A stretch of 64,000 nucleotides of DNA from an uncultured delta proteobacterium (GTDB lineage: Bacteria > Desulfobacterota > Desulfobacteria > Desulfobacterales > B30-G6), in contig CAWGLD010000007.1 in assembly GCA_963823335.1 (NCBI GenBank), positions 192,001 to 256,000 of the forward strand, read 5' to 3'. The position numbers and the translations under genes are program-made. Position 1 is the stretch's first letter, and each line of letters opens with the position of its first letter. The notes below the pieces were generated by a model. The model was given only the letters and a program-made list of their open reading frames with translations, did no database searches and had not been told where the DNA came from. This document shows, piece after piece, positions 1-64,000 of this stretch.

Positions 1-566
1 TCCGTCGCAGGGACCCTTTGAACACGATGGGTACCGCTCTCGTACTTGAGACGACTGTAGGCGTTTTTGCCCTTGACCATCGCAATGATTTCCTTCAGCC
101 CACCGACACCTGTTGCATGATGGCCCAGAATCTCCACCTGCCAGTTCGTTATCTCGGCAAAACGCTGGTACATTTTAAAAAGATCGCTGGCAAACAGCCC
201 GGCCTCCTCTCCACCGGTACCGGCCCGGATTTCGATAATAACATTCTTACCGTCCAGGGGATCTTTGGGGATCAGATGTTTTTTGAGTTCCGCCTCCAGG
301 GACGCTTTCTTTTCATTCAAACGATCGATCTCATCCCTTGCCAGCATGTTGATTTCCGGATCCTCGTCCTTAAGAAGCTCCAGACTTTCATCGATTCCGA
401 CAGCGACGGCCTGATAGTCCATAAATACGGCCACGATTTTACTGAGGTCTGAATGCTCGCGGGCATACTTCTGGTATACTTCCTGATCCTGAATAATCTT
501 TGGATCGCTCAGAAGTCCTTCGAGTTTATAATATCGTTTTTCAATGCCGATCAGTTTGTCAAACAT
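1..566 (-). CDS. prfA: Peptide chain release factor 1 (runs off window start)
   Basis: Manual minus-strand translation from ATG at 566: MFDKLIGIEKRY...IIEIRAGTGGEEAGLFA...LKYESGTHRVQRVPAT; follows rho-rpmE. Not in the ORF track because its stop is outside the window. Confidence 0.95.
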   Translation of the reverse strand, partial: MFDKLIGIEKRYYKLEGLLSDPKIIQDQEVYQKYAREHSDLSKIVAVFMDYQAVAVGIDESLELLKDEDPEINMLARDEIDRLNEKKASLEAELKKHLIPKDPLDGKNVIIEIRAGTGGEEAGLFASDLFKMYQRFAEITNWQVEILGHHATGVGGLKEIIAMVKGKNAYSRLKYESGTHRVQRVPAT

Positions 567-724
567 GGCAGCCTGCTATGTCCATCGCATCCGTTAAAAC
601 ACATGATTCCGGCACACCTCTTAACGCCGAAACAGCTCGACGGGCGTTAAACACAAAAACACGAAAACGCCTGGTTTCGTGCTTTTGTGTTTGGGGCAAG
701 GTCCCCGGTTCATTCGCTAACGGT

Positions 725-943
725 TCAGTTATCCGCCTTATCTTGAAATTTCGCGTATTTTCTGCGAAATCTTTCAATGCGGCCGGCTGTATCGATGAGC
801 TTTTGTTTCCCAGTGAAAAAAGGGTGACATTTGGAGCAGATCTCAACGCTGATATTCTCTTTGGTCGAGCCAACCTCCAAAATGTTGCCACATGCACATT
901 TGATGTTTGTTTCCGTATACTTCGGATGAATGTCCGCTTTCAT
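725..943 (-). CDS. rpmE: 50S ribosomal protein L31 (Zn-binding type)
   Basis: MKADIHPKY...CACG...[15 protein letters not shown]. Confidence 0.97.
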
Positions 944-960
944 TTAATAGTAACCCCCTG

Positions 961-2208
961 TTATGTGTTCATAGATTCCAGAAAATCTTTATTATCCTTT
1001 GTTCCGGTCATTTTTTCAAGTAAAAATTCGAGTGAATCCACCGGATTTAAGGAAGAAAGCAATTTTCTCAATATCCATACTCGGTTTAATGTCTTTTCAT
1101 CAAGCAACAGTTCTTCTTTTCGGGTCCCTGATTTGTTGATATCGATAGCCGGAAAGAGTCGTTTGTCCGATAGTCTTCTGTCCAGCTGGAGTTCCATGTT
1201 TCCAGTGCCCTTGAATTCCTCAAAAATGACCTCATCCATACGACTGCCGGTATCGACAAGTGCGGTTGCAATAATGGTGAGACTGCCGCCCTCTTCGATG
1301 TTTCGTGCCGCGCCAAAAAATCTCTTTGGACGTTGAAGGGCATTGGAATCCACACCGCCCGAAAGAATCTTACCGCTGGGCGGCATGACGGAGTTGTAGG
1401 CCCTGGCCAAACGCGTAATACTGTCCAGCAGAATAATGACATTCTTTTTGTGCTCTACGAGTCTCTTGGCCTTTTCAATCACCATTTCGGCCACCTGAAC
1501 ATGTCTTTCAGCAGGTTCGTCGAAGGTGGAACTGATTACCTCTCCCTTGACCGATCTCTGCATATCGGTAACCTCTTCAGGCCGCTCATCGATCAACAAG
1601 ACAAATAACTCAACATCCTTATGGCTGGCCACAATACTGTTGGCAATAAATTGCAGCAACATGGTCTTGCCTGTTCTGGGTGGAGATACGATCAAGCCCC
1701 TCTGACCAAACCCGATGGGCGTCATGAGATCCATAATACGTGTCGAATAGTTATCTTTGTCGGATTCAAGATTTACCTTTTTGTCAGGATACAGGGGCGT
1801 CAAGTTATCAAAAAGGATCTTGTCGCGCGCAACTTCCGGGTCTTCATAGTTGACGGCCTCAACTTTCAGAAGCGCAAAATATCGCTCAGATTCCTTTGGT
1901 TGACGAATCTGACCCGAAACAGTGTCACCGGTACGCAAGTTGAAGCGGCGTATCTGTGATGGAGACACGTAGATATCATCCGGACCGGGCAGATAGTTGT
2001 AGTTGGGTGCCCTCAGAAAGCCGAAACCGTCCGGCAGAATTTCCAATGTGCCTTCTCCGAATATCAGCCCATCTTTCTCTATCTGGGCTTGAAGCAGGGC
2101 AAAAATAAGCTCCTGTTTGCGCATGCCGGCAGCCTGATCTATTTTAAGATCCTTGGCCATTTTGGCGAGTTGACTGATCTTCATGTCTTTTAGTTCAACA
2201 ATATTCAT
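961..2208 (-). CDS. rho: Transcription termination factor Rho
   Basis: [26 protein letters not shown] Walker [14 protein letters not shown]. Confidence 0.98.
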
Positions 2209-2668
2209 TTGTTACCTACCTCTTTGATTAATGTGACTATCGATTTCAGCAATGTAAAGAAAAACTAAATTGCAGGCGGCTTATAGTCTGCTAGTCGTGT
2301 CGAGGAAATTTCGAGTGTTTTGTGATATTCTTAACCTTGCAGATGTTTTTTAACCCCTCAGAAAAAAAGATTCCCCCTGCCCCCGAACCATGCGATACCA
2401 AAAAAACAGGCAGATTTTTGGATACATGATAGTGCCTGAAACATTTGTATCAAAGGGTTGCAGCGTCGACAGGACGCTCATCACATTGCTTGAGATGGGT
2501 TGCAGGTATTTTTCAAAAGGCGGGTCCGTGCCTTGATTTACTGTATAGATAATTCATGATTGCGTGCCTGTCAAGCTTTTTGGTAGAAACATAGTGGAAA
2601 ATATAATCCTTAAACCGATCATATCTGTATTGACCTATTCATTAAAAACCGCATAGGCTTACGAGGTC

Positions 2669-4078
2669 ATGAACCATTTCAACATAGATCCTCTCCCCAG
2701 GAAAAAGGGCGTTTATATCGTAGGCGGTTCTTTGAGGGATCGTTTTTTAGGCAGAACCCCCACAGATGTGGATATCGCTGTTCATGGTGATGCAGAGCAG
2801 TTTGCCCACGAACTGGCCACAAAACTGAACAGCCGTGTCATTGCCATGGGCAGGCAGACGCATTCTATGTTTCGTGTGGTCAGCCAAAACCGTATCTTCG
2901 ATATTTCACCCCTGCAGGGTGCCACCATTGAAGAAGATCTTAAAAATCGGGATTTTACGATCAACGCCCTGGCCTATGAAACAGTGTCGGCAAAAGTCAT
3001 CGATATCGCCCGTGGGCTTCAGGATATCCAGGACAGGCAGATCCGACAGGTTTCAAATACCTGTTTTCAGTCAGACCCCTTACGCCTCCTGAGAGCATTT
3101 CGAATCGCAGCCCAACTGGGCTTCAAAATAGAAAAACAGACCCTCGAGACACTCCGGAACAACACCCATCTGATCACCGATACTGCCGCCGAGCGAATAC
3201 GCTCAGAGCTGTTCGGCATCCTTGGGACATCGGACACCCATGACTGGCTGCGGAAAATGGCCGATACCGGGATTTTATTTCGTATTCTGCCGGAAATGAT
3301 CGCCATGAAAGGCTGCCCTCAAAACAGCTACCATGCCTTCGATGTTTTTGAACACACTATCCGAACAGTTCATCACGTTGAAGAGTTGACCACCCAGGAC
3401 CAACGTGATGACCTGGATCCTCGACCCTTGACGGCACCCATGGATATGCCCCGCCAAATCCGCCTGAAATTGTCAGCCTTGCTGCATGACTTGGGCAAAC
3501 CGCTGAACATGCAGCGAACCATTGGCGGTCGGGTCAGGTTTACGGGTCACGCCTTCACCGGCGCGCGGATGGTGGGCGGCCTTGGTGAGAGGCTTCGATT
3601 TTCCCGCAACGAGATCGAACATGCCGTAAAGATGGTTCGATTTCATCTCAGACCGCTGTTCCTGTTTAACGCCAGGCAGAAAAATACTTTGACGCAAAGA
3701 AGTATCACCCGGTTCTTCTTGAAAACGCATGCCGTTACCGCTGACATACTCCTGCTTTCCCTGGCCGACATGCGAGCAAAGCAGGTTTCTGCATATGCGG
3801 CGGACTCTGGATTTGAGCTGTTTATCAGGGAATTGATTCACCAGTATGAATCCGTTTTCAGGCCGTCCCTTGAAACCCCCGCCCTCATATCCGGTCATGA
3901 CCTGGTCCATTACCTGCAGCTGACACCCTCACCCCTGTTTAAACAGATTCTTGCCTGTACAAGAGAACATCAACTGACCGGCCAGATAACGACCCGTAAA
4001 GAGGCACTCAAATTAGCGGCGGATGCAATCACCAACAATGCACCCTTGGAGCTTGACATTGCTAAGCGGTTTTTGTAG
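2669..4078 (+). CDS. CCA tRNA nucleotidyltransferase / poly(A) polymerase family protein with HD domain
   Basis: VGGSLRD, DVDIAV, RDFTINA, DPLRLLRAFR, LLHDLGK. Confidence 0.9.
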   Translation: MNHFNIDPLPRKKGVYIVGGSLRDRFLGRTPTDVDIAVHGDAEQFAHELATKLNSRVIAMGRQTHSMFRVVSQNRIFDISPLQGATIEEDLKNRDFTINALAYETVSAKVIDIARGLQDIQDRQIRQVSNTCFQSDPLRLLRAFRIAAQLGFKIEKQTLETLRNNTHLITDTAAERIRSELFGILGTSDTHDWLRKMADTGILFRILPEMIAMKGCPQNSYHAFDVFEHTIRTVHHVEELTTQDQRDDLDPRPLTAPMDMPRQIRLKLSALLHDLGKPLNMQRTIGGRVRFTGHAFTGARMVGGLGERLRFSRNEIEHAVKMVRFHLRPLFLFNARQKNTLTQRSITRFFLKTHAVTADILLLSLADMRAKQVSAYAADSGFELFIRELIHQYESVFRPSLETPALISGHDLVHYLQLTPSPLFKQILACTREHQLTGQITTRKEALKLAADAITNNAPLELDIAKRFL

Positions 4079-4179
4079 AAGCTGTAATTGTTCAGGCACA
4101 TAGACTGCAGGCTTTGAGACTGAAAGCGTAGACCGTATATGACCACACGCAGTATCTAGAAGCTATAGCCTTCAGCCGA

Positions 4180-4300
4180 GTCAACTACCACCCGTGAAAC
4201 GGGTGGCTTGGATTTCCCCCAAAATGGGGGAAAAACAAAGGAGACGGCACGTCTCCGTAAGTTCAGGTTCGGAACCGCGTGCCAAGCACGCGGTTTGTAG
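4180..4300. mobile_element. Small palindromic element resembling an IS200/IS605-derived non-autonomous element
   Basis: Begins GTCAACTACCACCCGTGAAACGGGTGGCTTG (hairpin); further hairpins such as AACCGCGTG-CCAAG-CACGCGGTT; no ORF. Confidence 0.45.
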
Positions 4301-4364
4301 AACAATCAAGTTTGATCGTAGATTATTAATTATACAATAGGGATTCAAAAAAAAGGAGACGTAC

Positions 4365-5039
4365 ATGAACATTTTATTTTTCGGTCCAAATGGCAGTGGC
4401 AAAGGTACTCAAGGATCTATCGTCAAGGATAAATACCAGACCCCTCACATCGAATCGGGTGCTATTTTTCGTGAAAACATTTCCAATGGCACTGAACTCG
4501 GGGCCCAGGCCAAAGCGTACATAGACAAAGGCGACCTGGTTCCTGACGACATCACCATCCCCATGATTCTCGACCGCCTTCAGCGTGATGATTGTAAAGC
4601 TGGATGGCTGCTGGATGGTTTTCCGAGAAACAAGAACCAGGCCATCAAGCTGGACGAGGCCCTCAAGGCGGCCGGTATGCGTCTCGATATTGTCGTAGAG
4701 ATCCTGCTGGACCGTGAAATAGCCAAAAACAGAATCATGGGCCGCAGACTATGTGAAAATGACAACAATCACCCCAACAATATCTTTATCGATGTCATCA
4801 AACCGGACGGTGACAACTGTCGTGTCTGCGGTGGTGGCCTGAAAACACGCGATGATGACCAGGACGAAGAAGCCATCAACAAACGGCACAATATCTATTA
4901 TGACACCGAGGTGGGCACGTTGGCATCCGCTTACTACTTTAGAGATCTTGCGCAACAGGGGCAAAACCTCAAATATATTACCCTGAATGGCGAGCCCAGC
5001 GTCAAGGACGTCACCAACGAACTGCTTTCAAAGTTGTAA
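4365..5039 (+). CDS. adk: Adenylate kinase
   Basis: GPNGSGKGTQ P-loop, GDLVPD, LDGFPR, metal-binding LID motif. Confidence 0.96.
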   Translation: MNILFFGPNGSGKGTQGSIVKDKYQTPHIESGAIFRENISNGTELGAQAKAYIDKGDLVPDDITIPMILDRLQRDDCKAGWLLDGFPRNKNQAIKLDEALKAAGMRLDIVVEILLDREIAKNRIMGRRLCENDNNHPNNIFIDVIKPDGDNCRVCGGGLKTRDDDQDEEAINKRHNIYYDTEVGTLASAYYFRDLAQQGQNLKYITLNGEPSVKDVTNELLSKL

Positions 5040-5182
5040 ATGGCTCTCAGGAGCAAACGACCATCCGTGAAATCATTTTTTTGCTTGCAATTTGATTTAT
5101 AAGTCATTATAAATGCCTGTTTACATAATTGACGATCGAGAATGCTGTTGCATATTTCGTGGAGAAAAGGGGGCGATGTAGT

Positions 5183-5386
5183 TTGAAGGCTATTGAAGTA
5201 AAGGTTTACGATAATGACCTTGAAAAAGCCATGCGGATCTTGAAGAAAAAAATTCAGAACGACGGACTTTTCAAACGGTTAAAACTCAAAAAAAGTTATG
5301 AAAAACCGAGTGAATACAGACGACGAAAACAGCGCGAAGCACTAAGACGTCAGCGGATAGCTGCTTCAAGACGCAGGTACCGATAA
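5183..5386 (+). CDS. rpsU: 30S ribosomal protein S21
   Basis: LEKAMRILKKK...YEKPSEYRRRK; TTG start at 5183 after purine-rich RBS. Confidence 0.93.
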   Translation: MKAIEVKVYDNDLEKAMRILKKKIQNDGLFKRLKLKKSYEKPSEYRRRKQREALRRQRIAASRRRYR

Positions 5387-5404
5387 GCTTTTGCTCATTT
5401 TTTT

Positions 5405-5442
5405 GCCCGGCAGCGTTTCCATAAACTGCCGGGTTTTTTTTT
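5405..5442 (+). terminator. Intrinsic terminator after rpsU
   Basis: CCCGGCAG...CTGCCGGG stem followed by a T-run. Confidence 0.8.
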
Positions 5443-5513
5443 GAGCTTTAAGCTGTAAGCCGTAGGTCATAAGCCGCTTATAGCTTAAAGCTAATAGCTC
5501 AGGGCTAATATAA

Positions 5514-6812
5514 ATGCATACCCATCAAACTTACAACGACTGTCTGACCGCCATGTACAGCCTCAGAAGATTCGGTATCAAGATGGGGCTTTCAACCATC
5601 AGGCGTATTTTGAAGGAACTCGGAAACCCGCAGGATAATTTTGGTTGCATTCATGTGGCGGGCACCAACGGAAAGGGCTCCATTGCCTCGGGTATCGCTT
5701 CTATCTTGAATGCCGCCGGATACCGGACCGGACTGTACACCTCCCCTCATCTGGTAACTTTCAATGAGCGGATCAGCATCAATGGCAGCCACATATCCAA
5801 TGCCAGAGTTGTGGCAGCCTACCATGCCGTCAAAAACGTCCATAAGGGTTCCCGGGAGCCAACCTTCTTCGAATTTTCGACAGCCATGGCTTTCTATGAT
5901 TTTGGCCGGGAAGGAATTGACTGGGCCGTCATTGAAACCGGTATGGGTGGGCGACTCGATGCCACCAATATCGTCAGGCCGGCCGTCAGTATCATTTCCA
6001 ACCTGTCACTGGAGCACCGGGAATACCTGGGCGACACCCTGGCGCAAATTGCCGCTGAAAAGGGCGGCATCATAAAAAAGGGCGTACCCGTTGTCACAGG
6101 TGTCAGACAACCAGGGGCGCTGTCCGTACTGACCGACATCGCTGCCGCAAAATCAGCCCCTGTCTTCCGTCTGGGAAAACACTTTCGGGTGCGCAGGAAA
6201 TCAGGCAGCACTTTTACCTTTTTCGGTATCCAGAACCGATGGCCAGACATGAAAACCCGTCTCATGGGCAGGCACCAGATCGACAATGCCGCCATCTCCC
6301 TGGCTGCATGTGAACTCCTGAATCGTGGTGGGGTTTCCATCTCGGAAGATAACTGCCGACAGGGCCTGTTGAACCTGAGCTGGCCTGGCAGGCTCGAAGT
6401 TGTTTGCGAGTCCCCCAGGATCATCCTGGACGGGGCTCACAATCTGATCGCTGCCCGAAAACTGGCCGCCTTCCTGGCAAAGGAAACAGACCAGCGTCCC
6501 ATCACCATGGTCATCGGTATCCTGGACGACAAACCATATGAAGCCATGTTGTCGGCCCTCATTCCTGTCACAAAAAAGGTGATATTCACCCGACCCAAAA
6601 TCGATCGAGGCCTGCCCCCGGAAACGCTGTATGAAGAAGCCCGTCAATATGGGAAGGAGATGACGATCTTGCCGGATGTCCACCAGGCTGTCCAGCAGGC
6701 AGTCAACCAGGCAGCACCCGATGATGTCATCTGCATTGCCGGCTCCCTTTACGTCGTCGGTGAAGCCAAGACGTCCCTTTCTCAACACCTGCCACCGAAC
6801 CTTTGCACTTGA
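5514..6812 (+). CDS. folC: Folylpolyglutamate/dihydrofolate synthase
   Basis: HVAGTNGKGS, YTSPHL, ETGMGGRLDATN, WPGRLE, LDGAHN, GSLYVVG. Confidence 0.96.
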   Translation: MHTHQTYNDCLTAMYSLRRFGIKMGLSTIRRILKELGNPQDNFGCIHVAGTNGKGSIASGIASILNAAGYRTGLYTSPHLVTFNERISINGSHISNARVVAAYHAVKNVHKGSREPTFFEFSTAMAFYDFGREGIDWAVIETGMGGRLDATNIVRPAVSIISNLSLEHREYLGDTLAQIAAEKGGIIKKGVPVVTGVRQPGALSVLTDIAAAKSAPVFRLGKHFRVRRKSGSTFTFFGIQNRWPDMKTRLMGRHQIDNAAISLAACELLNRGGVSISEDNCRQGLLNLSWPGRLEVVCESPRIILDGAHNLIAARKLAAFLAKETDQRPITMVIGILDDKPYEAMLSALIPVTKKVIFTRPKIDRGLPPETLYEEARQYGKEMTILPDVHQAVQQAVNQAAPDDVICIAGSLYVVGEAKTSLSQHLPPNLCT

Positions 6813-6845
6813 CAGAAACATCCGCTTCACTTACTTATGCCCCAT

Positions 6846-6921
6846 GCGCCCGTAGCTCAGTGGATAGAGCGTCAGCCTCCGGAGCTGAAAGCCGCTGGTT
6901 CGATCCCAGCCGGGCGTACCA
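6846..6921 (+). tRNA. tRNA-Arg(CCG)
   Basis: 76-nt cloverleaf GCGCCCG...CGGGCGT-ACCA; anticodon arm TCAGC-CTCCGGA-GCTGA; GGTTCGATCC T-loop. Confidence 0.96.
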
Positions 6922-7358
6922 TAAATAATAGCAGGGACTGTAGAAGTGATTCTGAGTCCCTGTTTCATTTTGACAGATTGCTATACCCAACACTATATCC
7001 AAAAGCTGATCCAACAATGGCCTGACAATGAAACAGAGCACTGACCTTTTAGAAAGCACCATCGCCCTCATCAAGGATACCCTATATTGAAAATCCCGCT
7101 GTAAAATAGCCTAAATCTCTTTAACTTTATCATTGCCAGTTATCGGATAATTGATAAAGCTCTAATCATACATCACAAGTTCGGCATTAAATAAACTTTG
7201 CAATTAGGAAGAACTCTGTTTAAGTAGGCATAAAGTTTTACATGCATTAGTTAACAAATGAATAATACTACCGGTCTCGATTTTCTGATGCGGTTTTAGC
7301 AAGGGCAAGACATGGGAATCGTGATCTAAGGAGTAACAACGCTATATAGGGTGACGCT

Positions 7359-7733
7359 ATGAGGATCAAATGGCTTGTTATAATTGCGATATCGTTAATA
7401 ATGATCGGATGCGGGCCACAAACCCGGATTCAAAAGACCTATATTCAAATGGATCATGAAAATGCTGGCGAAGTGATTATTTTCAACTCTTTCGATGAGG
7501 TTGGAAGATCTTACATAAAGGTGGCAGCACTTGAGGTTACCACTCACAAGCCCCCCAATAATACAGAAAGAAACAAAATGATAGAATCCCTCAAATCCAA
7601 GGCTCGCAAAGTTAGTGCAGAGGGTATTGTTATCATTGATGAAGGGCGTCACGTCAGTAGAATACGCTTTGAAGGCCGTTATCGAGATTTCTACATTTTT
7701 TTCATAAAAGGTATCGCAATCGTTTATGAGTAA
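7359..7733 (+). CDS. Hypothetical lipoprotein (cassette gene)
   Basis: Signal peptide with lipobox MIGC; followed by repeat R1. Confidence 0.7.
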   Translation: MRIKWLVIIAISLIMIGCGPQTRIQKTYIQMDHENAGEVIIFNSFDEVGRSYIKVAALEVTTHKPPNNTERNKMIESLKSKARKVSAEGIVIIDEGRHVSRIRFEGRYRDFYIFFIKGIAIVYE

Positions 7734-8201
7734 TACGCCTCAGACTATAACATGTCCTACAGCCCTTTGAATTCTGGTAGTATCTCCAACAATCCGGTAG
7801 ATATCAGACCCCTAATATTTTACCGGTGTGTGAAAATTATCACCACCGACCGAATCTTGCACTGATAGACCCTACCTTGGCATCGTGGGCATAGCCAGAT
7901 GGTATCGGCAATAATTTCGTTGAATTTGATAACTGGACCTATCTCCATGTATCGGTAGTTGAGTGATATTTGGTTTTCTGAACAGATATCCTAATCAACC
8001 ATCGTGGAAACAGCTAATCCTTGACCTCTTTCCCCATGTTATGTATAAATTTAAAGCGCACTTAAATCACAGCTAATCTGATACTGAATAACACTTACAT
8101 CTGACCTGGCCTCCTATTCAATCTGAAAGAACCTTTCCAAGGCATATCATCTTCTATTAACACCCAAGAGGTCTCCCGAGTTTAAGTAAGGAGGAACAAT
8201 C

Positions 8202-9218
8202 ATGAAAACGGCTGCAATCACCGGAAAAGATCGGATGGAAGCTTCCTTTGAAGGAAAAAAATTGGACCGGCACCCTGTATTGCTGTTGCTAGGTGGCCAT
8301 TACGCAGAAATGGCTGGCTACTCCCTTGAGCAGTTTTTAACACAACCGGAAGCTGCCCTGGAGACCTTGAAGCTAACCTGCAAGGAGCTCGATTCTGATG
8401 TCATGTTTGTTCCGCTCAATCCAATGATGCCGGATGCCCTGGAAGCCTTCAGAAAGCTCTTGGGCAAACTGCCGAGCATCAAAAAGGAAGATATCAAAAA
8501 AAAGCTTCCGAAATGGACCGTTAGAAAACCTCGGGAGGATCTACTTTTCAGCGGGCATCTCGACATGTGTGAAACATGTGTCAATGTATTTTCTGAATAC
8601 CATATCGAAACCATGATCGGCGGTCCATGGAGTTTTGCTCTGGAGTTAAGAGGTGCAAACGAAGCAATGCTGGACATATATGACGACAAACCATTCCTTC
8701 ATGACCTCATGAACTACACAACCGAAACCGTTATTGCCAGATGTTTGACTGTCTTGGATATCGGTGTATTCCCCTTCATAGGTGATCCCTCTGCAGGCAT
8801 GAGTCTGATATCACCGGATGTGTATCGAGAGCACGTACTGCCCTATCATAAAAGAATCGTAGATGCAGTGCATGAAAGGGGTGGTCGAATCGCTTTCCAC
8901 ATCTGCGGACACGTGGATCCCATTTTCGAGGACCTCATCGACCTCGGTATCGATGGACTGAGTATCGACGCGCCGTCATCTCTCGAAAAGCTCTTTGAAT
9001 TGGGGAGAGGAAAAACCACGATCATCGGAAATGTGGATCCCATACTCTTTATCGAGGGAACCACTGATCAGCTAGAAGCAGAAGCAAAAAAATGTATGGA
9101 AATCGCCCAGGGGGAAGCCAAATATGTCATTGGTCCAGGCTGTCAGATACCCCTTATGGCAAATCTTGATAACATCCGAGCATTCACAAAAGCCTGCCAC
9201 ACTTACGGAAAGTTTTAG
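8202..9218 (+). CDS. Uroporphyrinogen decarboxylase / MtaA-CmuA methyltransferase family protein
   Basis: GPWSFA, FHICG, IGNVDP, GPGCQIP. Confidence 0.85.
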   Translation: MKTAAITGKDRMEASFEGKKLDRHPVLLLLGGHYAEMAGYSLEQFLTQPEAALETLKLTCKELDSDVMFVPLNPMMPDALEAFRKLLGKLPSIKKEDIKKKLPKWTVRKPREDLLFSGHLDMCETCVNVFSEYHIETMIGGPWSFALELRGANEAMLDIYDDKPFLHDLMNYTTETVIARCLTVLDIGVFPFIGDPSAGMSLISPDVYREHVLPYHKRIVDAVHERGGRIAFHICGHVDPIFEDLIDLGIDGLSIDAPSSLEKLFELGRGKTTIIGNVDPILFIEGTTDQLEAEAKKCMEIAQGEAKYVIGPGCQIPLMANLDNIRAFTKACHTYGKF

Positions 9219-9360
9219 AAGTTATCTCAAAAAAGTTTTTTAGCCCAATTTCTGTGTTGGTCCCTTGCTTCAACTCCTCGGAATACTTGAGTATGCCTGC
9301 GGGTTGAAGTTCGGGCCCGCCTTGAACTTGAGCCAAAATCCTTTTTTTGAGATGGCTCTA
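9216..9360 (+). mobile_element. MITE copy 1 (lacks ~25 bp internal segment)
   Basis: Terminal inverted repeats TAGAAGTTATCTCAAAAAA / TTTTTTGAGATGGCTCTA; homologous to 10974-11145 and 62574-62745. Confidence 0.8.
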
Positions 9361-9709
9361 GTCAGAATATTTCATAAAGAATTTCGATTAATCTGCAGTG
9401 ATTGGATTTGGCGCGAAATTTGAACTACAACATGTGACTATGAACGAATAATTGAAAATATCTGGCACGTATCTCAGGATTTTAAAAATCTTAGAAACCT
9501 GAAATCTCTCCAACAAAAACAAGGTTATCCGGCACCTGAAATTTTACCGGTGTGCGATTATTATCACAACAGACAGAATCTTGTATTCATAGGTCCTTCC
9601 GTGATACCGTGGTGATCACCAGATGGTATCGGTAATAATTTCATCGTATCTGATAACTGGACATCTCTCCATCTATCACCATGCCAAAAGTTAGCATTCA
9701 GGGGATGCA

Positions 9710-10153
9710 ATGAGTACCATCAAACATACAGCAGGTTTCCATATAAACCAGCCAATAGACATACTATTTCCTTTGTTTAGCGCAGAAGGAGAAAAACTTT
9801 GGGTTCCAGGCTGGGATTATGAAAGCATAATGGGATACGGCGATCTTCATGAGGACTACATTTTTTTAACAAAGAATCATGACCATGCTTCGACTGATGC
9901 GATTTGGCTCGTAAAACAATATAAGCCGGAATCCCATTTTGTGCAGTTTTATAAGGTCGAACCAGAAGATAAAGTAGGCATTATTACTGTTCAGTGCACA
10001 AAGATGAATGAATCCCTAACTCAGGTTGATGTCAGCTATGAATATATAGGTTTAAGTAAAAAGGGTGATGAATTTATAGAAAGTTTTACATCGGCTGAAT
10101 ACAAAGCGTTTATTGCTGAATGGAATAGTTTGCTTGTGGGTTACTTTGAATAA
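9710..10153 (+). CDS. Hypothetical protein, possibly SRPBCC-like (cassette gene)
   Basis: ORF with RBS between R2 and R3; GEKLWVPGW motif. Confidence 0.7.
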   Translation: MSTIKHTAGFHINQPIDILFPLFSAEGEKLWVPGWDYESIMGYGDLHEDYIFLTKNHDHASTDAIWLVKQYKPESHFVQFYKVEPEDKVGIITVQCTKMNESLTQVDVSYEYIGLSKKGDEFIESFTSAEYKAFIAEWNSLLVGYFE

Positions 10154-10387
10154 AATATCAAAGCATCTTAGCAGTAAAAACAAAGATGTCAGACACATAA
10201 AATTTTACCGGTGTGCGAATATAATCACAATCGACCAAATCTTGCATTCATAACCTTCTCCGTGGTACCGTAAGGATGCCCAAATGGTATCTGACAAATT
10301 CCCAAATTGTCAAATAGTTGGACTTGTCTCCATCTATCCTGTATTGGGATGATAATTTGTGAGCAGCTGGAACCTATAAGGCAACAA

Positions 10388-10564
10388 ATGACATATAATT
10401 TCGATCCTGACCGATGGTACGAAAATGAACTTTTCGTAATTCAATCAAAATATAAATCTGGCCAAATGACCAAACAAGAGCATAATGAGGCAGTCGAGGA
10501 ACTTGATCGAAAGCATACGATGATGTGGGAACGATTAGACGGTTCCTATCAAATTTTAAAATAG
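10388..10564 (+). CDS. Small hypothetical protein (cassette gene)
   Basis: MTYNFDPDRWYENE...RLDGSYQILK; between R3 and a short site at 10564. Confidence 0.6.
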   Translation: MTYNFDPDRWYENELFVIQSKYKSGQMTKQEHNEAVEELDRKHTMMWERLDGSYQILK

Positions 10565-10737
10565 ATATCTGCAACTTGGTCTAACCGGTAATGTTCTCCA
10601 AAAGTTGGCTGGAAGTTGGTTTTCTGACAATCTGACATTTCGTGAGGCTCAAATTACGGTCATCCATTTCCACTATTCAATCATAATATCGCAATAGATG
10701 GCAAATTTTCCATCGAATATTACTGTTCGGGCAAACA

Positions 10738-11288
10738 CTATGAATGCGGTTCATCGCCTGCTAATCTCAGTTTATCACATTCCTCTAAATAAGCTTTAGC
10801 AAGCAATATTTTTCCGTTCACATGACTTGGATTTTCTTGGCAGAAAGGTTCTAATTCTGCTATTACATCATCGTATTTTTCTTGTTCAAACAAACCACAT
10901 GCCTTGGAATATGGATCTGTTGGCTCAGTTGGAGAGAGTTCTCCATACAGTTCTGCCTTTTTACAGATAAGACTAGAAGCCATCTCAAAAAAAGGGTTTT
11001 GGCTCAAGTTCAAGGCGACCTCGAACTTCAACCCGCAGGTGCCCGCAGGAAATGCCCTTGGGGTGCATACTGAAGTATCCCGAGGAGTTGAAGCAAGGGA
11101 CCAACACAGAAATTGGGTCAAAAAACTTTTTTGAGATAGCTTCTAATCTGTTGTTCTGTTGTTCCTTCCTCCGTCATTGCCCTTATGAGGGCTTAAGAAC
11201 AAGGATTGGGCAGACAAAGAGATGGAAACAAGATGGACAATAGTAAGAGGTACGGTAAGATTCTGTGAAGGTGTTTCATAGCGGCCAT
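10738..11288 (-). pseudogene. Secreted TPR-like protein pseudogene disrupted by a MITE and a nonsense codon
   Basis: MAAMKHLHRILPYLLLLSILFPSLC... with an in-frame TAA; removing the MITE restores EQQISLICKKAE...LFEQEKYDDVIAELE...LLAKAYLE. Confidence 0.6.
10974..11145 (-). mobile_element. MITE copy 2
   Basis: Near reverse complement of 62574-62745; ends TAGAAGCCATCTCAAAAAA / TTTTTTGAGATAGCTTCTA. Confidence 0.85.
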
Positions 11289-11483
11289 ATCCTTTATTAA
11301 GGTTTGGAGCAGCTACTAAAGCACATATATAATTACACCATCAAAAAGATAAAGGAAGGATTAGGGTGTATATACTTGACATTACACGTTATCTTTGGCA
11401 CCTTGCTACTGGTGATGATCAGATTTTGCCTGCAAGACGTTTTATTACTTTTAAATGTTCTGGGAAACTGAGGGAGAGGGTTA

Positions 11484-11849
11484 ATGGTAGATAACTCTCG
11501 TCTGGTATACTCGACTGGCTCCGGACGGATCTGCCCTGATTGCGGAAAGACTGCACAAAAATGTTCCTGCAAAAGGAAGAAAGTCAAACTCCAGAGTAAT
11601 ATACATATTGACGGAATCATTCGTATCAGTAGAGAATCGAAAGGTCGGAAAGGTAAAACGGTGACCGCCATCTCAGGGTTTCATGAAGGTACCGATGACC
11701 TTAAACAGATTGCTAAGAACCTAAAAAGCCACTGTGGTTCCGGTGGTTCGATTAAGGACGGGATTATCATCATTCAGGGGGATCACCGGCAGACGATTCA
11801 AAGTGAATTGCAGAAACAAGGTTTTAAGGTAAAACTTGCTGGTGGGTAA
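11484..11849 (+). CDS. yciH: Translation initiation factor SUI1/YciH family protein
   Basis: SRLVYST, GRKGKTVT, CGSGGSIKDG, IQGDHR, KLAGG. Confidence 0.9.
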   Translation: MVDNSRLVYSTGSGRICPDCGKTAQKCSCKRKKVKLQSNIHIDGIIRISRESKGRKGKTVTAISGFHEGTDDLKQIAKNLKSHCGSGGSIKDGIIIIQGDHRQTIQSELQKQGFKVKLAGG

Positions 11850-11978
11850 GACTGTATGAAAAAGATACGGGATGATAACCCAAAAATATGTGGGTGCTTC
11901 CCTTCAGCTTTTCGGGCTGTCTTTGCATGGTTTATGAGCCCGTTAAAAATAGTTTAATAAAAACTGAGGTGATAAGGT

Positions 11979-12581
11979 ATGAAACGGATTCTATGCCATG
12001 GAGACAGTTTGACCGAGGGGACGGATATCGAGGTAGCATACCGCTGGCCGTCCTTGTTGCAAAATGCACTGGGTACAGAGGTGATCAATACCGGTATCGG
12101 GGGCGATACCACAGCAGGACTGCTAAGCCGATTCTCAACAGATGTGATTCCCCGCAAGCCTGATGCGGTGATCCTCATGGGGGGAACCAACGATTTCTGG
12201 TGGGACCTGCCGACCAACAATGTACTTGCCAACCTTTTTTCCATGGCCTACCAGGCCCAGTTTCATGGAATTGCGCCTCTGTTTGGATTGCCAATTCCAC
12301 TTGATGGTGATCGGGCAGCCAAACAACCGTACAGTCCACCTGAATCGGGCTATGACCAACTGCTGATTAAAATGAAGTCTCTGGGACAAAGACTAAAAGC
12401 CGCAGCAGACGAGAGTGATATCCCTGTCCTGGATTTTTACCACCTTTTCATTGATGACGGCGGTCAACTCCGCTCACATTTGTTTTTGGATGACGGAGTG
12501 CATGCCAATCGTCAAGGACATAGACTGATGGCAGAATTGGCCACATCAAAAATTGGGAACCTCTTCTTGTTAAAAACCTGA
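11979..12581 (+). CDS. SGNH/GDSL hydrolase
   Basis: GDSLT, GIGGDTT, GGTND, DGVH. Confidence 0.92.
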   Translation: MKRILCHGDSLTEGTDIEVAYRWPSLLQNALGTEVINTGIGGDTTAGLLSRFSTDVIPRKPDAVILMGGTNDFWWDLPTNNVLANLFSMAYQAQFHGIAPLFGLPIPLDGDRAAKQPYSPPESGYDQLLIKMKSLGQRLKAAADESDIPVLDFYHLFIDDGGQLRSHLFLDDGVHANRQGHRLMAELATSKIGNLFLLKT

Positions 12582-12606
12582 CCCTTGCGGATCTGGAATT
12601 GAAGCT

Positions 12607-12663
12607 ATGTTTATCTACTTAGACACAGAAACCACTGGCTCAGGATCAGAAGACAGACTTTGC
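12607..12663 (+). pseudogene. N-terminal stub of a DEDDh (DnaQ-like) 3'-5' exonuclease
   Basis: MFIYLDTETTG ExoI motif, fused directly to a group II intron remnant. Confidence 0.6.
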
Positions 12664-12816
12664 CATGCCTTCCCCTTAACGCTCACCACAATGGCTCTTT
12701 ACCGATGCAGCTTAAGGTGGTTTGAAGCCTGCTCCTGTAAGCCGACTCCGAGGGGCCTGCCCTCATCTTCTGTGCAGTTACGCACACTTTATATTAAAAG
12801 TGCGCTCGTGGCGCAC
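12660..12816 (-). mobile_element. Group II intron 5' remnant (part of domain I)
   Basis: Minus strand begins GTGCGCCACGAG, the same 5' end as the intact intron at 42918; no RT or domain V seen. Confidence 0.65.
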
Positions 12817-12825
12817 TTGGAAGCA

Positions 12826-13500
12826 TCAAAGGTTTTGATTGGCATCTGGAAATTTCACATTTTTTAATTTTGTGTTATTGAGTTTAACATTACTCATGTG
12901 AGCATTAGCGAAATTGGTATTGAAAATTTGAGCGTTGTGGAAATTGATCTCTCGCAGTGTTGCATTGCTAAAGTCAGCCAATTGGATGGTGCTATCTGTT
13001 AAGTTGATATGTTCGAGTACCGCGGACTCCCATGTTGAGTATCTGAGGTTGGTACCCGCAAGATTAGTATTTTGGAGTACAGCTTTCGATAAATATGCAT
13101 TATGAAAGAAGGTCCCGCTAAAATCGACATCTGCTACGGTAGCATTGGAAACCTCTGCAAATTGGAGATTGGCTCTGGTAGCATCGCAGCCCTCCAAGAC
13201 AGCCCCTGTCAGGATACTCCATTGAAGATGGGCCTGACTTAGTCGGCATCCCCGAATTATAGCCCCTTGGAAATTAGATGTCCTTAAATTGGCTCCAGAA
13301 AAATTGACATCCTGAATAACCGCTCTTGTCAGGATGACACCAAACAACTCACGACCAGATAGGTCTATTCCTTTCAATTCAGCCTTTTTCCCAAGCTTGC
13401 CCTTTGATTCCAGCCATTGTCGATGATGCATCAGCACCAAATCTAAATCATGAAAGGATATTTTTTTGCGAGGCGTGTTCTGCATATAACTATTTATCAT
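12826..13500 (-). CDS. Pentapeptide repeat protein
   Basis: Tandem A(N/D)LxX repeats; HRQWLES N-terminus. Confidence 0.9.
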   Translation of the reverse strand: MINSYMQNTPRKKISFHDLDLVLMHHRQWLESKGKLGKKAELKGIDLSGRELFGVILTRAVIQDVNFSGANLRTSNFQGAIIRGCRLSQAHLQWSILTGAVLEGCDATRANLQFAEVSNATVADVDFSGTFFHNAYLSKAVLQNTNLAGTNLRYSTWESAVLEHINLTDSTIQLADFSNATLREINFHNAQIFNTNFANAHMSNVKLNNTKLKNVKFPDANQNL

Positions 13501-13521
13501 ATTTTGTTCGAATTTCTGTTT

Positions 13522-13848
13522 TTAGGGATGTTGGGCCTTCTTAACTGCAGCCGAAAGTACTTCCCTATCTGGAATATTGTCAAAAGCGATACACTCGTTG
13601 ATTACAATTGATGGCACGGCAGGCATTCGGTTACAAATTGCCCTAAGTTCAGCGTGTCGCATCACACCCTCTTTGGACCCGACATCGACCACCGTCCATT
13701 GAAGGGCTCCCTTCTCAAATTCGGGGGCAATTTCCTCCAGTATTGCAAGTGCCAAATCACACAACATGCACCCTTTCTTTTTGGCAATAATTTCGACCAT
13801 TACGTTTTGCGAATCCATGTGCCTATATTCCTTTTCGAGCATCTTCAA
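13522..13848 (-). CDS. Thioredoxin/glutaredoxin-like protein
   Basis: CMLC motif, VPSIVIN cis-Pro motif. Confidence 0.8.
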   Translation of the reverse strand: MKMLEKEYRHMDSQNVMVEIIAKKKGCMLCDLALAILEEIAPEFEKGALQWTVVDVGSKEGVMRHAELRAICNRMPAVPSIVINECIAFDNIPDREVLSAAVKKAQHP

Positions 13849-13911
13849 TTTTAATCTTATATGTTTTTGTCTTAATCCCGAAGTGATATTGCTGTGGTGA
13901 TTGAATGGAGG

Positions 13912-14060
13912 GTATCGTGCCCTCCATACTCTTGAAAAAATTGTCAGAAATCTACTAATCCAGCAAGAAGAAATATTGTGATACCATCATTTCATTGAGA
14001 GCCTGCTGATTTGTGATACCATGTCTTTCTAATGTTCGTCGAAATGTAATATTCTCTTAT
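13912..14060 (-). promoter_or_regulatory. ~150-bp regulatory region duplicated at 53510-53658
   Basis: Near-identical sequence containing two TTGTGATACCAT boxes; upstream of a minus-strand gene in both places. Confidence 0.75.
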
Positions 14061-14366
14061 GCCAGGTTTGCATGAGGCTGTGATCTGTGGTTGATATCTC
14101 AGGCCTCTGAAGCCAGCAGCGATCAGCACTAAATGCTGCCAATAATTGAATCATAAGCGGCCTCCTTCAACGATCAAGTGATCCGTTGAAATCTGTAAAA
14201 TAGATTGACCGCTTCTGTGTATCAACATATACAGTCTCATTTACGGATTGAAGGCTGCCCGCAGCATGCGAAGCACGGCCGCACGGCAGAACCTGCGGGT
14301 AATGCGCCCACTATTACCGGTTCAAGTCACGCCACATGAACCGGGTATTCTAAAAATAGATTAATC

Positions 14367-15821
14367 ATGACCAACCTACAACATACTGAGAAAAAAGACA
14401 ATTCAAAGATAGAAGATATGCCTGCATTAAAGGCGTCGATAAAAGACGGGGTATCCCACGCAGTGATGATGGGCAGCGGAGAGACCTATCTGGGCCCATT
14501 CGGAATTTTTCTGCACGCCAGCACATTGCAAGTTGGCTTGCTGGCCAGTTTACCGCAACTGTTCGGAGCCGTTATGCAATGGGCAGGAGCTATCAATATG
14601 GACCGCATTCGCAGCCGGCGACAGGTGGTCATTGTCGGCGCCGCAATCCAGGCCTTGACTCTCATTCCCATGGCACTGATCCCATTTTTTTTCGGAAAAG
14701 GATCCTCGCCGGTCCTTTATCTATTGGCATTAATCATGGTCTATCAGGCGGCCAATGGAGCTGTTTTGCCGGTTTGGAACAGTCTGATTGGCGACCTTGT
14801 GCCAACGGATATCCGGGGGCGGTATTTCGGCCAGCGCAACCGTTTGATCGGGATGAGCACCTTTATCGCTCTTTTGATTGCCGGTGTCATCTTGCATATC
14901 TTCGCAAAGGCGGGCATTCCAGAATGGGGGTTTTTGGTGATTTTCTCAATGGCCTTTCTGGCACGACTGAATTCCGTGCGCTGGCTTGCAAAGTATTCCG
15001 ATCCTGAATTCAAGATCATGCCGGACCAAGTTTTCACTTTCCGCCAATTCCTTAGACGATCACCCCGCTCCAATTTTGCCAAATTCGTCTTCTTTATCGG
15101 GGCCATCAATCTCTGTGTGGCATTTTCCGCGCCCTATTTCGCCCTTTACATGCTTAGGGACCTCAAATTCACCTATATTGAATTCACAGTGGTCACAGGG
15201 ATCGTCACCATCACCCAATTTCTCGCCTTTCGCTACTGGGGAGGAATAAGCGATCGATTTGGGAACAAAATGATCCTCAATGTTTGCGGCTGGGGAGTGG
15301 CTGTGGTCCCTGCGCTTTGGGTAGTTTCCCACCACATCCTGTATTTGGTCATCATCCAGATCTACAGCGGATTGGTTTGGTCCGGATTCAGCCTGGCTTC
15401 TGCGAATTTCCTCTTCGATGCGGTCACTCCGCCCAAAAGAGCGCGTTGCGTTGCCTATCAAGGCCTGGTGAACGGAATCTTTGTCATTACCGGATCATTG
15501 GCAGGCGGACTTGTTGCCGGTCATCTGCCTCGCAGTCTCTCTTTAGGTCCTTGGACCTGGAGCCCGACATTCATGCTTCCCGTCATTTTTCTCATTTCCG
15601 GGATCATGCGGATGATCGCAGCAGGGGTCTTTCTGCGAAAATTCAAAGAGGTCCGGCCGGTTGAGCCCATCCGCCATCGGGATTTCATTTTCCGCATCAG
15701 CCACATCCGGCCCATCGCCGGGGCCACCTTTAGTCTGATGACAGGCCCGTTTCGGGAGCACCGGGAGACCCATAAGGTGAATCAAGGTAACAAGGCAAAA
15801 AAGGAACGCGATCGGCAATGA
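14367..15821 (+). CDS. MFS transporter
   Basis: About 12 hydrophobic segments; WGGISDRFGNK motif; RGRYFG. Confidence 0.9.
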   Translation: MTNLQHTEKKDNSKIEDMPALKASIKDGVSHAVMMGSGETYLGPFGIFLHASTLQVGLLASLPQLFGAVMQWAGAINMDRIRSRRQVVIVGAAIQALTLIPMALIPFFFGKGSSPVLYLLALIMVYQAANGAVLPVWNSLIGDLVPTDIRGRYFGQRNRLIGMSTFIALLIAGVILHIFAKAGIPEWGFLVIFSMAFLARLNSVRWLAKYSDPEFKIMPDQVFTFRQFLRRSPRSNFAKFVFFIGAINLCVAFSAPYFALYMLRDLKFTYIEFTVVTGIVTITQFLAFRYWGGISDRFGNKMILNVCGWGVAVVPALWVVSHHILYLVIIQIYSGLVWSGFSLASANFLFDAVTPPKRARCVAYQGLVNGIFVITGSLAGGLVAGHLPRSLSLGPWTWSPTFMLPVIFLISGIMRMIAAGVFLRKFKEVRPVEPIRHRDFIFRISHIRPIAGATFSLMTGPFREHRETHKVNQGNKAKKERDRQ

Positions 15822-16544
15822 CAAGCAAAAACTCACAAGTTTTTGTAAAAACTCGAATATTCCCTATATCATCTTGTTGAAACATACTGGTATCCATACG
15901 ATTCGAATCCAACCTCGTCAAGTACCCCACCGGATTGATCAAATCTGGTTAAGTCGACTTCAACATCGAATCCCAAATACATTTGAGTCAATAAGATGAT
16001 AACAATCAGGCAGTTGCATTTCTATCAGCTTAATATTCACACGATTACCCTAAAACGTGTGTTCACGATTGTATACCGCACGCAAAATTTTCATTAGTAA
16101 ATCTGTGATCACTGGTACTCTCCAACAAAGCGGTAGATCTCAGGCCCCTAAAATATTACCGGTGTGCGAAAATAGTCACAACGGGCTAAATCTTTTGTTC
16201 ATAGGTCATTCCTGTGCCCGATTGACATAACCAGATGGTATCGGTAATTTTACCTTAAAAACTGATACTTGGTCTTATCTCCATGTATCTATACTTTGTT
16301 GATATTTTAGTTTAGTTTCAGCAAGTGGAAATATATGGCACCCCTATTGATCATCTTTTCAATTTGTACACAATATATGTAATTATTTTCCCATTTATTA
16401 TTTACCCCACCTGTAATCTTACATAACTATAAGTAATCAATCATAATATATATATTTTGGGGCCGGTATGGCTCTTGCATAGCATTAAGAGTGCTACCAA
16501 TAATTCTTTAAAAATACTGTAATTTCCGAAACTGTTGCATAGTA

Positions 16545-17219
16545 ATGGAGGTATTAGGCGATATGGAAACCGTTTATGACTTTGATAATTTAAGAAGAAG
16601 AAATGAGAGAAAAGAGTATCATGAACACCCATTTGATGATTACTATGAGTATCTTCAGATAAGCCCCAACGCAGATTTGGAGACCATCGAAAGAGTCTAT
16701 CGTTTGTTGGCAAAAAAATATCATACCGACAACAAAGCTACAGGAAATCTTGATAAATTTGAGCTTTTAACAAGAGCTTATAAAACCGTATCGAACCCAG
16801 AAAAGCGTGCGGCCTATGACGCGAATTATGAAGAGGTTAAAAATAATCAATGGAAGGCAATCGCCAAAGCATCCTCCTCTGAAGGATTTGGGACGGACGC
16901 GCAAATTCGTCGTACAATCTTATCAATACTTTATATAAGCCGCCGGGAGAATCCGTCAAAATCTGGAGTAGGTAATTGGCAATTGGAAAAATTGATGGAA
17001 TATCCGGAAAAAACATTAGAATTTCACATTTGGTACCTGAAAGAAAAGCGTTGGATTGAGCGTTCAGAAACTGGCGGATTTGAAATTACAGCTAACGGAG
17101 TTGATGAAATTGAAAAAGACGGGTTAATTTTGGGAAAAGATCGTTTGCTGACTGAATCATCTGAATCATCTGAAAATTATGAAAGTATTAAATTAATAGA
17201 AGGCGACAGTTCATCTTAA
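16545..17219 (+). CDS. DnaJ-domain protein (cassette gene)
   Basis: DYYEYLQISPNA...YRLLAKKYHTD (HPD altered to HTD)...KRAAYD. Confidence 0.85.
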   Translation: MEVLGDMETVYDFDNLRRRNERKEYHEHPFDDYYEYLQISPNADLETIERVYRLLAKKYHTDNKATGNLDKFELLTRAYKTVSNPEKRAAYDANYEEVKNNQWKAIAKASSSEGFGTDAQIRRTILSILYISRRENPSKSGVGNWQLEKLMEYPEKTLEFHIWYLKEKRWIERSETGGFEITANGVDEIEKDGLILGKDRLLTESSESSENYESIKLIEGDSSS

Positions 17220-17597
17220 GAGTTCAAAATCTTGTGATTTCTCCTACGAAAACAAAGATATCAACCCCCTGATATTGTACCGGTGTGCGAAAATAATCAC
17301 AACAGACCAAATCTTGCATTCATAAGCCCCTCCGTGGTACCTTGGCGATGACCAAATGGTATCGGTAATAATTTCAGAAGGACTGATAACTGGACTTATC
17401 TCCATAAATCAAAGGTAAATGCCAGTATTCCCCTTTGAAAAATTTTTGAAACTTGAAATATTCTTATTACATCAGCGAATCAAGGTATTTTGAAGCTCTG
17501 AATAACTTGTAATATCCAATTTTTTAAAGCTGCTGCTATGTGCTTTTTGATTGTAATGGTCAGTTTCTCGAATTTAAATCAAAAAAAGGAGGACCAA

Positions 17598-18065
17598 ATG
17601 ATGAATAGTTTTATAAAAGCAATGATTTTAATTGGCATCACTGTATTCGGATCTATACTGTTTTTGCAGCAACCAGCACATGCTCACTGTCAAATTCCAT
17701 GTGGAATCTATGATGACCACGCGAGAGTTCAATCGATGCTTGAAGATACCGCTACCGTAGAAAAGTCAGTTAATTTGATTATTGAGTTGGCAGATAAGTC
17801 CGATGCACAATCCCAAAACCAATTGGTTCGTTGGGTGATGAATAAGGAAAAACATGCCCAGCAAATTATCTCTACCATCAGTGACTACTTTTTAACGCAA
17901 CGAGTCAAACCGAGCCAAAAAGACTATTCTGAACGTTTATTAAAGCACCATGCGGTAATTATTGCAGCAATGGAGGCCAAACAAAATGTTGATATGAAAT
18001 ACGTGAAGAACCTAAAGGATAGTGTTGAGGCTCTTTTATCTTACTATCCAGAGCACAAGCAATAA
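17598..18065 (+). CDS. sodN: Nickel superoxide dismutase precursor (cassette gene)
   Basis: Signal peptide ending AHA then Ni-hook HCQIPCGIYD; RWVMNKEKHA; RBS AGGAGG before ATG 17598. Confidence 0.9.
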   Translation: MMNSFIKAMILIGITVFGSILFLQQPAHAHCQIPCGIYDDHARVQSMLEDTATVEKSVNLIIELADKSDAQSQNQLVRWVMNKEKHAQQIISTISDYFLTQRVKPSQKDYSERLLKHHAVIIAAMEAKQNVDMKYVKNLKDSVEALLSYYPEHKQ

Positions 18066-18319
18066 AAAACTCATAGAACATGGCGGCTTAACTCGGACAG
18101 CATAAAGATATCAGGCACCTGAAATTTTACCGGTGTGCGAAAATAATCACAACCGCCCATTTCTTGCATTGATAGGAGCTCCTGTGGTACCTTGGCGATG
18201 ACCATATGGTATCGGTAAAATTTGCATTGGGCTTGATAACTGGACTTCTCTCCATGTATCTGTAATGCGATAATATCCCGATACGGAAGGAATGATGGGT
18301 ATGGTAGATAGGATTTATT

Positions 18320-18583
18320 ATGGGTAGAGATAAAAATAAATTCAAGTATTTTGAAAATAAGGAATGTGAGTTTTACCCTTGTCACATTGAAGGTCAGAAT
18401 TGTTTGTTTTGTTACTGTCCTCTTTACTGGATACCAATTGATTGCGAAGGTAAATATAGAGTGTTAAGAGATGGCATAATAGATTGTTCTAATTGTACTA
18501 AACCACATGATTCTGATGGCTGGGATTTCGTTCAGAATAAGCTCAGAGAAGCTTTTAAATGGATAGCTGATAACAGGGAATAA
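18320..18583 (+). CDS. Cysteine-rich small domain protein (cassette gene)
   Basis: CEFYPCH...CLFCYCPLY...DCSNCTKPH. Confidence 0.85.
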   Translation: MGRDKNKFKYFENKECEFYPCHIEGQNCLFCYCPLYWIPIDCEGKYRVLRDGIIDCSNCTKPHDSDGWDFVQNKLREAFKWIADNRE

Positions 18584-18887
18584 CTAATAAGGCTTCAAAA
18601 TCATAGGTTGTGATATAGTTCTTTCGGTAAACTTGAAAACCTCCCTGCTGAAACGGGGTGTCTTCCTGGCATTATGGTGAGGTGCTAATTTTAAATGAAT
18701 TAGAAAGATATCTGCAATTGTGCTAATATGGTAATGTTCTCCTCAAAGGTTTGGGTCCTACGGGGATAATAGTAAAAATTTCAAATTCAGAAGCTCAGGA
18801 AAGATTGTTTTCTTGTATTTAACATAATATTTGATAGATGAAAATTTTTCCGTCTAATACTAAATAATTATTTCTGCACCAATAGAG

Positions 18888-19751
18888 GTGGACATCATGA
18901 AACCAAATGAAATACCAGCCGATGTGACTATCATAGATATACTTTCTGATAGTTCATACGCACTTGAACATATCAAAGGTGCCAAGAATTTCAGTGTCTA
19001 TGAAACCGCATTCTTGGATAAGATTCAGGAAGCTTTCACGCCTGATGACAAACTCTTGGTGTACGGGCTTAACAACAAGACCGAAGAAGCCCAAAGAGCA
19101 CAAGACTTGCTCACCCAAGCTGGCTATGAAGCAGACATCCTCGATGGTGGGTTGGTAGCCTGGAAAGAAGCAGGATTGCCGGTTGAAGCTATCGACAGAC
19201 TTACTACACCTATGGTCGGAGAGTACAAGGTCGTACCTGAGACCAGTCGTGTCGAATGGACTGGTCGGAATATCGGTAATAAGCATACCGGTAACATCAA
19301 GGTAAAATCCGGTTATCTTAAATTCGAGGACGGCGTTCCAAAAGAAGGCTCAGTCGTGGTCGATATGGACACCATCAATAACGTCGATCTTGATCCCGAA
19401 TTCAAGCCGATGCTCGAAGCTCATCTGAAGAGCCATGATTTTTTTGCGGTAGAAAAGTATCCGACCGCACAAATTGACGTGACCGGTGTTGAGGAGATTT
19501 TAGGACTGATCAGCGCACCGAACTATCGAGTGACCGCTAACCTGACCATCAAGGACATAGCAAATAAGGTCTCTTTCCTTGCATTTGTGCATGAGAAAGA
19601 AGGTCAGGCTGCCATGAATGCCCACTTTGATATCGATCGGAGTCTGTGGGATATCAAGTATGGTTCAGAGAGATTCTTCTCACGTCTTGGCATCCACCTG
19701 ATCGATGATACCATCTCCTTGGATGTCATCCTTTTCGGTGAGAAGGATTAA
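18888..19751 (+). CDS. Rhodanese-like + YceI fusion protein (cassette gene)
   Basis: HIKGAKN, LDGGLVAW; YceI motifs HLKSHDFF, IDRSLWDIKYGS. Confidence 0.88.
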   Translation: MDIMKPNEIPADVTIIDILSDSSYALEHIKGAKNFSVYETAFLDKIQEAFTPDDKLLVYGLNNKTEEAQRAQDLLTQAGYEADILDGGLVAWKEAGLPVEAIDRLTTPMVGEYKVVPETSRVEWTGRNIGNKHTGNIKVKSGYLKFEDGVPKEGSVVVDMDTINNVDLDPEFKPMLEAHLKSHDFFAVEKYPTAQIDVTGVEEILGLISAPNYRVTANLTIKDIANKVSFLAFVHEKEGQAAMNAHFDIDRSLWDIKYGSERFFSRLGIHLIDDTISLDVILFGEKD

Positions 19752-20117
19752 AGCTTTTATTACTCCAACGAAAGTGCAGTTATCAGACCCCTAAAATATT
19801 ACCGGTGTGTGAAAATAATCACAGCCGGTCAAATCTTGCATGGATAGGGTCTCCCGTGGTACCTTGGGGATGACCAAACGGTATCGGTAATATTGCCGTT
19901 GATCTTGATAACTGGACTTCTCTCCATGTATCTGCAATTTAATATTTCTTTGATACATACAAGAAATTATTTCGCAAAAGATATAATTTGAAACCCTTCA
20001 TAAGAGTCCCCTATTTTTATGCTTGTAATTCATTTGCAACGAATCAATAATTAACCTTGTACGAAAGACGGATTGCCGAAGAAAATTGGTATTCTGCCAT
20101 ATGGCCGAAAAAAAATT

Positions 20118-21314
20118 ATGAAAGAACGAAGATACGACATTGATTGGGTAAGGGTGATAGCAACATTGGCTGTCTTTATCTTTCACAGCGGCCGTTTCTT
20201 CGATAAGTTGGACTGGCACCTAAAAAATGCTCAGCAGAGCTTCTTTCTAACCATGTTCGTTGGTTTTCTGGATCTGTGGATAATGCCTCTTCTGTTCCTG
20301 CTTTCTGGTCTGGGAACCTGGTACTCGCTGAAATTCAGGGGCAGCGGGCAATATCTCTTTGAGAGGGTCAAGCGGCTCCTAATCCCTCTGTACACGGTGG
20401 GCGCCTTTATCCTATTGCCACCCCAGTTCTACTTTGAGCTTATTACCCATGGAAGAGATGTTCTCTCCATCTGGGAAGTGATTCCGCCACTCTATGGGGG
20501 GCCCCTTAGATTTTCCCTTGATGCGCCCTATCTCATCAATCTCTGGAGCGGTCATTTGTGGTTTCTTCAGTTTCTCTTTATCGTGTCTCTCTTGATACTG
20601 CCGCTGCTTCTATATCTCAAATCTGATCCAGGTCGGCACCTTATCGCATGGTTGGCGGATTGGAGCGATCGTCGGGGTGGTATATTCCTGTTCCTGGTTC
20701 CACTGGTCCTCGTGCGGGTCGGTCTGAGAGGCTTTTTTCATGGAGCGCATACTTGGGCCGATCTTTTCTATTATGCGGTCTTTTTTGTCATAGGCTATGT
20801 TATCGCAGCCGACAGACGTTATACAGAAGGCTATAAGAGACTTGGGTGGGTATTCCTGGTTCTGGGTATCGCTGCCTATGCGGGTGAAGGTGCTCTCATT
20901 ATTGGATTTCACTACCCTTATCCGGGCGCCGAGTCCTTCTCGTGGACATACGTGCTCTTTAACATCGTGATCAGCATCGGCAACTTTTGTTGGGTCATGT
21001 TCATTCTGAGCCTGACTGCCAAATACATGAATTTCAACCACAAGGTGCTGACTTACGGTAACGAGGCGGTGCTACCCTTTTACATCTTTCATCAAACGAT
21101 AATCCTTTGCGTCGGCTGGTTCGTCATACGCTGGAACATCGGCATAGGGCCGAAGTATGTTATCATCGCCTTGGTTTCATTTGCCCTGATCATGTTCCTG
21201 TACGACTTGCTCGTCAGACGTTTCAATGTGATGCGGCTTTTCTTCGGCATGAGACCAAAGAAGAAGCCTTCAAAAACACCCGACCCGCAACTCTCGACAA
21301 GGACTTCCACCTGA
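20118..21314 (+). CDS. Acyltransferase-3 (OpgC-like) membrane protein (cassette gene)
   Basis: RRYDIDWVR, MPLLFLLSG, HLWFL, PFYIFHQ. Confidence 0.9.
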   Translation: MKERRYDIDWVRVIATLAVFIFHSGRFFDKLDWHLKNAQQSFFLTMFVGFLDLWIMPLLFLLSGLGTWYSLKFRGSGQYLFERVKRLLIPLYTVGAFILLPPQFYFELITHGRDVLSIWEVIPPLYGGPLRFSLDAPYLINLWSGHLWFLQFLFIVSLLILPLLLYLKSDPGRHLIAWLADWSDRRGGIFLFLVPLVLVRVGLRGFFHGAHTWADLFYYAVFFVIGYVIAADRRYTEGYKRLGWVFLVLGIAAYAGEGALIIGFHYPYPGAESFSWTYVLFNIVISIGNFCWVMFILSLTAKYMNFNHKVLTYGNEAVLPFYIFHQTIILCVGWFVIRWNIGIGPKYVIIALVSFALIMFLYDLLVRRFNVMRLFFGMRPKKKPSKTPDPQLSTRTST

Positions 21315-21899
21315 ATGTCAAGCGACTTAAACGGAATTGTGGTAACAAGGTGTGCCACCGCCCAGCCAGTCGCTGAAACCTGACCGTCCTGATTGTTAGT
21401 GTGATTCCATGTATCTCAAACAAAACGGTAGATATTGGGTACCCTAAAATAATACTGGTGTGCGAAAATAATCACAACAGGCCAAATCTTGTATTCATAA
21501 GCTCTACCGTGGTACCGTGGCGATGACCAGATGGTATCGGCAATAATTTCATTGAGCTTGATAACTGGACTTGTCTCCATGTATCGGTACTTGGCTGATA
21601 TTTGGTTTTCAGACAAGATACCACATGCTTTTCACTTCCAAAAATGATTTGACAATATCAAATAATTGCAGCATAGTTTTTTAAACATACTTAAAGTTCA
21701 GTTGAAACTGGATTAATTTTGTCTTAAATCTACAATTCCTATCGCATCTCTATCTACTGACCTCAATCACAACATCGATTTGATCTGCAATCTGTTCTTC
21801 TTTCATTCCTGATCATTTGATTTTCATTACTTTGTGGTGTTGAAAATTCCTTTGGAATTTTCTTTATTGTCAAACAACAAACATTAAAGGAGTGAAAAA

Positions 21900-22376
21900 A
21901 TGAAAGTTTACTCAAGAGTTTTATTCTCTCGAAAATTTATTGTGGTTGTTAGTTTTCTTTTACTTTTTGGTATTTTTATTATGCCTGCCATGGCATCTGA
22001 CCGCTTTGTTAACAATGGCGATGGTACTGTTACAGACACAAAGACTGGACTGATGTGGTCAGCAGCAGACAATGGGAATCACATAAACTGGAAGGATGCC
22101 TGTTCTTATTGTCAAAGTTGCAGTGTTGGCGGCCACACAGACTGGCGAATGCCAACATTGGCAGAACTAAAAAGTCTTTATGCTCCTGTAATAACGAACG
22201 AATATGGTTACCATATTACTACATTTATAGGTACTACTGCCGAAAGTTGTTGGGCTTCAGAGACTCGTGGCGAGGAAGCTGCCCGTTTTAATTTCAGGTA
22301 TGGGCAAGAGTATTGGCTGCGACAATTTCACTCAGGCTCAGGTAGGGCCTTACCTGTGCGGAATGTTAATTATTAA
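21900..22376 (+). CDS. DUF1566 (Lcl C-terminal-like) secreted protein, copy 1
   Basis: NGDGTVTDTKTGLMW, DWRMPTLAEL. Confidence 0.88.
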   Translation: MKVYSRVLFSRKFIVVVSFLLLFGIFIMPAMASDRFVNNGDGTVTDTKTGLMWSAADNGNHINWKDACSYCQSCSVGGHTDWRMPTLAELKSLYAPVITNEYGYHITTFIGTTAESCWASETRGEEAARFNFRYGQEYWLRQFHSGSGRALPVRNVNY

Positions 22377-22925
22377 ACCGGATCCTAACATTCGGAGATA
22401 TACAAGTTGTCAGTTGCAGACCGCTCCACGGGGCTGTAACTGTTTTTGATGACACATCACAATTGAATTAGCAGTGAACTTTTAGTTTAAAGAAAAACAG
22501 ACTTTATGTCGTACAGCTCCAACAAAAACAAAGATATCAGACCCCCGAAAAATTGCCGGTGTGCGAAAATAATCACAACAGGTCAAATCTTGCATTCATG
22601 GAGCCTGCCATGCTACCGTGGACATTACCATATGATATCGGTAAAATTTGCATCGGGCTTGATAACTGGACTTCTCTCCATGTATCTAAAGTTGGGACAT
22701 TGCATGAGTACCGCCAGAACAACCTACTCAAAATGTTTGAAACACCTCATTTCTTGACCGTTCCTAACAAATCATGTATGTACTCTATATTGCACCCAGT
22801 TCACATCTGAGCTGAAGCTGATTGTCCACTATTGTGCCTGAGTTGACCTGAACTTCAACCTGTTCATACCTTCCCAAGCAATATTATTTCCACAGCATCT
22901 ATCCATTGATCTGAAAGGGGGCATT

Positions 22926-23375
22926 ATGAAATCCATCATCGTTGCCACTTTTGTAAGCATCTTTATTTTAGCTAATGGTTTCCAAGCTGTTGCGGCAGAC
23001 AAATATTCTGTATCTGGTGAAATCATTTTTTATGAAGAACAAGGGGAATTTATTTTAAAGCTTAAAACCCAAGATGAATTGGAAAATGCCGTAAAGACAA
23101 TTCCACCAGAAAGATATCTATTGATAAAGCCTACCTCAGACCAACTTAAAGCTAAAAAGGTTACTTTTTCATTTACGAATATTCCCGCTGGCAGCTATTG
23201 TATCTCCTGCCTTCATGACCTAAATAAAAATGGGGAATTGGATCGTGTTCCTGAAACTGGTTTTCCTGTTGAGCCATATGGTTATTCAGGGCCATTGGCA
23301 TTTGGAAAGCCTATGTGGGAGGATGTAAGCTTTAAAGTAGATAAGGATATTAGTGGGATCAAAATCAAGCTATAG
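22926..23375 (+). CDS. DUF2141-like secreted protein (cassette gene)
   Basis: PAGSYCISCLHDLNKNGELD...PVEPYGYS. Confidence 0.8.
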   Translation: MKSIIVATFVSIFILANGFQAVAADKYSVSGEIIFYEEQGEFILKLKTQDELENAVKTIPPERYLLIKPTSDQLKAKKVTFSFTNIPAGSYCISCLHDLNKNGELDRVPETGFPVEPYGYSGPLAFGKPMWEDVSFKVDKDISGIKIKL

Positions 23376-23539
23376 CCTGTATTGTACTATCTCCAACAAA
23401 AACAAAGATATCAAGCGCCCAAAATATTACCGGTGTGCGAAAATAATCGCAACAAACAGAATCTTGTATTCATGAGCCCTGCCGTGGTACGCTGGGCATA
23501 ACCAGATGGTATCGGTAATATTTGCATCAAACTTGATAA

Positions 23540-25216
23540 TTGGACATCTCTCCATATATCAGTGATTACTCGATAGTTGGTTATAATGGAAGAGCTATGA
23601 ATTTGCTTCAGAATAGGAAGTACATGACTTTTCGTATCCTTGCCACGTTATTAGGTCTGGTATCTTTTTATTCTTTCTCTGCCGCATCGATTATCATCTA
23701 CCCAACAGGAGCTTGGCAAGCTTCTACTCCTGAAGAACAAGGGATGGAATCTCAAGCCCTTGCTGAAATGATGGAGTACATAAAGAAAAACAGTTTCAAC
23801 ATTGATAGTATATCAGTTGTACGAAACGGTTTTATGGTTTTCGATGCATACTTTTGGCCATTTTCAAAGGGGCAAAAGCATATTATTCATTCATGTACAA
23901 AAAGCATTATGTCAGCATTGATAGGCATTGCTATCGATAAAGGATACATTCAAGATGTGAACCAATCCATTATCGATTTTTTCCCAGATAGAGCATTTGC
24001 GAATAATAGTGACCTTAAAAAGTCCATTACGCTTGAAAACCTACTAATGATGGCATCAGGCTTGAAATGCAGGGACTCTTATCTTTATCGCTGGAAGGGA
24101 TTGTTTGAAATGCGATATAGCAGGGATTGGGCTCAATATGTTCTCGACCTTCCCATGGTTGAGCCTCCAGGTAAAAAGTTTGAATATTGCAATGGAGTCT
24201 CATATCTCCTATCTGTCATTATCCAAAATTCAACAAATATGACAACTTTAGATTTTGCAAGAGAGCATCTATTTGATCCCCTTGGCATATTTGAAATTGG
24301 TTGGGCAAATAGTCCTCAGGGTGTTGATATCGGATATGGTGAGATGTGGTTAAAGCCTCATGATATGGCCAAATTTGGATGGCTATATCTAAATAAGGGA
24401 CAATGGGGCAACAAACAGATAATACCTTCAACATGGGTTGAGGTTTCTACACGTGGGCATATCGATACTACGCTTTTTGATCAATATGGGTATCAGTGGT
24501 GGATCGATTCTGCTGGATATTATATGGCTGTTGGATATAAAGGCCAGCGTATTTTCGTTGTGCCGGAAAAAAATATTGTGGCGGTCTTTACCAGTGATCT
24601 GACCGGCAGGAATAGTTTAGTTTCTAAAAATTTGCTGGACTATTACATAATTCCAGCTGCATCTTCACCTACCGTATTATCACCAAACGTGGAAGAACAA
24701 GCCAGACTGGGTGCATTAATAAATAGTGTCGCCAAGGCTCCATTGGCCGGATTTGTTTGGATTTCAGAAAATAAGGGAATAGCGAAAGATGGTGTTTTTA
24801 AGAGAACAGCATCACCGGCTTTTAAGTTTGAGTATCCATTGGGTAGTAAAAAAATAGCAATTGCCTATCCAAGTCAGATAATGAGAATGAGAACTCCAAG
24901 AGACTTTGAATTTTCTGCCTTTGTTGGTGATATCCCTGAGGGTTTAGAGTTAGAAGACTTCGGGCAAAAATTTTATGCCAAGGAGATAGAGAATGTTGGT
25001 TCAGATATCAAAGTCATTATTAATAAAGAAATCACGCTTAAGTGTGGTACGAAAGCATATCAAACGGAACTTACATGGGTATTGAATAATACTATGCTGA
25101 TAAGGACTTTTCTCGTAACAGCATACAAGGATGGGAAATATGTATTTATAGACGCTCACCCATGGAAAAATGAGAATAACGCTGAACTAATTGTTCAGAG
25201 TTTAATATTTAGATAG
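23540..25216 (+). CDS. Serine hydrolase, beta-lactamase family (cassette gene; true start probably downstream of 23560)
   Basis: SCTK (SxxK), FEYCN, DMAKFGWLYLNKG, YGYQWW. Confidence 0.9.
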   Translation: MDISPYISDYSIVGYNGRAMNLLQNRKYMTFRILATLLGLVSFYSFSAASIIIYPTGAWQASTPEEQGMESQALAEMMEYIKKNSFNIDSISVVRNGFMVFDAYFWPFSKGQKHIIHSCTKSIMSALIGIAIDKGYIQDVNQSIIDFFPDRAFANNSDLKKSITLENLLMMASGLKCRDSYLYRWKGLFEMRYSRDWAQYVLDLPMVEPPGKKFEYCNGVSYLLSVIIQNSTNMTTLDFAREHLFDPLGIFEIGWANSPQGVDIGYGEMWLKPHDMAKFGWLYLNKGQWGNKQIIPSTWVEVSTRGHIDTTLFDQYGYQWWIDSAGYYMAVGYKGQRIFVVPEKNIVAVFTSDLTGRNSLVSKNLLDYYIIPAASSPTVLSPNVEEQARLGALINSVAKAPLAGFVWISENKGIAKDGVFKRTASPAFKFEYPLGSKKIAIAYPSQIMRMRTPRDFEFSAFVGDIPEGLELEDFGQKFYAKEIENVGSDIKVIINKEITLKCGTKAYQTELTWVLNNTMLIRTFLVTAYKDGKYVFIDAHPWKNENNAELIVQSLIFR

Positions 25217-25466
25217 ACTGCCGATAGCTGGTACCTTTCCTATAGGTAGATGTTGTGGAGGCGAGCGAGCCCGTAGGGTGTAGCTCGCGGAGTCTCCACA
25301 ACTCTATCGATAGGGGTTTTCAAGCCTTAAATTCCCCCGTAATTATCCAATTCCAAAATAATAAAGGTGAAACTCCCCTGTTTAATGAGCCATCAGGTTT
25401 TGGCCTGTGGCATAATTGATGCGTAGTCTGCAATGAAGCAGCTACAAAACAAAAGGAGTTTCACCT

Positions 25467-26663
25467 ATGAAAAAACGAAACATTTATCAGAATCAAAGTC
25501 AAGATTTACTTAGTCTTTTTGAGGCGGCTGGCAGCAGTGAAAAAGTGATGTGCGTGCCGTTAGATTATGCAAAGAAAGATCATTTGGCGATGTTTTGCAA
25601 TGGGTACGGTGATATTTTGCGAAAACCGTTTTCAGTGAAGAACACGCCAGAAGGCATAGCATACATCGATGATCAGGTAACGCGTTCCTGCCGGCGGCGT
25701 GGCATAAAAAAGGAGCATGTCTTTTTTGGTGGTGAAGATGCCAATTCATTTGCGAAAAATTTTGTCAGCACATTACGAAGCAAAGGCTTTCTTGTTGCCA
25801 ATGTGAATGCGCATGACGCAAAAAAACAGCGTGGGAATCTGCAAGCCAGTACTGATCGAATAGATTTAATGGGCATTGCCACCATGCTGTTGAATTGTCG
25901 TGCCAACTGCGGTCCTGCTCAATCCGGCATCTATCGTAATCTTCGCACCCTTGTTCGCCATCGGCGCAAGCTGGTTCAAATGTTAACTGAAGTAAAAAAT
26001 CGAGTGCATGGAATTGTCGATGAGCTTTTCCCCGGATTCTTAAATGAAAAGAATAGCGGTATCGTTCCGTTTACACAAAGTTCACTATACTTGATGGAAG
26101 ATCGTTTTAGTCCGAAACAGATCCGTCGTCGCAGACGTCAAAAGCTGATCGAAATTCTTAAGCGATTTGGTACTTCAAAGGCTGAGAAAACGGCCGCTAA
26201 ACTTCAACAGTATGCGGCAAATGTACTGCATGCCCCGGTTGAATATGTTGATACAATGCAGCTATCCCTGGCCCAGCATGTCAAACACATAAGGTGTTTA
26301 AAAGAAAGTGTTGCGCAGATGGATAAGGAGATAGCGTTGAATCTGTCACAAACCCAAGGCGCTTTTCTGACAAGTGTACGCGGCATTGGTCTTGTTTTGG
26401 CAGCCGGCGTAACCGCTGAGATCGGAGATTTAAATGAACAAAAGTCTCTCAATAATTTGGCATCCTATTCAGGCATCATCCCGCGTGTTAAACAAACCGG
26501 TGGTACCGATGGCAAAACGTATACAGGACCGGTAGCCACCCTGTCCGTCCGAAAACTAATTATGGCTCCAAGGTACTCTGATCCTGGGATCGCTCAGAGA
26601 TCTCGTCATACCAGTTTGTCAAGATCGGACGTTATGGGCAGGGGTTACCACCTGTTATGCTGA
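25467..26663 (+). mobile_element. IS110-family transposase, apparently C-terminally truncated
   Basis: N-terminal LDYAKK/DEDD-type domain, TDRIDL, SVRGIG...AEIGD, SYSGIIPRVKQTG, then similarity is lost. Confidence 0.8.
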
Positions 26664-27202
26664 ACTTTGAATAACTGAAACTGTGATGGCTAAGACTGGT
26701 TCATTTAAAAGATATCAAAACCGGCCCGGACCGGTACAGGGGAAGTGTTGCCTAAAATTTGCGGAGAATATTGGCTTGACTTTATTCTGGTACTCCAACT
26801 AATCCACGGTGAAAGGGGCCTCTGAAAAGCTTTGATACCATACTATCCAGCGAATTCCTGACCTAAAAGGTAAGTCTGTCAATTCAAGTATAAGCCAGGA
26901 CATTGTCAAAAGACGGACATTACATTACAAATTCACCACACAAGATTGACTTGACCTGACACCCTTAATTGATGGTATCTGCAATAAGGCCCGAATGATG
27001 ATTGTCTCCATGTATCGGTAATTGGATATATTTGGTTTCATGCTTGACTGAAAATATTTCCTTCTGTATATCAATTAAAACACTTAAATTTCATCTCTTC
27101 TGAAGTTGATGTGCCTTTCCTAAATCTACACTTCATTCTAAGTTGCCCTGTCAAAGCTTTAAACTGCTCTTTTCTCACTTCGATCATTAATAGAAACCAA
27201 AT

Positions 27203-28120
27203 ATGAAAGTGAAAGGAGACCGAAAAATGAAAAGACTATTCATACTGATTCTTTCTTTAATTCTAATGGGATTTGCTGCAGGACAAAAACCGCAGGCTGC
27301 TGAAATTGTAAAACTGACTGAAAAAACAACAAATATTGAGTCTTTTGAAATATGCTATAATGAAGGTGGGAAAGGAGAAACTGTCCTTTTGTTACATGGT
27401 TTTGGTGGAATGAAGGAAATGTGGACTGAATTTGCACAATTTCTTATTCCATCATACCGTGTCATTATTTTAGATCTACCAGGTCATGGGAAAAGCACAA
27501 AAAGCATTGAAGCATCATATACCATTGAAAAGCAGGCAGAGAGAATTGACCAATTTGCTAATTCTTTGGGATTGTCCAAGTTTCATATAGCAGGGAATTC
27601 AATGGGAGGAACCATTTCTGGGGAGTATGCTGTTAATTATCCTGATCGATTATTAAGTTTAGGGTTGTTCGATACAGGCGGGGTTCTTTCTAACAAAATG
27701 AGTGATTTTATATCAATTCTCATGTCCGAAGGAAAAAACATCCTGATTGCAAAAAATCGAGAAGAATATGATAAAGTTTTAGAATTCGTATTTTTTAAAA
27801 TTCCTTCTTGGCCACAAGAACGCATGGATGGAGCTTTTGAAAGAAGTATTGCGGACCCCGAATTAAAGGAAAAAATATTTGAGGACATCACGAATGGATA
27901 CCAAATACCTCTACAATTTAACCTAAATAAAATCAATGCACCAACATTAATTCTTTGGGGTGATAAAGACCGAATCTTAGACGTATCTTGTGCTAAAATT
28001 CTTGAAAAGGGAATTTCAAATTCAAAAACAGTTATTATGAAAGATATGGGTCATTGCCCCCAAATGGAACGTCCAGAAGAAACAGCTAATCATTATATTG
28101 AATATCTACGGAGCATATAA
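27203..28120 (+). CDS. Secreted alpha/beta hydrolase (lipase/esterase) (cassette gene)
   Basis: LLHGFGG, DLPGHG, GNSMGG, WGDKD, GHCPQME. Confidence 0.92.
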   Translation: MKVKGDRKMKRLFILILSLILMGFAAGQKPQAAEIVKLTEKTTNIESFEICYNEGGKGETVLLLHGFGGMKEMWTEFAQFLIPSYRVIILDLPGHGKSTKSIEASYTIEKQAERIDQFANSLGLSKFHIAGNSMGGTISGEYAVNYPDRLLSLGLFDTGGVLSNKMSDFISILMSEGKNILIAKNREEYDKVLEFVFFKIPSWPQERMDGAFERSIADPELKEKIFEDITNGYQIPLQFNLNKINAPTLILWGDKDRILDVSCAKILEKGISNSKTVIMKDMGHCPQMERPEETANHYIEYLRSI

Positions 28121-28396
28121 TCATAAGAGGTAAAAGAATTCTCTTGCAGGGTCAGAAATGGCCCTGCCTTTTTTACAGATTGCCAATATCTCCAACGATT
28201 CGGTAGATATCAGACACTTAAAATATTACCGGTGTGCGAATATATTCACAACAGGTCAAATCTTGCATTCATAGGTGTCTCCATGGTACCTTGGGGATGA
28301 CTATATGGTATCTGACAATTTATCAGATTATCGGATAGTTGGATTTGTCTCCATCTATCTGTAATGGCTGTTATTGGATCATAAGGAAGTTCGATT

Positions 28397-28837
28397 ATGC
28401 CCATTGAGATACAAGATTGTGATGGTGGTATAGGCAATATCATTATAAGTCGAGGGGTGGTTACGGATCAAGAACTTGTCGATACCTTGAATGAACATCT
28501 AACACATAACAAAGAAAAATTAAAAAGATACAAATACATTCTTTTTGATCACACAGCATTAACAAAGTTGGATATCACTAAAGAAACCGTAGAATTTATT
28601 GCAGGACTATGGGAAGACATCTCGAGAGCTAATCCAGATCCTATAACTGCAATGATAGCTAATGTTTCAATTGGAGCTAATATCGATCTTATCAATAGAA
28701 TTTCGAGAATGCATGAATTATTTATTCATCGGTCGTGTTGGGAAACCATGGTATTTAGAACTAAAATAGAAGCGGTGAGATGGATCAAGGAAAAGGTTAG
28801 AGAAAAATTTGGAATTAATAATCTGACATTTGATTAA
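28397..28837 (+). CDS. Hypothetical protein (cassette gene)
   Basis: 146-aa ORF between R11 and a short site at 28870. Confidence 0.7.
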   Translation: MPIEIQDCDGGIGNIIISRGVVTDQELVDTLNEHLTHNKEKLKRYKYILFDHTALTKLDITKETVEFIAGLWEDISRANPDPITAMIANVSIGANIDLINRISRMHELFIHRSCWETMVFRTKIEAVRWIKEKVREKFGINNLTFD

Positions 28838-28949
28838 ACTCAGACATGGTTCACGTGCTCGAAAAAAAAGATATCTGCAATTTGGTCTAACTGTGAATAT
28901 TCTCCATCTATCTGCAATTGAAATACAAGGTTCACTAAAAGGAGGAATC

Positions 28950-29426
28950 ATGATAGGCGGGTTGGCCTTCCAAGATGAGTCTTATATTAAAAATAACCAT
29001 TGCTGGGTGTGTGGTAATGATAATCCTTATGGGCTTTATATTAAAAGCCAATGGGATGGTGACGAATCTATTTGCGAATGGGAACCAAAGGATTATCATT
29101 GTGCAGGTTGGCCTATCGTATTAAACGGAGGTGTCATTTCTGGTATTATGGATTGCCACTGTATATGCACAGCCATTGCGGAATATTACAAAGATAAAAC
29201 CTTTGAAGAAAAGGAATCACCAAAATATTGGTTTGCCACAGTCTCACTAAAAGTTGATTTTCTAAAACCAGCTGCTGTAGATAAACCTGTTCAGCTACGG
29301 GCAAAGATTAAGGAAATGCATAAAAAGAAAGCTGTTGTTTCATGCTCTTTATACTCGGATGGTGTAGAATGTGCGCAATGTGAAATGATTGGTGTACGAG
29401 TTCCTGCTAACGTAGGGCAGAAGTGA
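28950..29426 (+). CDS. PaaI-family thioesterase (cassette gene)
   Basis: CWVCGNDNPYGL, LNGGVISGIMD, LKVDFLKP; RBS AGGAGG. Confidence 0.85.
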   Translation: MIGGLAFQDESYIKNNHCWVCGNDNPYGLYIKSQWDGDESICEWEPKDYHCAGWPIVLNGGVISGIMDCHCICTAIAEYYKDKTFEEKESPKYWFATVSLKVDFLKPAAVDKPVQLRAKIKEMHKKKAVVSCSLYSDGVECAQCEMIGVRVPANVGQK

Positions 29427-29604
29427 CGTTATCTGTAATTTGACCGGACTATTGATTATCTCCCTATCACAGTTGCTCGGGCTTACATGAAAACCGTGTT
29501 GAATTATTACAACCACAATCTTTATATCCATGGAACAATCTCCCACACTGTGAAATACAAATAATCGACAATATGAAAGCCATCATAAGAACGGAGCTTT
29601 AAAA

Positions 29605-29769
29605 ATGTCCAAGGGTGTTAATGAGAGAAAGCTGACTTGTTCAGATATTGGATACCGTGGAAAACCATTGGACAAGTTATCTAAAGATGAGTTTATTGAT
29701 CTTTGTCTTAAATTAGCCCAATCAATTCATGATTGCTCGACTGACGAAGCACCATGTAAAAATGTTTAA
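29605..29769 (+). CDS. Small hypothetical protein (54 aa)
   Basis: MSKGVNERKLTCSDIGYRGKPLDKLSKDEFIDLC...; GGAG RBS; below the ORF-track cutoff. Confidence 0.45.
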   Translation: MSKGVNERKLTCSDIGYRGKPLDKLSKDEFIDLCLKLAQSIHDCSTDEAPCKNV

Positions 29770-29869
29770 GCATGTGAACTATGGCTGGATATCCTTGTAT
29801 TGTCGCCTACAATGTGGTATTAACAAAACACTCATGCTAAAATAATTAATGGTCAAAAAATAATACCAC

Positions 29870-30280
29870 GTGAAAGATCAAATTAGAAACAAGAAAGGTT
29901 TTACCCTTGTTGAAGTCATTGCCGTTTTAGTAATTCTGGGTATCCTTGCAGCCGTGGCCATTCCAAAGTTTTTTGATATGCAGGAGAACGCCCGCATTAA
30001 AGGCTTAGCCAGTTGTATTGCGGTATTGAGCGGAGAGGCCAAATTAGCCTTTGCTAATAATATAATAAATGCCGGCCCCGATGGAAGGTATGATGGTTAT
30101 ATAGGCATCGGTGATCCTGATTTCATTGTGACAGGTCAATCTGTAAATACGCCCGCTTCTGGTACTATCAAGTACAAGAACCATCCTGATGTTTATAATC
30201 TTATTTGGACGCCCGGTCCTTCTACCGGACCCGAAAATAAGAAAAGACCTGGATATTTTACCTTGGGCAGTAAGATTTAG
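29870..30280 (+). CDS. Type IV pilin-like protein with N-terminal methylation motif (cassette gene)
   Basis: KKG-FTLVEVIAVLVILGILAAVAIPKF. Confidence 0.9.
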   Translation: MKDQIRNKKGFTLVEVIAVLVILGILAAVAIPKFFDMQENARIKGLASCIAVLSGEAKLAFANNIINAGPDGRYDGYIGIGDPDFIVTGQSVNTPASGTIKYKNHPDVYNLIWTPGPSTGPENKKRPGYFTLGSKI

Positions 30281-30741
30281 CAATTGACAAAGACACATTT
30301 CACGGAACCTAAGTAGGGTCAATTTTAGCCCTATTCTTTTTGGTGACATCTCCAAACGGTAGATATCAGACCCCTGAAAATTTACCGGTGTGCGAAAATA
30401 ATCACAATAGACCAAATCCTGCATTGATAGGGTCTCCCATGGTGCGCTGGGCATGACCAGATGGTATCGGCAATAATTTGGTTGAGTTTGATAACTGGAC
30501 TTATCTCCATCAATCACAGATTTCAAATTCAATATTTATTAGCGTAACCTTCGGTTTTGACGTATTTTCCTCAACCCCAAGATGTTGCGGTTGTAGATTC
30601 TTATAATCTGAAAGCGACGGATCATGCTATCAGATATTTCATTGCAGGTGATTGTCTCCACATCTCACACTTGCATCACAGGATAGCTAAGAAAAGATGA
30701 CATGATTGGAGATTCATATTTTCAGAATTTAGGAGGGAAAA

Positions 30742-32204
30742 ATGAAAATATTTATTTTAAGTTTTCGTAAAATAATATTTTGTATTCTTGCTTTTTTCCT
30801 TTTCGCATTCGTGACTGAAAATGCAGTTGGCGAACAATCCAAAGAGCGCGAATACTGGCCAACCTCAGGTTGGAAGACTTCAATCCCAGAGAAGCAGGGG
30901 ATGGATTCCGCCAAACTATTGATAGCAGACGAGTTTATTCAGAACAGACTTCCCGATGCATTTAGCTTGCTGGTTGTCAAGAATGGCTATTTAGTCTTTG
31001 AGAAATATTACTCGTTGGGAAGTCGGGAAAAATATGCTGACGTCCATTCCGTTACTAAAAGTTTTACATCAGCCTTAATTGGTATCGCACTGGACAAAGG
31101 TTATCTTAATAGTGTTGATCAAAAACTTGTCGATTTTTTTCCTGAATATATCACTGATGAATCAGATCCGATGAAACAGGAGATCAGTCTTAGACACCTA
31201 TTAACAATGAGTGCCGGGTTTAAGTGGAACGATTGGGGTCCTAGCATGCGGAACTGGTTATATTGTTCTTCGAATTGGGTAAAATCTGCGATTCAACTCC
31301 CGCAAGAAAATACTCCGGGTGACATATTTAATTACAATTCATCAACGTCACATCTTCTGTCAGCAATCCTGTCAAAATCTTCTGAAACAAACACGTTGGA
31401 TTTCGCAAAGCAATACCTTTTCGAACCATTAGGGATTCAATCAGCCTATTGGCATGAAGACCAGCAAGGATACCATATTGGCGGTTTTGGTTTGGGTTTT
31501 TCAGCACGGGATTTGGCAAAATTCGGCTTCCTGTACTTAAATAATGGGTATTGGAATGGTCAATCTATTGTCTCTGAATTTTGGGTGAATCAATCGACCA
31601 GTCAACAAATACAAGCCTGTCAAGCCATCCCATTTATGGTAAATTTGGGTATGGGTATCAATGGTGGGTGAAAAAAGTCGATGGTTGCAAAAGCTATAGG
31701 GCACTGGGGAAGGCGAGGACAATTCATTGTGGTCGTTCCGGAACTGGATCTTGTCATTGCAGTAACATCCAACCCCGTGCAGCCTCACCCGCCGACTTCC
31801 ATTCATTACAATCCTCTTTTTGATCTGGTTGCAGCCGCTGTTAAAAGGAATAGGCCGCCGAAAAAACCACTGGTTGCTGTTGAATTGCCCCCTGATGTGA
31901 AGACCTTCATATCTGACTATAATCAAGCCAGATATGATAAATCTAGAAAATGTCAGAGCTGATTTCGGATCGTTTTCTCCATGAGGGAGTTACCAAGCAA
32001 ATGGCTGTGAGTTTTTTAACAGGAGCCAAATCTTATACATCTGAGGCTAAAATCATTATTACGAGGTTTGAACTCGTTGAGGAGAAGGCTGAAGTTGATG
32101 TCTGGCTTAAGGACAAATATTTTGAATCTCTTTTTATGAAAGGTAGCAGTCTGATTAAAGAAAATGGAAATTGGAAATGGTATGGAAATCAAGTTTCAAG
32201 ATAA
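30742..32204 (+). pseudogene. Frameshifted beta-lactamase-family serine hydrolase
   Basis: SVTK, FNYN, DLAKFG; continuation (YGYQWW, GQFIVVVPELDLV) split across ORFs at 31581, 31681 and 31950. Confidence 0.8.
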
Positions 32205-32669
32205 CCAATCATCGTATATAGGAAAATGCAGACGGCTATTTGCAGATACTTGCTATATGCTAAACACCAGATGTAGTATGGAGTGATTTCACCAAAGTGT
32301 GAAGATTACTGGTATAAATGTTGACCTTGTAGGGTGTTACTATCTCCAACAAAACATTAGATATCAGGCACTTGAAAAATTGCCGATGTGTGAAAATAAT
32401 CACAACAGACGAAATCTTGCATTGATAGGCCCTACCGTGGTACCGTGGGTATAATCGAATAGTTCAGTAATTTGAGCAGACCGTTGATCCATGTATCACC
32501 ACCTTGTGTGAGCTTATGACATTGGCAAGCTTAACACTATCTCATTCCTCTGCTTAACCTTTCACACAAGTTATTGACAGTCCATCGAGTTGGAATCTTT
32601 ACAATATCAAATTGTGGCATTATTCTTCCTATAGTTTCAGCGAAAACATTGAATGAGAGGAGAACCGAT

Positions 32670-32978
32670 ATGGCAACAATATTATTTGTACGCATCAAAT
32701 CCGATCTCGACCCTAAGGAGCTAGAACGTCGATTAATTGAACGCCGACCTCGATTTCATGAGGTGCCGGGACTGGTGCAGAAATTCTATGGACGAGACGA
32801 ATCGACCGGTGATGTGTGCGGCATATATTTTTTTGAGGATCAAAATGCGCTCTCAGCTTTTCGCGAAACCGAGTTAGCAAAAACGATTCCGACTGCATAC
32901 GAAGCAAAAGAAATTCGACGGGAAGTCTACGAAGTACTCTATCCCTTATATCCTGATCGCGGACCGATTGCAGAATAG
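32670..32978 (+). CDS. YdhR-like putative monooxygenase (cassette gene)
   Basis: VPGLVQKFY...CGIYFFED; RBS GAGGAG. Confidence 0.75.
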   Translation: MATILFVRIKSDLDPKELERRLIERRPRFHEVPGLVQKFYGRDESTGDVCGIYFFEDQNALSAFRETELAKTIPTAYEAKEIRREVYEVLYPLYPDRGPIAE

Positions 32979-33329
32979 ATTCTTGTTTGCACCCATATAG
33001 CACATGTTTTTCAGTCCTTTAAAATCTGGTGAAACCTCCAACAAAACGTTAAATATCAACCCCTTAAAATATTACCGGTGTGCGGAAAAAAACAACAAAA
33101 TTTGCATTAATAATGGTCCCCATGCTACCGTGATGATGACCAAATGGTATCGTTAATAATTTGGTTGAGTTTGATAACTGGACATCTCTCCATACATCAC
33201 CGGTGGAGGCATTTCAGCATTACTTAGAAACTCTATTGCATTTTGAGCTCTATTGACGTTATAAAAAATAGGGTTATTTTACTTACAGTATTCTTTTTTT
33301 GGAAATAACTTAAACAAAAGGAGGATAAC

Positions 33330-33533
33330 ATGGACTTTGATCATGAGTACGCCAGCTACCTGGATGAAAAAGCTTTGTCTGAAATACAGTTATTGGAGAA
33401 AGAAACTGGCGCAATTATTTTAGCCTATCCAGAACGTCCTTTACATGCTGAACTGCCTAAAACACAATTGGACAAAATTCGATCGTTGGAAAAGAAACTT
33501 TGTGTTAGATTGGTTGCTTTCGAATCGCACTGA
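33330..33533 (+). CDS. Small hypothetical protein (cassette gene)
   Basis: Strong RBS AGGAGG; internal repeat (IQLLEKETG / IRSLEKKLC). Confidence 0.7.
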   Translation: MDFDHEYASYLDEKALSEIQLLEKETGAIILAYPERPLHAELPKTQLDKIRSLEKKLCVRLVAFESH

Positions 33534-33925
33534 AAATTACAGACTCCTCGAACATATGTTAGATCCATGAAGTTTAATGGTTCTTAGCATATCACAACCA
33601 TGGGTATTTTTAGCCCGCCTGCATTTTCAAGTTATCATGGGGAAAGTCGGCCAAGCCGATTTTCCCCTTTTTGCATTTTCGTTAGAAAATTGATATCTGT
33701 AATGGTGATTGTGGCCGGAAAGATTCCTGAATTTCATGGTATCGCAGGATTTTTGAAGGACCTGAAACCGGCTATGTTCTCCATGTATCTTTATTGCTAA
33801 AATAATTAGTGTTTGTTACTATGACACTCAATTGTTCATGGTCATTGCAAGTCGTTACCAATTAGCCTTAATCATAGGTAACGCATTATTAACTTCTATA
33901 TATTATCTGCGAAGGAGGATGTTCT

Positions 33926-34606
33926 ATGCGAAATGGATTCCCGAAACACCTGAAGATGGTTACGGTATTATTTTGCGTTGGTTTGCTTTTGGCTTTTGTC
34001 CTTAGTTGCAGTGGTGGTAGCGGTGGTGGTGGTGGCGGTGGTGATGATGACGATCAGTCTCTTACAGTCACCGGCAAATCCGGGAATCTTGTTAACTTGG
34101 ATGGTACTTGGGAATCAGAATGTGTAGCCGATATAGCGGATGGTGAGTCAGAAATGTGGGTTATGACTATTTCAGGTTCTACATTTTCACGGAATGATAG
34201 CAATTGGTTTGACTCAACGGACTGTTCTGGAGCATTCGACGTTACAGTGACTATAAGCGGGACAGTCGTTTTGGGGGATGAGCTTACAGTTTCAATGAAC
34301 GGCTCAAATGTTACCGCCACAGAAAATGATATCACACTAAGCTCATATGAAGCCACAATTAATAATCCAGATTTAGTTGCAGGTATAAATGCAGACGAGG
34401 AATGTGGCTTTGATGACTGGGTGGTAGACACTCCCAAGGATCTTCTCGGAACATCTTGTGCGCCTGATTCAGACATAAAGGACGTAGTATATGTCGATGA
34501 CACAGTTGATCCTAACGTTTGGAATAGCGGAGATGGTGAAGGACCAAATGATGTAAATGGCTATCCAGCTGAGATTGATCCAGATACTGCAATGGAGCGA
34601 ATGTAG
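33926..34606 (+). CDS. Acidic lipoprotein (cassette gene)
   Basis: Lipobox VLSC then Gly linker; hairpin terminator at 34639-34678. Confidence 0.75.
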   Translation: MRNGFPKHLKMVTVLFCVGLLLAFVLSCSGGSGGGGGGGDDDDQSLTVTGKSGNLVNLDGTWESECVADIADGESEMWVMTISGSTFSRNDSNWFDSTDCSGAFDVTVTISGTVVLGDELTVSMNGSNVTATENDITLSSYEATINNPDLVAGINADEECGFDDWVVDTPKDLLGTSCAPDSDIKDVVYVDDTVDPNVWNSGDGEGPNDVNGYPAEIDPDTAMERM

Positions 34607-35308
34607 ATTACTGTGTGGCAGGATGACAATGTGTAATCAAATAGTAGCAGCAGGCTTGAACTCCTGCTGCTACTATTTCAGCAGAGAATCATCAGAATAA
34701 AGATTCTATTTGGTTTGATATATGAGTTAGGGATGTGTGTTTCCATCCATTAAACAGGCGCAGCTGAAGGAGTGATATATCATGGCTCTATTCACTTTTA
34801 TGCTCCTTGTAAAATTGCAGATTTCTCCAACAAAACGGTAGATATCAGACCCCTAAAATATTACCGGTGTGCGATTATAATCACAATCGGCCGTTTCTTA
34901 CATTGATGGGTGTTTCCGGTGCACGATTGACATAATTAGATGGTATCGGTAAAATTATTTGATATTCCAAAATGTCAGGTTATCTCCATGTATCGGTACT
35001 TGGCTGATATTTGGTTTTCAGACAAGATACCACATGCTTTTCACTTCCAAAAATGATTTGACAATATCAAATAATTGCAGCATAGTTTTTTAAACATACT
35101 TAAAGTTCAGTTGAAACTGGATTAATTTTGTCTTAAATCTACAATTCCTATCGCATCTCTATCTACTGACCTCAATCACAACATCGAGTTGATCTGCAAT
35201 CTGTTCTTCTTTCATTCCTGATCATTTGATTTTCATTACTTTGTGGTGTTGAAAATTCCTTTGGAATTTTCTTTATTGTCAAACAACAAACATTAAAGGA
35301 GTGAAAAA

Positions 35309-35785
35309 ATGAAAGTTTACTCAAGAGTTTTATTCTCTCGAAAATTTATTGTGGTTGTTAGTTTCCTTTTACTTTTTGGTATTTTTATTATGCCTGCCAT
35401 GGCATCTGACCGCTTTGTTAACAATGGCGATGGTACTGTTACAGACACAAAGACTGGACTGATGTGGTCAGCAGCAGACAATGGGAATCACATAAACTGG
35501 AAGGATGCCTGTTCTTATTGTCAAAGTTGCAGTGTTGGCGGCCACACAGACTGGCGAATGCCAACATTGGCAGAACTAAAAAGTCTTTATGCTCCTGTAA
35601 TAACGAACGAATATGGTTACCATATTACTACATTTATAGGTACTACTGCCGAAAGTTGTTGGGCTTCAGAGACTCGTGGCGAGGAAGCTGCCCGTTTTAA
35701 TTTCAGGTATGGGCAAGAGTATTGGCTGCGACAATTTCACTCAGGCTCAGGTAGGGCCTTACCTGTGCGGAATGTTAATTATTAA
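35309..35785 (+). CDS. DUF1566 secreted protein, copy 2
   Basis: Protein identical to 21900-22376. Confidence 0.88.
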   Translation: MKVYSRVLFSRKFIVVVSFLLLFGIFIMPAMASDRFVNNGDGTVTDTKTGLMWSAADNGNHINWKDACSYCQSCSVGGHTDWRMPTLAELKSLYAPVITNEYGYHITTFIGTTAESCWASETRGEEAARFNFRYGQEYWLRQFHSGSGRALPVRNVNY

Positions 35786-36417
35786 ACCGGATCCTAACAT
35801 TCGGAGATATACAAGTTGTCAGTTGCAGACCGCTCCACGGGGCTGTAACTGTTTTTGATGACACATCACAATTGAATTAGCAGTGAACTTTTAATTTAAA
35901 GAAAAACAGACTTTATGTCGTACAGCTCCAACAAAAACAAAGATATCAGACCCCCGAAAAATTGCCGGTGTGCGAAAATAATCACAACAGGTCAAATCTT
36001 GCATTCATGGAGCCTGCCATGCTACCGTGGACATTACCATATGGTATCGGTAAAATTTGCATCGGGCTTGATAACTGGACTTCTCTCCATGTATCACCAG
36101 TTGACCTATTATTTGACATGCGATTTAGATCTCGTTATATATATTCATCCATATACCGCTACCGCAGAGTCTTACCTGTCATTAACCTGATGACAGGGCT
36201 GATGTGATCCTGATCTTCTGAATTTTCGATCCTCTTGTCATTTTATCCATTATTATATCAACATGTGATCGATATGGAAATTTATCTGATCATAGGATGC
36301 CTGAAGTTTCTGATGTGATGCCTCTGGAGACGATATTATTTCGCTTTGGAGGCCAATTGGGTTGGCAATCATTCGGTCAAATTAGTGAATTTAGGATAAG
36401 AACAGAAGGGGGAAATA

Positions 36418-36765
36418 ATGGCTGACAGCGCTCTATTAATAGGTTGGAATCGCAGTTTTGCAGGTCGAGAACAGCAAGCTATGAAGCTTTTTATGAAAAC
36501 AACTGAATATTACAACCAATTGCAGGATGATGGAAAGATTGAAAACTTTGAACCGGTGTTACTTGAGGGCCACGGGGGTGATTTGAACGGATTTGTATTG
36601 ATAAGGGGAGATTCAGCTAAGTTGGATGAGATCAAAAGGGAGGAAACTTTCATTAGTTATTCGATAGAGGCAAATTTTTGTCTACAAAATTTCGGTATAA
36701 TAAAATGCGTAATTGGAGATGGCTTAACAGATGTATTGACACAATGGTCAAAGCATTTCAGTTGA
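36418..36765 (+). CDS. Hypothetical protein (cassette gene)
   Basis: 115-aa ORF with RBS; HGGDLNGFVLIRG. Confidence 0.7.
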   Translation: MADSALLIGWNRSFAGREQQAMKLFMKTTEYYNQLQDDGKIENFEPVLLEGHGGDLNGFVLIRGDSAKLDEIKREETFISYSIEANFCLQNFGIIKCVIGDGLTDVLTQWSKHFS

Positions 36766-36891
36766 TCAATGAAAGGCATTATCTGTTCGAACAGGCTGGA
36801 GGTCTGAAATGACCTCTGGCCACTGTTCTTTCCAACATCATTTCTGCATCATCTTTATTGAACCAAAAACCCACTGGAAGGTGATCTCAAC

Positions 36892-37002
36892 ATGTCCAAC
36901 AGTGATAGCGAAAAGGTCACACGCAAGCTCTGCTCCATTCTTTCTGCCGATGTTAAGGGGTATAGCCTCCTCATGGCAGATGATGAGGTGCATAGCCGTG
37001 GA
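36892..37002 (+). pseudogene. N-terminal fragment of a class III adenylate cyclase, cut at repeat R17
   Basis: MSNSDSEKVTRKLCSILSADVKGYSLLMADDE resembles the RKLxAILSADVKGYSRLM start of cyclase proteins. Confidence 0.7.
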
Positions 37003-37398
37003 TATCCAACAAAACGTTAGATATCAGGCACCCTAAAATTTACCGGTGTGCGAAAATTATCACAACAGACGGAATCTTGCATTGTTAAGCCCTACCGTGA
37101 TACCTTCGCGATGACCAGATGGTATCGGTAATTTTATCTGAAAAATTGATAACTGGACTTCTCTCCATGTATCTGTATTGTGACGAGCTTTGGTTTTACG
37201 ATAATGCGCATCACTGTTTTGATTGTTCTGGAATACCATCTGAAATGGAAGGATAATTTGGGACTATTGATTGCAATGAGAAGGCAGCAAAATCTGCATG
37301 GGGTGATGTGACATATTTCTAAATTAAGTAGCAGTAAACGCCTTGGAAATTCACCATCAAACGCACAGAATATTCTGAGTCACAGCAGGTATCTTTAT

Positions 37399-37974
37399 AT
37401 GATAGATAAAATACCTAACTTATTGAGTGGATTTCGCCTTGTTGCGGCGCCCTTTATGCTTTACCTATCTTGGATAGGTTTACGAAAAACTTTCCTTGCT
37501 TTACTTGTGCTTAGTTTGTTGTCGGATGCAATTGATGGTTTTATTGCGAGAAGACTATACGTTAGTTCTGATATAGGTGCTAAATTAGACAGTTGGGGAG
37601 ATTTGGCAACTTATCTCACAGTGCCGATTTGCATTTGGTGGCTATGGCCAGAGATAGTGAAACGAGAGGCGCCCTTTGTAATAATAATACTCGGAGCATA
37701 TATTGTACCTTTAATAGCTGGTTTCGCAAAGTTTCGAAAACTACCAAGCTATCACACGTGGGGGGCTAAGATAGCTGCAGTTTTGATGGGCATTGCTGTT
37801 TTTGCTCTGCTAATGATAGATATTTCATTGCCTTTCAGATGTGCCGCTTTAGTCCAAGCTTTAGTAGCATGTGAGGAGGTGGCTATTACTTTACAACTGA
37901 AGGAGTTGAAGAGCAACGTTAAATCTATTTGGCACGTTAAACAAATTATTAGCAAAAACCAAAGAGATACATAG
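37399..37974 (+). CDS. CDP-alcohol phosphatidyltransferase (cassette gene)
   Basis: IPNLLS, DAIDGFIARR...GAKLDSWGD. Confidence 0.92.
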   Translation: MIDKIPNLLSGFRLVAAPFMLYLSWIGLRKTFLALLVLSLLSDAIDGFIARRLYVSSDIGAKLDSWGDLATYLTVPICIWWLWPEIVKREAPFVIIILGAYIVPLIAGFAKFRKLPSYHTWGAKIAAVLMGIAVFALLMIDISLPFRCAALVQALVACEEVAITLQLKELKSNVKSIWHVKQIISKNQRDT

Positions 37975-38152
37975 CTCTTAAAAGTTCTTCATAATATTCC
38001 AATTTATGATATCTGGAATTTGGTTCAACTGGTAATATTCTCCATCTTTCTGTATTTCGATGATACTTGGATTATTGACCATATCTCCAAACAGCATTGT
38101 TGGAACAGCAAATAGAGATTAAGAATAAGTAATTTTGTCGAGGGGAAAAACA

Positions 38153-38957
38153 ATGGGTATATTTCAAGATAAGGTAATCATCGTAACTGGAGCGTCCGAA
38201 GGGATAGGACGTTCTTTATGTTTAGCACTTTCTTCTCAGAAACCTAAACTTGTAATGGCCGCGAGAAATAAAGACCGACTTATGCAATTACAGGAGGAGG
38301 TAGAATCTAAAGGGTCAACATCAGTTGTTGTGCCAACTGACGTGAGCGAAGAGAAGGATTGTAAAGATCTTATTGAAAAAACCATTTCAGAATTTGGTCG
38401 TTTAGATGTTCTTGTCAACAATGCTGGCAGAACCATGTGGACAACGCTCGAAGATATGGCAGAACCATCTATTATTGAACAACTTATGCGCATCAATTAT
38501 TTTAGGCGCTGCCTATTGTACATATTATGCACTATCCCACCTGAAAAAAAGTAAAGGACTAATTGTGGGAATTTCAAGTCTTGCCGGTTTGAACGGTGTG
38601 CCAACCCGAACAGCTTATTCAGCGACCAAACATGCCATGTTTGGTTTTTTTGATTCGCTCAGAATTGAATTGATGGGAACCGGCGTTACAGTGACGATGA
38701 TAGCTCCGGATTTCGTTCTCAGTGAAATTCATCGACGTGCATTTGGCAAAGACGGAAAACCGCTTGGATCAAGCCCGTTGCAGGAAGACAAAGTTATGAC
38801 TGCAAATGAATGTGCATCCAGAATTATAAAGGCTATGGAAGACCGGGATCGCCTGGCAATTCTATCATTTAGAGGAAAACTTGGTCGGTGGATGAAGCTT
38901 ATCGCGCCGGGATTTATTGACCAGATAGCTTCAAAAGCAATTCGCGATGCCAAATAG
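38153..38957 (+). pseudogene. Frameshifted SDR oxidoreductase
   Basis: TGASEGIG and NNAG in one frame; YSATK in another; shift at the T-run near 38500. Confidence 0.85.
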
Positions 38958-39157
38958 TTGCATGTAGGCAATCTGGCACAAAACCTGGGCACTACTCCTA
39001 TAAAACGGTAGATATCAGACCCCTAAAAATTTACCGGTGTGCGAAAATAATCACAATAGACCAAATCCTGCATTGATAGGGTCTCCCATGTTACGCTGGG
39101 CATGACCAGATGGTATCGGCAATATTTTCAAATTATCGGATAGTTGGACTTGTCTCC

Positions 39158-40937
39158 GAGACTGTCGAAAAAGATCCTCCTATCTAACCTTAAAAGATGT
39201 ATAATTATCTCTATAAACCGTTGACATATCCTACCGTTATGCTAGTCATTGTTTAGGTAAATGAGCAAATGACAATGGCCAAACATACAGGAATTAGGCA
39301 TGGCAAAGTATAAGCACTACGACTACTCTCAAAGTTTATTGATACCTGTTTCCCTCCAAAAACAATTGATGCCAGGGACGTTAGAGTTCGCCATCCACAC
39401 CCTTGTGGAACGGCGGATGGATATGTCCGTATTTGATACGAGGTATCAAAACGACGATACCGGCCGCAGTGCCTATAATCCTAAGATACTACTGAAAGTT
39501 GTCTTGCTTGCTTATTCACGTGGGTTGATATCATCACGCCAAATCGAACGAGCATGTTGTGAGAATGTGACTTTTATGGCGATGTCATGCAACCAACGTC
39601 CTGATCACAGCACCATTGCTTCATTCGTTTCTTCTATGGAAGATCAAATTCAACCTCTGTTCAGCGATATTCTTTTAGTATGCGAGCAAGAGAATCTTTT
39701 AGGCGGAACCTTCTTTGCCATTGATGGCTGCAAGCTATCGTCCAATGCATCCCAAGAATGTAGTGGGAAAATAGATGATTTGAAGAAAAAGAAAGAAAAG
39801 CTTGAACATAAGATTAAGTCATTGGTTCGAGATCATCTTGAAAAAGACCAATCAGACGATAGGGCCAAGACACAGATGGCTGCAAATCATGACAAACAAA
39901 CTGAGAGACTTAAGCGGCAGGCTGAAAAGATTGAGCAATGGCTTTCGGAAAACGACAAAAAAATTGGCGCCTATGGAAAAGAACTTCACAGCAATGTAAC
40001 TGACAACGATTCTGTTAAAATGCATACCTCACACGGAACCGTTCAGGGTTATAACTGTCAGGCGTTAGTCGATTCCAAGCACCAGGTAATTGTTCATGGC
40101 CAGGCAATAGGGAAAGGGCTTGATCATGAAAATCTGCCGCCGGTGATTGATGGTGCCAAAGAAAATATTCAAAGCATCGGCAAGCCAGAGGACTATTTCG
40201 AAGATAAGGTATTAACAGCTGATGCAAGCTACCACAGCATAACGAATATCAATAAATGCAATGACGAAAAGGTAGATGCTTATATTCCAGACAACAAATT
40301 CCGTAATCGAGATGAGAGGTTCTCAAGTCGGATAAACAATCAGTCAAATTCTAAAAAGTTTACATTTGCAGATTTTAAATATGACTGCAAACAGGATCAC
40401 TATGTTTGCCCAAATGGTAAACGGCTTAAGAGAAATGGGAAACCTGGTTTACACAGGGGCAAACTTTTAAAAAGATATATTTCTCGGGAGATAGATTGTA
40501 GGTCCTGTCGACTCAGGGCTAAGTGTCTTAGGTATGAAGATGCAAAACAGCGACATTTTACGTACTATGTGGATGCATCTGGCAAGAATATATCCCATGA
40601 AATGATCAAGAAGATTGAATCTGAAAAAGGTCGTAAAATCTATCCGCGAAGAATTGCCATCGTTGAACCAGTATTTGGAAACATCCGCATCCAAAAACGA
40701 ATGGACAGGCTTAACTTAAGGGGAAAGATAAAGGTAAATATTCAGTGGTTGCTGTACTGCATGGTACACAATATAGAGAAAGTGGCTAATTACGGGCATG
40801 CATAGGCTGTACAGACCAAATAAGTAGGCTGAATCTGTAAAATATGATAGCATCTTGAAGTAAAAAAGATGGATCTATTGAAATCGAGAATGTCGAGCGA
40901 TGAGCCGGTTCGCCGAAATGCCTTTTTCGACAGTCTC
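39158..40937 (+). mobile_element. IS1182-family insertion sequence
   Basis: 16-bp perfect terminal IR GAGACTGTCGAAAAAG / CTTTTTCGACAGTCTC; apparent TCC duplication. Confidence 0.92.
39300..40805 (+). CDS. IS1182-family transposase
   Basis: GRSAYNPKILLK, PDHSTIA, AIDGCK, GYNCQ, ADASY, VEPVFGNI. Confidence 0.92.
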   Translation: MAKYKHYDYSQSLLIPVSLQKQLMPGTLEFAIHTLVERRMDMSVFDTRYQNDDTGRSAYNPKILLKVVLLAYSRGLISSRQIERACCENVTFMAMSCNQRPDHSTIASFVSSMEDQIQPLFSDILLVCEQENLLGGTFFAIDGCKLSSNASQECSGKIDDLKKKKEKLEHKIKSLVRDHLEKDQSDDRAKTQMAANHDKQTERLKRQAEKIEQWLSENDKKIGAYGKELHSNVTDNDSVKMHTSHGTVQGYNCQALVDSKHQVIVHGQAIGKGLDHENLPPVIDGAKENIQSIGKPEDYFEDKVLTADASYHSITNINKCNDEKVDAYIPDNKFRNRDERFSSRINNQSNSKKFTFADFKYDCKQDHYVCPNGKRLKRNGKPGLHRGKLLKRYISREIDCRSCRLRAKCLRYEDAKQRHFTYYVDASGKNISHEMIKKIESEKGRKIYPRRIAIVEPVFGNIRIQKRMDRLNLRGKIKVNIQWLLYCMVHNIEKVANYGHA

Positions 40938-41005
40938 TCCATTAATCACCAGTTTCAGATTCAAGATTAATTAGCGTCTTCAGTTTCGCCAAATTTCCAC
41001 AACCC

Positions 41006-42918
41006 GTAGAGTCGAGGATGGGCGCGGTAGCCATTGCCCCGTTTCCCATCCCCGCTCATCAAACCGGACGTGCGGAGCTACCGCATCCGGCTTTCCGACT
41101 GGCTTCACCTTAAGGCACACGCCGTGTAGCATATTTCCTCGGCCTGGGTAACATAACACCAAGGTCACCAAAGACTTTCTCCGAAGGAAACTGATGGATG
41201 CCTCGCGAATGCACTTTATGCCGACTGACCAGGAAGCGCCTTACACGGTTGTAGACATTGCGCTCAACAGCACGGTACGCAATCTGTGTGGTACCATAGC
41301 AAAAGTAAGTACACCATCCACGCAATAGGACATTCAGCCGGTCACAAACATCCGGCCACGCACCCTTCTCACCGGGTCTAAGCATGATTTTTACCTTCTG
41401 CTTCAACCGTTTTACGCTTGTTTTCGATGGACTGGCTCCAGTGTACCACGTCCCTTTCTTCCGAAACCATATGCGGCCAAAAGTGTAACCAAGAAAATCA
41501 AAATTGCCCCTGCAGGCATCTCTGACAACGGTCTTATCCTGATTCAGCTTCAGTCCCAGTCTATCCATAACGGCACTGGTCCACTGCAAAGCTTCATCAG
41601 CTTTGCCATGACTCAGAATAACAAAATCGTCGGCATAAGAGACAACATGGGCACGGAATACTTCGTTACACCCTTTAACACGCCAGAATTTCAGAAAGCG
41701 GTTCATGTACAAATTCGCCAAAAGAGGACTGATCACACCGCCCTGCGGTGTCCCTTTCTTGCTTTTGCGGCCACCGCTCATCTGCCCTCGACCATCTTTG
41801 TCTCGATTCTCGACCGGTGCTTTAAGCCAGAGATTGATCAGCCGGAGCACATGACGATCCACAATCCTGCGAGCTACACATTGCATCAGCTCGTTGTGTG
41901 GAATCGTATCAAAATACTTCGACAAATCTGCATCAACAACATCTGTATACCCTTTGCAGAGTAGTTCATGGACCTTACGGATCGCATCCAAGGCACTACG
42001 CTTTGGACGGTAACCGTATGCATTGGGTTCCAGATCTGCCTCAAAGATCGGTTCGAGAACGAGCTTGGCGGCTGTTTGAATCACCCGGTCCCGTATGGTC
42101 GGTATCCCTAAAGGACGCCATCCACCACCCGGTTTAGGGATCTTCACGCGTAAAACTGATTGAGGACGGTACGCCTTTGTGCGCAGCTCCTCCCTGATCC
42201 CAAACAACCACTCATCCACTCCCCCCGACTCTACTTGCTTGAACGTCATCCCATCCACACCCGCAGAACCCCCGTTGGTTTTAGCCAATCGATAGGCGTG
42301 GTTCAGAATGTCAGTCCGATATATCTTGTCGTAGAGCAGATAGAAGCGAAAGTCTGGTTCCGCCTTCGCCTTAAGATAAAGCTTTCTCTGGAAAGTCCGA
42401 ATCTTATCTGGTGTTTGTAGGCTCATCGCCAATCACCTCTTCTCGTCTCCTTTAAAAGCACGCCAGAAGCAAGGGTCCTTCCCTCCACCGGCATTACCCG
42501 GCATCACAGGTAATATGACCCTCTCCGACTCCCGCCTGAATCAACACACGATCGTGTTGTTACGGATCGCAACTCCGTACCCAGGACGGGTCTCCCACGT
42601 TGCCCAAGACACCTTCCTGACATGCTGTCCCCATTACCCCGGTGGATCGAGATGGGCTGGTCGGTTACGTCCCTATCCCGCTTCGGCCTTCCCCGAATCT
42701 TGGGCGGGTCGGCATCCACAACTGTCCTTTCGGGGCCTGCTCAGGGTTCACTCGCGTTACTGCCTGCCAGGTTGCTGCAGCCCTATAGGCTTACATTTGT
42801 CCCCAGAGCTTCAGCAGGAAGGTCTCCCTGTCCCACTGTCTGGGTAGCTACCGGGATGAACCGATAATTTCCCGGACGGAACTTTCATCCGTTGGTGTAT
42901 TGCGCCCTCGTGGCGCAC
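41006..42918 (-). mobile_element. Complete group II intron
   Basis: 5' GTGCG at 42918; domain V AAGCCGGATGCGGTAGCTCCGCACGTCCGGTTT with AGC triad; 3' end CTCGACTCTAC at 41006. Confidence 0.93.
41110..42432 (-). CDS. ltrA: Group II intron reverse transcriptase/maturase (no endonuclease domain seen)
   Basis: RPLGIPTIRDR, GTPQGGVISPLLAN, YADD, FDFLG, X domain LRGWCTYF. Confidence 0.95.
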   Translation of the reverse strand: MAMSLQTPDKIRTFQRKLYLKAKAEPDFRFYLLYDKIYRTDILNHAYRLAKTNGGSAGVDGMTFKQVESGGVDEWLFGIREELRTKAYRPQSVLRVKIPKPGGGWRPLGIPTIRDRVIQTAAKLVLEPIFEADLEPNAYGYRPKRSALDAIRKVHELLCKGYTDVVDADLSKYFDTIPHNELMQCVARRIVDRHVLRLINLWLKAPVENRDKDGRGQMSGGRKSKKGTPQGGVISPLLANLYMNRFLKFWRVKGCNEVFRAHVVSYADDFVILSHGKADEALQWTSAVMDRLGLKLNQDKTVVRDACRGNFDFLGYTFGRIWFRKKGTWYTGASPSKTSVKRLKQKVKIMLRPGEKGAWPDVCDRLNVLLRGWCTYFCYGTTQIAYRAVERNVYNRVRRFLVSRHKVHSRGIHQFPSEKVFGDLGVMLPRPRKYATRRVP

Positions 42919-43086
42919 CAAGATCTTGTGGTTGCAATGTTTCCATTGTTTGCAAGCCACAGATCGTGGTATCAATAATTTAACATAATGGTAATGTTCT
43001 CCTCATCGCTTTAAACCACGTCATAAGCAATAGGATCTGTAAAATATAATACAGGACAGACTTCATAGAATCCAAAGGGGGTTGAT

Positions 43087-43578
43087 ATGGAAAGTGCAGT
43101 AAGGAAAATATTTATATTGGCAATCATCTCAATAGTGAGCTTTATCTTCACTATTCCAGTTTCAGCAGAGGACATTGAGGAGACCGTCAAATACAAAGCA
43201 CCAACTCTGGATCAGACACTTGGCTTCATCCAGGAAATGACATCGGGAACGTTAGGTTTTGAAGAGGGCGAATGCATACTGATCACCAGTGCTGTAATAA
43301 ACAGGGCTACCTTTGAATATAGAATACCGCTAAAGGAGATCAACCCAAGTCCAGGATCTGTAAAACAGCGCCTGACCTATGTTGACGTTGCCGTGGATAA
43401 CTATAAAAATAAAATTCAGCGCATAGGCAAAGATGGGAAAGAGGAATGGAAAAGCAAAGTGAGTATATGGACTGAAAACGAGTTGTCTGCTAAGCAGGTA
43501 GCAAATGCCTTGCGTTATTTGATCAGCATTTGTGGTGGAAAGACTTGTGTCGATTGTGATCCTTTTCCGTGGCAATAA
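43087..43578 (+). CDS. Secreted hypothetical protein (cassette gene)
   Basis: Signal peptide; followed by R19. Confidence 0.7.
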   Translation: MESAVRKIFILAIISIVSFIFTIPVSAEDIEETVKYKAPTLDQTLGFIQEMTSGTLGFEEGECILITSAVINRATFEYRIPLKEINPSPGSVKQRLTYVDVAVDNYKNKIQRIGKDGKEEWKSKVSIWTENELSAKQVANALRYLISICGGKTCVDCDPFPWQ

Positions 43579-44171
43579 AGATGATACCATATATTGGGGG
43601 TCTTAAGATCAAGATAAACTGGAGACTTCTAACGTAAATCAATTACCTCGCACCGTGGATGTCTCCAACAAAAACAAGGTTATCAACCCCCTAAAAATTT
43701 ACCGGTGTGCGAAAATAATCACAATAGCCCAAATCTTGCATTGGTAGGATCTCCCATGGTACCGTGGGCATGACCAGATGGTATCTGACATTTTCACCCA
43801 TTTTCGGAAAACTGTGGTTATCTCCATATATCGGTAACGCAGCACCTTTGGGTTTTCTGAATATATTGGCCTTTTTAAACGTCCAAAAAACTCATTTCTT
43901 GACCAATCCCCACAGGTCATGTATGTATCTTATATTGCACCCAAATCTCACCTGATCTGAAGCAGCGTCTCCATAACTGGACCTGAACTGACCTGATTCT
44001 CAATCTGTCCGTACCTTTCTCTTCGTATCATCTTATCTTAACCGCAACCTAATGAACTGAAGGCGATCTCCATGCCCACTAAAGAAAATATCACACGAAC
44101 CATTTAAACCAAGATATTCGATAAACAGGGCACTATTCTACAGTTCAAGAAATGAAAAAGCGGAGGCAATT

Positions 44172-45284
44172 ATGAAAACCACAATTCTTCTAAGTCTAAT
44201 AGGCATAATTATATCGTTAGGTTGTGGCATGACGGCGGCTCAGGCCGAGATCAAGGTTGGTATCGCCGGGCCTTTGTCCGGCAGCTCACTCACTGCGGGC
44301 GAGCAGCAGGAAATCGGCGCTCAAAAGGCGTTCGAACATCTGAATAACAAAGGCGGCGTTCTTGGCAAAGAAATTGTTGTCATCTCAGTGGACGATGCGT
44401 GCGAGCCCCGACAAGCCAAGGCGGTGGCGCGGCAGCTGGTGAGCGAGGGCGTTGTTTTTGTTCTCGGGCACCTTTGTTCCGCCTGTTCCCTTGCCGCCAG
44501 CAAGATTTATGAAGAGGCCGGGGTCATCATGATCTCACCGGCTTCGACCAATCCCAAGGTCACCGAGGAAGGGGGTCCCAATGTATTTCGGGCGATAGGC
44601 CGCGACGATCAGCAAGGCACCATCGCCGGCGACTACCTGGCCGACCATCACGGTAACAGCAAGATTGCCATCATCCACGACGGTCAAGCCTATGGCTTGG
44701 GCCTGGCAGAGTTTACAAAACAGCAGCTGAACAAACGCGGCGTTACCGAGGTTATGTTCGATAGTTACACCGCGGATCAAAAGGATTACAAGTTGATAAT
44801 AAACAAACTCGTCAACAATAAAATAGAGGTTCTCTATGCCGGCGGTTATCTATTGGATATTGGAATTATTATTCGTCAGGCCAAAAAAGAGCTGCCCAAT
44901 CTTCGCTTGTTTTCTGGCGACTCTCTGGTGGATGTCCAGTTCCTGTACGTTGCGGGCGAAGCAGGCGAAGGTACCTATTTTACCTTTGGCCCGGATATGC
45001 GTTTAATGCCGGAGGCCCAAGACGTCGCTGCCGCTATTCGCGAAGAGGATGCTTACGAGCCAGACGGTTATACCTTGTATAGCTACGGCGCTGTTCAAGC
45101 CTGGGCGCAGGCCGTTGAACAAGCGGGTTCCTTGACACCGAAGGCTGTCATCAATGCCTTGAGAACCGGTAGTTTTGACACCGTGCTCGGTAAGATTGGC
45201 TTTGATGAAAAGGGCGATATTACCGGTATGAGCACCTTTGTCTGGTATGTCTTCGACAAGGAAAACTACTCGCCAGTAAAATGA
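44172..45284 (+). CDS. Branched-chain amino acid ABC substrate-binding protein (LivK/LivJ-like)
   Basis: DDACEP, GHLCS, ISPASTNP, GRDDQQG. Confidence 0.92.
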   Translation: MKTTILLSLIGIIISLGCGMTAAQAEIKVGIAGPLSGSSLTAGEQQEIGAQKAFEHLNNKGGVLGKEIVVISVDDACEPRQAKAVARQLVSEGVVFVLGHLCSACSLAASKIYEEAGVIMISPASTNPKVTEEGGPNVFRAIGRDDQQGTIAGDYLADHHGNSKIAIIHDGQAYGLGLAEFTKQQLNKRGVTEVMFDSYTADQKDYKLIINKLVNNKIEVLYAGGYLLDIGIIIRQAKKELPNLRLFSGDSLVDVQFLYVAGEAGEGTYFTFGPDMRLMPEAQDVAAAIREEDAYEPDGYTLYSYGAVQAWAQAVEQAGSLTPKAVINALRTGSFDTVLGKIGFDEKGDITGMSTFVWYVFDKENYSPVK

Positions 45285-45362
45285 TCGGATTGACGAAATT
45301 CTCACCCGGTTTCATACAGGCCCGTAGCTCTTCAAGATGCAGACCAAGAAAATTGACGATAA

Positions 45363-47741
45363 ATGAATAGGTCAAACAAAGATACAAGAATGGGTGTTCG
45401 TGGGCGATTGATGCTTGCGTTTCTGGGCATATCCATGTTTTCACTTATCGCGGCGGTCTCAGGTTTGTATTCCCTGTCGCAGGTTGGCGGCGCACTCAGC
45501 AAGATCACTGATCAGCGCGTTCCCGAAGCGCTGTCCTGGCTGGAGCTGTCAAAACGCGTGGAAAGTCTCGTGCGTGCGGCACCCGCCTTGTTGGTAGTAG
45601 ACAACGATAACGCACGGGTCGAAGTCTCGAACGATATCGTCTCGCAAATCGCACAGCTTGAGCCGTTTTTGCAGCGTAACAGAAGCTTTGAGATAATAGA
45701 GGAAAAAGAATCGATGGCCGCAGTCCTGAGACTGGTCGCCGCCATGACCGATAACCTCGAGCGTCTAAATGAGCTTGTGAAAAAAAGGCTTTCCATTGTC
45801 GCGATCCAAAATAAACGGATTCGCGACCTGTCAATAGCCAATAGTGTAGCCAAAAGAATGCTGGCGCCTGGTGAGCGCATACTCAATGCCCAGATGATGG
45901 ATTGGAGCAGACGCAAGGAAACCGCCGAAGCAAATCTATCGTCAAATGAAAAGTCGGATCTTGTAGATTCGATAATTGACTTGATCCCTCAACAACGGGC
46001 TGCACTACTGGTGGACTCCATTCACAATAGCCTCCTGAAAATCACAGATGCTGATAGCGCTGAACGTATCGATGTCTTGATATTTCCTCTGAAAAAATAT
46101 CTTGAAGAACTGTATGAGGTTTCTCTGGTCGTTTCAAAACGCGCAAAAAGACGTCTTGCAAAACAAATTGCGGTACTTGAGGGTCTGACTGTGGGCCCGA
46201 CAAGTCTTTCGCTGATCAGAGAAAATGAATTGGCCGTCATCGCCCAGGGCGAAGAGCTGTTGGCAGTCAACGTGCGACTGTCAAAGTTTTTGACCCACAG
46301 AGTAGAGTTTTTGGTAAAAAGCGCAAGTTCGGATATTGAGAAAGCGAACCTCCAGGCGGCAACGATACAGGCACTCAACCGCAATATTTTGATCGGCATC
46401 GCCGCTCTGAGCCTCGTGAGCTCCTTCCTCATCGTGTGGCTCTATGTCGGGCGTAATCTGATTGCCAGACTGACTGCACTAAGCGACAGCATGCTAGCGA
46501 TAGCTGGTGGCAACCTCAGGGCGCCTTTGCCGGAACCCGGCAGTGGTGACGAGATCGGCCGCATGGCAGAGTCCCTGGTCGTTTTTCGTGATACAGCAAT
46601 CGAAGTTGCAGAAAACAATTTGCGCGACATTGAAACGGCGCGTCGAAGACTGGTCGATGCCATCGAAAATTCATCCGAAGGATTCGCTTTCTTCGATCCT
46701 GATGACCGTCTGGTGCTTTGTAACACCCGGTATAGGGAATTGATTGACCCGAATACGGACATTGATATTGAACCGGGAACGGCGTTTGAGAATATCATTA
46801 GGAGTGCTGCCAAGAATGGACACATAGTTGATGCAGAGGACCGTATAGACGAGTGGGTTGCAGACCGTTTGGCGTTTCATCATGACCCAGGTGAACCACG
46901 GATTCAGCGACGTAAGGGTGGTCAGTGGCTTTTGATCACAGAACGCAAGACCGGGGATGGCGGAACGGTCGCCATTTACTCCGACATTACGGACCTGAAA
47001 CAGCACGAGGAGGAACTCACGGCAAAGTCGAACACGTTGGAAGAAACCAACAAGAGACTCAAAAAAGCCCAGGAACAAATCTCGAAATACCTCGATCCGA
47101 ATGTAACTGAAAAAATATTCAAGGGTGAATTTACAGCAGAGCTGTCTCACAAGCGAACAAAGTTGACGATGTTTTTTTCCGATATCAAGGATTTCACCCA
47201 ATTTACCGATGCGTCTGATCCTGAAGATGTGGCAAGGTTGCTCAATGAATACTTGGGGGAGATGGCTCAGATCGTCCGGACATGGGGTGGAACCATCCCG
47301 CAGTTTACCGGGGATAGCATTTATGCAATCTTTGGGGCACCTGATTCAAAGGGGAGCCGAAGAGATGCTTTGGCGTGTTTACGTATGGCGTTGGAGATGC
47401 AAATGAAGATGAAAACCCTTCGGGAGAAATGGTGGAACGAGGGTATCCAATTTCCTTTCGAAATCCGATGTGGTATTCATACGGGTATGGCCGATGTGGG
47501 CAATTATGGTTCCGAAGGATTTATGGAATATTCAGCCATCGGCCTGAACACAAATCTTGCTTCCCGCCTGGAACAAGCTTGTCAACCTGGTGAGATATAC
47601 CTATCACATACCTCGTGGGCTTTGGTTAAAGAAGAGATACCTTGCGAGGAAGTCGGCACTATTGAGGTTAAAGGGTTCCACTATCCCATTCAGACATACC
47701 GTGTTCTACAGAATGATGAGGAAATAGCTCTTGAAACTTGA
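45363..47741 (+). CDS. Membrane adenylate/guanylate cyclase with periplasmic sensor, HAMP and PAS domains
   Basis: Two TM segments, DEIGRMA HAMP, PAS region, FFSDIKDFT, FTGDSI, RCGIHTG, NLASRLE. Confidence 0.9.
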   Translation: MNRSNKDTRMGVRGRLMLAFLGISMFSLIAAVSGLYSLSQVGGALSKITDQRVPEALSWLELSKRVESLVRAAPALLVVDNDNARVEVSNDIVSQIAQLEPFLQRNRSFEIIEEKESMAAVLRLVAAMTDNLERLNELVKKRLSIVAIQNKRIRDLSIANSVAKRMLAPGERILNAQMMDWSRRKETAEANLSSNEKSDLVDSIIDLIPQQRAALLVDSIHNSLLKITDADSAERIDVLIFPLKKYLEELYEVSLVVSKRAKRRLAKQIAVLEGLTVGPTSLSLIRENELAVIAQGEELLAVNVRLSKFLTHRVEFLVKSASSDIEKANLQAATIQALNRNILIGIAALSLVSSFLIVWLYVGRNLIARLTALSDSMLAIAGGNLRAPLPEPGSGDEIGRMAESLVVFRDTAIEVAENNLRDIETARRRLVDAIENSSEGFAFFDPDDRLVLCNTRYRELIDPNTDIDIEPGTAFENIIRSAAKNGHIVDAEDRIDEWVADRLAFHHDPGEPRIQRRKGGQWLLITERKTGDGGTVAIYSDITDLKQHEEELTAKSNTLEETNKRLKKAQEQISKYLDPNVTEKIFKGEFTAELSHKRTKLTMFFSDIKDFTQFTDASDPEDVARLLNEYLGEMAQIVRTWGGTIPQFTGDSIYAIFGAPDSKGSRRDALACLRMALEMQMKMKTLREKWWNEGIQFPFEIRCGIHTGMADVGNYGSEGFMEYSAIGLNTNLASRLEQACQPGEIYLSHTSWALVKEEIPCEEVGTIEVKGFHYPIQTYRVLQNDEEIALET

Positions 47742-48027
47742 AACTGAATTTAATAAATAGCAGTGTATTACAGCCAAATTATGCAGATCAAAATAGTGCG
47801 ATCCAACTCATCAACGGTGCAGGGGCCTTCTGAAAAGTTGTGATATCCACTTTCTTCTGGAAAAGCGATAAAACCTACCTGCCTTGACAGGTTGACATAA
47901 AGTAGATCTTCCTTGGATCTAACATGCCAATTTACGCGTCATTTCAGCCAGGTGCGTTACTCGCGGCTATCTTACGGATTCAAAATTTTAAAAGAACTAT
48001 GACCGGGAATGAACCTACCCAACTATT

Positions 48028-48252
48028 TTATTCCGCATTTAGCGAAAATACTTGAGCAAGGTTTGGCTCCTCCATTATGGAATCCAAATCTATGTGGCTA
48101 TTAAATATCACCGCTAAATAGACTCGGATCCCATCAGCGCGGGCTTGATCATACTCGCTCTCATAAATTATCTTCATGAGAATACCCTCCATTGCAATGC
48201 CCGTTTCAGCTTCTATTCTCTGTGCTGCCAAATACATGCGTTTCGCCTGCAA
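48028..48252 (-). CDS. Small hypothetical protein downstream of the integrase
   Basis: ORF with an AGGAGG site upstream; start uncertain. Confidence 0.4.
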   Translation of the reverse strand: MQAKRMYLAAQRIEAETGIAMEGILMKIIYESEYDQARADGIRVYLAVIFNSHIDLDSIMEEPNLAQVFSLNAE

Positions 48253-48496
48253 GTCACTGATTTCAATAATTTCTTCTGATATTTCAAGTCCTCCTATTTA
48301 GTTTTTCCACCCCTCATAATCTCAAGAGCCAGATCCGGTCTAGGCGGCGGCAAACCAAAGCGTGGACCGCACATTATATTACTGACATTGACATTGCTTT
48401 CTGACACTCTCTTGCCATAGTAAATTCTTTAAACAGCTTTGCACAAGCTATCCGGTCCCGTAAGGGCACCTTATCTACCCCTATCCCAGAGAAGCC

Positions 48497-49624
48497 TTAT
48501 TTCTTTCCTGGACTCATGGTTTCATTAAAAATTTCACTAGCCACATCAGCTGCCCGTTTAAGTGCCTCATCTCTTAAGTGTGCATACCGCTGCGTCATTT
48601 TCGGATCTTTATGCGTGAGTAGTTTCTGCAGTGTATATATATCCACTTTACCGCTGGAAGCCATGAAGGAGGCATAAACATGCCTTAGGCCATGGAGCGG
48701 CCTGAATCCCTTCGGCAACCCTGCGGCGATTTTTATTTTATTTGTCGCCTTCCCAATATTTACCCTCTGGCGTCCCCCTCTCCCTGGGAATACATACTTG
48801 CTGGTTTTAGGATGTCCGTTTAAGAGCTTTCTGGTAGACTCGTTCATAGGGATAATCTGATCCGGCCCGCCTTTCGGATCCAAGATTTTAATAAATCCTC
48901 GCTCGAAATCAATATCTCTCCATTTTAATTTGAACATTTCACCGCGCCGCATACCGGTATAAAGAGCCATTTTCATCATAGGTCCGGCTTGGGCATGATT
49001 GTCATTCTCAATCGCTTGAAGGAGCTTCTTGAGTTGCTCCTGTGTCAGATCTTCAGTTTTCTGATTGTCGACAGATGGTATTTTGATACCAAATGAAAAA
49101 TTGCTACATAGTCCATGATCTGACCCGAATTTAACGATCCGCTTAAAGAGCTTTAAAACATGAGAAACGGTTTGGGGGGACCGTTTTTTCAAGAGCTTCA
49201 ATCGCAGACGGTCAACATCCAAAGGCAGAATCTCAGAGGGTTCTTTGTTACTAAATGATGGTTTTATGTGGAGATCATATTGACTGTTATATGTTTTCCA
49301 GCCCTTGAGGTGAGGATTCTGTTTTTTGTATTCTTGCCACAAGCGGTCGATGGTCCACTTACCCTCTTGGGCTTTCTTTTCTTTCTCCATCTTCTCTCTT
49401 TTTTCTTTTCTGGTAAGACGCTTCCCCTCTATAAGCTCTCCACGTATCCGAGCAGCCCTTGCCGGTGTCATGGCATCACGATATTGACATCCGACCTTAG
49501 TTTCGATAGTTTTGCCATCCAATTTATAGACCGCATAATATACGCGCTCTATTCCATGACGACCCTTACGAGTTTTTGTTCTAAAATAAATACCCGGATA
49601 CAGGGTCTTGATTCTTCCCTGCAT
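48497..49624 (-). CDS. Tyrosine recombinase / phage-type integrase
   Basis: YTGMRRGE (R), DPKGG (K), HGLRH, LLTH...TQRYAHL; probable N-terminal arm-binding region; adjacent to attR. Confidence 0.95.
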   Translation of the reverse strand: MQGRIKTLYPGIYFRTKTRKGRHGIERVYYAVYKLDGKTIETKVGCQYRDAMTPARAARIRGELIEGKRLTRKEKREKMEKEKKAQEGKWTIDRLWQEYKKQNPHLKGWKTYNSQYDLHIKPSFSNKEPSEILPLDVDRLRLKLLKKRSPQTVSHVLKLFKRIVKFGSDHGLCSNFSFGIKIPSVDNQKTEDLTQEQLKKLLQAIENDNHAQAGPMMKMALYTGMRRGEMFKLKWRDIDFERGFIKILDPKGGPDQIIPMNESTRKLLNGHPKTSKYVFPGRGGRQRVNIGKATNKIKIAAGLPKGFRPLHGLRHVYASFMASSGKVDIYTLQKLLTHKDPKMTQRYAHLRDEALKRAADVASEIFNETMSPGKK

Positions 49625-49867
49625 TGCACCTCCAATTTTTGTAGGTATGGACTTACGGCTGGAAAATTCAATAGGACAAATAAAAGCTAAAAACTAAATG
49701 AATAGAGGTTGAAACCATATTTTTCCAACCACTTTTCCAACCTAAAAGGACTATATCAGATTATAAAAAATTATGTCAATATTTTTTAATTTGATTATTA
49801 TCTCTTATTTATAGGTAGTTAAGTATTAGAAGTTATAAAAGAGTACAATAACAAAATGTATATATTT

Positions 49868-49917
49868 TCAGCCTCCGGAGCTGAAGGTCGCGCGCTCAAC
49901 TTGCGCCGGGCGTACCA
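49868..49917 (+). pseudogene. Displaced, decayed 3' half of tRNA-Arg (attR)
   Basis: TCAGCCTCCGGAGCTGAA-GGTCGCGCGCTCAACTTGCGC-CGGGCGTACCA; T-loop degenerate. Confidence 0.88.
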
Positions 49918-49944
49918 TAATAACAAAAAGGACTTATGATTATT

Positions 49945-50931
49945 TCATACGTCCTTTTTGTTAAATTGGGTAATAAAAATCCCTGTTACGATCAAAACCA
50001 AGGCAATAAGGATATTACCTGTTATCGGCTCTTTTAATATCAGTCCACCAAGCAGCACACCAACAATCGGCATGATAAATATAAAAGTATGTAGGGATAC
50101 GGCGCCATAACGCTGTAAAAGCATATTCCAGGCAACAAAGCCAAAGCTGCCGGTGATCAAGCCTTGATACAAGATAGCCGCAACAACTCCCCCACCCGGC
50201 GCATTCATCATGGGCTTGTCAAAAAAAAATGCACAGATATACAGAAATGGGACGGCGAACAATAGGGGAAAGAAAACCATCTGAAAGGGGCGATAATTTT
50301 GAATGATTTTTTTAGTATACACGCCGCTGCAAGCCCAGAGCAGAGTAGCGCAGAAAATGATGATGTCACCGGTTTTGAGCTCACCCGAAATATCACGTTT
50401 CTGCAAAAATACGAAAAGTATTCCCGAAAAACCCATCAGAATTCCTAACAGCTTACCAAGGGTAATCCGATCATCTCGCGTAAAGAAATGGCTCAACAGC
50501 AGCACCAGAAATGGAACCAGATTAACGATAAGGGCGCCCCGTGAAGCGAATGTTTTACTGAGGCCCACATAGAACAAGCTAATTTGGGCTACAAACAGAA
50601 CTGATATGATTAAAAGTTGATGGGCTTGACCCTTTCTGAAGCGAATGGGTTGGTGAGTGAAACGAGCCCACAGAAATATGGCCACGACGGCGATGCTGAA
50701 ACGTACGGCAGCCGCTGTAAACGTACCCAGACCCGTCAGTGTGAATTTTATGGCCACCGCATTGGCCCCAAAAAGGGTGCACAGAAAAATGGCCAACACC
50801 GACGCCTGTAACGAAAGGGGTCTGTGAGTCGATTCACTTTGGGCGACGATTCCGTATCGTTGAAACATTGAATTCTCTATTTGCCTGCTTAGACTAAAAT
50901 ACTGACACTTATCATCAACCAACAAGGCCAA
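49945..50931 (-). CDS. DMT/EamA family transporter (start may be downstream)
   Basis: About 10 TM segments in two repeats; FIMPIVGVLLGGLILKE. Confidence 0.9.
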   Translation of the reverse strand: MALLVDDKCQYFSLSRQIENSMFQRYGIVAQSESTHRPLSLQASVLAIFLCTLFGANAVAIKFTLTGLGTFTAAAVRFSIAVVAIFLWARFTHQPIRFRKGQAHQLLIISVLFVAQISLFYVGLSKTFASRGALIVNLVPFLVLLLSHFFTRDDRITLGKLLGILMGFSGILFVFLQKRDISGELKTGDIIIFCATLLWACSGVYTKKIIQNYRPFQMVFFPLLFAVPFLYICAFFFDKPMMNAPGGGVVAAILYQGLITGSFGFVAWNMLLQRYGAVSLHTFIFIMPIVGVLLGGLILKEPITGNILIALVLIVTGIFITQFNKKDV

Positions 50932-51180
50932 GATGTAGCTAAGGCCGAATACAAATCCGACCGATAGTATTATTACTGAGAAGAGTCAAAAGCAGACCCC
51001 ATTAAACTTTTTGGCGTTGGCTTTTGCATGCCCTCCTGTAAACGCCTTTATGTGCACAGGCACTTAAATTTGCAGTTTATAGTTCAAGCAAGTAAAAGGT
51101 TGTTATACGAATCTTGCATGAAATTTGATGAGAAAAAACGACCATCATGCACTTTTCCCATTTTGTGTGATAGATTGTAA

Positions 51181-51861
51181 TCAGGGTGCAAGCAACACCC
51201 GCTGCCATGTGCCATTATTCAAAACATAGAGCTCCCTGAGGTGAATCCAGTCGAAGCGTCCCTCCCAGAATTCCATTTTATCGGGAATCAGGCAATACCC
51301 ACCCCAGGAGCCAGGACAGGGTATGGGTTTTCCCTTGTACCGACGTTTGATCTGATTAACTTTTTCTATCAGATCTTCCCTTCCCTCAATGACACTGCTC
51401 TGGGGAACCGCAGCCGAGGCAGCCTGGTTTTCCCGTCTGCGGGCTCTCCAGTCAGCTTCTGCCTCTTTACGGGAGAGCTTTAAAACCCTGCCATCAATGC
51501 GAATCTGGCGCGGGGGAAAATGCCAGTAAAAAACCAGTACCGCCGACGGGTTAGCACCCAGCTCCTTACTCTTATTGCTTTCATTGTCCGTATAAAAGGA
51601 AAACCCGCCGTGAACAAGCCCTTTGAATAGAACTGACCTGGCAGCAGGTCTGTCTTCAGGCGTTGTGGTTGCCAGAGTAGCAATGTCAGGCCGGAGTAGG
51701 TTAGACCAGGGAAGGATCGCTTCGAACAGACGCCTGATAACCTGGGTTCCCCGGGAGATTACCCGGTTTTTCGGAAACAATCCTCCCTTACCCGTCCGGG
51801 CCTCCTCATGCCATTTGTGGAATAGGTTTATAGGATCCGCTACGGAATCATTACTTTCCAC
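51181..51861 (-). CDS. pdxH: Pyridoxamine 5'-phosphate oxidase
   Basis: LATT, RSVLFK, QIRIDG, WGGYCLIP, EFWEGR. Confidence 0.9.
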   Translation of the reverse strand: MESNDSVADPINLFHKWHEEARTGKGGLFPKNRVISRGTQVIRRLFEAILPWSNLLRPDIATLATTTPEDRPAARSVLFKGLVHGGFSFYTDNESNKSKELGANPSAVLVFYWHFPPRQIRIDGRVLKLSRKEAEADWRARRRENQAASAAVPQSSVIEGREDLIEKVNQIKRRYKGKPIPCPGSWGGYCLIPDKMEFWEGRFDWIHLRELYVLNNGTWQRVLLAP

Positions 51862-52316
51862 AGTGACCTCGGTAAAACTTGTTGGTGACCTTATCTTACG
51901 CTTCTGCCCGATTTTCTCGAGAAATTATTTTCAACTGTGTAATACACTTGAAGCAATTATGCGTTGCACAGTCAATGAATTTATTATCATCAAGATTTTA
52001 TTCAACAACTTTTAACTCCGTAATTTCTTTCGTCTGCTCTGTAAACTTAATGTTAAGATGATGTGGATCCATGCTTTGTGCTGGATTGTTTCCGGGATGA
52101 AAACCCTATCCGATTGTCTTTGCAATGGAATATTATTCGCTTATATCAGGTTCGGGTGAAGCGGTTATATCCACTTTTCACTGCAGACTTGCACGAGCGA
52201 TGGTGAACATCTATCTGCTTTCGTTGAAATTGGGGTTTGATGCAGCTAAATCCACTTAAAAGTTCTGCACAACCGTCCCCATCGATGACTTCGCCCCCCT
52301 GTGGTCCTGTAGATCG

Positions 52317-53405
52317 TTAACCCAGGTGACGACCAAGCGCATCTGCCATCCGGATGGCCTCTATGATCCCTTCGGGTGTCAAATCGAATCTCACATTGTG
52401 CAAATAGCTTTGTTTGTTTTCAAAAACCGGATGAATGGCTGCATCCAATTCCCTGTCTGTAACTTCCTCCAGGCCGATTTGCGCCAATGTGGTCGGCAGT
52501 CCGACAGATCTGCAGAATGCGTATACTTCATCTATCAAAGTCTGTGGCCTTGCTTCAAGGAATAGCCCGGCCAGGGTACCGAATGCCACCTTTTCGCCGT
52601 GATAATATGCGTGCGTATCTTCCAGATTGCAGAGGCAGTCATGAATACCATGTGCAGTTGAGAGACCGCCTGATTCGAAACCAAGACCGCTGAGAAGGGT
52701 ATTGGCTTCTACAATGCACTCAAGCGCTGGATTTACCAAATTGTTTTCACACGCGATCTTGGCTGTGCTGCCGTATGTTAAAAGGGTCTTGTAGCATGCT
52801 TCGGCAAGGGACATGATTGCCCTAAGATTGAATCCACCACATACGTTTCGGAAATAAGATCGATCACAGGTCTCCGCTTCAAACCATGTTGCAAGAGCGT
52901 CGCCCATTCCGGAAACAAGAAACCTTGCCGGTGCTTCAGCAATGATCCTCGTATCCACCAGAACATAATCGGGGTTGCTTGTGGTGAAATAGTCGACAAT
53001 CGAACCTTCCTTACTGTAAACGACACAAGCACTTGCGGTGGGTGCGTCTGTAGCGGCGATGGTAGGCGCTGCGATATATTTGACACCCAATTGATTGGCA
53101 ACCACCCTGGCCGTGTCAATGGTTTTCCCACCCCCCATGCCGATGATGAAATCATAAACACCACCTTTTGCTATCTCGAGCACCCTGTTGATCTCATCCC
53201 AGGTGCACGCACCACTGAATTTCTCATATTTGATTTCGCATATACTTTTCCAGGTTGAAAGGTTTTCCGGAATAATTCTCTTAACGGCTGTATTTGTAGC
53301 GAGAATAAAAACTCTTTTCTTTTTAAGTTCTTCAATTTCCCCAAGATTTCGGAGAATATCCTTCCCCTGTATATAACACCCTGGGAAAAAGGCTTTTCGT
53401 ATCAT
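52317..53405 (-). CDS. gldA: Glycerol dehydrogenase
   Basis: GGGKTIDT, PTIAATDAP, GMGDALATWFEA, AHGIH, HGEKVAFG. Confidence 0.92.
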   Translation of the reverse strand: MIRKAFFPGCYIQGKDILRNLGEIEELKKKRVFILATNTAVKRIIPENLSTWKSICEIKYEKFSGACTWDEINRVLEIAKGGVYDFIIGMGGGKTIDTARVVANQLGVKYIAAPTIAATDAPTASACVVYSKEGSIVDYFTTSNPDYVLVDTRIIAEAPARFLVSGMGDALATWFEAETCDRSYFRNVCGGFNLRAIMSLAEACYKTLLTYGSTAKIACENNLVNPALECIVEANTLLSGLGFESGGLSTAHGIHDCLCNLEDTHAYYHGEKVAFGTLAGLFLEARPQTLIDEVYAFCRSVGLPTTLAQIGLEEVTDRELDAAIHPVFENKQSYLHNVRFDLTPEGIIEAIRMADALGRHLG

Positions 53406-54141
53406 TGGTTAACCCTCCCTTCTCAATATATTGTGGCCAATCGGGATTCCGACCTATGGCGACCCCATACCAGAAAGCCAAACTTCACGGGACTTGTGAC
53501 CTATTGAGAGTATCGCGCCCTCCACGCTCTTGAAAAAATTGCCAGAAATCTACTAATCCAGCAAGAAAAAATATTGTGATACCATCATTTCATTGAGAGC
53601 CTGCTGATTTGTGATACCATGTTTTTCTAATGTTCGTCGAAATGTAATATTCTCTTATCAAATGGTTGGACTGGGCTGTGGTCTGAAGGATATATCTCAG
53701 ATGGAATAGATCCTATTCGTTCATTAATGTAATAAATACGTTCCGGCTTTTGCCTCGGCGGCTAAAGATATTGCGAATAATTCGAGACCGACCACACCCC
53801 AATCCTCGGCTATTAGTCTACAGCTTTTTTAGCAGAATCGACGGCCTCATCCAATTTTTGACCAGCCTTTTCTGCCGGGCCTTTTTCGCAACCAATGGTC
53901 GCGACCGCTACAAACGAACACAAGACACATAAAAAAATGACTTTTTTCAGATTTTTCATTGGCTATTTCCTTTCGATGTTTATTCCAATAAAAAATGGCT
54001 TCCATTTCCGAGTCGGTTATAGACAGCAAGAATCGCTTGACTTCCTGGTTATAAATTATGATATATTTGCGTGTTCAATAAATGAATTGAGTGGATAAAC
54101 CCATCAGAGTTTGAACATTTCAAAAACGATTTCATGTTTCC

Positions 54142-55065
54142 ATGCATATAATTGCTTTCATTGCCAGCCTTGTTGTTGCTGCTCAAATAATCGTAACCAT
54201 CATCGTCGGTTCCAGCATCTGCCCCACGAAAGGGTGTAAGATCGTCGAAGGGCTCACGATTATCTCGCCGCTGCTATTGAACTTTCTAGGCCTGTTGTTT
54301 TTTCAGGCGGTATTCTGGGCACGCAGGTTATTAAAGGGAAAAGAGTTCTGGGGGTTCAATCCACTCGGAGTCATACTGCTTTGCGGTCTTGCTTTCGATT
54401 CAACGCTTATAGCCTATCAAATTTACGTAGCGCAAACTTTTTGCGGTTATTGTCTATTTGTATTTGGGTTTGTACTGCTGTTGAACCTGTTGAACGGGCT
54501 CAAACAGGTGTTCTTGGGTTTGTCCATCATAGGAGCGATTCTCTTTTCATTTTCCATATTGAGCTTTGTGCCAGGAGGGTCTGTTTCAAAGATGTTTTCG
54601 TTAAAACAGGCAGCCTACGGCTTGAAATCATGCTCGGCGCCCACTAAGGAGATCTACCTCTTATTTTCATCCAATTGCCCTCACTGTCAATCGGTCATAA
54701 AAAGTCTGAACCAATGCAATAGCTGCGACCTTTACCTTAACCCAATCGATGACATTAAAAAGTTGGATATCGACGGGATAACGTTGAACGAAGGATTTTC
54801 ACCACGCATCAACGGTCACATTCTTACGGTGCTGGGCATAGACACGATTCCGGTTCTCATTTCAAAAGGACCTGACACCTACAGTATCATTAAGGGTGAG
54901 AAAAATATTCTGAACTACATCCGCCACACCTGCTTCACGTCCGATGATGTGATCTTCCTGGACAGGTCGATCAGCACAGATGATGAGGAGATAAGCGTAT
55001 TTAGCGAAGAGTCCGGGGAGTGTTCCGTAACTGTAGACTGTGCTGAAAGCGAATATCCCAATTAA
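54142..55065 (+). CDS. VKOR-like membrane protein with thioredoxin-like domain
   Basis: CPTKGC loop, membrane CGYC, soluble CPHC. Confidence 0.75.
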
Positions 55066-55169
55066 ATTAGCTGAATTATAAAGGCAACATCTGAAATAAT
55101 CTCCGGAAAAGGCCTCTCCCACCTCCTTGTTTGTGCCCAGAAGAGCTACCATCTCCTGAAAAATCTCTT

Positions 55170-55388
55170 TACAGAGAACAACAACGGATTTTGCCCCGGG
55201 AACATTAGACGCGGCAGGACCTTTTGGCCCTTGCTCTATGTCAAAGGAAACTTGATCGCCTTCATTGAGGGATTTAAAACCATCAGCGTTTATTCCTGAA
55301 TGATGAACAAATACATCCGATCCATTTTCCTGCTCAATGAATCCGAATCCTTTGTGGTCGTTAAACCATTTAACAATTCCATATTTAT
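55170..55388 (-). pseudogene. Cold-shock protein pseudogene
   Basis: Manual translation [62 protein letters not shown]; no in-frame ATG, altered C-terminus. Confidence 0.8.
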
Positions 55389-55396
55389 GGCAGTTG

Positions 55397-56329
55397 TTAT
55401 TGTGACACCATCGATTCGGTTTTATGTATTCCGTATCGCCCTATCAGACTGGATGATTTTATTTTACCCACTTCTTTTCCGGGTATAAACACTGCTTTAA
55501 TATGAAGTGGTTCGGCCTGGTCCAAACCTGAGGGACAAAATTGCCCGGTTAAGATTCCCACACGCCAGCCGTTAAAATCAAGGTATCGAGTGGCTTTCTT
55601 GTAACCATAGACGCTGGTTTTATCTGCAGAGACTTTTACCTGTAGTTCCGCCGAGGGTGAAATGCGATCCAGAAGAAACACGAAGACTGCATACTCGACG
55701 ATTTCTTCCGTTTTTTCTGAAGATGGAGAGACAGCCTTACTGCCGGCAAATTTAAAAAGCGCCATATAGGAATCAGGAAAGAGGTTTGCACTTTTCGGTA
55801 GAAAGGTAGCCGGTACGATAAACATTACCGGTTCGGGTTTGGTTGAGTATAAAGGTTCTACCCGGGTCTCTTTTACGACGATATTGTTTTTTTCAGATCT
55901 ATATCGACTTAGAAACAGGGCCGATGCTCTGCGACCCAGAGGTCCTTCAAAATCGATCTTTCCTGCAATGGTTTTTTCTGACGGGATGCTTTTTTCTGTT
56001 TGGTAGATATAGAGCTCGGTTCCTGAAAATTTCAATTCCTTTCCGATCAAAAAAGAACCTGCGTCGATCTCTTTTTCAAACCTGACATTATTGGATCGGT
56101 ATTGATCGGCCATGATAATTTTATTATGGATGGCCACAGTGACTGCAGCTGCATCTTCCGGCATTTGGTCCAGGGAAACGGCAATTGGATCCGGGAGATT
56201 GATTTGACCCAATTGAGCCATTTTCTGTTTAAAGTTTTCTAGTTGTTCCTGCATTCCTGCACAGCCGAAGGTAAGGAACATCATAACTGCCGGTATAACA
56301 TAGCGATATTTCAATAAAGAAGAAAACAT
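55397..56329 (-). CDS. Hypothetical lipoprotein
   Basis: Lipobox TFGC; paralogous to 56467-57723. Confidence 0.75.
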
Positions 56330-56466
56330 GTCTGTCCTCCAAAGAAAAAGGTAACGAGACCTTTATAAATCAATACGTTTCTTTTTTTACTAAAATTGAA
56401 GAATCTCGCATCATGCGAAGCACTGCCGCAGGCAGAACCCACGGGGAATGCCCTCACTGTTGCGGT

Positions 56467-57723
56467 TCAGGGTGCCGTTAATTCGTTGGGCCACATCTTT
56501 GCCTTAAGAGTATCCCTTAAACGTTTTTGCTCGGGTGATAAGGGAGTCATCTTGAGTTCGCCGGGTTGGTAACCCTTTTGGCCAGGTCCCGACGGCGCTG
56601 CTTGAATTTGATCACGAGCAGGTTTTGCCAAGGCTTTTGGTTTTTGATCCATTTTATACTGGTCTATAGCCTGATGCGTTTTTCCCCCCATGAACCCGTC
56701 GGCAGGACCGGGGTTATAGCCCGCATCGATCAAAGCAAGCTGTGCCTTTTTTATCAGAGGATCCGAAACTGGCTTTGCTAAACGCGTGTGAAAAAGACCG
56801 GCCAGAACAGGTTTTCCCAGTTCGAGCGTATTGTTTTGTTTTCTTCCGGCCTTAAATATCGCCTTGATATAAAGCTTCTCACCGGTAAGAGAGATTCTGC
56901 ATCGGGCGATGTCGACGTACCAGCCGGAATGGTCGAGGTGCACCCTGTTAAACCCGGTTTTGGCAATTCCGTCCGGTCCCCGGAAGATTAGTTTCTCTCC
57001 CTCCAAGCCATCTGGTGTTCCACTTAGTCTGAGTTCGGTTTGATCGTCAGGGCTTAGACGGTCGAGATAAAAGGCGAAAACATAATAATCCCGAATTCCC
57101 TTGGGTATTTGACCGGGCTTTCCCGCAGGAACGGCGTTATCGAGTATAAAACCCAATGTTAATGCGTTGTTTGAAAATGAATCGAAATCATTTTTTGTTA
57201 GCTTTTCTGCCGGTACAAAAAAAAGATTCAACTCCGGTCTGACCGGATATATCGGTCTTGTTTCCGCCTTGTTGATGATGATATTTTTAGAGGTTAATTT
57301 GTATTCGGTCTCCAGGGCTACGATGGTCCTCCTATTGGCTGCGTCAAGAAAATGAAGAAGCCCTTTAAGCCGTGCAAAACCGTTGTTTTTATCCGGAGTC
57401 AGGTACTCGTCTACAATGGTTTGCAAAAGCTCAAAACCGGCATATCTGAATTGGGGTTCCAACAGCTTTTGGGTTATGCCCGGGGAAAAAACGATTTCAG
57501 GCCAGTCTCCCTTGGGCTGAGGCTGACCATGCATTTCAAGTACAATGGCGGATATAACCATGACAAGCTCGGGGGGTGCTTTGTCGGTGTCCATACTGAT
57601 AAGCTTGCCCGGGAGATTTTCCGCTCCGGTCGAAATGCATATTCCAGGAAGCATGAAGAACGGCAGGAACAAAATAACTAGATATATGGTCATTCTTTGT
57701 GATTTCATCGTGTGCAACCTCAT
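56467..57723 (-). CDS. Secreted protein with C-terminal peptidoglycan-binding domain
   Basis: AQLALIDAGYNPGPADGFMGGKTHQAI. Confidence 0.8.
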   Translation of the reverse strand: MRLHTMKSQRMTIYLVILFLPFFMLPGICISTGAENLPGKLISMDTDKAPPELVMVISAIVLEMHGQPQPKGDWPEIVFSPGITQKLLEPQFRYAGFELLQTIVDEYLTPDKNNGFARLKGLLHFLDAANRRTIVALETEYKLTSKNIIINKAETRPIYPVRPELNLFFVPAEKLTKNDFDSFSNNALTLGFILDNAVPAGKPGQIPKGIRDYYVFAFYLDRLSPDDQTELRLSGTPDGLEGEKLIFRGPDGIAKTGFNRVHLDHSGWYVDIARCRISLTGEKLYIKAIFKAGRKQNNTLELGKPVLAGLFHTRLAKPVSDPLIKKAQLALIDAGYNPGPADGFMGGKTHQAIDQYKMDQKPKALAKPARDQIQAAPSGPGQKGYQPGELKMTPLSPEQKRLRDTLKAKMWPNELTAP

Positions 57724-57737
57724 TCCAATTTAATTTA

Positions 57738-59018
57738 TCACCAAGGTTTATATCCCGGGCTATGACCGGTAATTTCTTTTGTCGTTTGGTCCGCAACAAC
57801 GTTGCCGTAATTTTTGAGGGCAACTTCCGTCACAACTTTACCCGTTTTACCGTATACCGCGCCAATTGATTTCTCATAGGGTTCTAAATGCTTTCCTATC
57901 TTAGTAACGACAAAAGCATTGGTAGCTGCCTGTCCCGTACCGGTAAGTATAGCCTCGCCCTGTGAAGCACCGCCTTCAAGTTCTGCTCCATACGCATCGG
58001 CACCAGCACGCAAAGCCTGAATGCCTGTTGTCGCCCCCCACACAGCTGTAGTGGTTTTAACTCCGCCACTAAGTAAAGCCCCGGCAGGTGTCACGGTAAG
58101 AGCCCATCCTGCAACGGTTCCGGCTGCTGCGGTAACTTCTAAGGCCGTAATTATAGCGTCTAAAGCAGGATTTAATGAGCCTCCGGTATGGATGTATTCT
58201 CTTCCCGGCCGGATTACCGTGCCTGAATCAAGAACAACACTAACCTCATGGGTACCGTCCGGATTAACAGTCGTGTGTACCCATGTATCGTTTGAGTATA
58301 TAGCCCATGTAGATATGGAACCGTCTTCGTTTTTTTCTGGGTCTAATATTTGATCGAGCGTGGCGCTCTTAGTGCCCGGCAATGTTCCCTGGGATCCAAT
58401 CAGGCCCTGGCCGGGGTTCGGCTGCCCGGTCGTTGCATCTTCCTGGGTACTGCCTTGAGGGTCTATATCGTCAACCGATGTTGCAACTTCTGTCTTTTTG
58501 TCCCCCTGGTCTTCAGATGTGGTTCCCCCGGCAGAACCATTGCTATCGCCAGCAACTTCCCCTTCTTGGGCAGTTTCTCCCGGGGAACTCCCTTCCTCGA
58601 CCTGTTCCTCAGCCTCTTCCTCCGTGCCAGAGGTGGTTTCCTCGTCAGAATCGTCACTGTTGCCCTCAACGTTTCCTTCTTCGCTGTCGTCGTTAGTCTC
58701 GCCCTCAACGTCCCCTTCCTGGGCAGTTTCTTCCAGGGAGTTAACTTCCTCAACCAGCTCCGCCACCTCTTCTTCCTTACCCGGATCGGTTTCGGAAGAC
58801 GTTGCGATTTCGGAATCGGCACCTTCCTGCGTAACAGGTGTGAACCCGGAGGGAGGTTTTGTTTCATCAGAGCTGGTGCTTCCTGTTGCGGTCATAGGAT
58901 CGCCATCGTCACTGCTTTCGTCTCTGCCGCCCCCGCCATCGCCATAAGCGTAGACGGATGTCGCCGGTATGGTCAGACCTAAAACAAGAAACAGAATTAT
59001 GCACAGACAGTTTCTCAT
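57738..59018 (-). CDS. Secreted acidic low-complexity protein
   Basis: Signal peptide; E/D/S/G-rich region with repeated ETAQEG; Ala/Gly-rich hydrophobic C-terminal segment. Confidence 0.7.
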   Translation of the reverse strand: MRNCLCIILFLVLGLTIPATSVYAYGDGGGGRDESSDDGDPMTATGSTSSDETKPPSGFTPVTQEGADSEIATSSETDPGKEEEVAELVEEVNSLEETAQEGDVEGETNDDSEEGNVEGNSDDSDEETTSGTEEEAEEQVEEGSSPGETAQEGEVAGDSNGSAGGTTSEDQGDKKTEVATSVDDIDPQGSTQEDATTGQPNPGQGLIGSQGTLPGTKSATLDQILDPEKNEDGSISTWAIYSNDTWVHTTVNPDGTHEVSVVLDSGTVIRPGREYIHTGGSLNPALDAIITALEVTAAAGTVAGWALTVTPAGALLSGGVKTTTAVWGATTGIQALRAGADAYGAELEGGASQGEAILTGTGQAATNAFVVTKIGKHLEPYEKSIGAVYGKTGKVVTEVALKNYGNVVADQTTKEITGHSPGYKPW

Positions 59019-59054
59019 GATGTCTCCTTGGCTGAAAGTTTAAAAATAAATGGT

Positions 59055-60716
59055 TCAGTCGCTTGTCAACTGTATCTCTTGAATGGCACCCGGCTCTATA
59101 TTGACGAATTCCGGGGCAATGCAAGCCAGTTTATGGCCACTGAACCTCGAAAGAAGCACCGGCGTGCTGTCATAACCTTGTTGATCGATATGTGTTAGGA
59201 ACAATTCCGTATAGGGTGTATTAATCTTTGAACTGAATACGAGCCAGCGGCTGTTCGGAGACCAGCTGTGCCAGGAATTCATGATGTCCGTATTGCATTG
59301 CATGCGTCTGGCGTTGCCGCCTTTGGCGGGTATGATGTACAGTTCACTGCCTGGCTGTATGGCCAGACCGGTCTCACACTGGGTAAAAACAATCCATTTG
59401 CCGTCAGGTGAAAAGCGCGGGAAATAGTTGCTCATGCCGTTATGACTTGCACCCGCCACGGGTTCTGGCACACCACCCCTACCATTATTGAACGGCACTC
59501 GATATAAATTATATTTGATCTGATACTTTTTGTTGAGGTCTGCAATTCGTACATCTGACCCGACATTGATGTAATTCTTTCCATCTAGTGCGTCAAGAAG
59601 TTGTTTCTCTACTTTCGCCCTTGAGAAAACGATGTATTTGCCGTCGGGGCTCCACACCGGGCAGGTCTGAACATATTGCGGGTCATCGGCCCCGGGCAAG
59701 GGAAAAAATCTTCTGTCTTCAATGGAATAAAAGGCGAGCAGTCCCTGGGCAGGAAAGAAGAATTGGGAAAATTCGAGATCCGACAGCATGGCGAAAAAGG
59801 ATTGTTCCTTGACAGTACTTATGACATGTTTTCCATCCGGTGAGATTTTTGAGAAAAAGCCTTGGCTTTTCCTCTTTACAGGATTTTGAAAATCGTTCCA
59901 TGTGATCAAATCCTTCCGGGTTAACAGCATGTGTTCTCTTGTCGGGGCCAACGCATAGCCACCCTTGTCATTCATGTAGTCTACATCCATGCCAAATATC
60001 CGGCCGTTTTTCGAAAAATGATGGCAGTTCCCGCAAAACATGAGATTCTTCATTATGACACGCGGGGTCTCGTATGATGCAACAGTGCCGAAACGCCATA
60101 CCGATCGTTCAGGATACTGCTTGGCCCGTGCAAAAGGAAGAGGCATCTGCAGGTAAAATATGGGAGCCCCGACCGCGTCCTGTGAGGTTGATATGGTGAT
60201 CGCTGCCCTGGTGACCGTCTTGTAAGATCTTCTTGTATTGACACCTGCTATTGTTACGGTGGCCTTACGACCGACTGAATTGGCCTTCACTATTTCCCAG
60301 ATATCTCTCCCGGGAGTCCATGTTGTGGCATCCGTTACGATGTGGATTCCGTTTCCGTTGTTTTCGAATCTAATTGTGATGAGCCATAAATCCGAGTGGA
60401 GGTACTGATCGCTCCAGGTAAACGTCGGCGAAGCAATATCCCGGGGGAAGAGGGCTTCATTGTAGGGATTCAGAATGTCAAATTCCGGATAATATGTATT
60501 GGGGTCAAATCCGGCATTTATAGACCGTATGATCTCGGTCGCATTGTCGATTGAATGTGTCAGTTTGTGAGACCCGCTCACAAGATAGATGTCGTGGCGC
60601 AGCAAGGCTTTTTGCGGAATGATTTTGAAAGTGCAGGCACAAAAAAAAACCAAACTGCACAACACTATAGCCAAAGGAGTCCTGCGTATTTCTTGAAACC
60701 GCCTCATGTCATTCAC
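59055..60716 (-). CDS. TolB-like PD40-repeat lipoprotein
   Basis: ISPDGK, WSPDGK, FSPDGK, WSPNSR repeats; CGNCH motif. Confidence 0.85.
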   Translation of the reverse strand: MNDMRRFQEIRRTPLAIVLCSLVFFCACTFKIIPQKALLRHDIYLVSGSHKLTHSIDNATEIIRSINAGFDPNTYYPEFDILNPYNEALFPRDIASPTFTWSDQYLHSDLWLITIRFENNGNGIHIVTDATTWTPGRDIWEIVKANSVGRKATVTIAGVNTRRSYKTVTRAAITISTSQDAVGAPIFYLQMPLPFARAKQYPERSVWRFGTVASYETPRVIMKNLMFCGNCHHFSKNGRIFGMDVDYMNDKGGYALAPTREHMLLTRKDLITWNDFQNPVKRKSQGFFSKISPDGKHVISTVKEQSFFAMLSDLEFSQFFFPAQGLLAFYSIEDRRFFPLPGADDPQYVQTCPVWSPDGKYIVFSRAKVEKQLLDALDGKNYINVGSDVRIADLNKKYQIKYNLYRVPFNNGRGGVPEPVAGASHNGMSNYFPRFSPDGKWIVFTQCETGLAIQPGSELYIIPAKGGNARRMQCNTDIMNSWHSWSPNSRWLVFSSKINTPYTELFLTHIDQQGYDSTPVLLSRFSGHKLACIAPEFVNIEPGAIQEIQLTSD

Positions 60717-61032
60717 ATATCGTTGGTGGCCTTGATCAAGTCTGTCAAGGCTTTTCCACTTGGCAACGTGCTATACGCATGTCACATATACTCACCTGCC
60801 ATGAAAACAGGGCAGGTGACGAGATGTTGCTTTCAATTCGGGGGAGCATATAAATTGCGTCATACTATGTCAAGGATGTACTTAATAAATATCACAAGAA
60901 AAACTCATAATTATTGGTTCATAATTATGAACGCTTTCCAAGGTTGCTTTTTAAAATAACAGCATGGAAATCGTATTTAAAAAATGAACACAATGCTTGA
61001 CAATTGTCACGTGACGGTTTACATAAAATGGC

Positions 61033-61332
61033 ATGATAAAAAGAGAACTACCTCCAACACATCCTGGAGAAATGCTCAGAGAAGATTTCATGCCAGACTT
61101 CGATCTGAGTACTTCTTCAATGGCTAAAGCCTTGGGTGTCTCTCGCCAGACAATTAATGAAATTTTAAGAGAACGACGTTCTATAACACCTTCTATGTCG
61201 TTGAGGCTGTCTCGCCTTTTCGGCAATTCTCCAGAATTCTGGCTTAACGTTCAACATGCTTGGGACTTGTGGAATTCAGAACAGCGTTTCAAAAATGAGC
61301 TTGAACAAATTCAGCCTTTAAATGGCGCTTAG
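61033..61332 (+). CDS. higA: HigA-family antitoxin
   Basis: PTHPGEMLREDF, ALGVSRQTINEI, FWLNVQ. Confidence 0.9.
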   Translation: MIKRELPPTHPGEMLREDFMPDFDLSTSSMAKALGVSRQTINEILRERRSITPSMSLRLSRLFGNSPEFWLNVQHAWDLWNSEQRFKNELEQIQPLNGA

Positions 61333-61456
61333 TTGTGGAATCACCCAAAGTAGACAATCGAAGCACAGTCAAGGTTTCTCAGATTATGTCAACCAATTGA
61401 TACCAAAGGCAATCCAACCTGGTGTCGGTTCTATCCCTAAAAAAAGGAGATTAAAA

Positions 61457-62425
61457 ATGACAACAAGCGACGTATTCGAAAAAAAGCCCCTTTGGTTGCT
61501 GATAGAGGAAAGCATCCTTGCGATCGATTCAAAGGATCTCGATGGGGGAAAACTGGAGCCATCAATTCAACAGATTGCAGGTGAACTTGACAATGCCGGT
61601 TACAATGTTTCGCGTCACGGAGGAAATTTACTTAAATTGAGATGGGCGGTCGATAAAGCGAAAAAGGTCGGACATCCCCTGTTGAAGGATTTCAACACTG
61701 CAATCGCGGCCTTTACACTGGAGGACTTGGCTGACCCTTATAGAGCAACCAGTAAGCTTCTTGACGACATCGCAGATACGTGGCCGGATCTCAGAAACTC
61801 CGAGGTCAGGGCAGATGTAATTCAGATTGTCGAGAAGACCAAGCTCGACCTGCTGATCGCCAAGGCAAAAGACCTGTCAGGCGATGCAGGTATCCGATTA
61901 CTCATTAAAGAACAGGTGGCTTCCCAGGTCATCACCCGTGCCTTGGAGATTTCCGATGAGAAACTGAAACAGGTGAGGGCTGAGATAAAGAAAGAGCTTG
62001 CCGAAAGGGAAAGAGTAGCGACCCTGCTTGAGGCGGTAGCGGGTAAATCCGATGAAGAAAAGGTCAGACACCTGTTTGAGAAAAACGTCTCCGTAGAAAT
62101 GATGATTGAGATGGCCAAAATTGACCAGGTCGTAATCGATGCCGCCAAACAGGCCATGGAAGAAGAGCTAAAGGAAAAACAAAGGCTGGCAGAAGAGGAA
62201 GCCGCACGGAAAAAGGCGGAGGCAGCAGGGCCGGCCTTGGAAGATATACCTTCGGATGAGTTGATCGGTTACATTGAATCCATCCGCGAGATTATGGAAT
62301 TCAGCGAGGAAGAGAAAGAAATCAGGATTATGTGCGAGCAGAGTTCCATCCCAAAAAGTCTTGTGGATATTGCCGTTTCCGAGCCTGACAAACTGGATGA
62401 ACTTGAGAAAAATGCGGAGGGATAA
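61457..62425 (+). CDS. Hypothetical coiled-coil protein
   Basis: Long ORF; RBS AGGAG before ATG 61457. Confidence 0.75.
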   Translation: MTTSDVFEKKPLWLLIEESILAIDSKDLDGGKLEPSIQQIAGELDNAGYNVSRHGGNLLKLRWAVDKAKKVGHPLLKDFNTAIAAFTLEDLADPYRATSKLLDDIADTWPDLRNSEVRADVIQIVEKTKLDLLIAKAKDLSGDAGIRLLIKEQVASQVITRALEISDEKLKQVRAEIKKELAERERVATLLEAVAGKSDEEKVRHLFEKNVSVEMMIEMAKIDQVVIDAAKQAMEEELKEKQRLAEEEAARKKAEAAGPALEDIPSDELIGYIESIREIMEFSEEEKEIRIMCEQSSIPKSLVDIAVSEPDKLDELEKNAEG

Positions 62426-62573
62426 GGGGCCGGTGTTTATATTAAAGGCTGTAAAGAAGACCGTATGTCAGATTGTTCCCGATCAAGAACCGTCCCCCGT
62501 GCTTGATTGACTGAACCGAAAAAGCGAGCTTATTCCCCGTAGCTTGCTGCGGGGTTAGCGAGCGAATCTAGAT

Positions 62574-62745
62574 TAGAAGCTATCTCAAAAAAGTTTTTTG
62601 GCCCAATTTCTGTGTTGGTCCCTTGCTTCAACTCCTCGGAATACTTGAGTATGCACCCCAAGGGCATTTCCTGCGGGCACCTGCGGGTTGAAGTTCGGGC
62701 CCGCCTTGAACTTGAGCCAAAACCCTTTTTTTGAGATGGCTTCTA
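62574..62745 (+). mobile_element. MITE copy 3
   Basis: TAGAAGCTATCTCAAAAAA ... TTTTTTGAGATGGCTTCTA. Confidence 0.85.
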
Positions 62746-62823
62746 ACAAGACCAGAGATGTTTTCATGCCTTTCCATTACCGGCAACGACCCCGGCAACA
62801 ATTTTAAATTGAAGAAAGATCTT

Positions 62824-63813
62824 ATGAAATACGATGCGATTCTGGTCGCGGGAGAGAGTAAAGGCAGTTACACTGTCTGTAACCAGTACAAGGCTTTGCT
62901 CAAACTGAACGATCGGTATTGTATTGAATACGTGATTGAAGCTCTCCAGAAAGCATCTTCCATCGGGGATATCTATATCGTCGGGCTCAGAAAAAGACTG
63001 ATGGAGGCCCTGGCAAAAACCCGGATCGATTTAAACCAACCCAAGAAAATCCATATCCTCGAACAAAAATCCACTTTGCTGGAGAATGTCTGGCACGCGT
63101 TTCTCGAATCGCTGCCACCGTTGCATGGCCGGAAAGATTCAGCGCTTGCGGCCTTCGTCGACAAGGCCGTTTTAGTGGTACCCTGCGATTCACCATTGAT
63201 CACGGCACATGAAGTGGAGCACTTTATCGCGAATTGCGATTTGAACCGCCATGACTATATACTTGGCCTGACCCCTGAAAAATGCATGCAGTATTTTTAC
63301 CCTACTGAGCATAGACCCGGTATAAAAATGGCCTATCTGCACATGCGGGAAAAGAATTATCGAATCAACAACCTGCACATGGTCCGGCCGGCAAAGGTCG
63401 AACATCGAATTCACATCAACAAGATGTATGAATACCGCTACCAGAAACAGGTCTTCAACATGATCCTGTTGACCATTTACCTCCTTCGATTTCAGAGACT
63501 CAGGAATTTCAGCCTTCTCCTGGGTCTGCAATTCTCCCTCATGTCCGCCAAGCTTGGCCTACCAAGGATCACGGCCATATTCAAACGCTGGGTTCCTCGA
63601 AAGGATTTGGAAAAAGCCATCTCGCATATTCTGAATACACGCTTTACAAGCCAGGAAATTCAATTTCCCGGCGCAGCTCTGGATATTGACAACGATGCGA
63701 GTTATAAAGCCCTGGAAAGCGAGTTTGAGCATTGGCGATCACACCTGGCTGATCTGAAGCGAAACAGCGAGCACATTCCCCCTGGCTTGTCGGGGCGAAC
63801 AGAAAATCTTTGA
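62824..63813 (+). CDS. MobA/GlmU-like nucleotidyltransferase family protein
   Basis: DAILVAG, KALLKL, VPCDSPLI, LDIDN. Confidence 0.8.
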   Translation: MKYDAILVAGESKGSYTVCNQYKALLKLNDRYCIEYVIEALQKASSIGDIYIVGLRKRLMEALAKTRIDLNQPKKIHILEQKSTLLENVWHAFLESLPPLHGRKDSALAAFVDKAVLVVPCDSPLITAHEVEHFIANCDLNRHDYILGLTPEKCMQYFYPTEHRPGIKMAYLHMREKNYRINNLHMVRPAKVEHRIHINKMYEYRYQKQVFNMILLTIYLLRFQRLRNFSLLLGLQFSLMSAKLGLPRITAIFKRWVPRKDLEKAISHILNTRFTSQEIQFPGAALDIDNDASYKALESEFEHWRSHLADLKRNSEHIPPGLSGRTENL

Positions 63814-63874
63814 TTAGAAGCAATATCGCAAGCGCGTTTTCACTTTTGTGGAAAATGCGTGCTCCATATCCGTT

Positions 63875-64000
63875 TCAGGGTTCATCTCCCTCCAATGCTT
63901 CCATGTCCAGAAGTGCCGAATCGATGTCCCCCCGACCACCTGCCTCATACAGCTGCACAAGACTCTGGCGCATTCTGCGGCTGAAAAAATCCAACTCCCC
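63875..64000 (-). CDS. 3' end of an unknown gene (partial)
   Basis: Open frame GELDFFSRRMRQSLVQLYEAG...EGDEP* entering from the window edge. Confidence 0.4.
   Translation of the reverse strand, partial: GELDFFSRRMRQSLVQLYEAGGRGDIDSALLDMEALEGDEP

Follow-up and report, generated by a model that had tools for sequence, protein, structure and literature searches.

We describe a repeat family from an uncultured marine sulfate-reducing bacterium whose copies are probably, at a likelihood that we put near 0.6, the recombination sites of an integron-like gene-cassette system built from different parts. The window, which is the whole stretch of 64,000 nucleotides that was analysed, holds a tRNA-Arg island of this bacterium (genome G000). 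The main repeat of ~172 nt is termed F1, with G-numbers denoting the genomes compared and L-numbers metagenome contigs or loci. An earlier note on this DNA had proposed a distinct system of cassette capture and shuffling, and that proposal is supported by shared blocks that end at two cores, by their differing neighbourhoods, by the lack of any IntI above the family cut-off in the repeat-rich genomes and by core words and folding unlike those of attC. Because each site offers two direct crossover cores, a gene could be exchanged either together with its site or alone. Strand exchange at the 3' core would move a unit of leader, gene and site, and exchange at the 3' core and the next 5' core would swap a gene alone between resident sites. 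Through repeated events, unrelated accessory genes would accumulate within islands as co-oriented arrays, and cassettes would pass between arrays and species.

Layout and distribution of the F1 repeat

The island extends from a tRNA-Arg(CCG) gene to a 64-nt stretch that partly repeats the 3' end of this tRNA (Table 1). Repeat searches returned families of 17-18 copies each in the window, the union of which is 19 positions, and a 19-row alignment gives a unit of ~172 nt that spans ATCTCCAAC to TCTCCATGTATC with a mean column identity of 66%. An HMM built from these 19 window rows has 19 matches on the window contig, all on the plus strand between window positions 7780 and 43832, and zero in the flanks of the array. 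The 19 co-oriented, non-coding repeats of ~171 bp that the earlier note had recognized are therefore borne out. The accompanying claim that the copies are limited to one tRNA island holds for the flanks of the window but not for the genome, since the 88 HMM matches in G000 are spread over 7 contigs, where they form about 10 co-oriented clusters. Within the family, F1 is present in 13 of the 14 genomes compared. Its spread is thus genome- and family-wide and is organized in clusters.

Each F1 copy has two direct cores in the alignment, a 5' core of sequence TCTCCAAC and a 3' core of sequence TCTCCATNNATC. The latter sequence occurs 21 times in the window, always on the plus strand (7942 to 43832), as compared with 0.18 occurrences expected from 100 shuffles. 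The 3' core has the form TCTCCAT-NN-ATC and is written in full as TCTCCATGTATC. The ends of F1 are direct repeats (TCTCCAA and TCTCCAT) and not inverted ones; the alignment exhibits no terminal inverted repeat of the kind that defines a MITE, the ends being constant direct cores, and no dyad symmetry was apparent by eye around the 3' core. Copies of a G(G/A)TATC(T/G)G(T/C)AAT box occur before and just after the 3' core, and our guess is that these boxes are putative binding sites. F1 is not the only boundary repeat, as the 3' core also marks at least three further cassette boundaries in the window (27005, 28901 and 33778), where it belongs to other families of repeats. Of the 86 TCTCCATNNATC matches across G000, 29 do not belong to F1, and many of these 29 occur on two further families.

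The genes located between the repeats belong to unrelated Pfam families that include URO-D, GDSL lipase, MFS, DnaJ, Ni-SOD, rhodanese-YceI, acyltransferase, two PF00144 hydrolases, pilin, thioesterase and others. A plus-strand gene lies just upstream of each of the 19 copies in the window, and for full-length copies in G000 a same-strand ORF of at least 60 aa ends within 200 bp upstream in 43 of 54 cases versus 199 of 500 random positions, with a median gap of 48 bp from the ORF stop to the repeat. The earlier description of unrelated genes with, in most cases, a repeat just downstream is thereby confirmed. Many cassettes also have leaders of 100-300 bp. The arrangement is that of an integron, with single co-oriented genes, a site at the 3' side and contents that differ by strain.

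Table 1. Borders, repeats and other elements of the tRNA-Arg island, in window coordinates.
Feature	Position	Strand	Basis
tRNA-Arg(CCG), left border of island	6846..6921	+	ARAGORN; Rfam tRNA
F1 copy 1 (5' core TCTCCAAC ... 3' core TCTCCATGTATC)	7780..7953	+	repeats, alignment, HMM
F1 copy 2	9504..9677	+	repeats, alignment, HMM
F1 copy 3, degenerate 5' core	10171..10338	+	repeats, alignment, HMM
F1 copy 4	16118..16289	+	repeats, alignment, HMM
F1 copy 5; 3' core is start of Ni-SOD cassette	17236..17410	+	HMM, contig comparison
F1 copy 6, 5' core variant CTCGGAC	18099..18260	+	alignment, HMM
F1 copy 7	19759..19932	+	HMM, core count
F1 copy 8; duplicated cassette begins at 3' core (21574)	21412..21585	+	repeats, block comparison
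F1 copy 9; duplicated cassette ends here	22514..22686	+	block comparison
F1 copy 10	23388..23560	+	HMM, core count
3' core TCTCCATGTATC on second repeat family F2 (GGTATCTGCAAT... upstream)	27005..27016	+	
F1 copy 11	28186..28359	+	HMM, core count
3' core on short F2-like element, between two ORFs	28901..28912	+	
F1 copy 12	30348..30515	+	HMM, core count
F1 copy 13, internal deletion near 3' end	32341..32497	+	alignment, HMM
F1 copy 14	33034..33198	+	alignment, HMM
F3 repeat: terminator-like hairpin ... GATATCTGTAAT ... TCTCCATGTATC; 7 genome copies	33640..33789	+	
F1 copy 15; 3' core is start of second copy of duplicated cassette	34821..34994	+	repeats, block comparison
F1 copy 16, 99% identical to copy 9	35923..36095	+	block comparison
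F1 copy 17	37002..37173	+	HMM, core count
F1 copy 18, 3' core split by IS	38992..39163	+	alignment, HMM
IS, DDE_Tnp_1_6 transposase, within 3' core (TCTCC / IS / TCCATTAATC)	39164..40935	+	
F1 copy 19, last of array	43658..43832	+	HMM, core count
Island tyrosine integrase, 375 aa, near right border	48497..49624	-	PF00589
Partial direct repeat of tRNA-Arg 3' end, right border	49857..49920	+	75% over 64 nt

Blocks shared between arrays and their boundaries

From sequence comparison we infer that the cassettes are mobile. Arrays, genomes and metagenome contigs have blocks in common, at 90-99% identity, which begin and end at F1 cores and have unlike neighbours. For example, the left boundary is at the 3' core in a 1.1-kb duplication within the window, in blocks shared by G000 C4 and G001 C18 (99.2% over 780 bp, the core DNA of these two genomes being about 82% identical), by G000 C1 and G007 (93% over 1,491 bp) and by G004 and G007 (97.5% over 962 bp), as well as in the Ni-SOD cassette that the window shares with metagenome contig L137 (98.3% over 763 bp). 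The block next to this cassette in L137 matches a different G000 contig. Right boundaries occur at or just before the 5' core when the SDR cassette of the window is compared with G004, its rhodanese-YceI cassette with G001, G000 C4 with G001, and G004 with G001. The right boundary is located at the 3' core in two intra-genome duplications, a whole unit of gene plus site is duplicated with both ends within the 3' core, and two informative junctions place the crossover between the two N of that core.

Counting against the cassette reading, no excised circle was seen, many block boundaries are located inside genes and one is in mid-repeat. A change-point test on 48 boundaries put, by our reading, about 21 of them within ~20 nt of a core, with 92 of 5,000 random 30-nt windows near a core for comparison. 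Similarity of the flanking repeats confounds this test, so we rely on the hand-checked junctions described above. A comparison between strains had been suggested as a check, and the array proved not to be conserved, the tRNA-Arg locus of five congeners containing 0-1 repeat in its place. Comparison of the solitary copies at G000 C1:1737055 and C5:9855 with congeners gave no clean empty site, because synteny ends at solitary repeats.

A recombinase nested in the repeat

The catalyst of cassette exchange is most likely Rec277, a XerA-like tyrosine recombinase of 277 or 278 aa whose gene is antisense within a split F1 repeat, its flanks corresponding to F1 HMM positions 4-67 and 112-176. This nesting in split sites occurs in G000, G001 and G015, and the autonomous element of ~1.07 kb is bounded by the same two cores as F1. 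Since the gene is flanked by both halves of F1, the 172-nt repeat appears to derive from this element by loss of the gene. Among 60 species-level loci, at least one repeat half is found beside Rec277 in 18 and both halves in 7. Rec277 contains a PF00589 domain (E 1.2e-17) and its best NCBIfam match is XerA-type, hence it is not a RAYT (HUH/Y1). Among solved structures, an archaeal Xer-like recombinase is nearest to Rec277, and alignment with PDB 4a8e and 1a0p shows conservation of the HxLRH..., LGHS..., ...TQIY region, where the catalytic motifs of tyrosine recombinases (R..K..HxxR..H/W..Y) lie. The nested Rec277, which is encoded elsewhere in the genome, is a better candidate than the phage-type integrase of the island that the earlier note had mentioned, and that integrase is only distantly related to Rec277. 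Host Xer genes are found in all genomes examined and may have a role.

As the putative catalyst, Rec277 would carry out recombination at the F1 cores, and its level may be kept low by a frame slip on a run of A. This conserved run is near codon 19 and requires a one-base slip; 26 of 37 loci can be read through only after the slip, with A9 in 21 loci, CA8 in 4 and A10 in 1 (counted as an extra A relative to the in-frame form), and nine relatives are in frame. Counting against Rec277 as the catalyst, it was found in 7 of the 14 family genomes, as compared with 13 for the repeat. There are many repeats and zero Rec277 matches in G005 and G012, which could be caused by MAG incompleteness or by use of another enzyme. 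An array is not always headed by the Rec277 module, which can also lie inside it; consequently, there is no attI-like platform.

The apparent existence of an autonomous parent raises the question of whether F1 is a MITE- or REPIN-like non-autonomous copy of a Rec277 transposon that inserts at TCTCCA-type targets, with the genes between copies being ordinary island genes. We regard this as unlikely, even though the autonomous form shares both cores, its ends are matched by the repeat and homologues are mostly on metagenome contigs of ~1-1.5 kb, as is the case for multi-copy elements. An A-run slip is also typical of transposase genes, which we take as favouring the transposon explanation. Furthermore, relatives of Rec277 are transposon-like in their behaviour in two genomes, with a Desulfosarcina chromosome (G041) having two copies and no gene-less derivatives, and G042 having two copies plus a handful of scattered gene-less copies of ~230-250 bp. 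Neither genome has arrays, so arrays are not a general property of this recombinase family. F1 copies themselves are mutually 75-85% alike, which argues against a recent burst, yet the genes that they enclose form blocks which are 93-99% identical from genome to genome and terminate at cores. One co-oriented site per gene, at the short distance past the stop codon reported above, is hard to obtain through a 6-7-nt target, and duplication of a whole gene plus site with both ends in the 3' core also speaks against simple insertion.

A passive role for F1, as a structured RNA, terminator, 3'-UTR element or inert repeat with mosaics created by homologous recombination, is very unlikely. Such a role would suit the position just after stop codons and the one block boundary that falls within the most conserved 24-nt stretch in mid-repeat, but most informative boundaries are in cores of 7-12 nt that are too short for RecA-type exchange, with one side unlike. 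RNAalifold gave -5.4 kcal/mol and compensatory change in 1 of 21 pairs, mutual information among 53 copies revealed no long-range Watson-Crick covariation, and there was no Rfam match to F1. A structured RNA or DNA hairpin is thus without support from RNAalifold, from folds of the 53 copies on both strands, from mutual information or from three candidate stems. Terminator-like sites are not enriched (6 found versus 5.6 expected), and consensus scans for a terminator or promoter role stayed at chance level. Of 19 copies, 7 keep open an antisense frame of 42-54 codons that starts from an ATG in the 3' core, 10 have this frame broken and 2 are without the ATG, so we reject it as a maintained gene for a small protein.

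Relation to integrons and other mobile systems

That F1 is an ordinary integron attC site (a CALIN or sedentary integron), with an IntI gene at another locus or one that the assembly has lost, is highly improbable despite the shared layout of a gene followed by a co-oriented site, the NYYYAAC-like 5' ends of 39 of 53 copies, the GTTRRRY-like word near the 3' end of 23 of 53, and a shorter palindromic element that follows the gene in Ni-SOD homologues on other metagenome contigs. True IntI genes do exceed the cut-off in 3 of 15 family genomes (G009, G010 and G013), but G009 has no repeat match and no IntI exceeds the cut-off in the genomes with the most repeats (G000, G001, G004, G005, G007 and G012), the best score in G000 being 88.5 bits versus a cut-off of 265 (NCBIfam TIGR02249). 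Rec277 itself scores 34.6 bits against this model, which is below the cut-off. Of 53 full copies, 2 contain RYYYAAC as well as GTTRRRY when both strands are considered, and the site ends are direct rather than inverted. The mean fold z-score of the 53 copies is -0.77 on the plus strand and -0.68 on the minus strand (DNA parameters, 30 mononucleotide shuffles each), and three candidate inverted-repeat stems are 56-67% Watson-Crick paired, with variation that mostly breaks pairing instead of compensating. Junctions are in TCTCCATN/NATC, which is 3' of the GTT-like word. The initial view that the repeats are not attC sites and have no IntI thus agrees with IntI scores, core words and folding.

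To our knowledge, no natural system other than integrons is well understood in which single genes are stored and reshuffled through site-specific recombination, and integrons depend on a single enzyme (IntI) and a single kind of folded site. The arrays described here are like integrons in having rows of mostly single, unrelated, co-oriented accessory genes with a site after each, several site families that share short cores, and units delimited within the 3' end of the site, whose final bases are thus part of the following cassette. Integron attC sites are also targets to which IS1111-attC elements and group IIC-attC introns home. Similarly, other mobile elements home to the sites described here. 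A DDE IS splits the 3' core at 3 places in G000, and G004 has three identical IS91-type elements of 2,570 bp (Y2_Tnp plus a 328-aa tyrosine recombinase), each with TCTCCAT-NN before it and NN-ATC after it. The differences from integrons are that there is no IntI, with a 277-aa XerA-like candidate enzyme set apart by its score against the IntI cut-off; that direct TCTCCAA/TCTCCAT ends, with no supported hairpin, take the place of inverted RYYYAAC/GTTRRRY ends; that both ends of a site act as boundaries; that the recombinase is nested in a site and may lie within the array, with no attI platform; and that many cassettes have leaders.

The pdif sites are 28-bp dif-like sequences in alternating orientation that are used by host XerC/XerD, a dif-like site consisting of two arms of ~11 bp and a 6-bp spacer. 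In REPIN/RAYT systems the enzyme is a RAYT, of the HUH (Y1) type; MITEs are characterized by inverted ends and variable target duplications. In the streptococcal ICE/CIME model, integrative and cis-mobilisable elements accrete in tandem at one att site. Xer-dependent gene modules have been described in Acinetobacter plasmids (PMC7399989). These dif/pdif modules resemble the F1 arrays in having discrete genes between short tyrosine-recombinase sites, movement between replicons without an integron and a Xer-type enzyme. F1 arrays differ in their ~172-nt sites with two direct cores, long co-oriented chromosomal arrays and a dedicated nested recombinase. REPIN/RAYT and IS/MITE systems share with F1 the presence of one or two recombinase-bearing masters, tens of gene-less copies that match both ends, and a location of copies in intergenic DNA after genes; unlike these, F1 has a PF00589 enzyme, constant direct cores and inter-copy DNA that behaves as exchangeable units. 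ICE/CIME accretion likewise yields tandem units between att-type sites, most without their own recombinase and mobilisable in trans, whereas here there are dozens of single-gene units of ~1-2 kb inside a larger tRNA island that has an unrelated integrase.

Full-text searches of the literature, which covered main texts and could have missed recombinase classifications in supplements, yielded no description of the F1 repeat, no non-IntI cassette array in Desulfobacterales and no slip-dependent tyrosine recombinase. The IntDes subgroup concerns Desulfovibrio and is not applicable here (PMC8138268). We tentatively suggest, as something short of an even chance, that F1 arrays represent a second, independently built integron-type gene-capture platform. 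Small Xer-like recombinase elements of the Desulfobacterales would have made their own attachment site a portable cassette junction, the recombinase would remain nested in one site copy and be throttled by a programmed A-run slip, and exchange of the gene alone would constitute a natural recombinase-mediated cassette exchange. If true, there would be a working analogue of integrons with another recombinase subfamily, direct cores that look double-stranded and an enzyme gene nested within its own site, and cassette platforms would have evolved more than once. The F1 system may also show how cassettes first arise, an open question for integrons, because the autonomous element and its gene-less derivative are both visible. 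The finding also broadens the range of uncultured sediment bacteria in which gene-capture systems can be sought. Genome engineering could profit from a recombinase that has short cores and built-in cassette exchange, and the recoding signal, a conserved slip on a run of A in the gene of a tyrosine recombinase, is open to direct testing.

Parts of window positions 16001-26000 also occur in 20 public runs from 10 studies. Logan contigs from 4 runs, compared with positions 16001-36000, cover the cassettes unevenly, which we do not count as evidence. They are a few hundred bases long, too little to reveal variants of the array, and their joints link different repeat copies with extra letters between them.

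The F1 array and its island

The window's array is genuine, an integron-like cassette system whose sites differ from those of integrons. Our repeat search located its repeat, F1, at 19 positions in the window as the union of families with 17-18 copies. The unit of about 172 nt runs from ATCTCCAAC to TCTCCATGTATC, carries a direct core at each end (a 5' core and a 3' core, TCTCCAT-NN-ATC), and has a mean column identity of 66% in the 19-row alignment. An HMM built from these rows matches the window's contig exactly 19 times, always on the plus strand (window 7780-43832), with zero matches in the flanks of the island, and the genes between the repeats belong to Pfam families unrelated to each other. 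The earlier note's account of same-strand repeats separated by unrelated genes was thus accurate. The window has 21 occurrences of the word TCTCCATNNATC, on the plus strand only, from 7942 to 43832, against 0.18 expected from shuffles. The island begins at a tRNA gene and ends at a partial copy of its 3' end, with an integrase adjoining the right end (see table).

The same note placed all copies in one island, which is true of the window but not of its genome (G000), where 88 F1 matches, 53-54 of them full length, form about ten clusters on seven contigs, each cluster largely co-oriented. For 43 of 54 full copies, an ORF of 60 aa or more on the same strand stops no further than 200 bp upstream (median gap 48 bp), as compared with 199 of 500 random positions. 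A second array, on contig C1, likewise terminates next to a tRNA (tRNA-Glu) and an integrase-like ORF; therefore at least two arrays are in tRNA-linked islands. Among 40 relatives searched, 13 of the 14 genomes that belong to the same family carry F1, as does 1 of the 26 from the order's other families.

Other features of the array were also observed. A short-chain dehydrogenase split into two overlapping frames is probably a frameshifted cassette gene, and its 3' part has 96% identity to a cassette in the related genome G004. One cassette unit contains an IS110-family transposase gene, and a ~140-bp sequence unrelated to F1 occurs, 98% identical, both inside and outside the island. The minus strand of F1 (window 7953-43832) has a frame of 42-54 codons that starts from an ATG inside the 3' core (ME..P.I......DTIW....VVIIFAHR) and is conserved at the peptide level; it is open in 7 of the 19 copies, and the other 12 have it broken or lack it.

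Coordinates of features, in the window unless a contig (C) of G000 or a fetched locus (L) is named
Feature	Position	Strand
tRNA-Arg(CCG), start of island	6846-6921	
64-nt partial copy of tRNA 3' end, end of island	49857-49920	
Tyrosine integrase, 375 aa, adjoining right end of island	48497-49624	-
~140-bp sequence, inside island	9215-9357	
~140-bp sequence, outside island	62573-62741	
IS110-family (DEDD) transposase gene	25467-26663	
Short-chain dehydrogenase (frames 38135-38554, 38406-38957)	38135-38957	
Non-F1 sites with 3' core	27005, 28901, 33778	
DDE IS (DDE_Tnp_1_6)	39164-40935	
Group II intron	40950-42890	-
RT/maturase ORF of intron	41110-42432	-
D1-D4 of intron (Rfam)	42626-42885	
Second group II D1-D4 fragment	12653-12764	-
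IS91-type element copies, G004	L098:2978-5547, L099:6332-8898, L131:2234-4803	
Rec277 gene within F1	C1:163905-164735	
Second array, G000	C1:1509695-1514824	-
226-aa integrase-like ORF	L012:7954-8723 = C1:1515953-1516722	

Probable exchange at the two cores

Arrays of G000 and four congeners were cut into units and the units compared. The left boundary of shared blocks falls in the 3' core in an internal duplication of the window (21574... = 34983..., 99.6-99.7% identity), where the upstream repeats differ up to TCTCCAT, and likewise between G000 C4 and G001 C18 (99.2% over 780 bp, with the tRNA-flank DNA of the pair at about 82%), between G000 C1 and G007 (93% over 1,491 bp), between G004 and G007 (97.5% over 962 bp), and between the window's Ni-SOD cassette and metagenome contig L137 (98.3% over 763 bp). 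The next 2.3 kb of L137 match a different G000 contig at 93%. Right boundaries lie at the 5' core or just before it in four inter-genome pairs; for two duplications within single genomes they lie at the 3' core, and in one case mid-repeat. Both ends of F1 thus appear to be recombination points, and two informative junctions put the 3' exchange point in TCTCCATN|NATC, between its two N. It is from such junctions that we infer the cassette mechanism. Invariant gene order between repeats, which would have spoken against a cassette system, was not what we found: the tRNA-Arg locus of five congeners (8-20 kb fetched) holds 0 or 1 F1 repeat, and gene order is therefore not invariant. Neither a circle nor an empty site was seen, with contigs from public data too short to be informative.

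The 3' core also draws in other elements and recurs in other repeat families. Three identical elements of 2,570 bp in G004 encode an IS91-type transposase (Y2_Tnp, Zn_Tnp_IS91) together with a 328-aa tyrosine recombinase, and all three have TCTCCAT-NN directly before and NN-ATC directly after; G001 and G005 have copies at 84% similarity, and G000 has none. The DDE IS of the window interrupts the 3' core of copy 18, and at three G000 sites (the window, C4:535482 and C1:1767114) the inverted ends of this IS family adjoin the core's TCTCC, which suggests a target preference for the core. Of 86 TCTCCATNNATC matches in G000, 29 are outside F1, many of these in the repeat families F2 and F3, and a G(G/A)TATC(T/G)G(T/C)AAT box is common to all three families. 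A group II intron directly follows the IS-split core of repeat 18, and a second fragment lies elsewhere in the window.

Comparison with attC sites, IntI and structured RNA

F1 does not qualify as an attC site or as a structured RNA. As an RNA it gave -5.4 kcal/mol in RNAalifold with 1 of 21 pairs compensated, and Rfam returned zero matches. DNA folds of 53 copies gave mean z of -0.77 and -0.68 on the two strands, three candidate stems are Watson-Crick in just 56-67% with variation that mostly disrupts pairing, and mutual information revealed subfamily structure and no long-range Watson-Crick covariation. RYYYAAC and GTTRRRY are both present in 2 of 53 copies, and the best IntI score in G000, 88.5 bits, falls short of the family cut-off of 265. 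This cut-off is exceeded in just three of 15 family genomes (G009, G010 and G013), of which G009 has no F1 match; the repeat-rich G000, G001, G004, G005, G007 and G012 stay below it. With shared-block boundaries at the cores, these differences favor the earlier note's view of a cassette system distinct from integrons. The system belongs to neither integrons nor CALINs, and its recombinase probably differs from IntI. A search of the full-text literature did not find a description of such a system.

On other metagenome contigs, Ni-SOD homologues (78-86% identity) have another, shorter palindromic element after them, with a TCTCCAAC-type word at its end in 3 of 5 printed sequences. In L139, L142, L144 and L145 this ~95-nt imperfect palindrome comes right after the gene, its start resembles that of window repeat 6 (5' end, TTAACTCGGAC...), and its 3' end is a (G)GTATCT(C/A)CAAC.(T)ATC word in three, degenerate in L144. 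Such an element may represent a fourth family of sites, or else a true attC.

A recombinase gene nested in the site

Two G000 copies of F1 are interrupted at HMM positions ~67 and ~112 by an opposite-strand gene, of which the copy on C9 is truncated. The gene encodes Rec277, a 277-aa tyrosine recombinase with a PF00589 domain, whose top NCBIfam match is archaeal XerA (102 bits, under the cut-off) and whose closest solved relative is PDB 4a8e (E 3.4e-11). The same nesting occurs in G001 and G015, and among 60 loci of species-representative genomes at least one repeat half lies beside the gene in 18 and both halves in 7. When copies from a single genome are compared, their similarity begins precisely at the reverse-complemented 3' core and stops at the reverse-complemented 5' core; therefore the ~1.07-kb unit looks like an autonomous form, of which the 172-nt repeat would be a gene-less derivative. 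Some observations weaken the reading with Rec277 as candidate enzyme. Seven of 14 family genomes yielded Rec277, versus 13 of 14 for F1. The module can sit within an array, and relatives in two other genomes are low-copy, scattered elements.

At 26 of the 37 loci examined, a run near codon 19 contains extra A (A9 in 21, CA8 in 4, A10 in 1). Nine relatives have the frame intact, with A8 in one and AAAGAAAA-type sequence in eight. The run stays out of frame over 60-97% protein identity, and for that reason we read it as a putative programmed slip. In the databases, homologues go by "integrase" or "XerD" alone and most are on ~1-1.5-kb contigs; for many the annotated length is 249-251 aa, which is what gene callers starting past the slip would give. 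In L034 and L035 the sequence right after the gene starts with GTGTG, unlike the usual 3' flank, which could be a group II intron insertion, and in L035 the 5' repeat half lies about 2 kb beyond the gene.

Follow-up and report, generated by a model that had tools for sequence, protein, structure and literature searches.

The window (the whole analyzed stretch of DNA, 64,000 nt) probably holds one of ~14 arrays of a lineage-specific, integron-like system in which two kinds of modules are joined at the sequence TCTCCA. With genes separated by a conserved element and with exchange at a short core, the system looks like integron-like gene capture made from different parts. A broader proposal, for and against which we consider the case evenly balanced, is that of a second, independently evolved bacterial gene-capture platform. 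This platform would comprise a mobile XerA-like recombinase and a ~175-nt arm element, with an A9 slippage run as a check; self-expressing single-gene modules would be joined at a 6-nt core to form many tRNA-linked arrays and would be traded singly among marine-sediment Desulfobacterales. It would be an integron in function, without IntI, attC hairpin, or common promoter.

If this proposal is true, cassette capture evolved more than once, such arrays account for a large and unannotated part of what varies in the genomes of abundant sediment sulfate reducers, and integron-finding software is blind to them. The 278-aa recombinase with its defined core may also provide a small site-specific recombinase open to direct testing.

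Cassette Array, Repeat, and Recombinase

The cassette array occupies positions 7782..43832 of the window (+ strand) and contains 19 repeats of ~175 nt, each with the order L-M-R, separating single-gene modules. All 19 repeats and all but a few of the intervening genes are on the + strand. Repeats 1-7 are located at 7783-7953, 9507-9677, 10174-10338, 16119-16289, 17240-17410, 18103-18260, and 19763-19932; repeats 8-12 at 21414-21585, 22516-22686, 23390-23560, 28189-28359, and 30352-30515; repeats 14-17 at 33035-33198, 34824-34994, 35925-36095, and 37005-37173; and repeat 19 at 43662-43832. Repeat 13 (32343-32449) has only L and M. Repeat 18 (38995-39157) is interrupted at its TCTCC core by an IS (39158..40935, + strand; DDE transposase at 39300-40805), with the repeat's own 12-mer found at 40936-40947; a second copy of this IS is present in contig C4. 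Additionally, two R-only sites, i.e., right modules with the 12-mer and without L and M, were found at 26971..27016 and 33736-33789 (+ strand), and a divergent 50-nt class was found at 10564-10613, 28870-28919, 29428-29477, and 38008-38057. Group II introns are also present within the array.

On the left, the array is preceded by a tRNA-Arg(CCG) gene (6846..6921, + strand), 862 nt before the first repeat. On the right, it is delimited by genes for a periplasmic binding protein and an adenylate cyclase (44103..47741, + strand), conserved at 80-95% in four genomes (G007, G001, G002, and G012). The G+C content of the window is 43.7%, vs 49.4% for its contig.

The repeat consists of three parts: L (positions 1-64), M (65-107), and R (108-172). 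Its last 12 positions (161-172) form the 12-mer TCTCCATNNATC, of which the window has 21 copies, each on the + strand and within 7942-43832; the mean expected by shuffling was 0.18, and none of 100 shuffles reached 21. The core TCTCCA is common to both edges of the repeat. The arms inverted around it are only 4-5 nt long (GATA...TATC), unlike those of a classic 11-6-11 Xer site. Each gene module begins with the core and TGTATC..., continues with a leader bearing a promoter-like site and with one gene, and closes with ...GATAT and the core again; the leaders are 150-700 nt long.

The genome of the window (G000, 4.37 Mb) has 83 repeats in 19 clusters, 14 of which contain two or more repeats. Seven of these 14 arrays are located ≤5 kb from a tRNA gene, with 2.1 expected at random placement (P ~0.0014). 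The repeat was matched in 13 of the 14 other genomes of the host's uncultured Desulfobacterales family and in the one genome searched from a second family. No match was found in 25 other families of the order, with one genome searched per family.

Some copies of the repeat, herein referred to as master copies, contain a gene for a XerA-like tyrosine recombinase of 278 aa in inverted orientation, with the 64 left-hand nt of the repeat on one side and the 65 right-hand nt on the other. In contig C1 of G000, and again in contig C18 of G001, such a PF00589 gene is flanked by repeat positions 2-64 and 108-172. The protein has core-binding and catalytic domains only; the latter scored 64.6 bits (Pfam cut-off 27.1), and the residues R138, K165, H224, R227, H251, and Y260 are invariant in all nine aligned homologues. 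The reading frame is broken by a conserved A9 run. Genomes have 1-3 copies, some of them truncated; in G000, one is frame-broken by the A9 run and one is truncated. Among 15 family genomes, seven have no match to the recombinase at E ≤ 1e-20, and most of these seven carry repeats. The recombinase family is represented in public data by 4195 members (E ≤ 1e-10). Of 80 metagenome recombinase loci, many of them on contigs too short to include either module, 22 have the R module upstream and 14 have the L module downstream. Recombinase loci resemble one another up to ATCTCCAAC at the left end and up to TCTC(C)AAT.TATC at the right end. The ~175-nt element is probably a gene-less derivative of an autonomous element that carries the inverted recombinase gene between L and R.

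Breakpoints at the Edges of the Repeat

In total, 126 segments of ≥90% identity were analyzed in 1.0 Mb of arrays from five genomes. Among their 252 ends, 74 lie in a repeat or ≤12 nt from one. Ends of segments running downstream out of a repeat are at positions 160-179 in 37 of 51 cases, and ends of segments arriving from the upstream gene are at the left edge (positions -5 to 15) in 16 of 23. These counts are non-independent and correspond, by our reading, to ~26 independent left-hand events, of which ~18 are at positions 153-181. The stops at the left edge, together with those at the 12-mer, give the repeat two exchange points, both with TCTCCA. At nucleotide resolution, several independent cases show the switch directly following TCTCCAT or TCTCCATG. 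A few breaks at positions 40-66 represent a second hot spot that the proposed model does not explain.

Three modules of the window have relatives in other genomes. The DnaJ-domain gene module (16278..17242, + strand) is 98% identical to G007:C20, the identity running from the 12-mer to ATTTCT|CC, where the next repeat has its left edge. In G007, this module has no full repeat on either side and is nevertheless bounded by the core, which argues that the module itself is a discrete unit. The Ni-superoxide-dismutase module (17391..18153, + strand) is 97.5% identical to G004:C12 and breaks on the left between 12-mer positions 8 and 9 and on the right at repeat position ~64. The pilin-like module with its downstream repeat (29780..30510, + strand) is 85% identical to G007:C15. 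Here, similarity ends directly after TCTCCAT, and the alignment suggests that module and repeat were inherited together between genomes.

Synteny is lost at every repeat. No shared segment spans a repeat (0 of 126 at ≥90% and 0 of 219 at ≥85% identity), and none of 19 pairs of collinear neighbours has a repeat in the gap. Among 17 indel polymorphisms in collinear segments (1.0 Mb, five genomes), none was a site with the ~175-nt element in one genome and empty in another. Upstream repeat pairs of shared genes (n = 25) are 0.67-0.85 identical, vs a background of 0.74 (sd 0.06, 300 random pairs). Among six downstream pairs, the two intragenomic ones are 0.994 identical and the other four are at background (0.57-0.79). 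Between genomes, the flanking repeats thus appear mostly not to be inherited along with the gene. With two exchange points and repeats that are mostly not co-inherited between genomes, gene module and repeat appear separable.

These patterns bear on the rather unlikely alternative that the repeats are MITE-like non-autonomous derivatives of an insertion element encoding a recombinase, accumulated in tRNA-linked variable islands, with cassettes shuffled and duplicated via homologous recombination, gene conversion, unequal crossing-over, or unrelated horizontal transfer, not by site-specific exchange. As in MITEs, ~175-nt gene-less copies retain both ends of an enzyme-encoding autonomous copy, far outnumber their source (83 repeats vs one or two recombinase genes in G000), and are flanked by a short direct repeat, TCTCCA, as expected for an inserted element. 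Repeat pairs are on average 74% alike and include 24-nt near-identical stretches that could serve homologous exchange. Moreover, most segment ends (170 of 252) are away from repeats; 146 of these are real breaks, and CTCCA was found near both partners in only seven. Other processes therefore also cut these regions, namely IS elements, leader swaps, and ordinary rearrangement. However, homologous exchange is expected to favor the longest identical stretch (positions 35-62), yet only 5 of the 74 repeat-associated ends are at positions 40-66, vs 53 at the two edges. The lack of synteny across repeats, the lack of repeat insertion polymorphism at syntenic sites, and the core-bounded DnaJ module of G007 also speak against MITE-like copies. 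Unlike in MITEs, the ends are not mutual inverted repeats, the enzyme is a tyrosine recombinase and not a DDE transposase, and the copies are co-oriented in arrays, where they delimit exchangeable gene modules.

The strong conservation of the repeat across genera (75-85% identity) and the strand that it shares, with few exceptions, with the genes would also fit a functional RNA or cis-regulatory unit (3' UTR/terminator region, sRNA, or leader element), the arrays then being duplicated regulated genes. Judging from the alignment, the variable zone of R can fold into hairpins in single copies, with G-T wobble pairs on the + strand. This explanation is quite improbable: folds of single copies do not surpass those of shuffled sequences (z -0.43, -0.83, and -0.67), RNAalifold on 75 copies yields only six pairs and -1.45 kcal/mol, no Rfam family matches the repeats, and both the recombinase in the master copies and the breakpoint pattern are left unexplained.

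Duplicated 1113-nt Unit and Proposed Mechanism

The integron-like reading also accommodates a duplication within the window. Copy A (21574..22686, + strand) comprises the 12-mer, a leader with a promoter-like site (21649-21677), an Lcl_C/DUF1566 gene (21900-22376), and, downstream of it, the full repeat with its closing 12-mer (22675-22686). Copy B (34983..36095, + strand; offset 13409) has its promoter-like site at 35058-35086, its gene at 35309-35785, and its repeat at 35925-36095. Pfam assigned the ORFs of both copies to Lcl_C/DUF1566. The MAFFT alignment with 100-nt flanks is gapless over 1113 nt and has four mismatches (window positions 21779, 21956, 22485, and 22635), of which 21956, in the gene, is T/C at a third codon position. 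The same segment was recovered by stringent BLAST at 99.64% identity, bearing out the near-identical duplication noticed in the sequence-only reading. Identity opens at one TCTCCATGTATC and closes after the next TCTCCATGTATC. The sequence 5' of the first is ...ACTGGACTTG in one copy and ...GTCAGGTTA in the other, and the second 12-mer is followed by TAAAG vs ACCAG; the limits at the 12-mers and the differing flanks are exactly those described earlier. Whole-genome self-BLAST found no other duplicated cassette in the 4.37-Mb genome.

The genome is a metagenome-assembled draft (11 contigs, 4.6% contamination), repeats are difficult to assemble, and the public sequencing runs are present as short contigs, with listed pieces of ≤878 nt. 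It is nevertheless very improbable that one cassette was placed twice by the assembly. That the copies differ at four positions and have flanks that are unique at either end, within one 409-kb contig, argues for two real copies, and an analogous duplication, ending after TCTCCATG, is present in G007. The array-level conclusions are independent of the 1113-nt pair.

The sequence-only reading had placed strand exchange within the 12-mer and not at ACTGGAC/GTTGGAC. The breakpoints of the duplication do lie in or next to the 12-mer, and so do 37 of 51 segment ends in the comparison across genomes. It had asked whether breakpoints of other shared cassettes fall at random; mapped across genomes, they are non-random over the repeat, with only five ends at positions 35-66. 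Sequence comparison supports a crossover site at about positions 7-9 of the 12-mer. The leader-gene-repeat composition proposed for the mobile unit held for both intragenomic duplications (the 1113-nt one and that of G007) but mostly not between genomes, where all four scored downstream pairs are at background and the pilin-like module looks like an exception. The term "attC-like" remains an analogy only, as neither a hairpin nor IntI was found.

We infer exchange by the repeat-borne recombinase, a circular intermediate, binding motifs, and a reaction direction. The recombinase most likely binds GATAYC-like motifs, which are putative, in L, R, and the module ends, and strands are most likely exchanged where TCTCCA(T) ends on its 3' side. 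Recombination of two right-hand cores would move a gene with its repeat, as in the 1113-nt duplication, for which the unit probably left as a circle and was inserted again at a distance of 13.4 kb. Recombination of a right-hand with a left-hand core would move the gene module alone.

Comparison with Known Systems

Tycheposons and similar tRNA-linked islands are built by tyrosine recombinases, and their repeated boundary is part of the tRNA. The arrays described here share with them variable cargo next to tRNA genes, tyrosine recombinases, and cargo-only units. In contrast to tycheposons, the boundary is a ~175-nt element with a TCTCCA core, unrelated to tRNA, and the units are single-gene ones.

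As in Xer and archaeal XerA systems, the enzyme is a small simple tyrosine recombinase. Among families, it matches XerA best, and among solved structures, the best relative is the XerA-type protein 4A8E of Pyrococcus (E 1.7e-15). The pdif modules of Acinetobacter plasmids are likewise bounded by short recombination sites; these modules and IMEX elements are hitch-hikers on Xer recombination. However, the recombinase scored far below the cut-off of every Xer model (XerA, 102.1 vs 220; XerD, 42 vs 329.6; XerC, 38.5 vs 335.15), and no 11-6-11 dif-like site is evident. It is multi-copy, located on a mobile element, and frame-broken by A9, and the probable XerC and XerD of the host are separate genes on contigs C3 and C5. 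A role as Xer chromosome-dimer resolvase, which is encoded by a single-copy housekeeping gene and acts at dif, was rejected on the sub-cut-off scores and the location of the gene inside the repeat element, in 1-3 copies per genome.

Integrons are the textbook device for collecting single genes into arrays, and they are defined by IntI, an integrase with a specific extra domain, and by folded attC sites, imperfect palindromes that form a single-strand hairpin with R''/L''/L'/R' boxes. To our knowledge, they are essentially the only well-understood bacterial device of this kind. That the array is an ordinary chromosomal integron or CALIN, its repeats being long attC sites of an IntI encoded elsewhere, is barely credible: same-orientation cassettes with a conserved repeat after each gene, GTTGGAC in some copies (fitting the GTTRRRY box of attC sites), and group II introns (a class in which some members target attC sites) agree with it, but genome-wide, the best match to the IntI model TIGR02249, apparently a Xer-type gene, scored 88.5 bits vs a cut-off of 265, no palindromic hairpin was found in DNA folds of both strands of 22510-22695 (z -0.43 and -0.83) or by RNAalifold on the 75 copies, identity of the duplication begins downstream of GTTGGAC/ACTGGAC, the genome has 14 arrays, and the modules carry promoter-like sites and long leaders. 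With the same model, scores were 34.6 bits for the repeat-borne recombinase and 62.5 bits for the island integrase at 48500-49624.

In integrons and in the arrays described here, one-gene cassettes have a single orientation and end in a conserved repeat, exchange takes place at a fixed point, a short conserved sequence near the repeat's 3' end, and single cassettes are shuffled among related genomes. Both are associated with an enzyme of the tyrosine recombinase superfamily, encoded opposite to the cassette strand, and in both, arrays persist in genomes without a detected recombinase. Unlike in integrons, the repeat is ~175 nt long, well conserved in sequence, and without a hairpin; a second point of exchange lies at its left edge, so that repeat and gene appear separable; the recombinase is encoded inside a repeat copy and not beside attI; the modules have their own promoter-like sites and long leaders; and ~14 arrays are present per genome, often beside tRNA genes. 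The system would reach an integron-like outcome with another recombinase, with a site that is non-palindromic and has two points of exchange, and with cassettes that are self-promoted.

Repeat arrays and their surroundings

The window (C7:192001-256000 of the source genome) contains 19 direct repeats of about 175 nt (7782-43832), all on the plus strand and spaced by 0.5-6 kb. Each repeat is divided herein into parts L (positions 1-64), M (65-107), and R (108-172), the last ending in a 12-mer at positions 161-172. The genes among the repeats lie, with few exceptions, on the same strand and are mutually unrelated. They encode URO-D, an MFS transporter, a DnaJ-domain protein, Ni-SOD, YceI/rhodanese, an acyltransferase, DUF2141, two beta-lactamase-fold hydrolases, an alpha/beta hydrolase, a thioesterase, a pilin-like protein, and a CDP-alcohol transferase; mobile elements (IS110, a DDE IS, and a group II intron) are also present in the array. 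The distance from stop codon to repeat is 10-300 nt, and the next start codon is found 150-700 nt beyond the repeat. The sequence TCTCCATNNATC occurs 21 times in the window, every copy being on the plus strand within the array (expected 0.18). The G+C content is 43.7% for the window and 49.4% for its contig. A short-chain dehydrogenase at 38135-38957 is broken up over two ORFs that overlap (38135-38554 and 38406-38957) and is probably a cassette gene with a frameshift.

Promoter-like sites were found in several leaders, such as the TTGACA-17-CATAGT shared by the two copies of the duplicated unit, and are only suggestive because a promoter scan showed no enrichment (63 sites vs 57.4 +/- 7.9 in shuffles). 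The leaders are modular too (22740-22872 and 43885-44017; also those after 7953, 21585, and 43832). Some are 75% identical to each other, and several open with ...TGATATTTGGTTTTC... directly past the 12-mer, a motif also located past the R end in two metagenome loci (L119 and L133). Different genes in the source genome (G000) and in the compared genomes G001, G004, and G007 are preceded by one family of leaders, about 270 nt long and starting with TTGCGACACGAAG.

In total, a profile search detected 83 repeat copies in array regions of the source genome, forming 19 clusters, 14 of them with two or more copies. Orientation is uniform in 12 of these 14; the remaining two have one copy on the opposite strand. 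Seven of the 14 arrays lie at most 5 kb from a tRNA gene (random placement mean 2.1, P about 0.0014). Of the 14 other genomes of the family, 13 carry the repeat, as does the single genome of a second family; it was absent from 25 other families of the order, with one genome searched per family. Public records that match a 23-nt core exactly bear the titles of MAGs (uncultured delta-proteobacterium, Desulfobacterales, or Thermodesulfobacteriota), and one such contig is filed under Zixibacteria.

The genes to the right of the array are conserved in relatives, where neither a tRNA nor repeats are located upstream of them. A 375-aa phage-type integrase (48497-49624, minus strand) adjoins a 64-nt tRNA copy (49857-49920) with 75% identity to the 3' part of tRNA-Arg(CCG) (6861-6924). 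This pair suggests an old tRNA-targeted integration bracketing about 43 kb, though conserved core genes (44172-47741) fall between tRNA-Arg(CCG) and the integrase with its tRNA copy.

Other elements also lie in the window. Within 38995-40947, a repeat is interrupted precisely at its TCTCC core by the DDE IS (transposase 39300-40805), of which a 97% copy was found on contig C4; the displaced TCTCCATTAATC follows the IS (40936-40947). An IS110-family transposase gene (25467-26663) has a cassette gene on one side and an R-only site (26971-27016) on the other, and may have taken the place of the L and M parts of a repeat. A group II intron with a 440-aa RT/maturase (41110-42885, minus strand) and a separate group II intron D1-D4 fragment (12653-12764, minus strand) lie within the array, antisense to the cassettes. 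Integron attC sites are homing targets of some group II introns. Further short multi-copy elements (9215-9357 and 62573-62741; 10974-11149; 13905-14102 and 53503-53700), with 94-99% identical copies on contigs C1, C4, C5, C6, C7, C8, and C10, are unrelated to the cassette repeat and probably represent separate MITE-like families.

Breakpoints of duplicated and shared modules

The sequence-only reading had described a duplicated unit of leader, DUF1566 gene, and downstream repeat bounded by 12-mers, and pairwise alignment bore this out. Aligned by MAFFT with 100-nt flanks, window 21574-22686 and 34983-36095 form an ungapped 1113-nt block with four mismatches (window 21779, 21956, 22485, and 22635), running from the T of TCTCCATGTATC to the C of the next TCTCCATGTATC. 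The right flanks of the two copies are unrelated and the left flanks merely repeat-like. Stringent BLAST recovered the identical 1113-nt extent at 99.64% identity, and both copies encode the same 158-aa Lcl_C/DUF1566 protein. No further duplicated cassettes were found in a whole-genome self-BLAST (4.37 Mb, 11 contigs). As for reads, 59% of the sampled words were present in one run and 30% or less in others; the public runs are stored as short contigs, and the apparent "joints" are jumps from one repeat copy to another.

Single cassettes of the window recur in other genomes at 85-98% identity in different contexts. The G007 copy of the DnaJ module (16278-17242) matches at 98% from the 12-mer up to ATTTCT|CC, which is the left edge of the repeat that follows; in that genome, neither side has a full repeat. 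In G004 the Ni-SOD module is matched at 97.5%; identity begins between 12-mer positions 8 and 9, behind an R-only site, and ends at about repeat position 64. For the pilin-like module and the repeat downstream of it, identity to G007 is 85%, and similarity is lost directly past TCTCCAT.

Breakpoints were then collected from 1.0 Mb of arrays (12 stretches of the source genome and 40 from G001, G004, G005, and G007), with scoring chosen to end alignments where identity drops; segments were kept at ≥90% identity and ≥250 bp. The 126 segments gave 252 ends: 8 at locus edges, 74 in or at most 12 nt from a repeat, and 170 elsewhere. Among ends running downstream out of a repeat, 37 of 51 fall at positions 160-179, 8 at 140-159, and 3 at 40-42; the main group lies within or beside the 12-mer, in line with the crossover that had been proposed, and includes independent cassettes of other genomes. 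The ends are not all independent: by our reading they go back to about 26 separate left-hand events, of which about 18 fall at positions 153-181. Of ends arriving from the upstream gene, 16 of 23 are at positions -5 to 15 and 3 at 165-170.

At base level, downstream-running segments start at (T)CTCCAT or at most 4 nt beyond ATC, and upstream segments finish in or just past CTCC(A)AC. A second intragenomic duplication, in G007, ends right past TCTCCATG. Two master copies, that is, repeats with a tyrosine recombinase gene inverted between L and R, part after TCTCCAT. Together, the segment ends, the duplications, and the divergence of the master copies indicate, at the sequence level, that a core TCTCCA is common to both repeat edges, and the predicted exchange point maps to its 3' border. 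Gene modules have the layout core-TGTATC...gene...GATAT-core. Positions 40-66 form a minor second hot spot, where the recombinase gene and other inserts are located. Of the 170 ends away from repeats, 146 are real breaks, and CTCCA is close to both partners in only 7; other processes therefore act in the arrays as well.

No whole repeat was found inside a shared segment (0 of 126 at ≥90% identity, 0 of 219 at ≥85%) or in the gap between collinear neighbouring pairs (0 of 19); collinear blocks do occur outside arrays. None of 17 indels corresponded to a repeat, so that no empty-site polymorphism was seen among them. Repeats upstream of a shared module resembled each other no more than random pairs did: 25 pairs were 0.67-0.85 identical, vs a random-pair background of 0.74 (sd 0.06). 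The proposed leader-gene-repeat unit held for only part of the six downstream repeat pairs: it was found in the two intragenomic duplications (0.994 identical) but not in the four between-genome pairs (0.57-0.79). As judged from these alignments, modules are inherited one at a time.

Tyrosine recombinase within the repeat

Partial profile matches revealed split repeats consisting of positions 2-64 and 108-172. Between such pieces, a tyrosine recombinase gene is located on the opposite strand with its own terminator (G000 C1:163780-164845). The same layout was found at the array start on contig C18 of G001, and a truncated copy on contig C9 of the source genome. The recombinase scores 64.6 bits on PF00589. 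Its nearest models are archaeal XerA, all Xer and IntI cut-offs being missed by far, and among solved structures 4A8E is the closest (E 1.7e-15). All nine aligned homologues keep the catalytic R, K, H, R, H, and Y unchanged. The gene is present in 8 of 15 genomes of the family, the source genome included.

Public protein data contain 4195 relatives at E<=1e-10, chiefly on 1-2-kb contigs. In 80 metagenome loci, many of them on contigs too short to reveal either module, the R module lies directly upstream of the recombinase gene in 22 and the L module directly downstream in 14. Similarity among these loci breaks off at ATCTCCAAC (left) and TCTC(C)AAT.TATC (right). The repeat of about 175 nt (L, M, R) is thus a version, lacking the gene, of an autonomous element (L, recombinase, R), and the same short core bounds the two. 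Divergent homologues with 55-60% identity (two on G007 C16, one on G010 C51) have surroundings without arrays or L/R modules.

A run of nine A about 20 codons past the ATG was found in all six homologues examined, even those only 55-60% identical (L039:5903-6739, corresponding to G000 C1:163902-164738, and loci L048, L049, L050, L051, and L055). The run disrupts the frame: frame 0 stops shortly after, and the +1 frame goes on as KKNT... Natural in-frame forms of 278 aa also exist (protein records P0024 and P0044). The 80 metagenome loci include 30 with the A9 run and a match of 835 nt; in 17 others, which lack a long A run, the match is 834 nt. From its sequence, the run looks like programmed slippage or phase variation that would keep the recombinase low. 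Unrelated tyrosine recombinase genes or fragments were found at or within two further arrays of the source genome (C1:1516091-1516507 and C4:151836-152081), one of them between tRNA-Glu and the array.

Proposed exchange and known systems

A canonical integron was rejected: the best genome-wide score for an integron integrase is 88.5 bits against a cut-off of 265, and the recombinase itself is likewise far under the IntI cut-off. A structured RNA is improbable: single-repeat folds do not exceed shuffles (DNA of both strands and RNA; z -0.43, -0.83, and -0.67), a consensus fold built on 75 distinct copies taken from many genomes has just 6 pairs (-1.45 kcal/mol), and Rfam matched none of the repeats, only the tRNA and two pieces of group II intron.

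Cassette capture by a tyrosine recombinase with exchange at TCTCCA(T) is, in our estimate, a reasonably probable mechanism here. In this model, rare autonomous copies supply a simple tyrosine recombinase that would exchange strands at TCTCCA(T), with L and R serving as its arm regions. Putative GATAYC-like motifs, read off the alignments, lie at positions 19-24, 119-124, and 146-151 and at module ends. Exchange between two right-hand cores would move a gene with its repeat, giving the 1113-nt duplication; exchange between a right-hand and a left-hand core would move the gene alone, giving the usual between-genome pattern.

The papers listed by full-text literature search all concern integrons. 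In the passages of PMC8138268 consulted, simple tyrosine recombinases are described and the cassette-repeat element is absent. The likeness to integrons lies in the working of the system, whereas the defining tests of an integron failed here. The cassette system also partially resembles pdif modules and MITEs.
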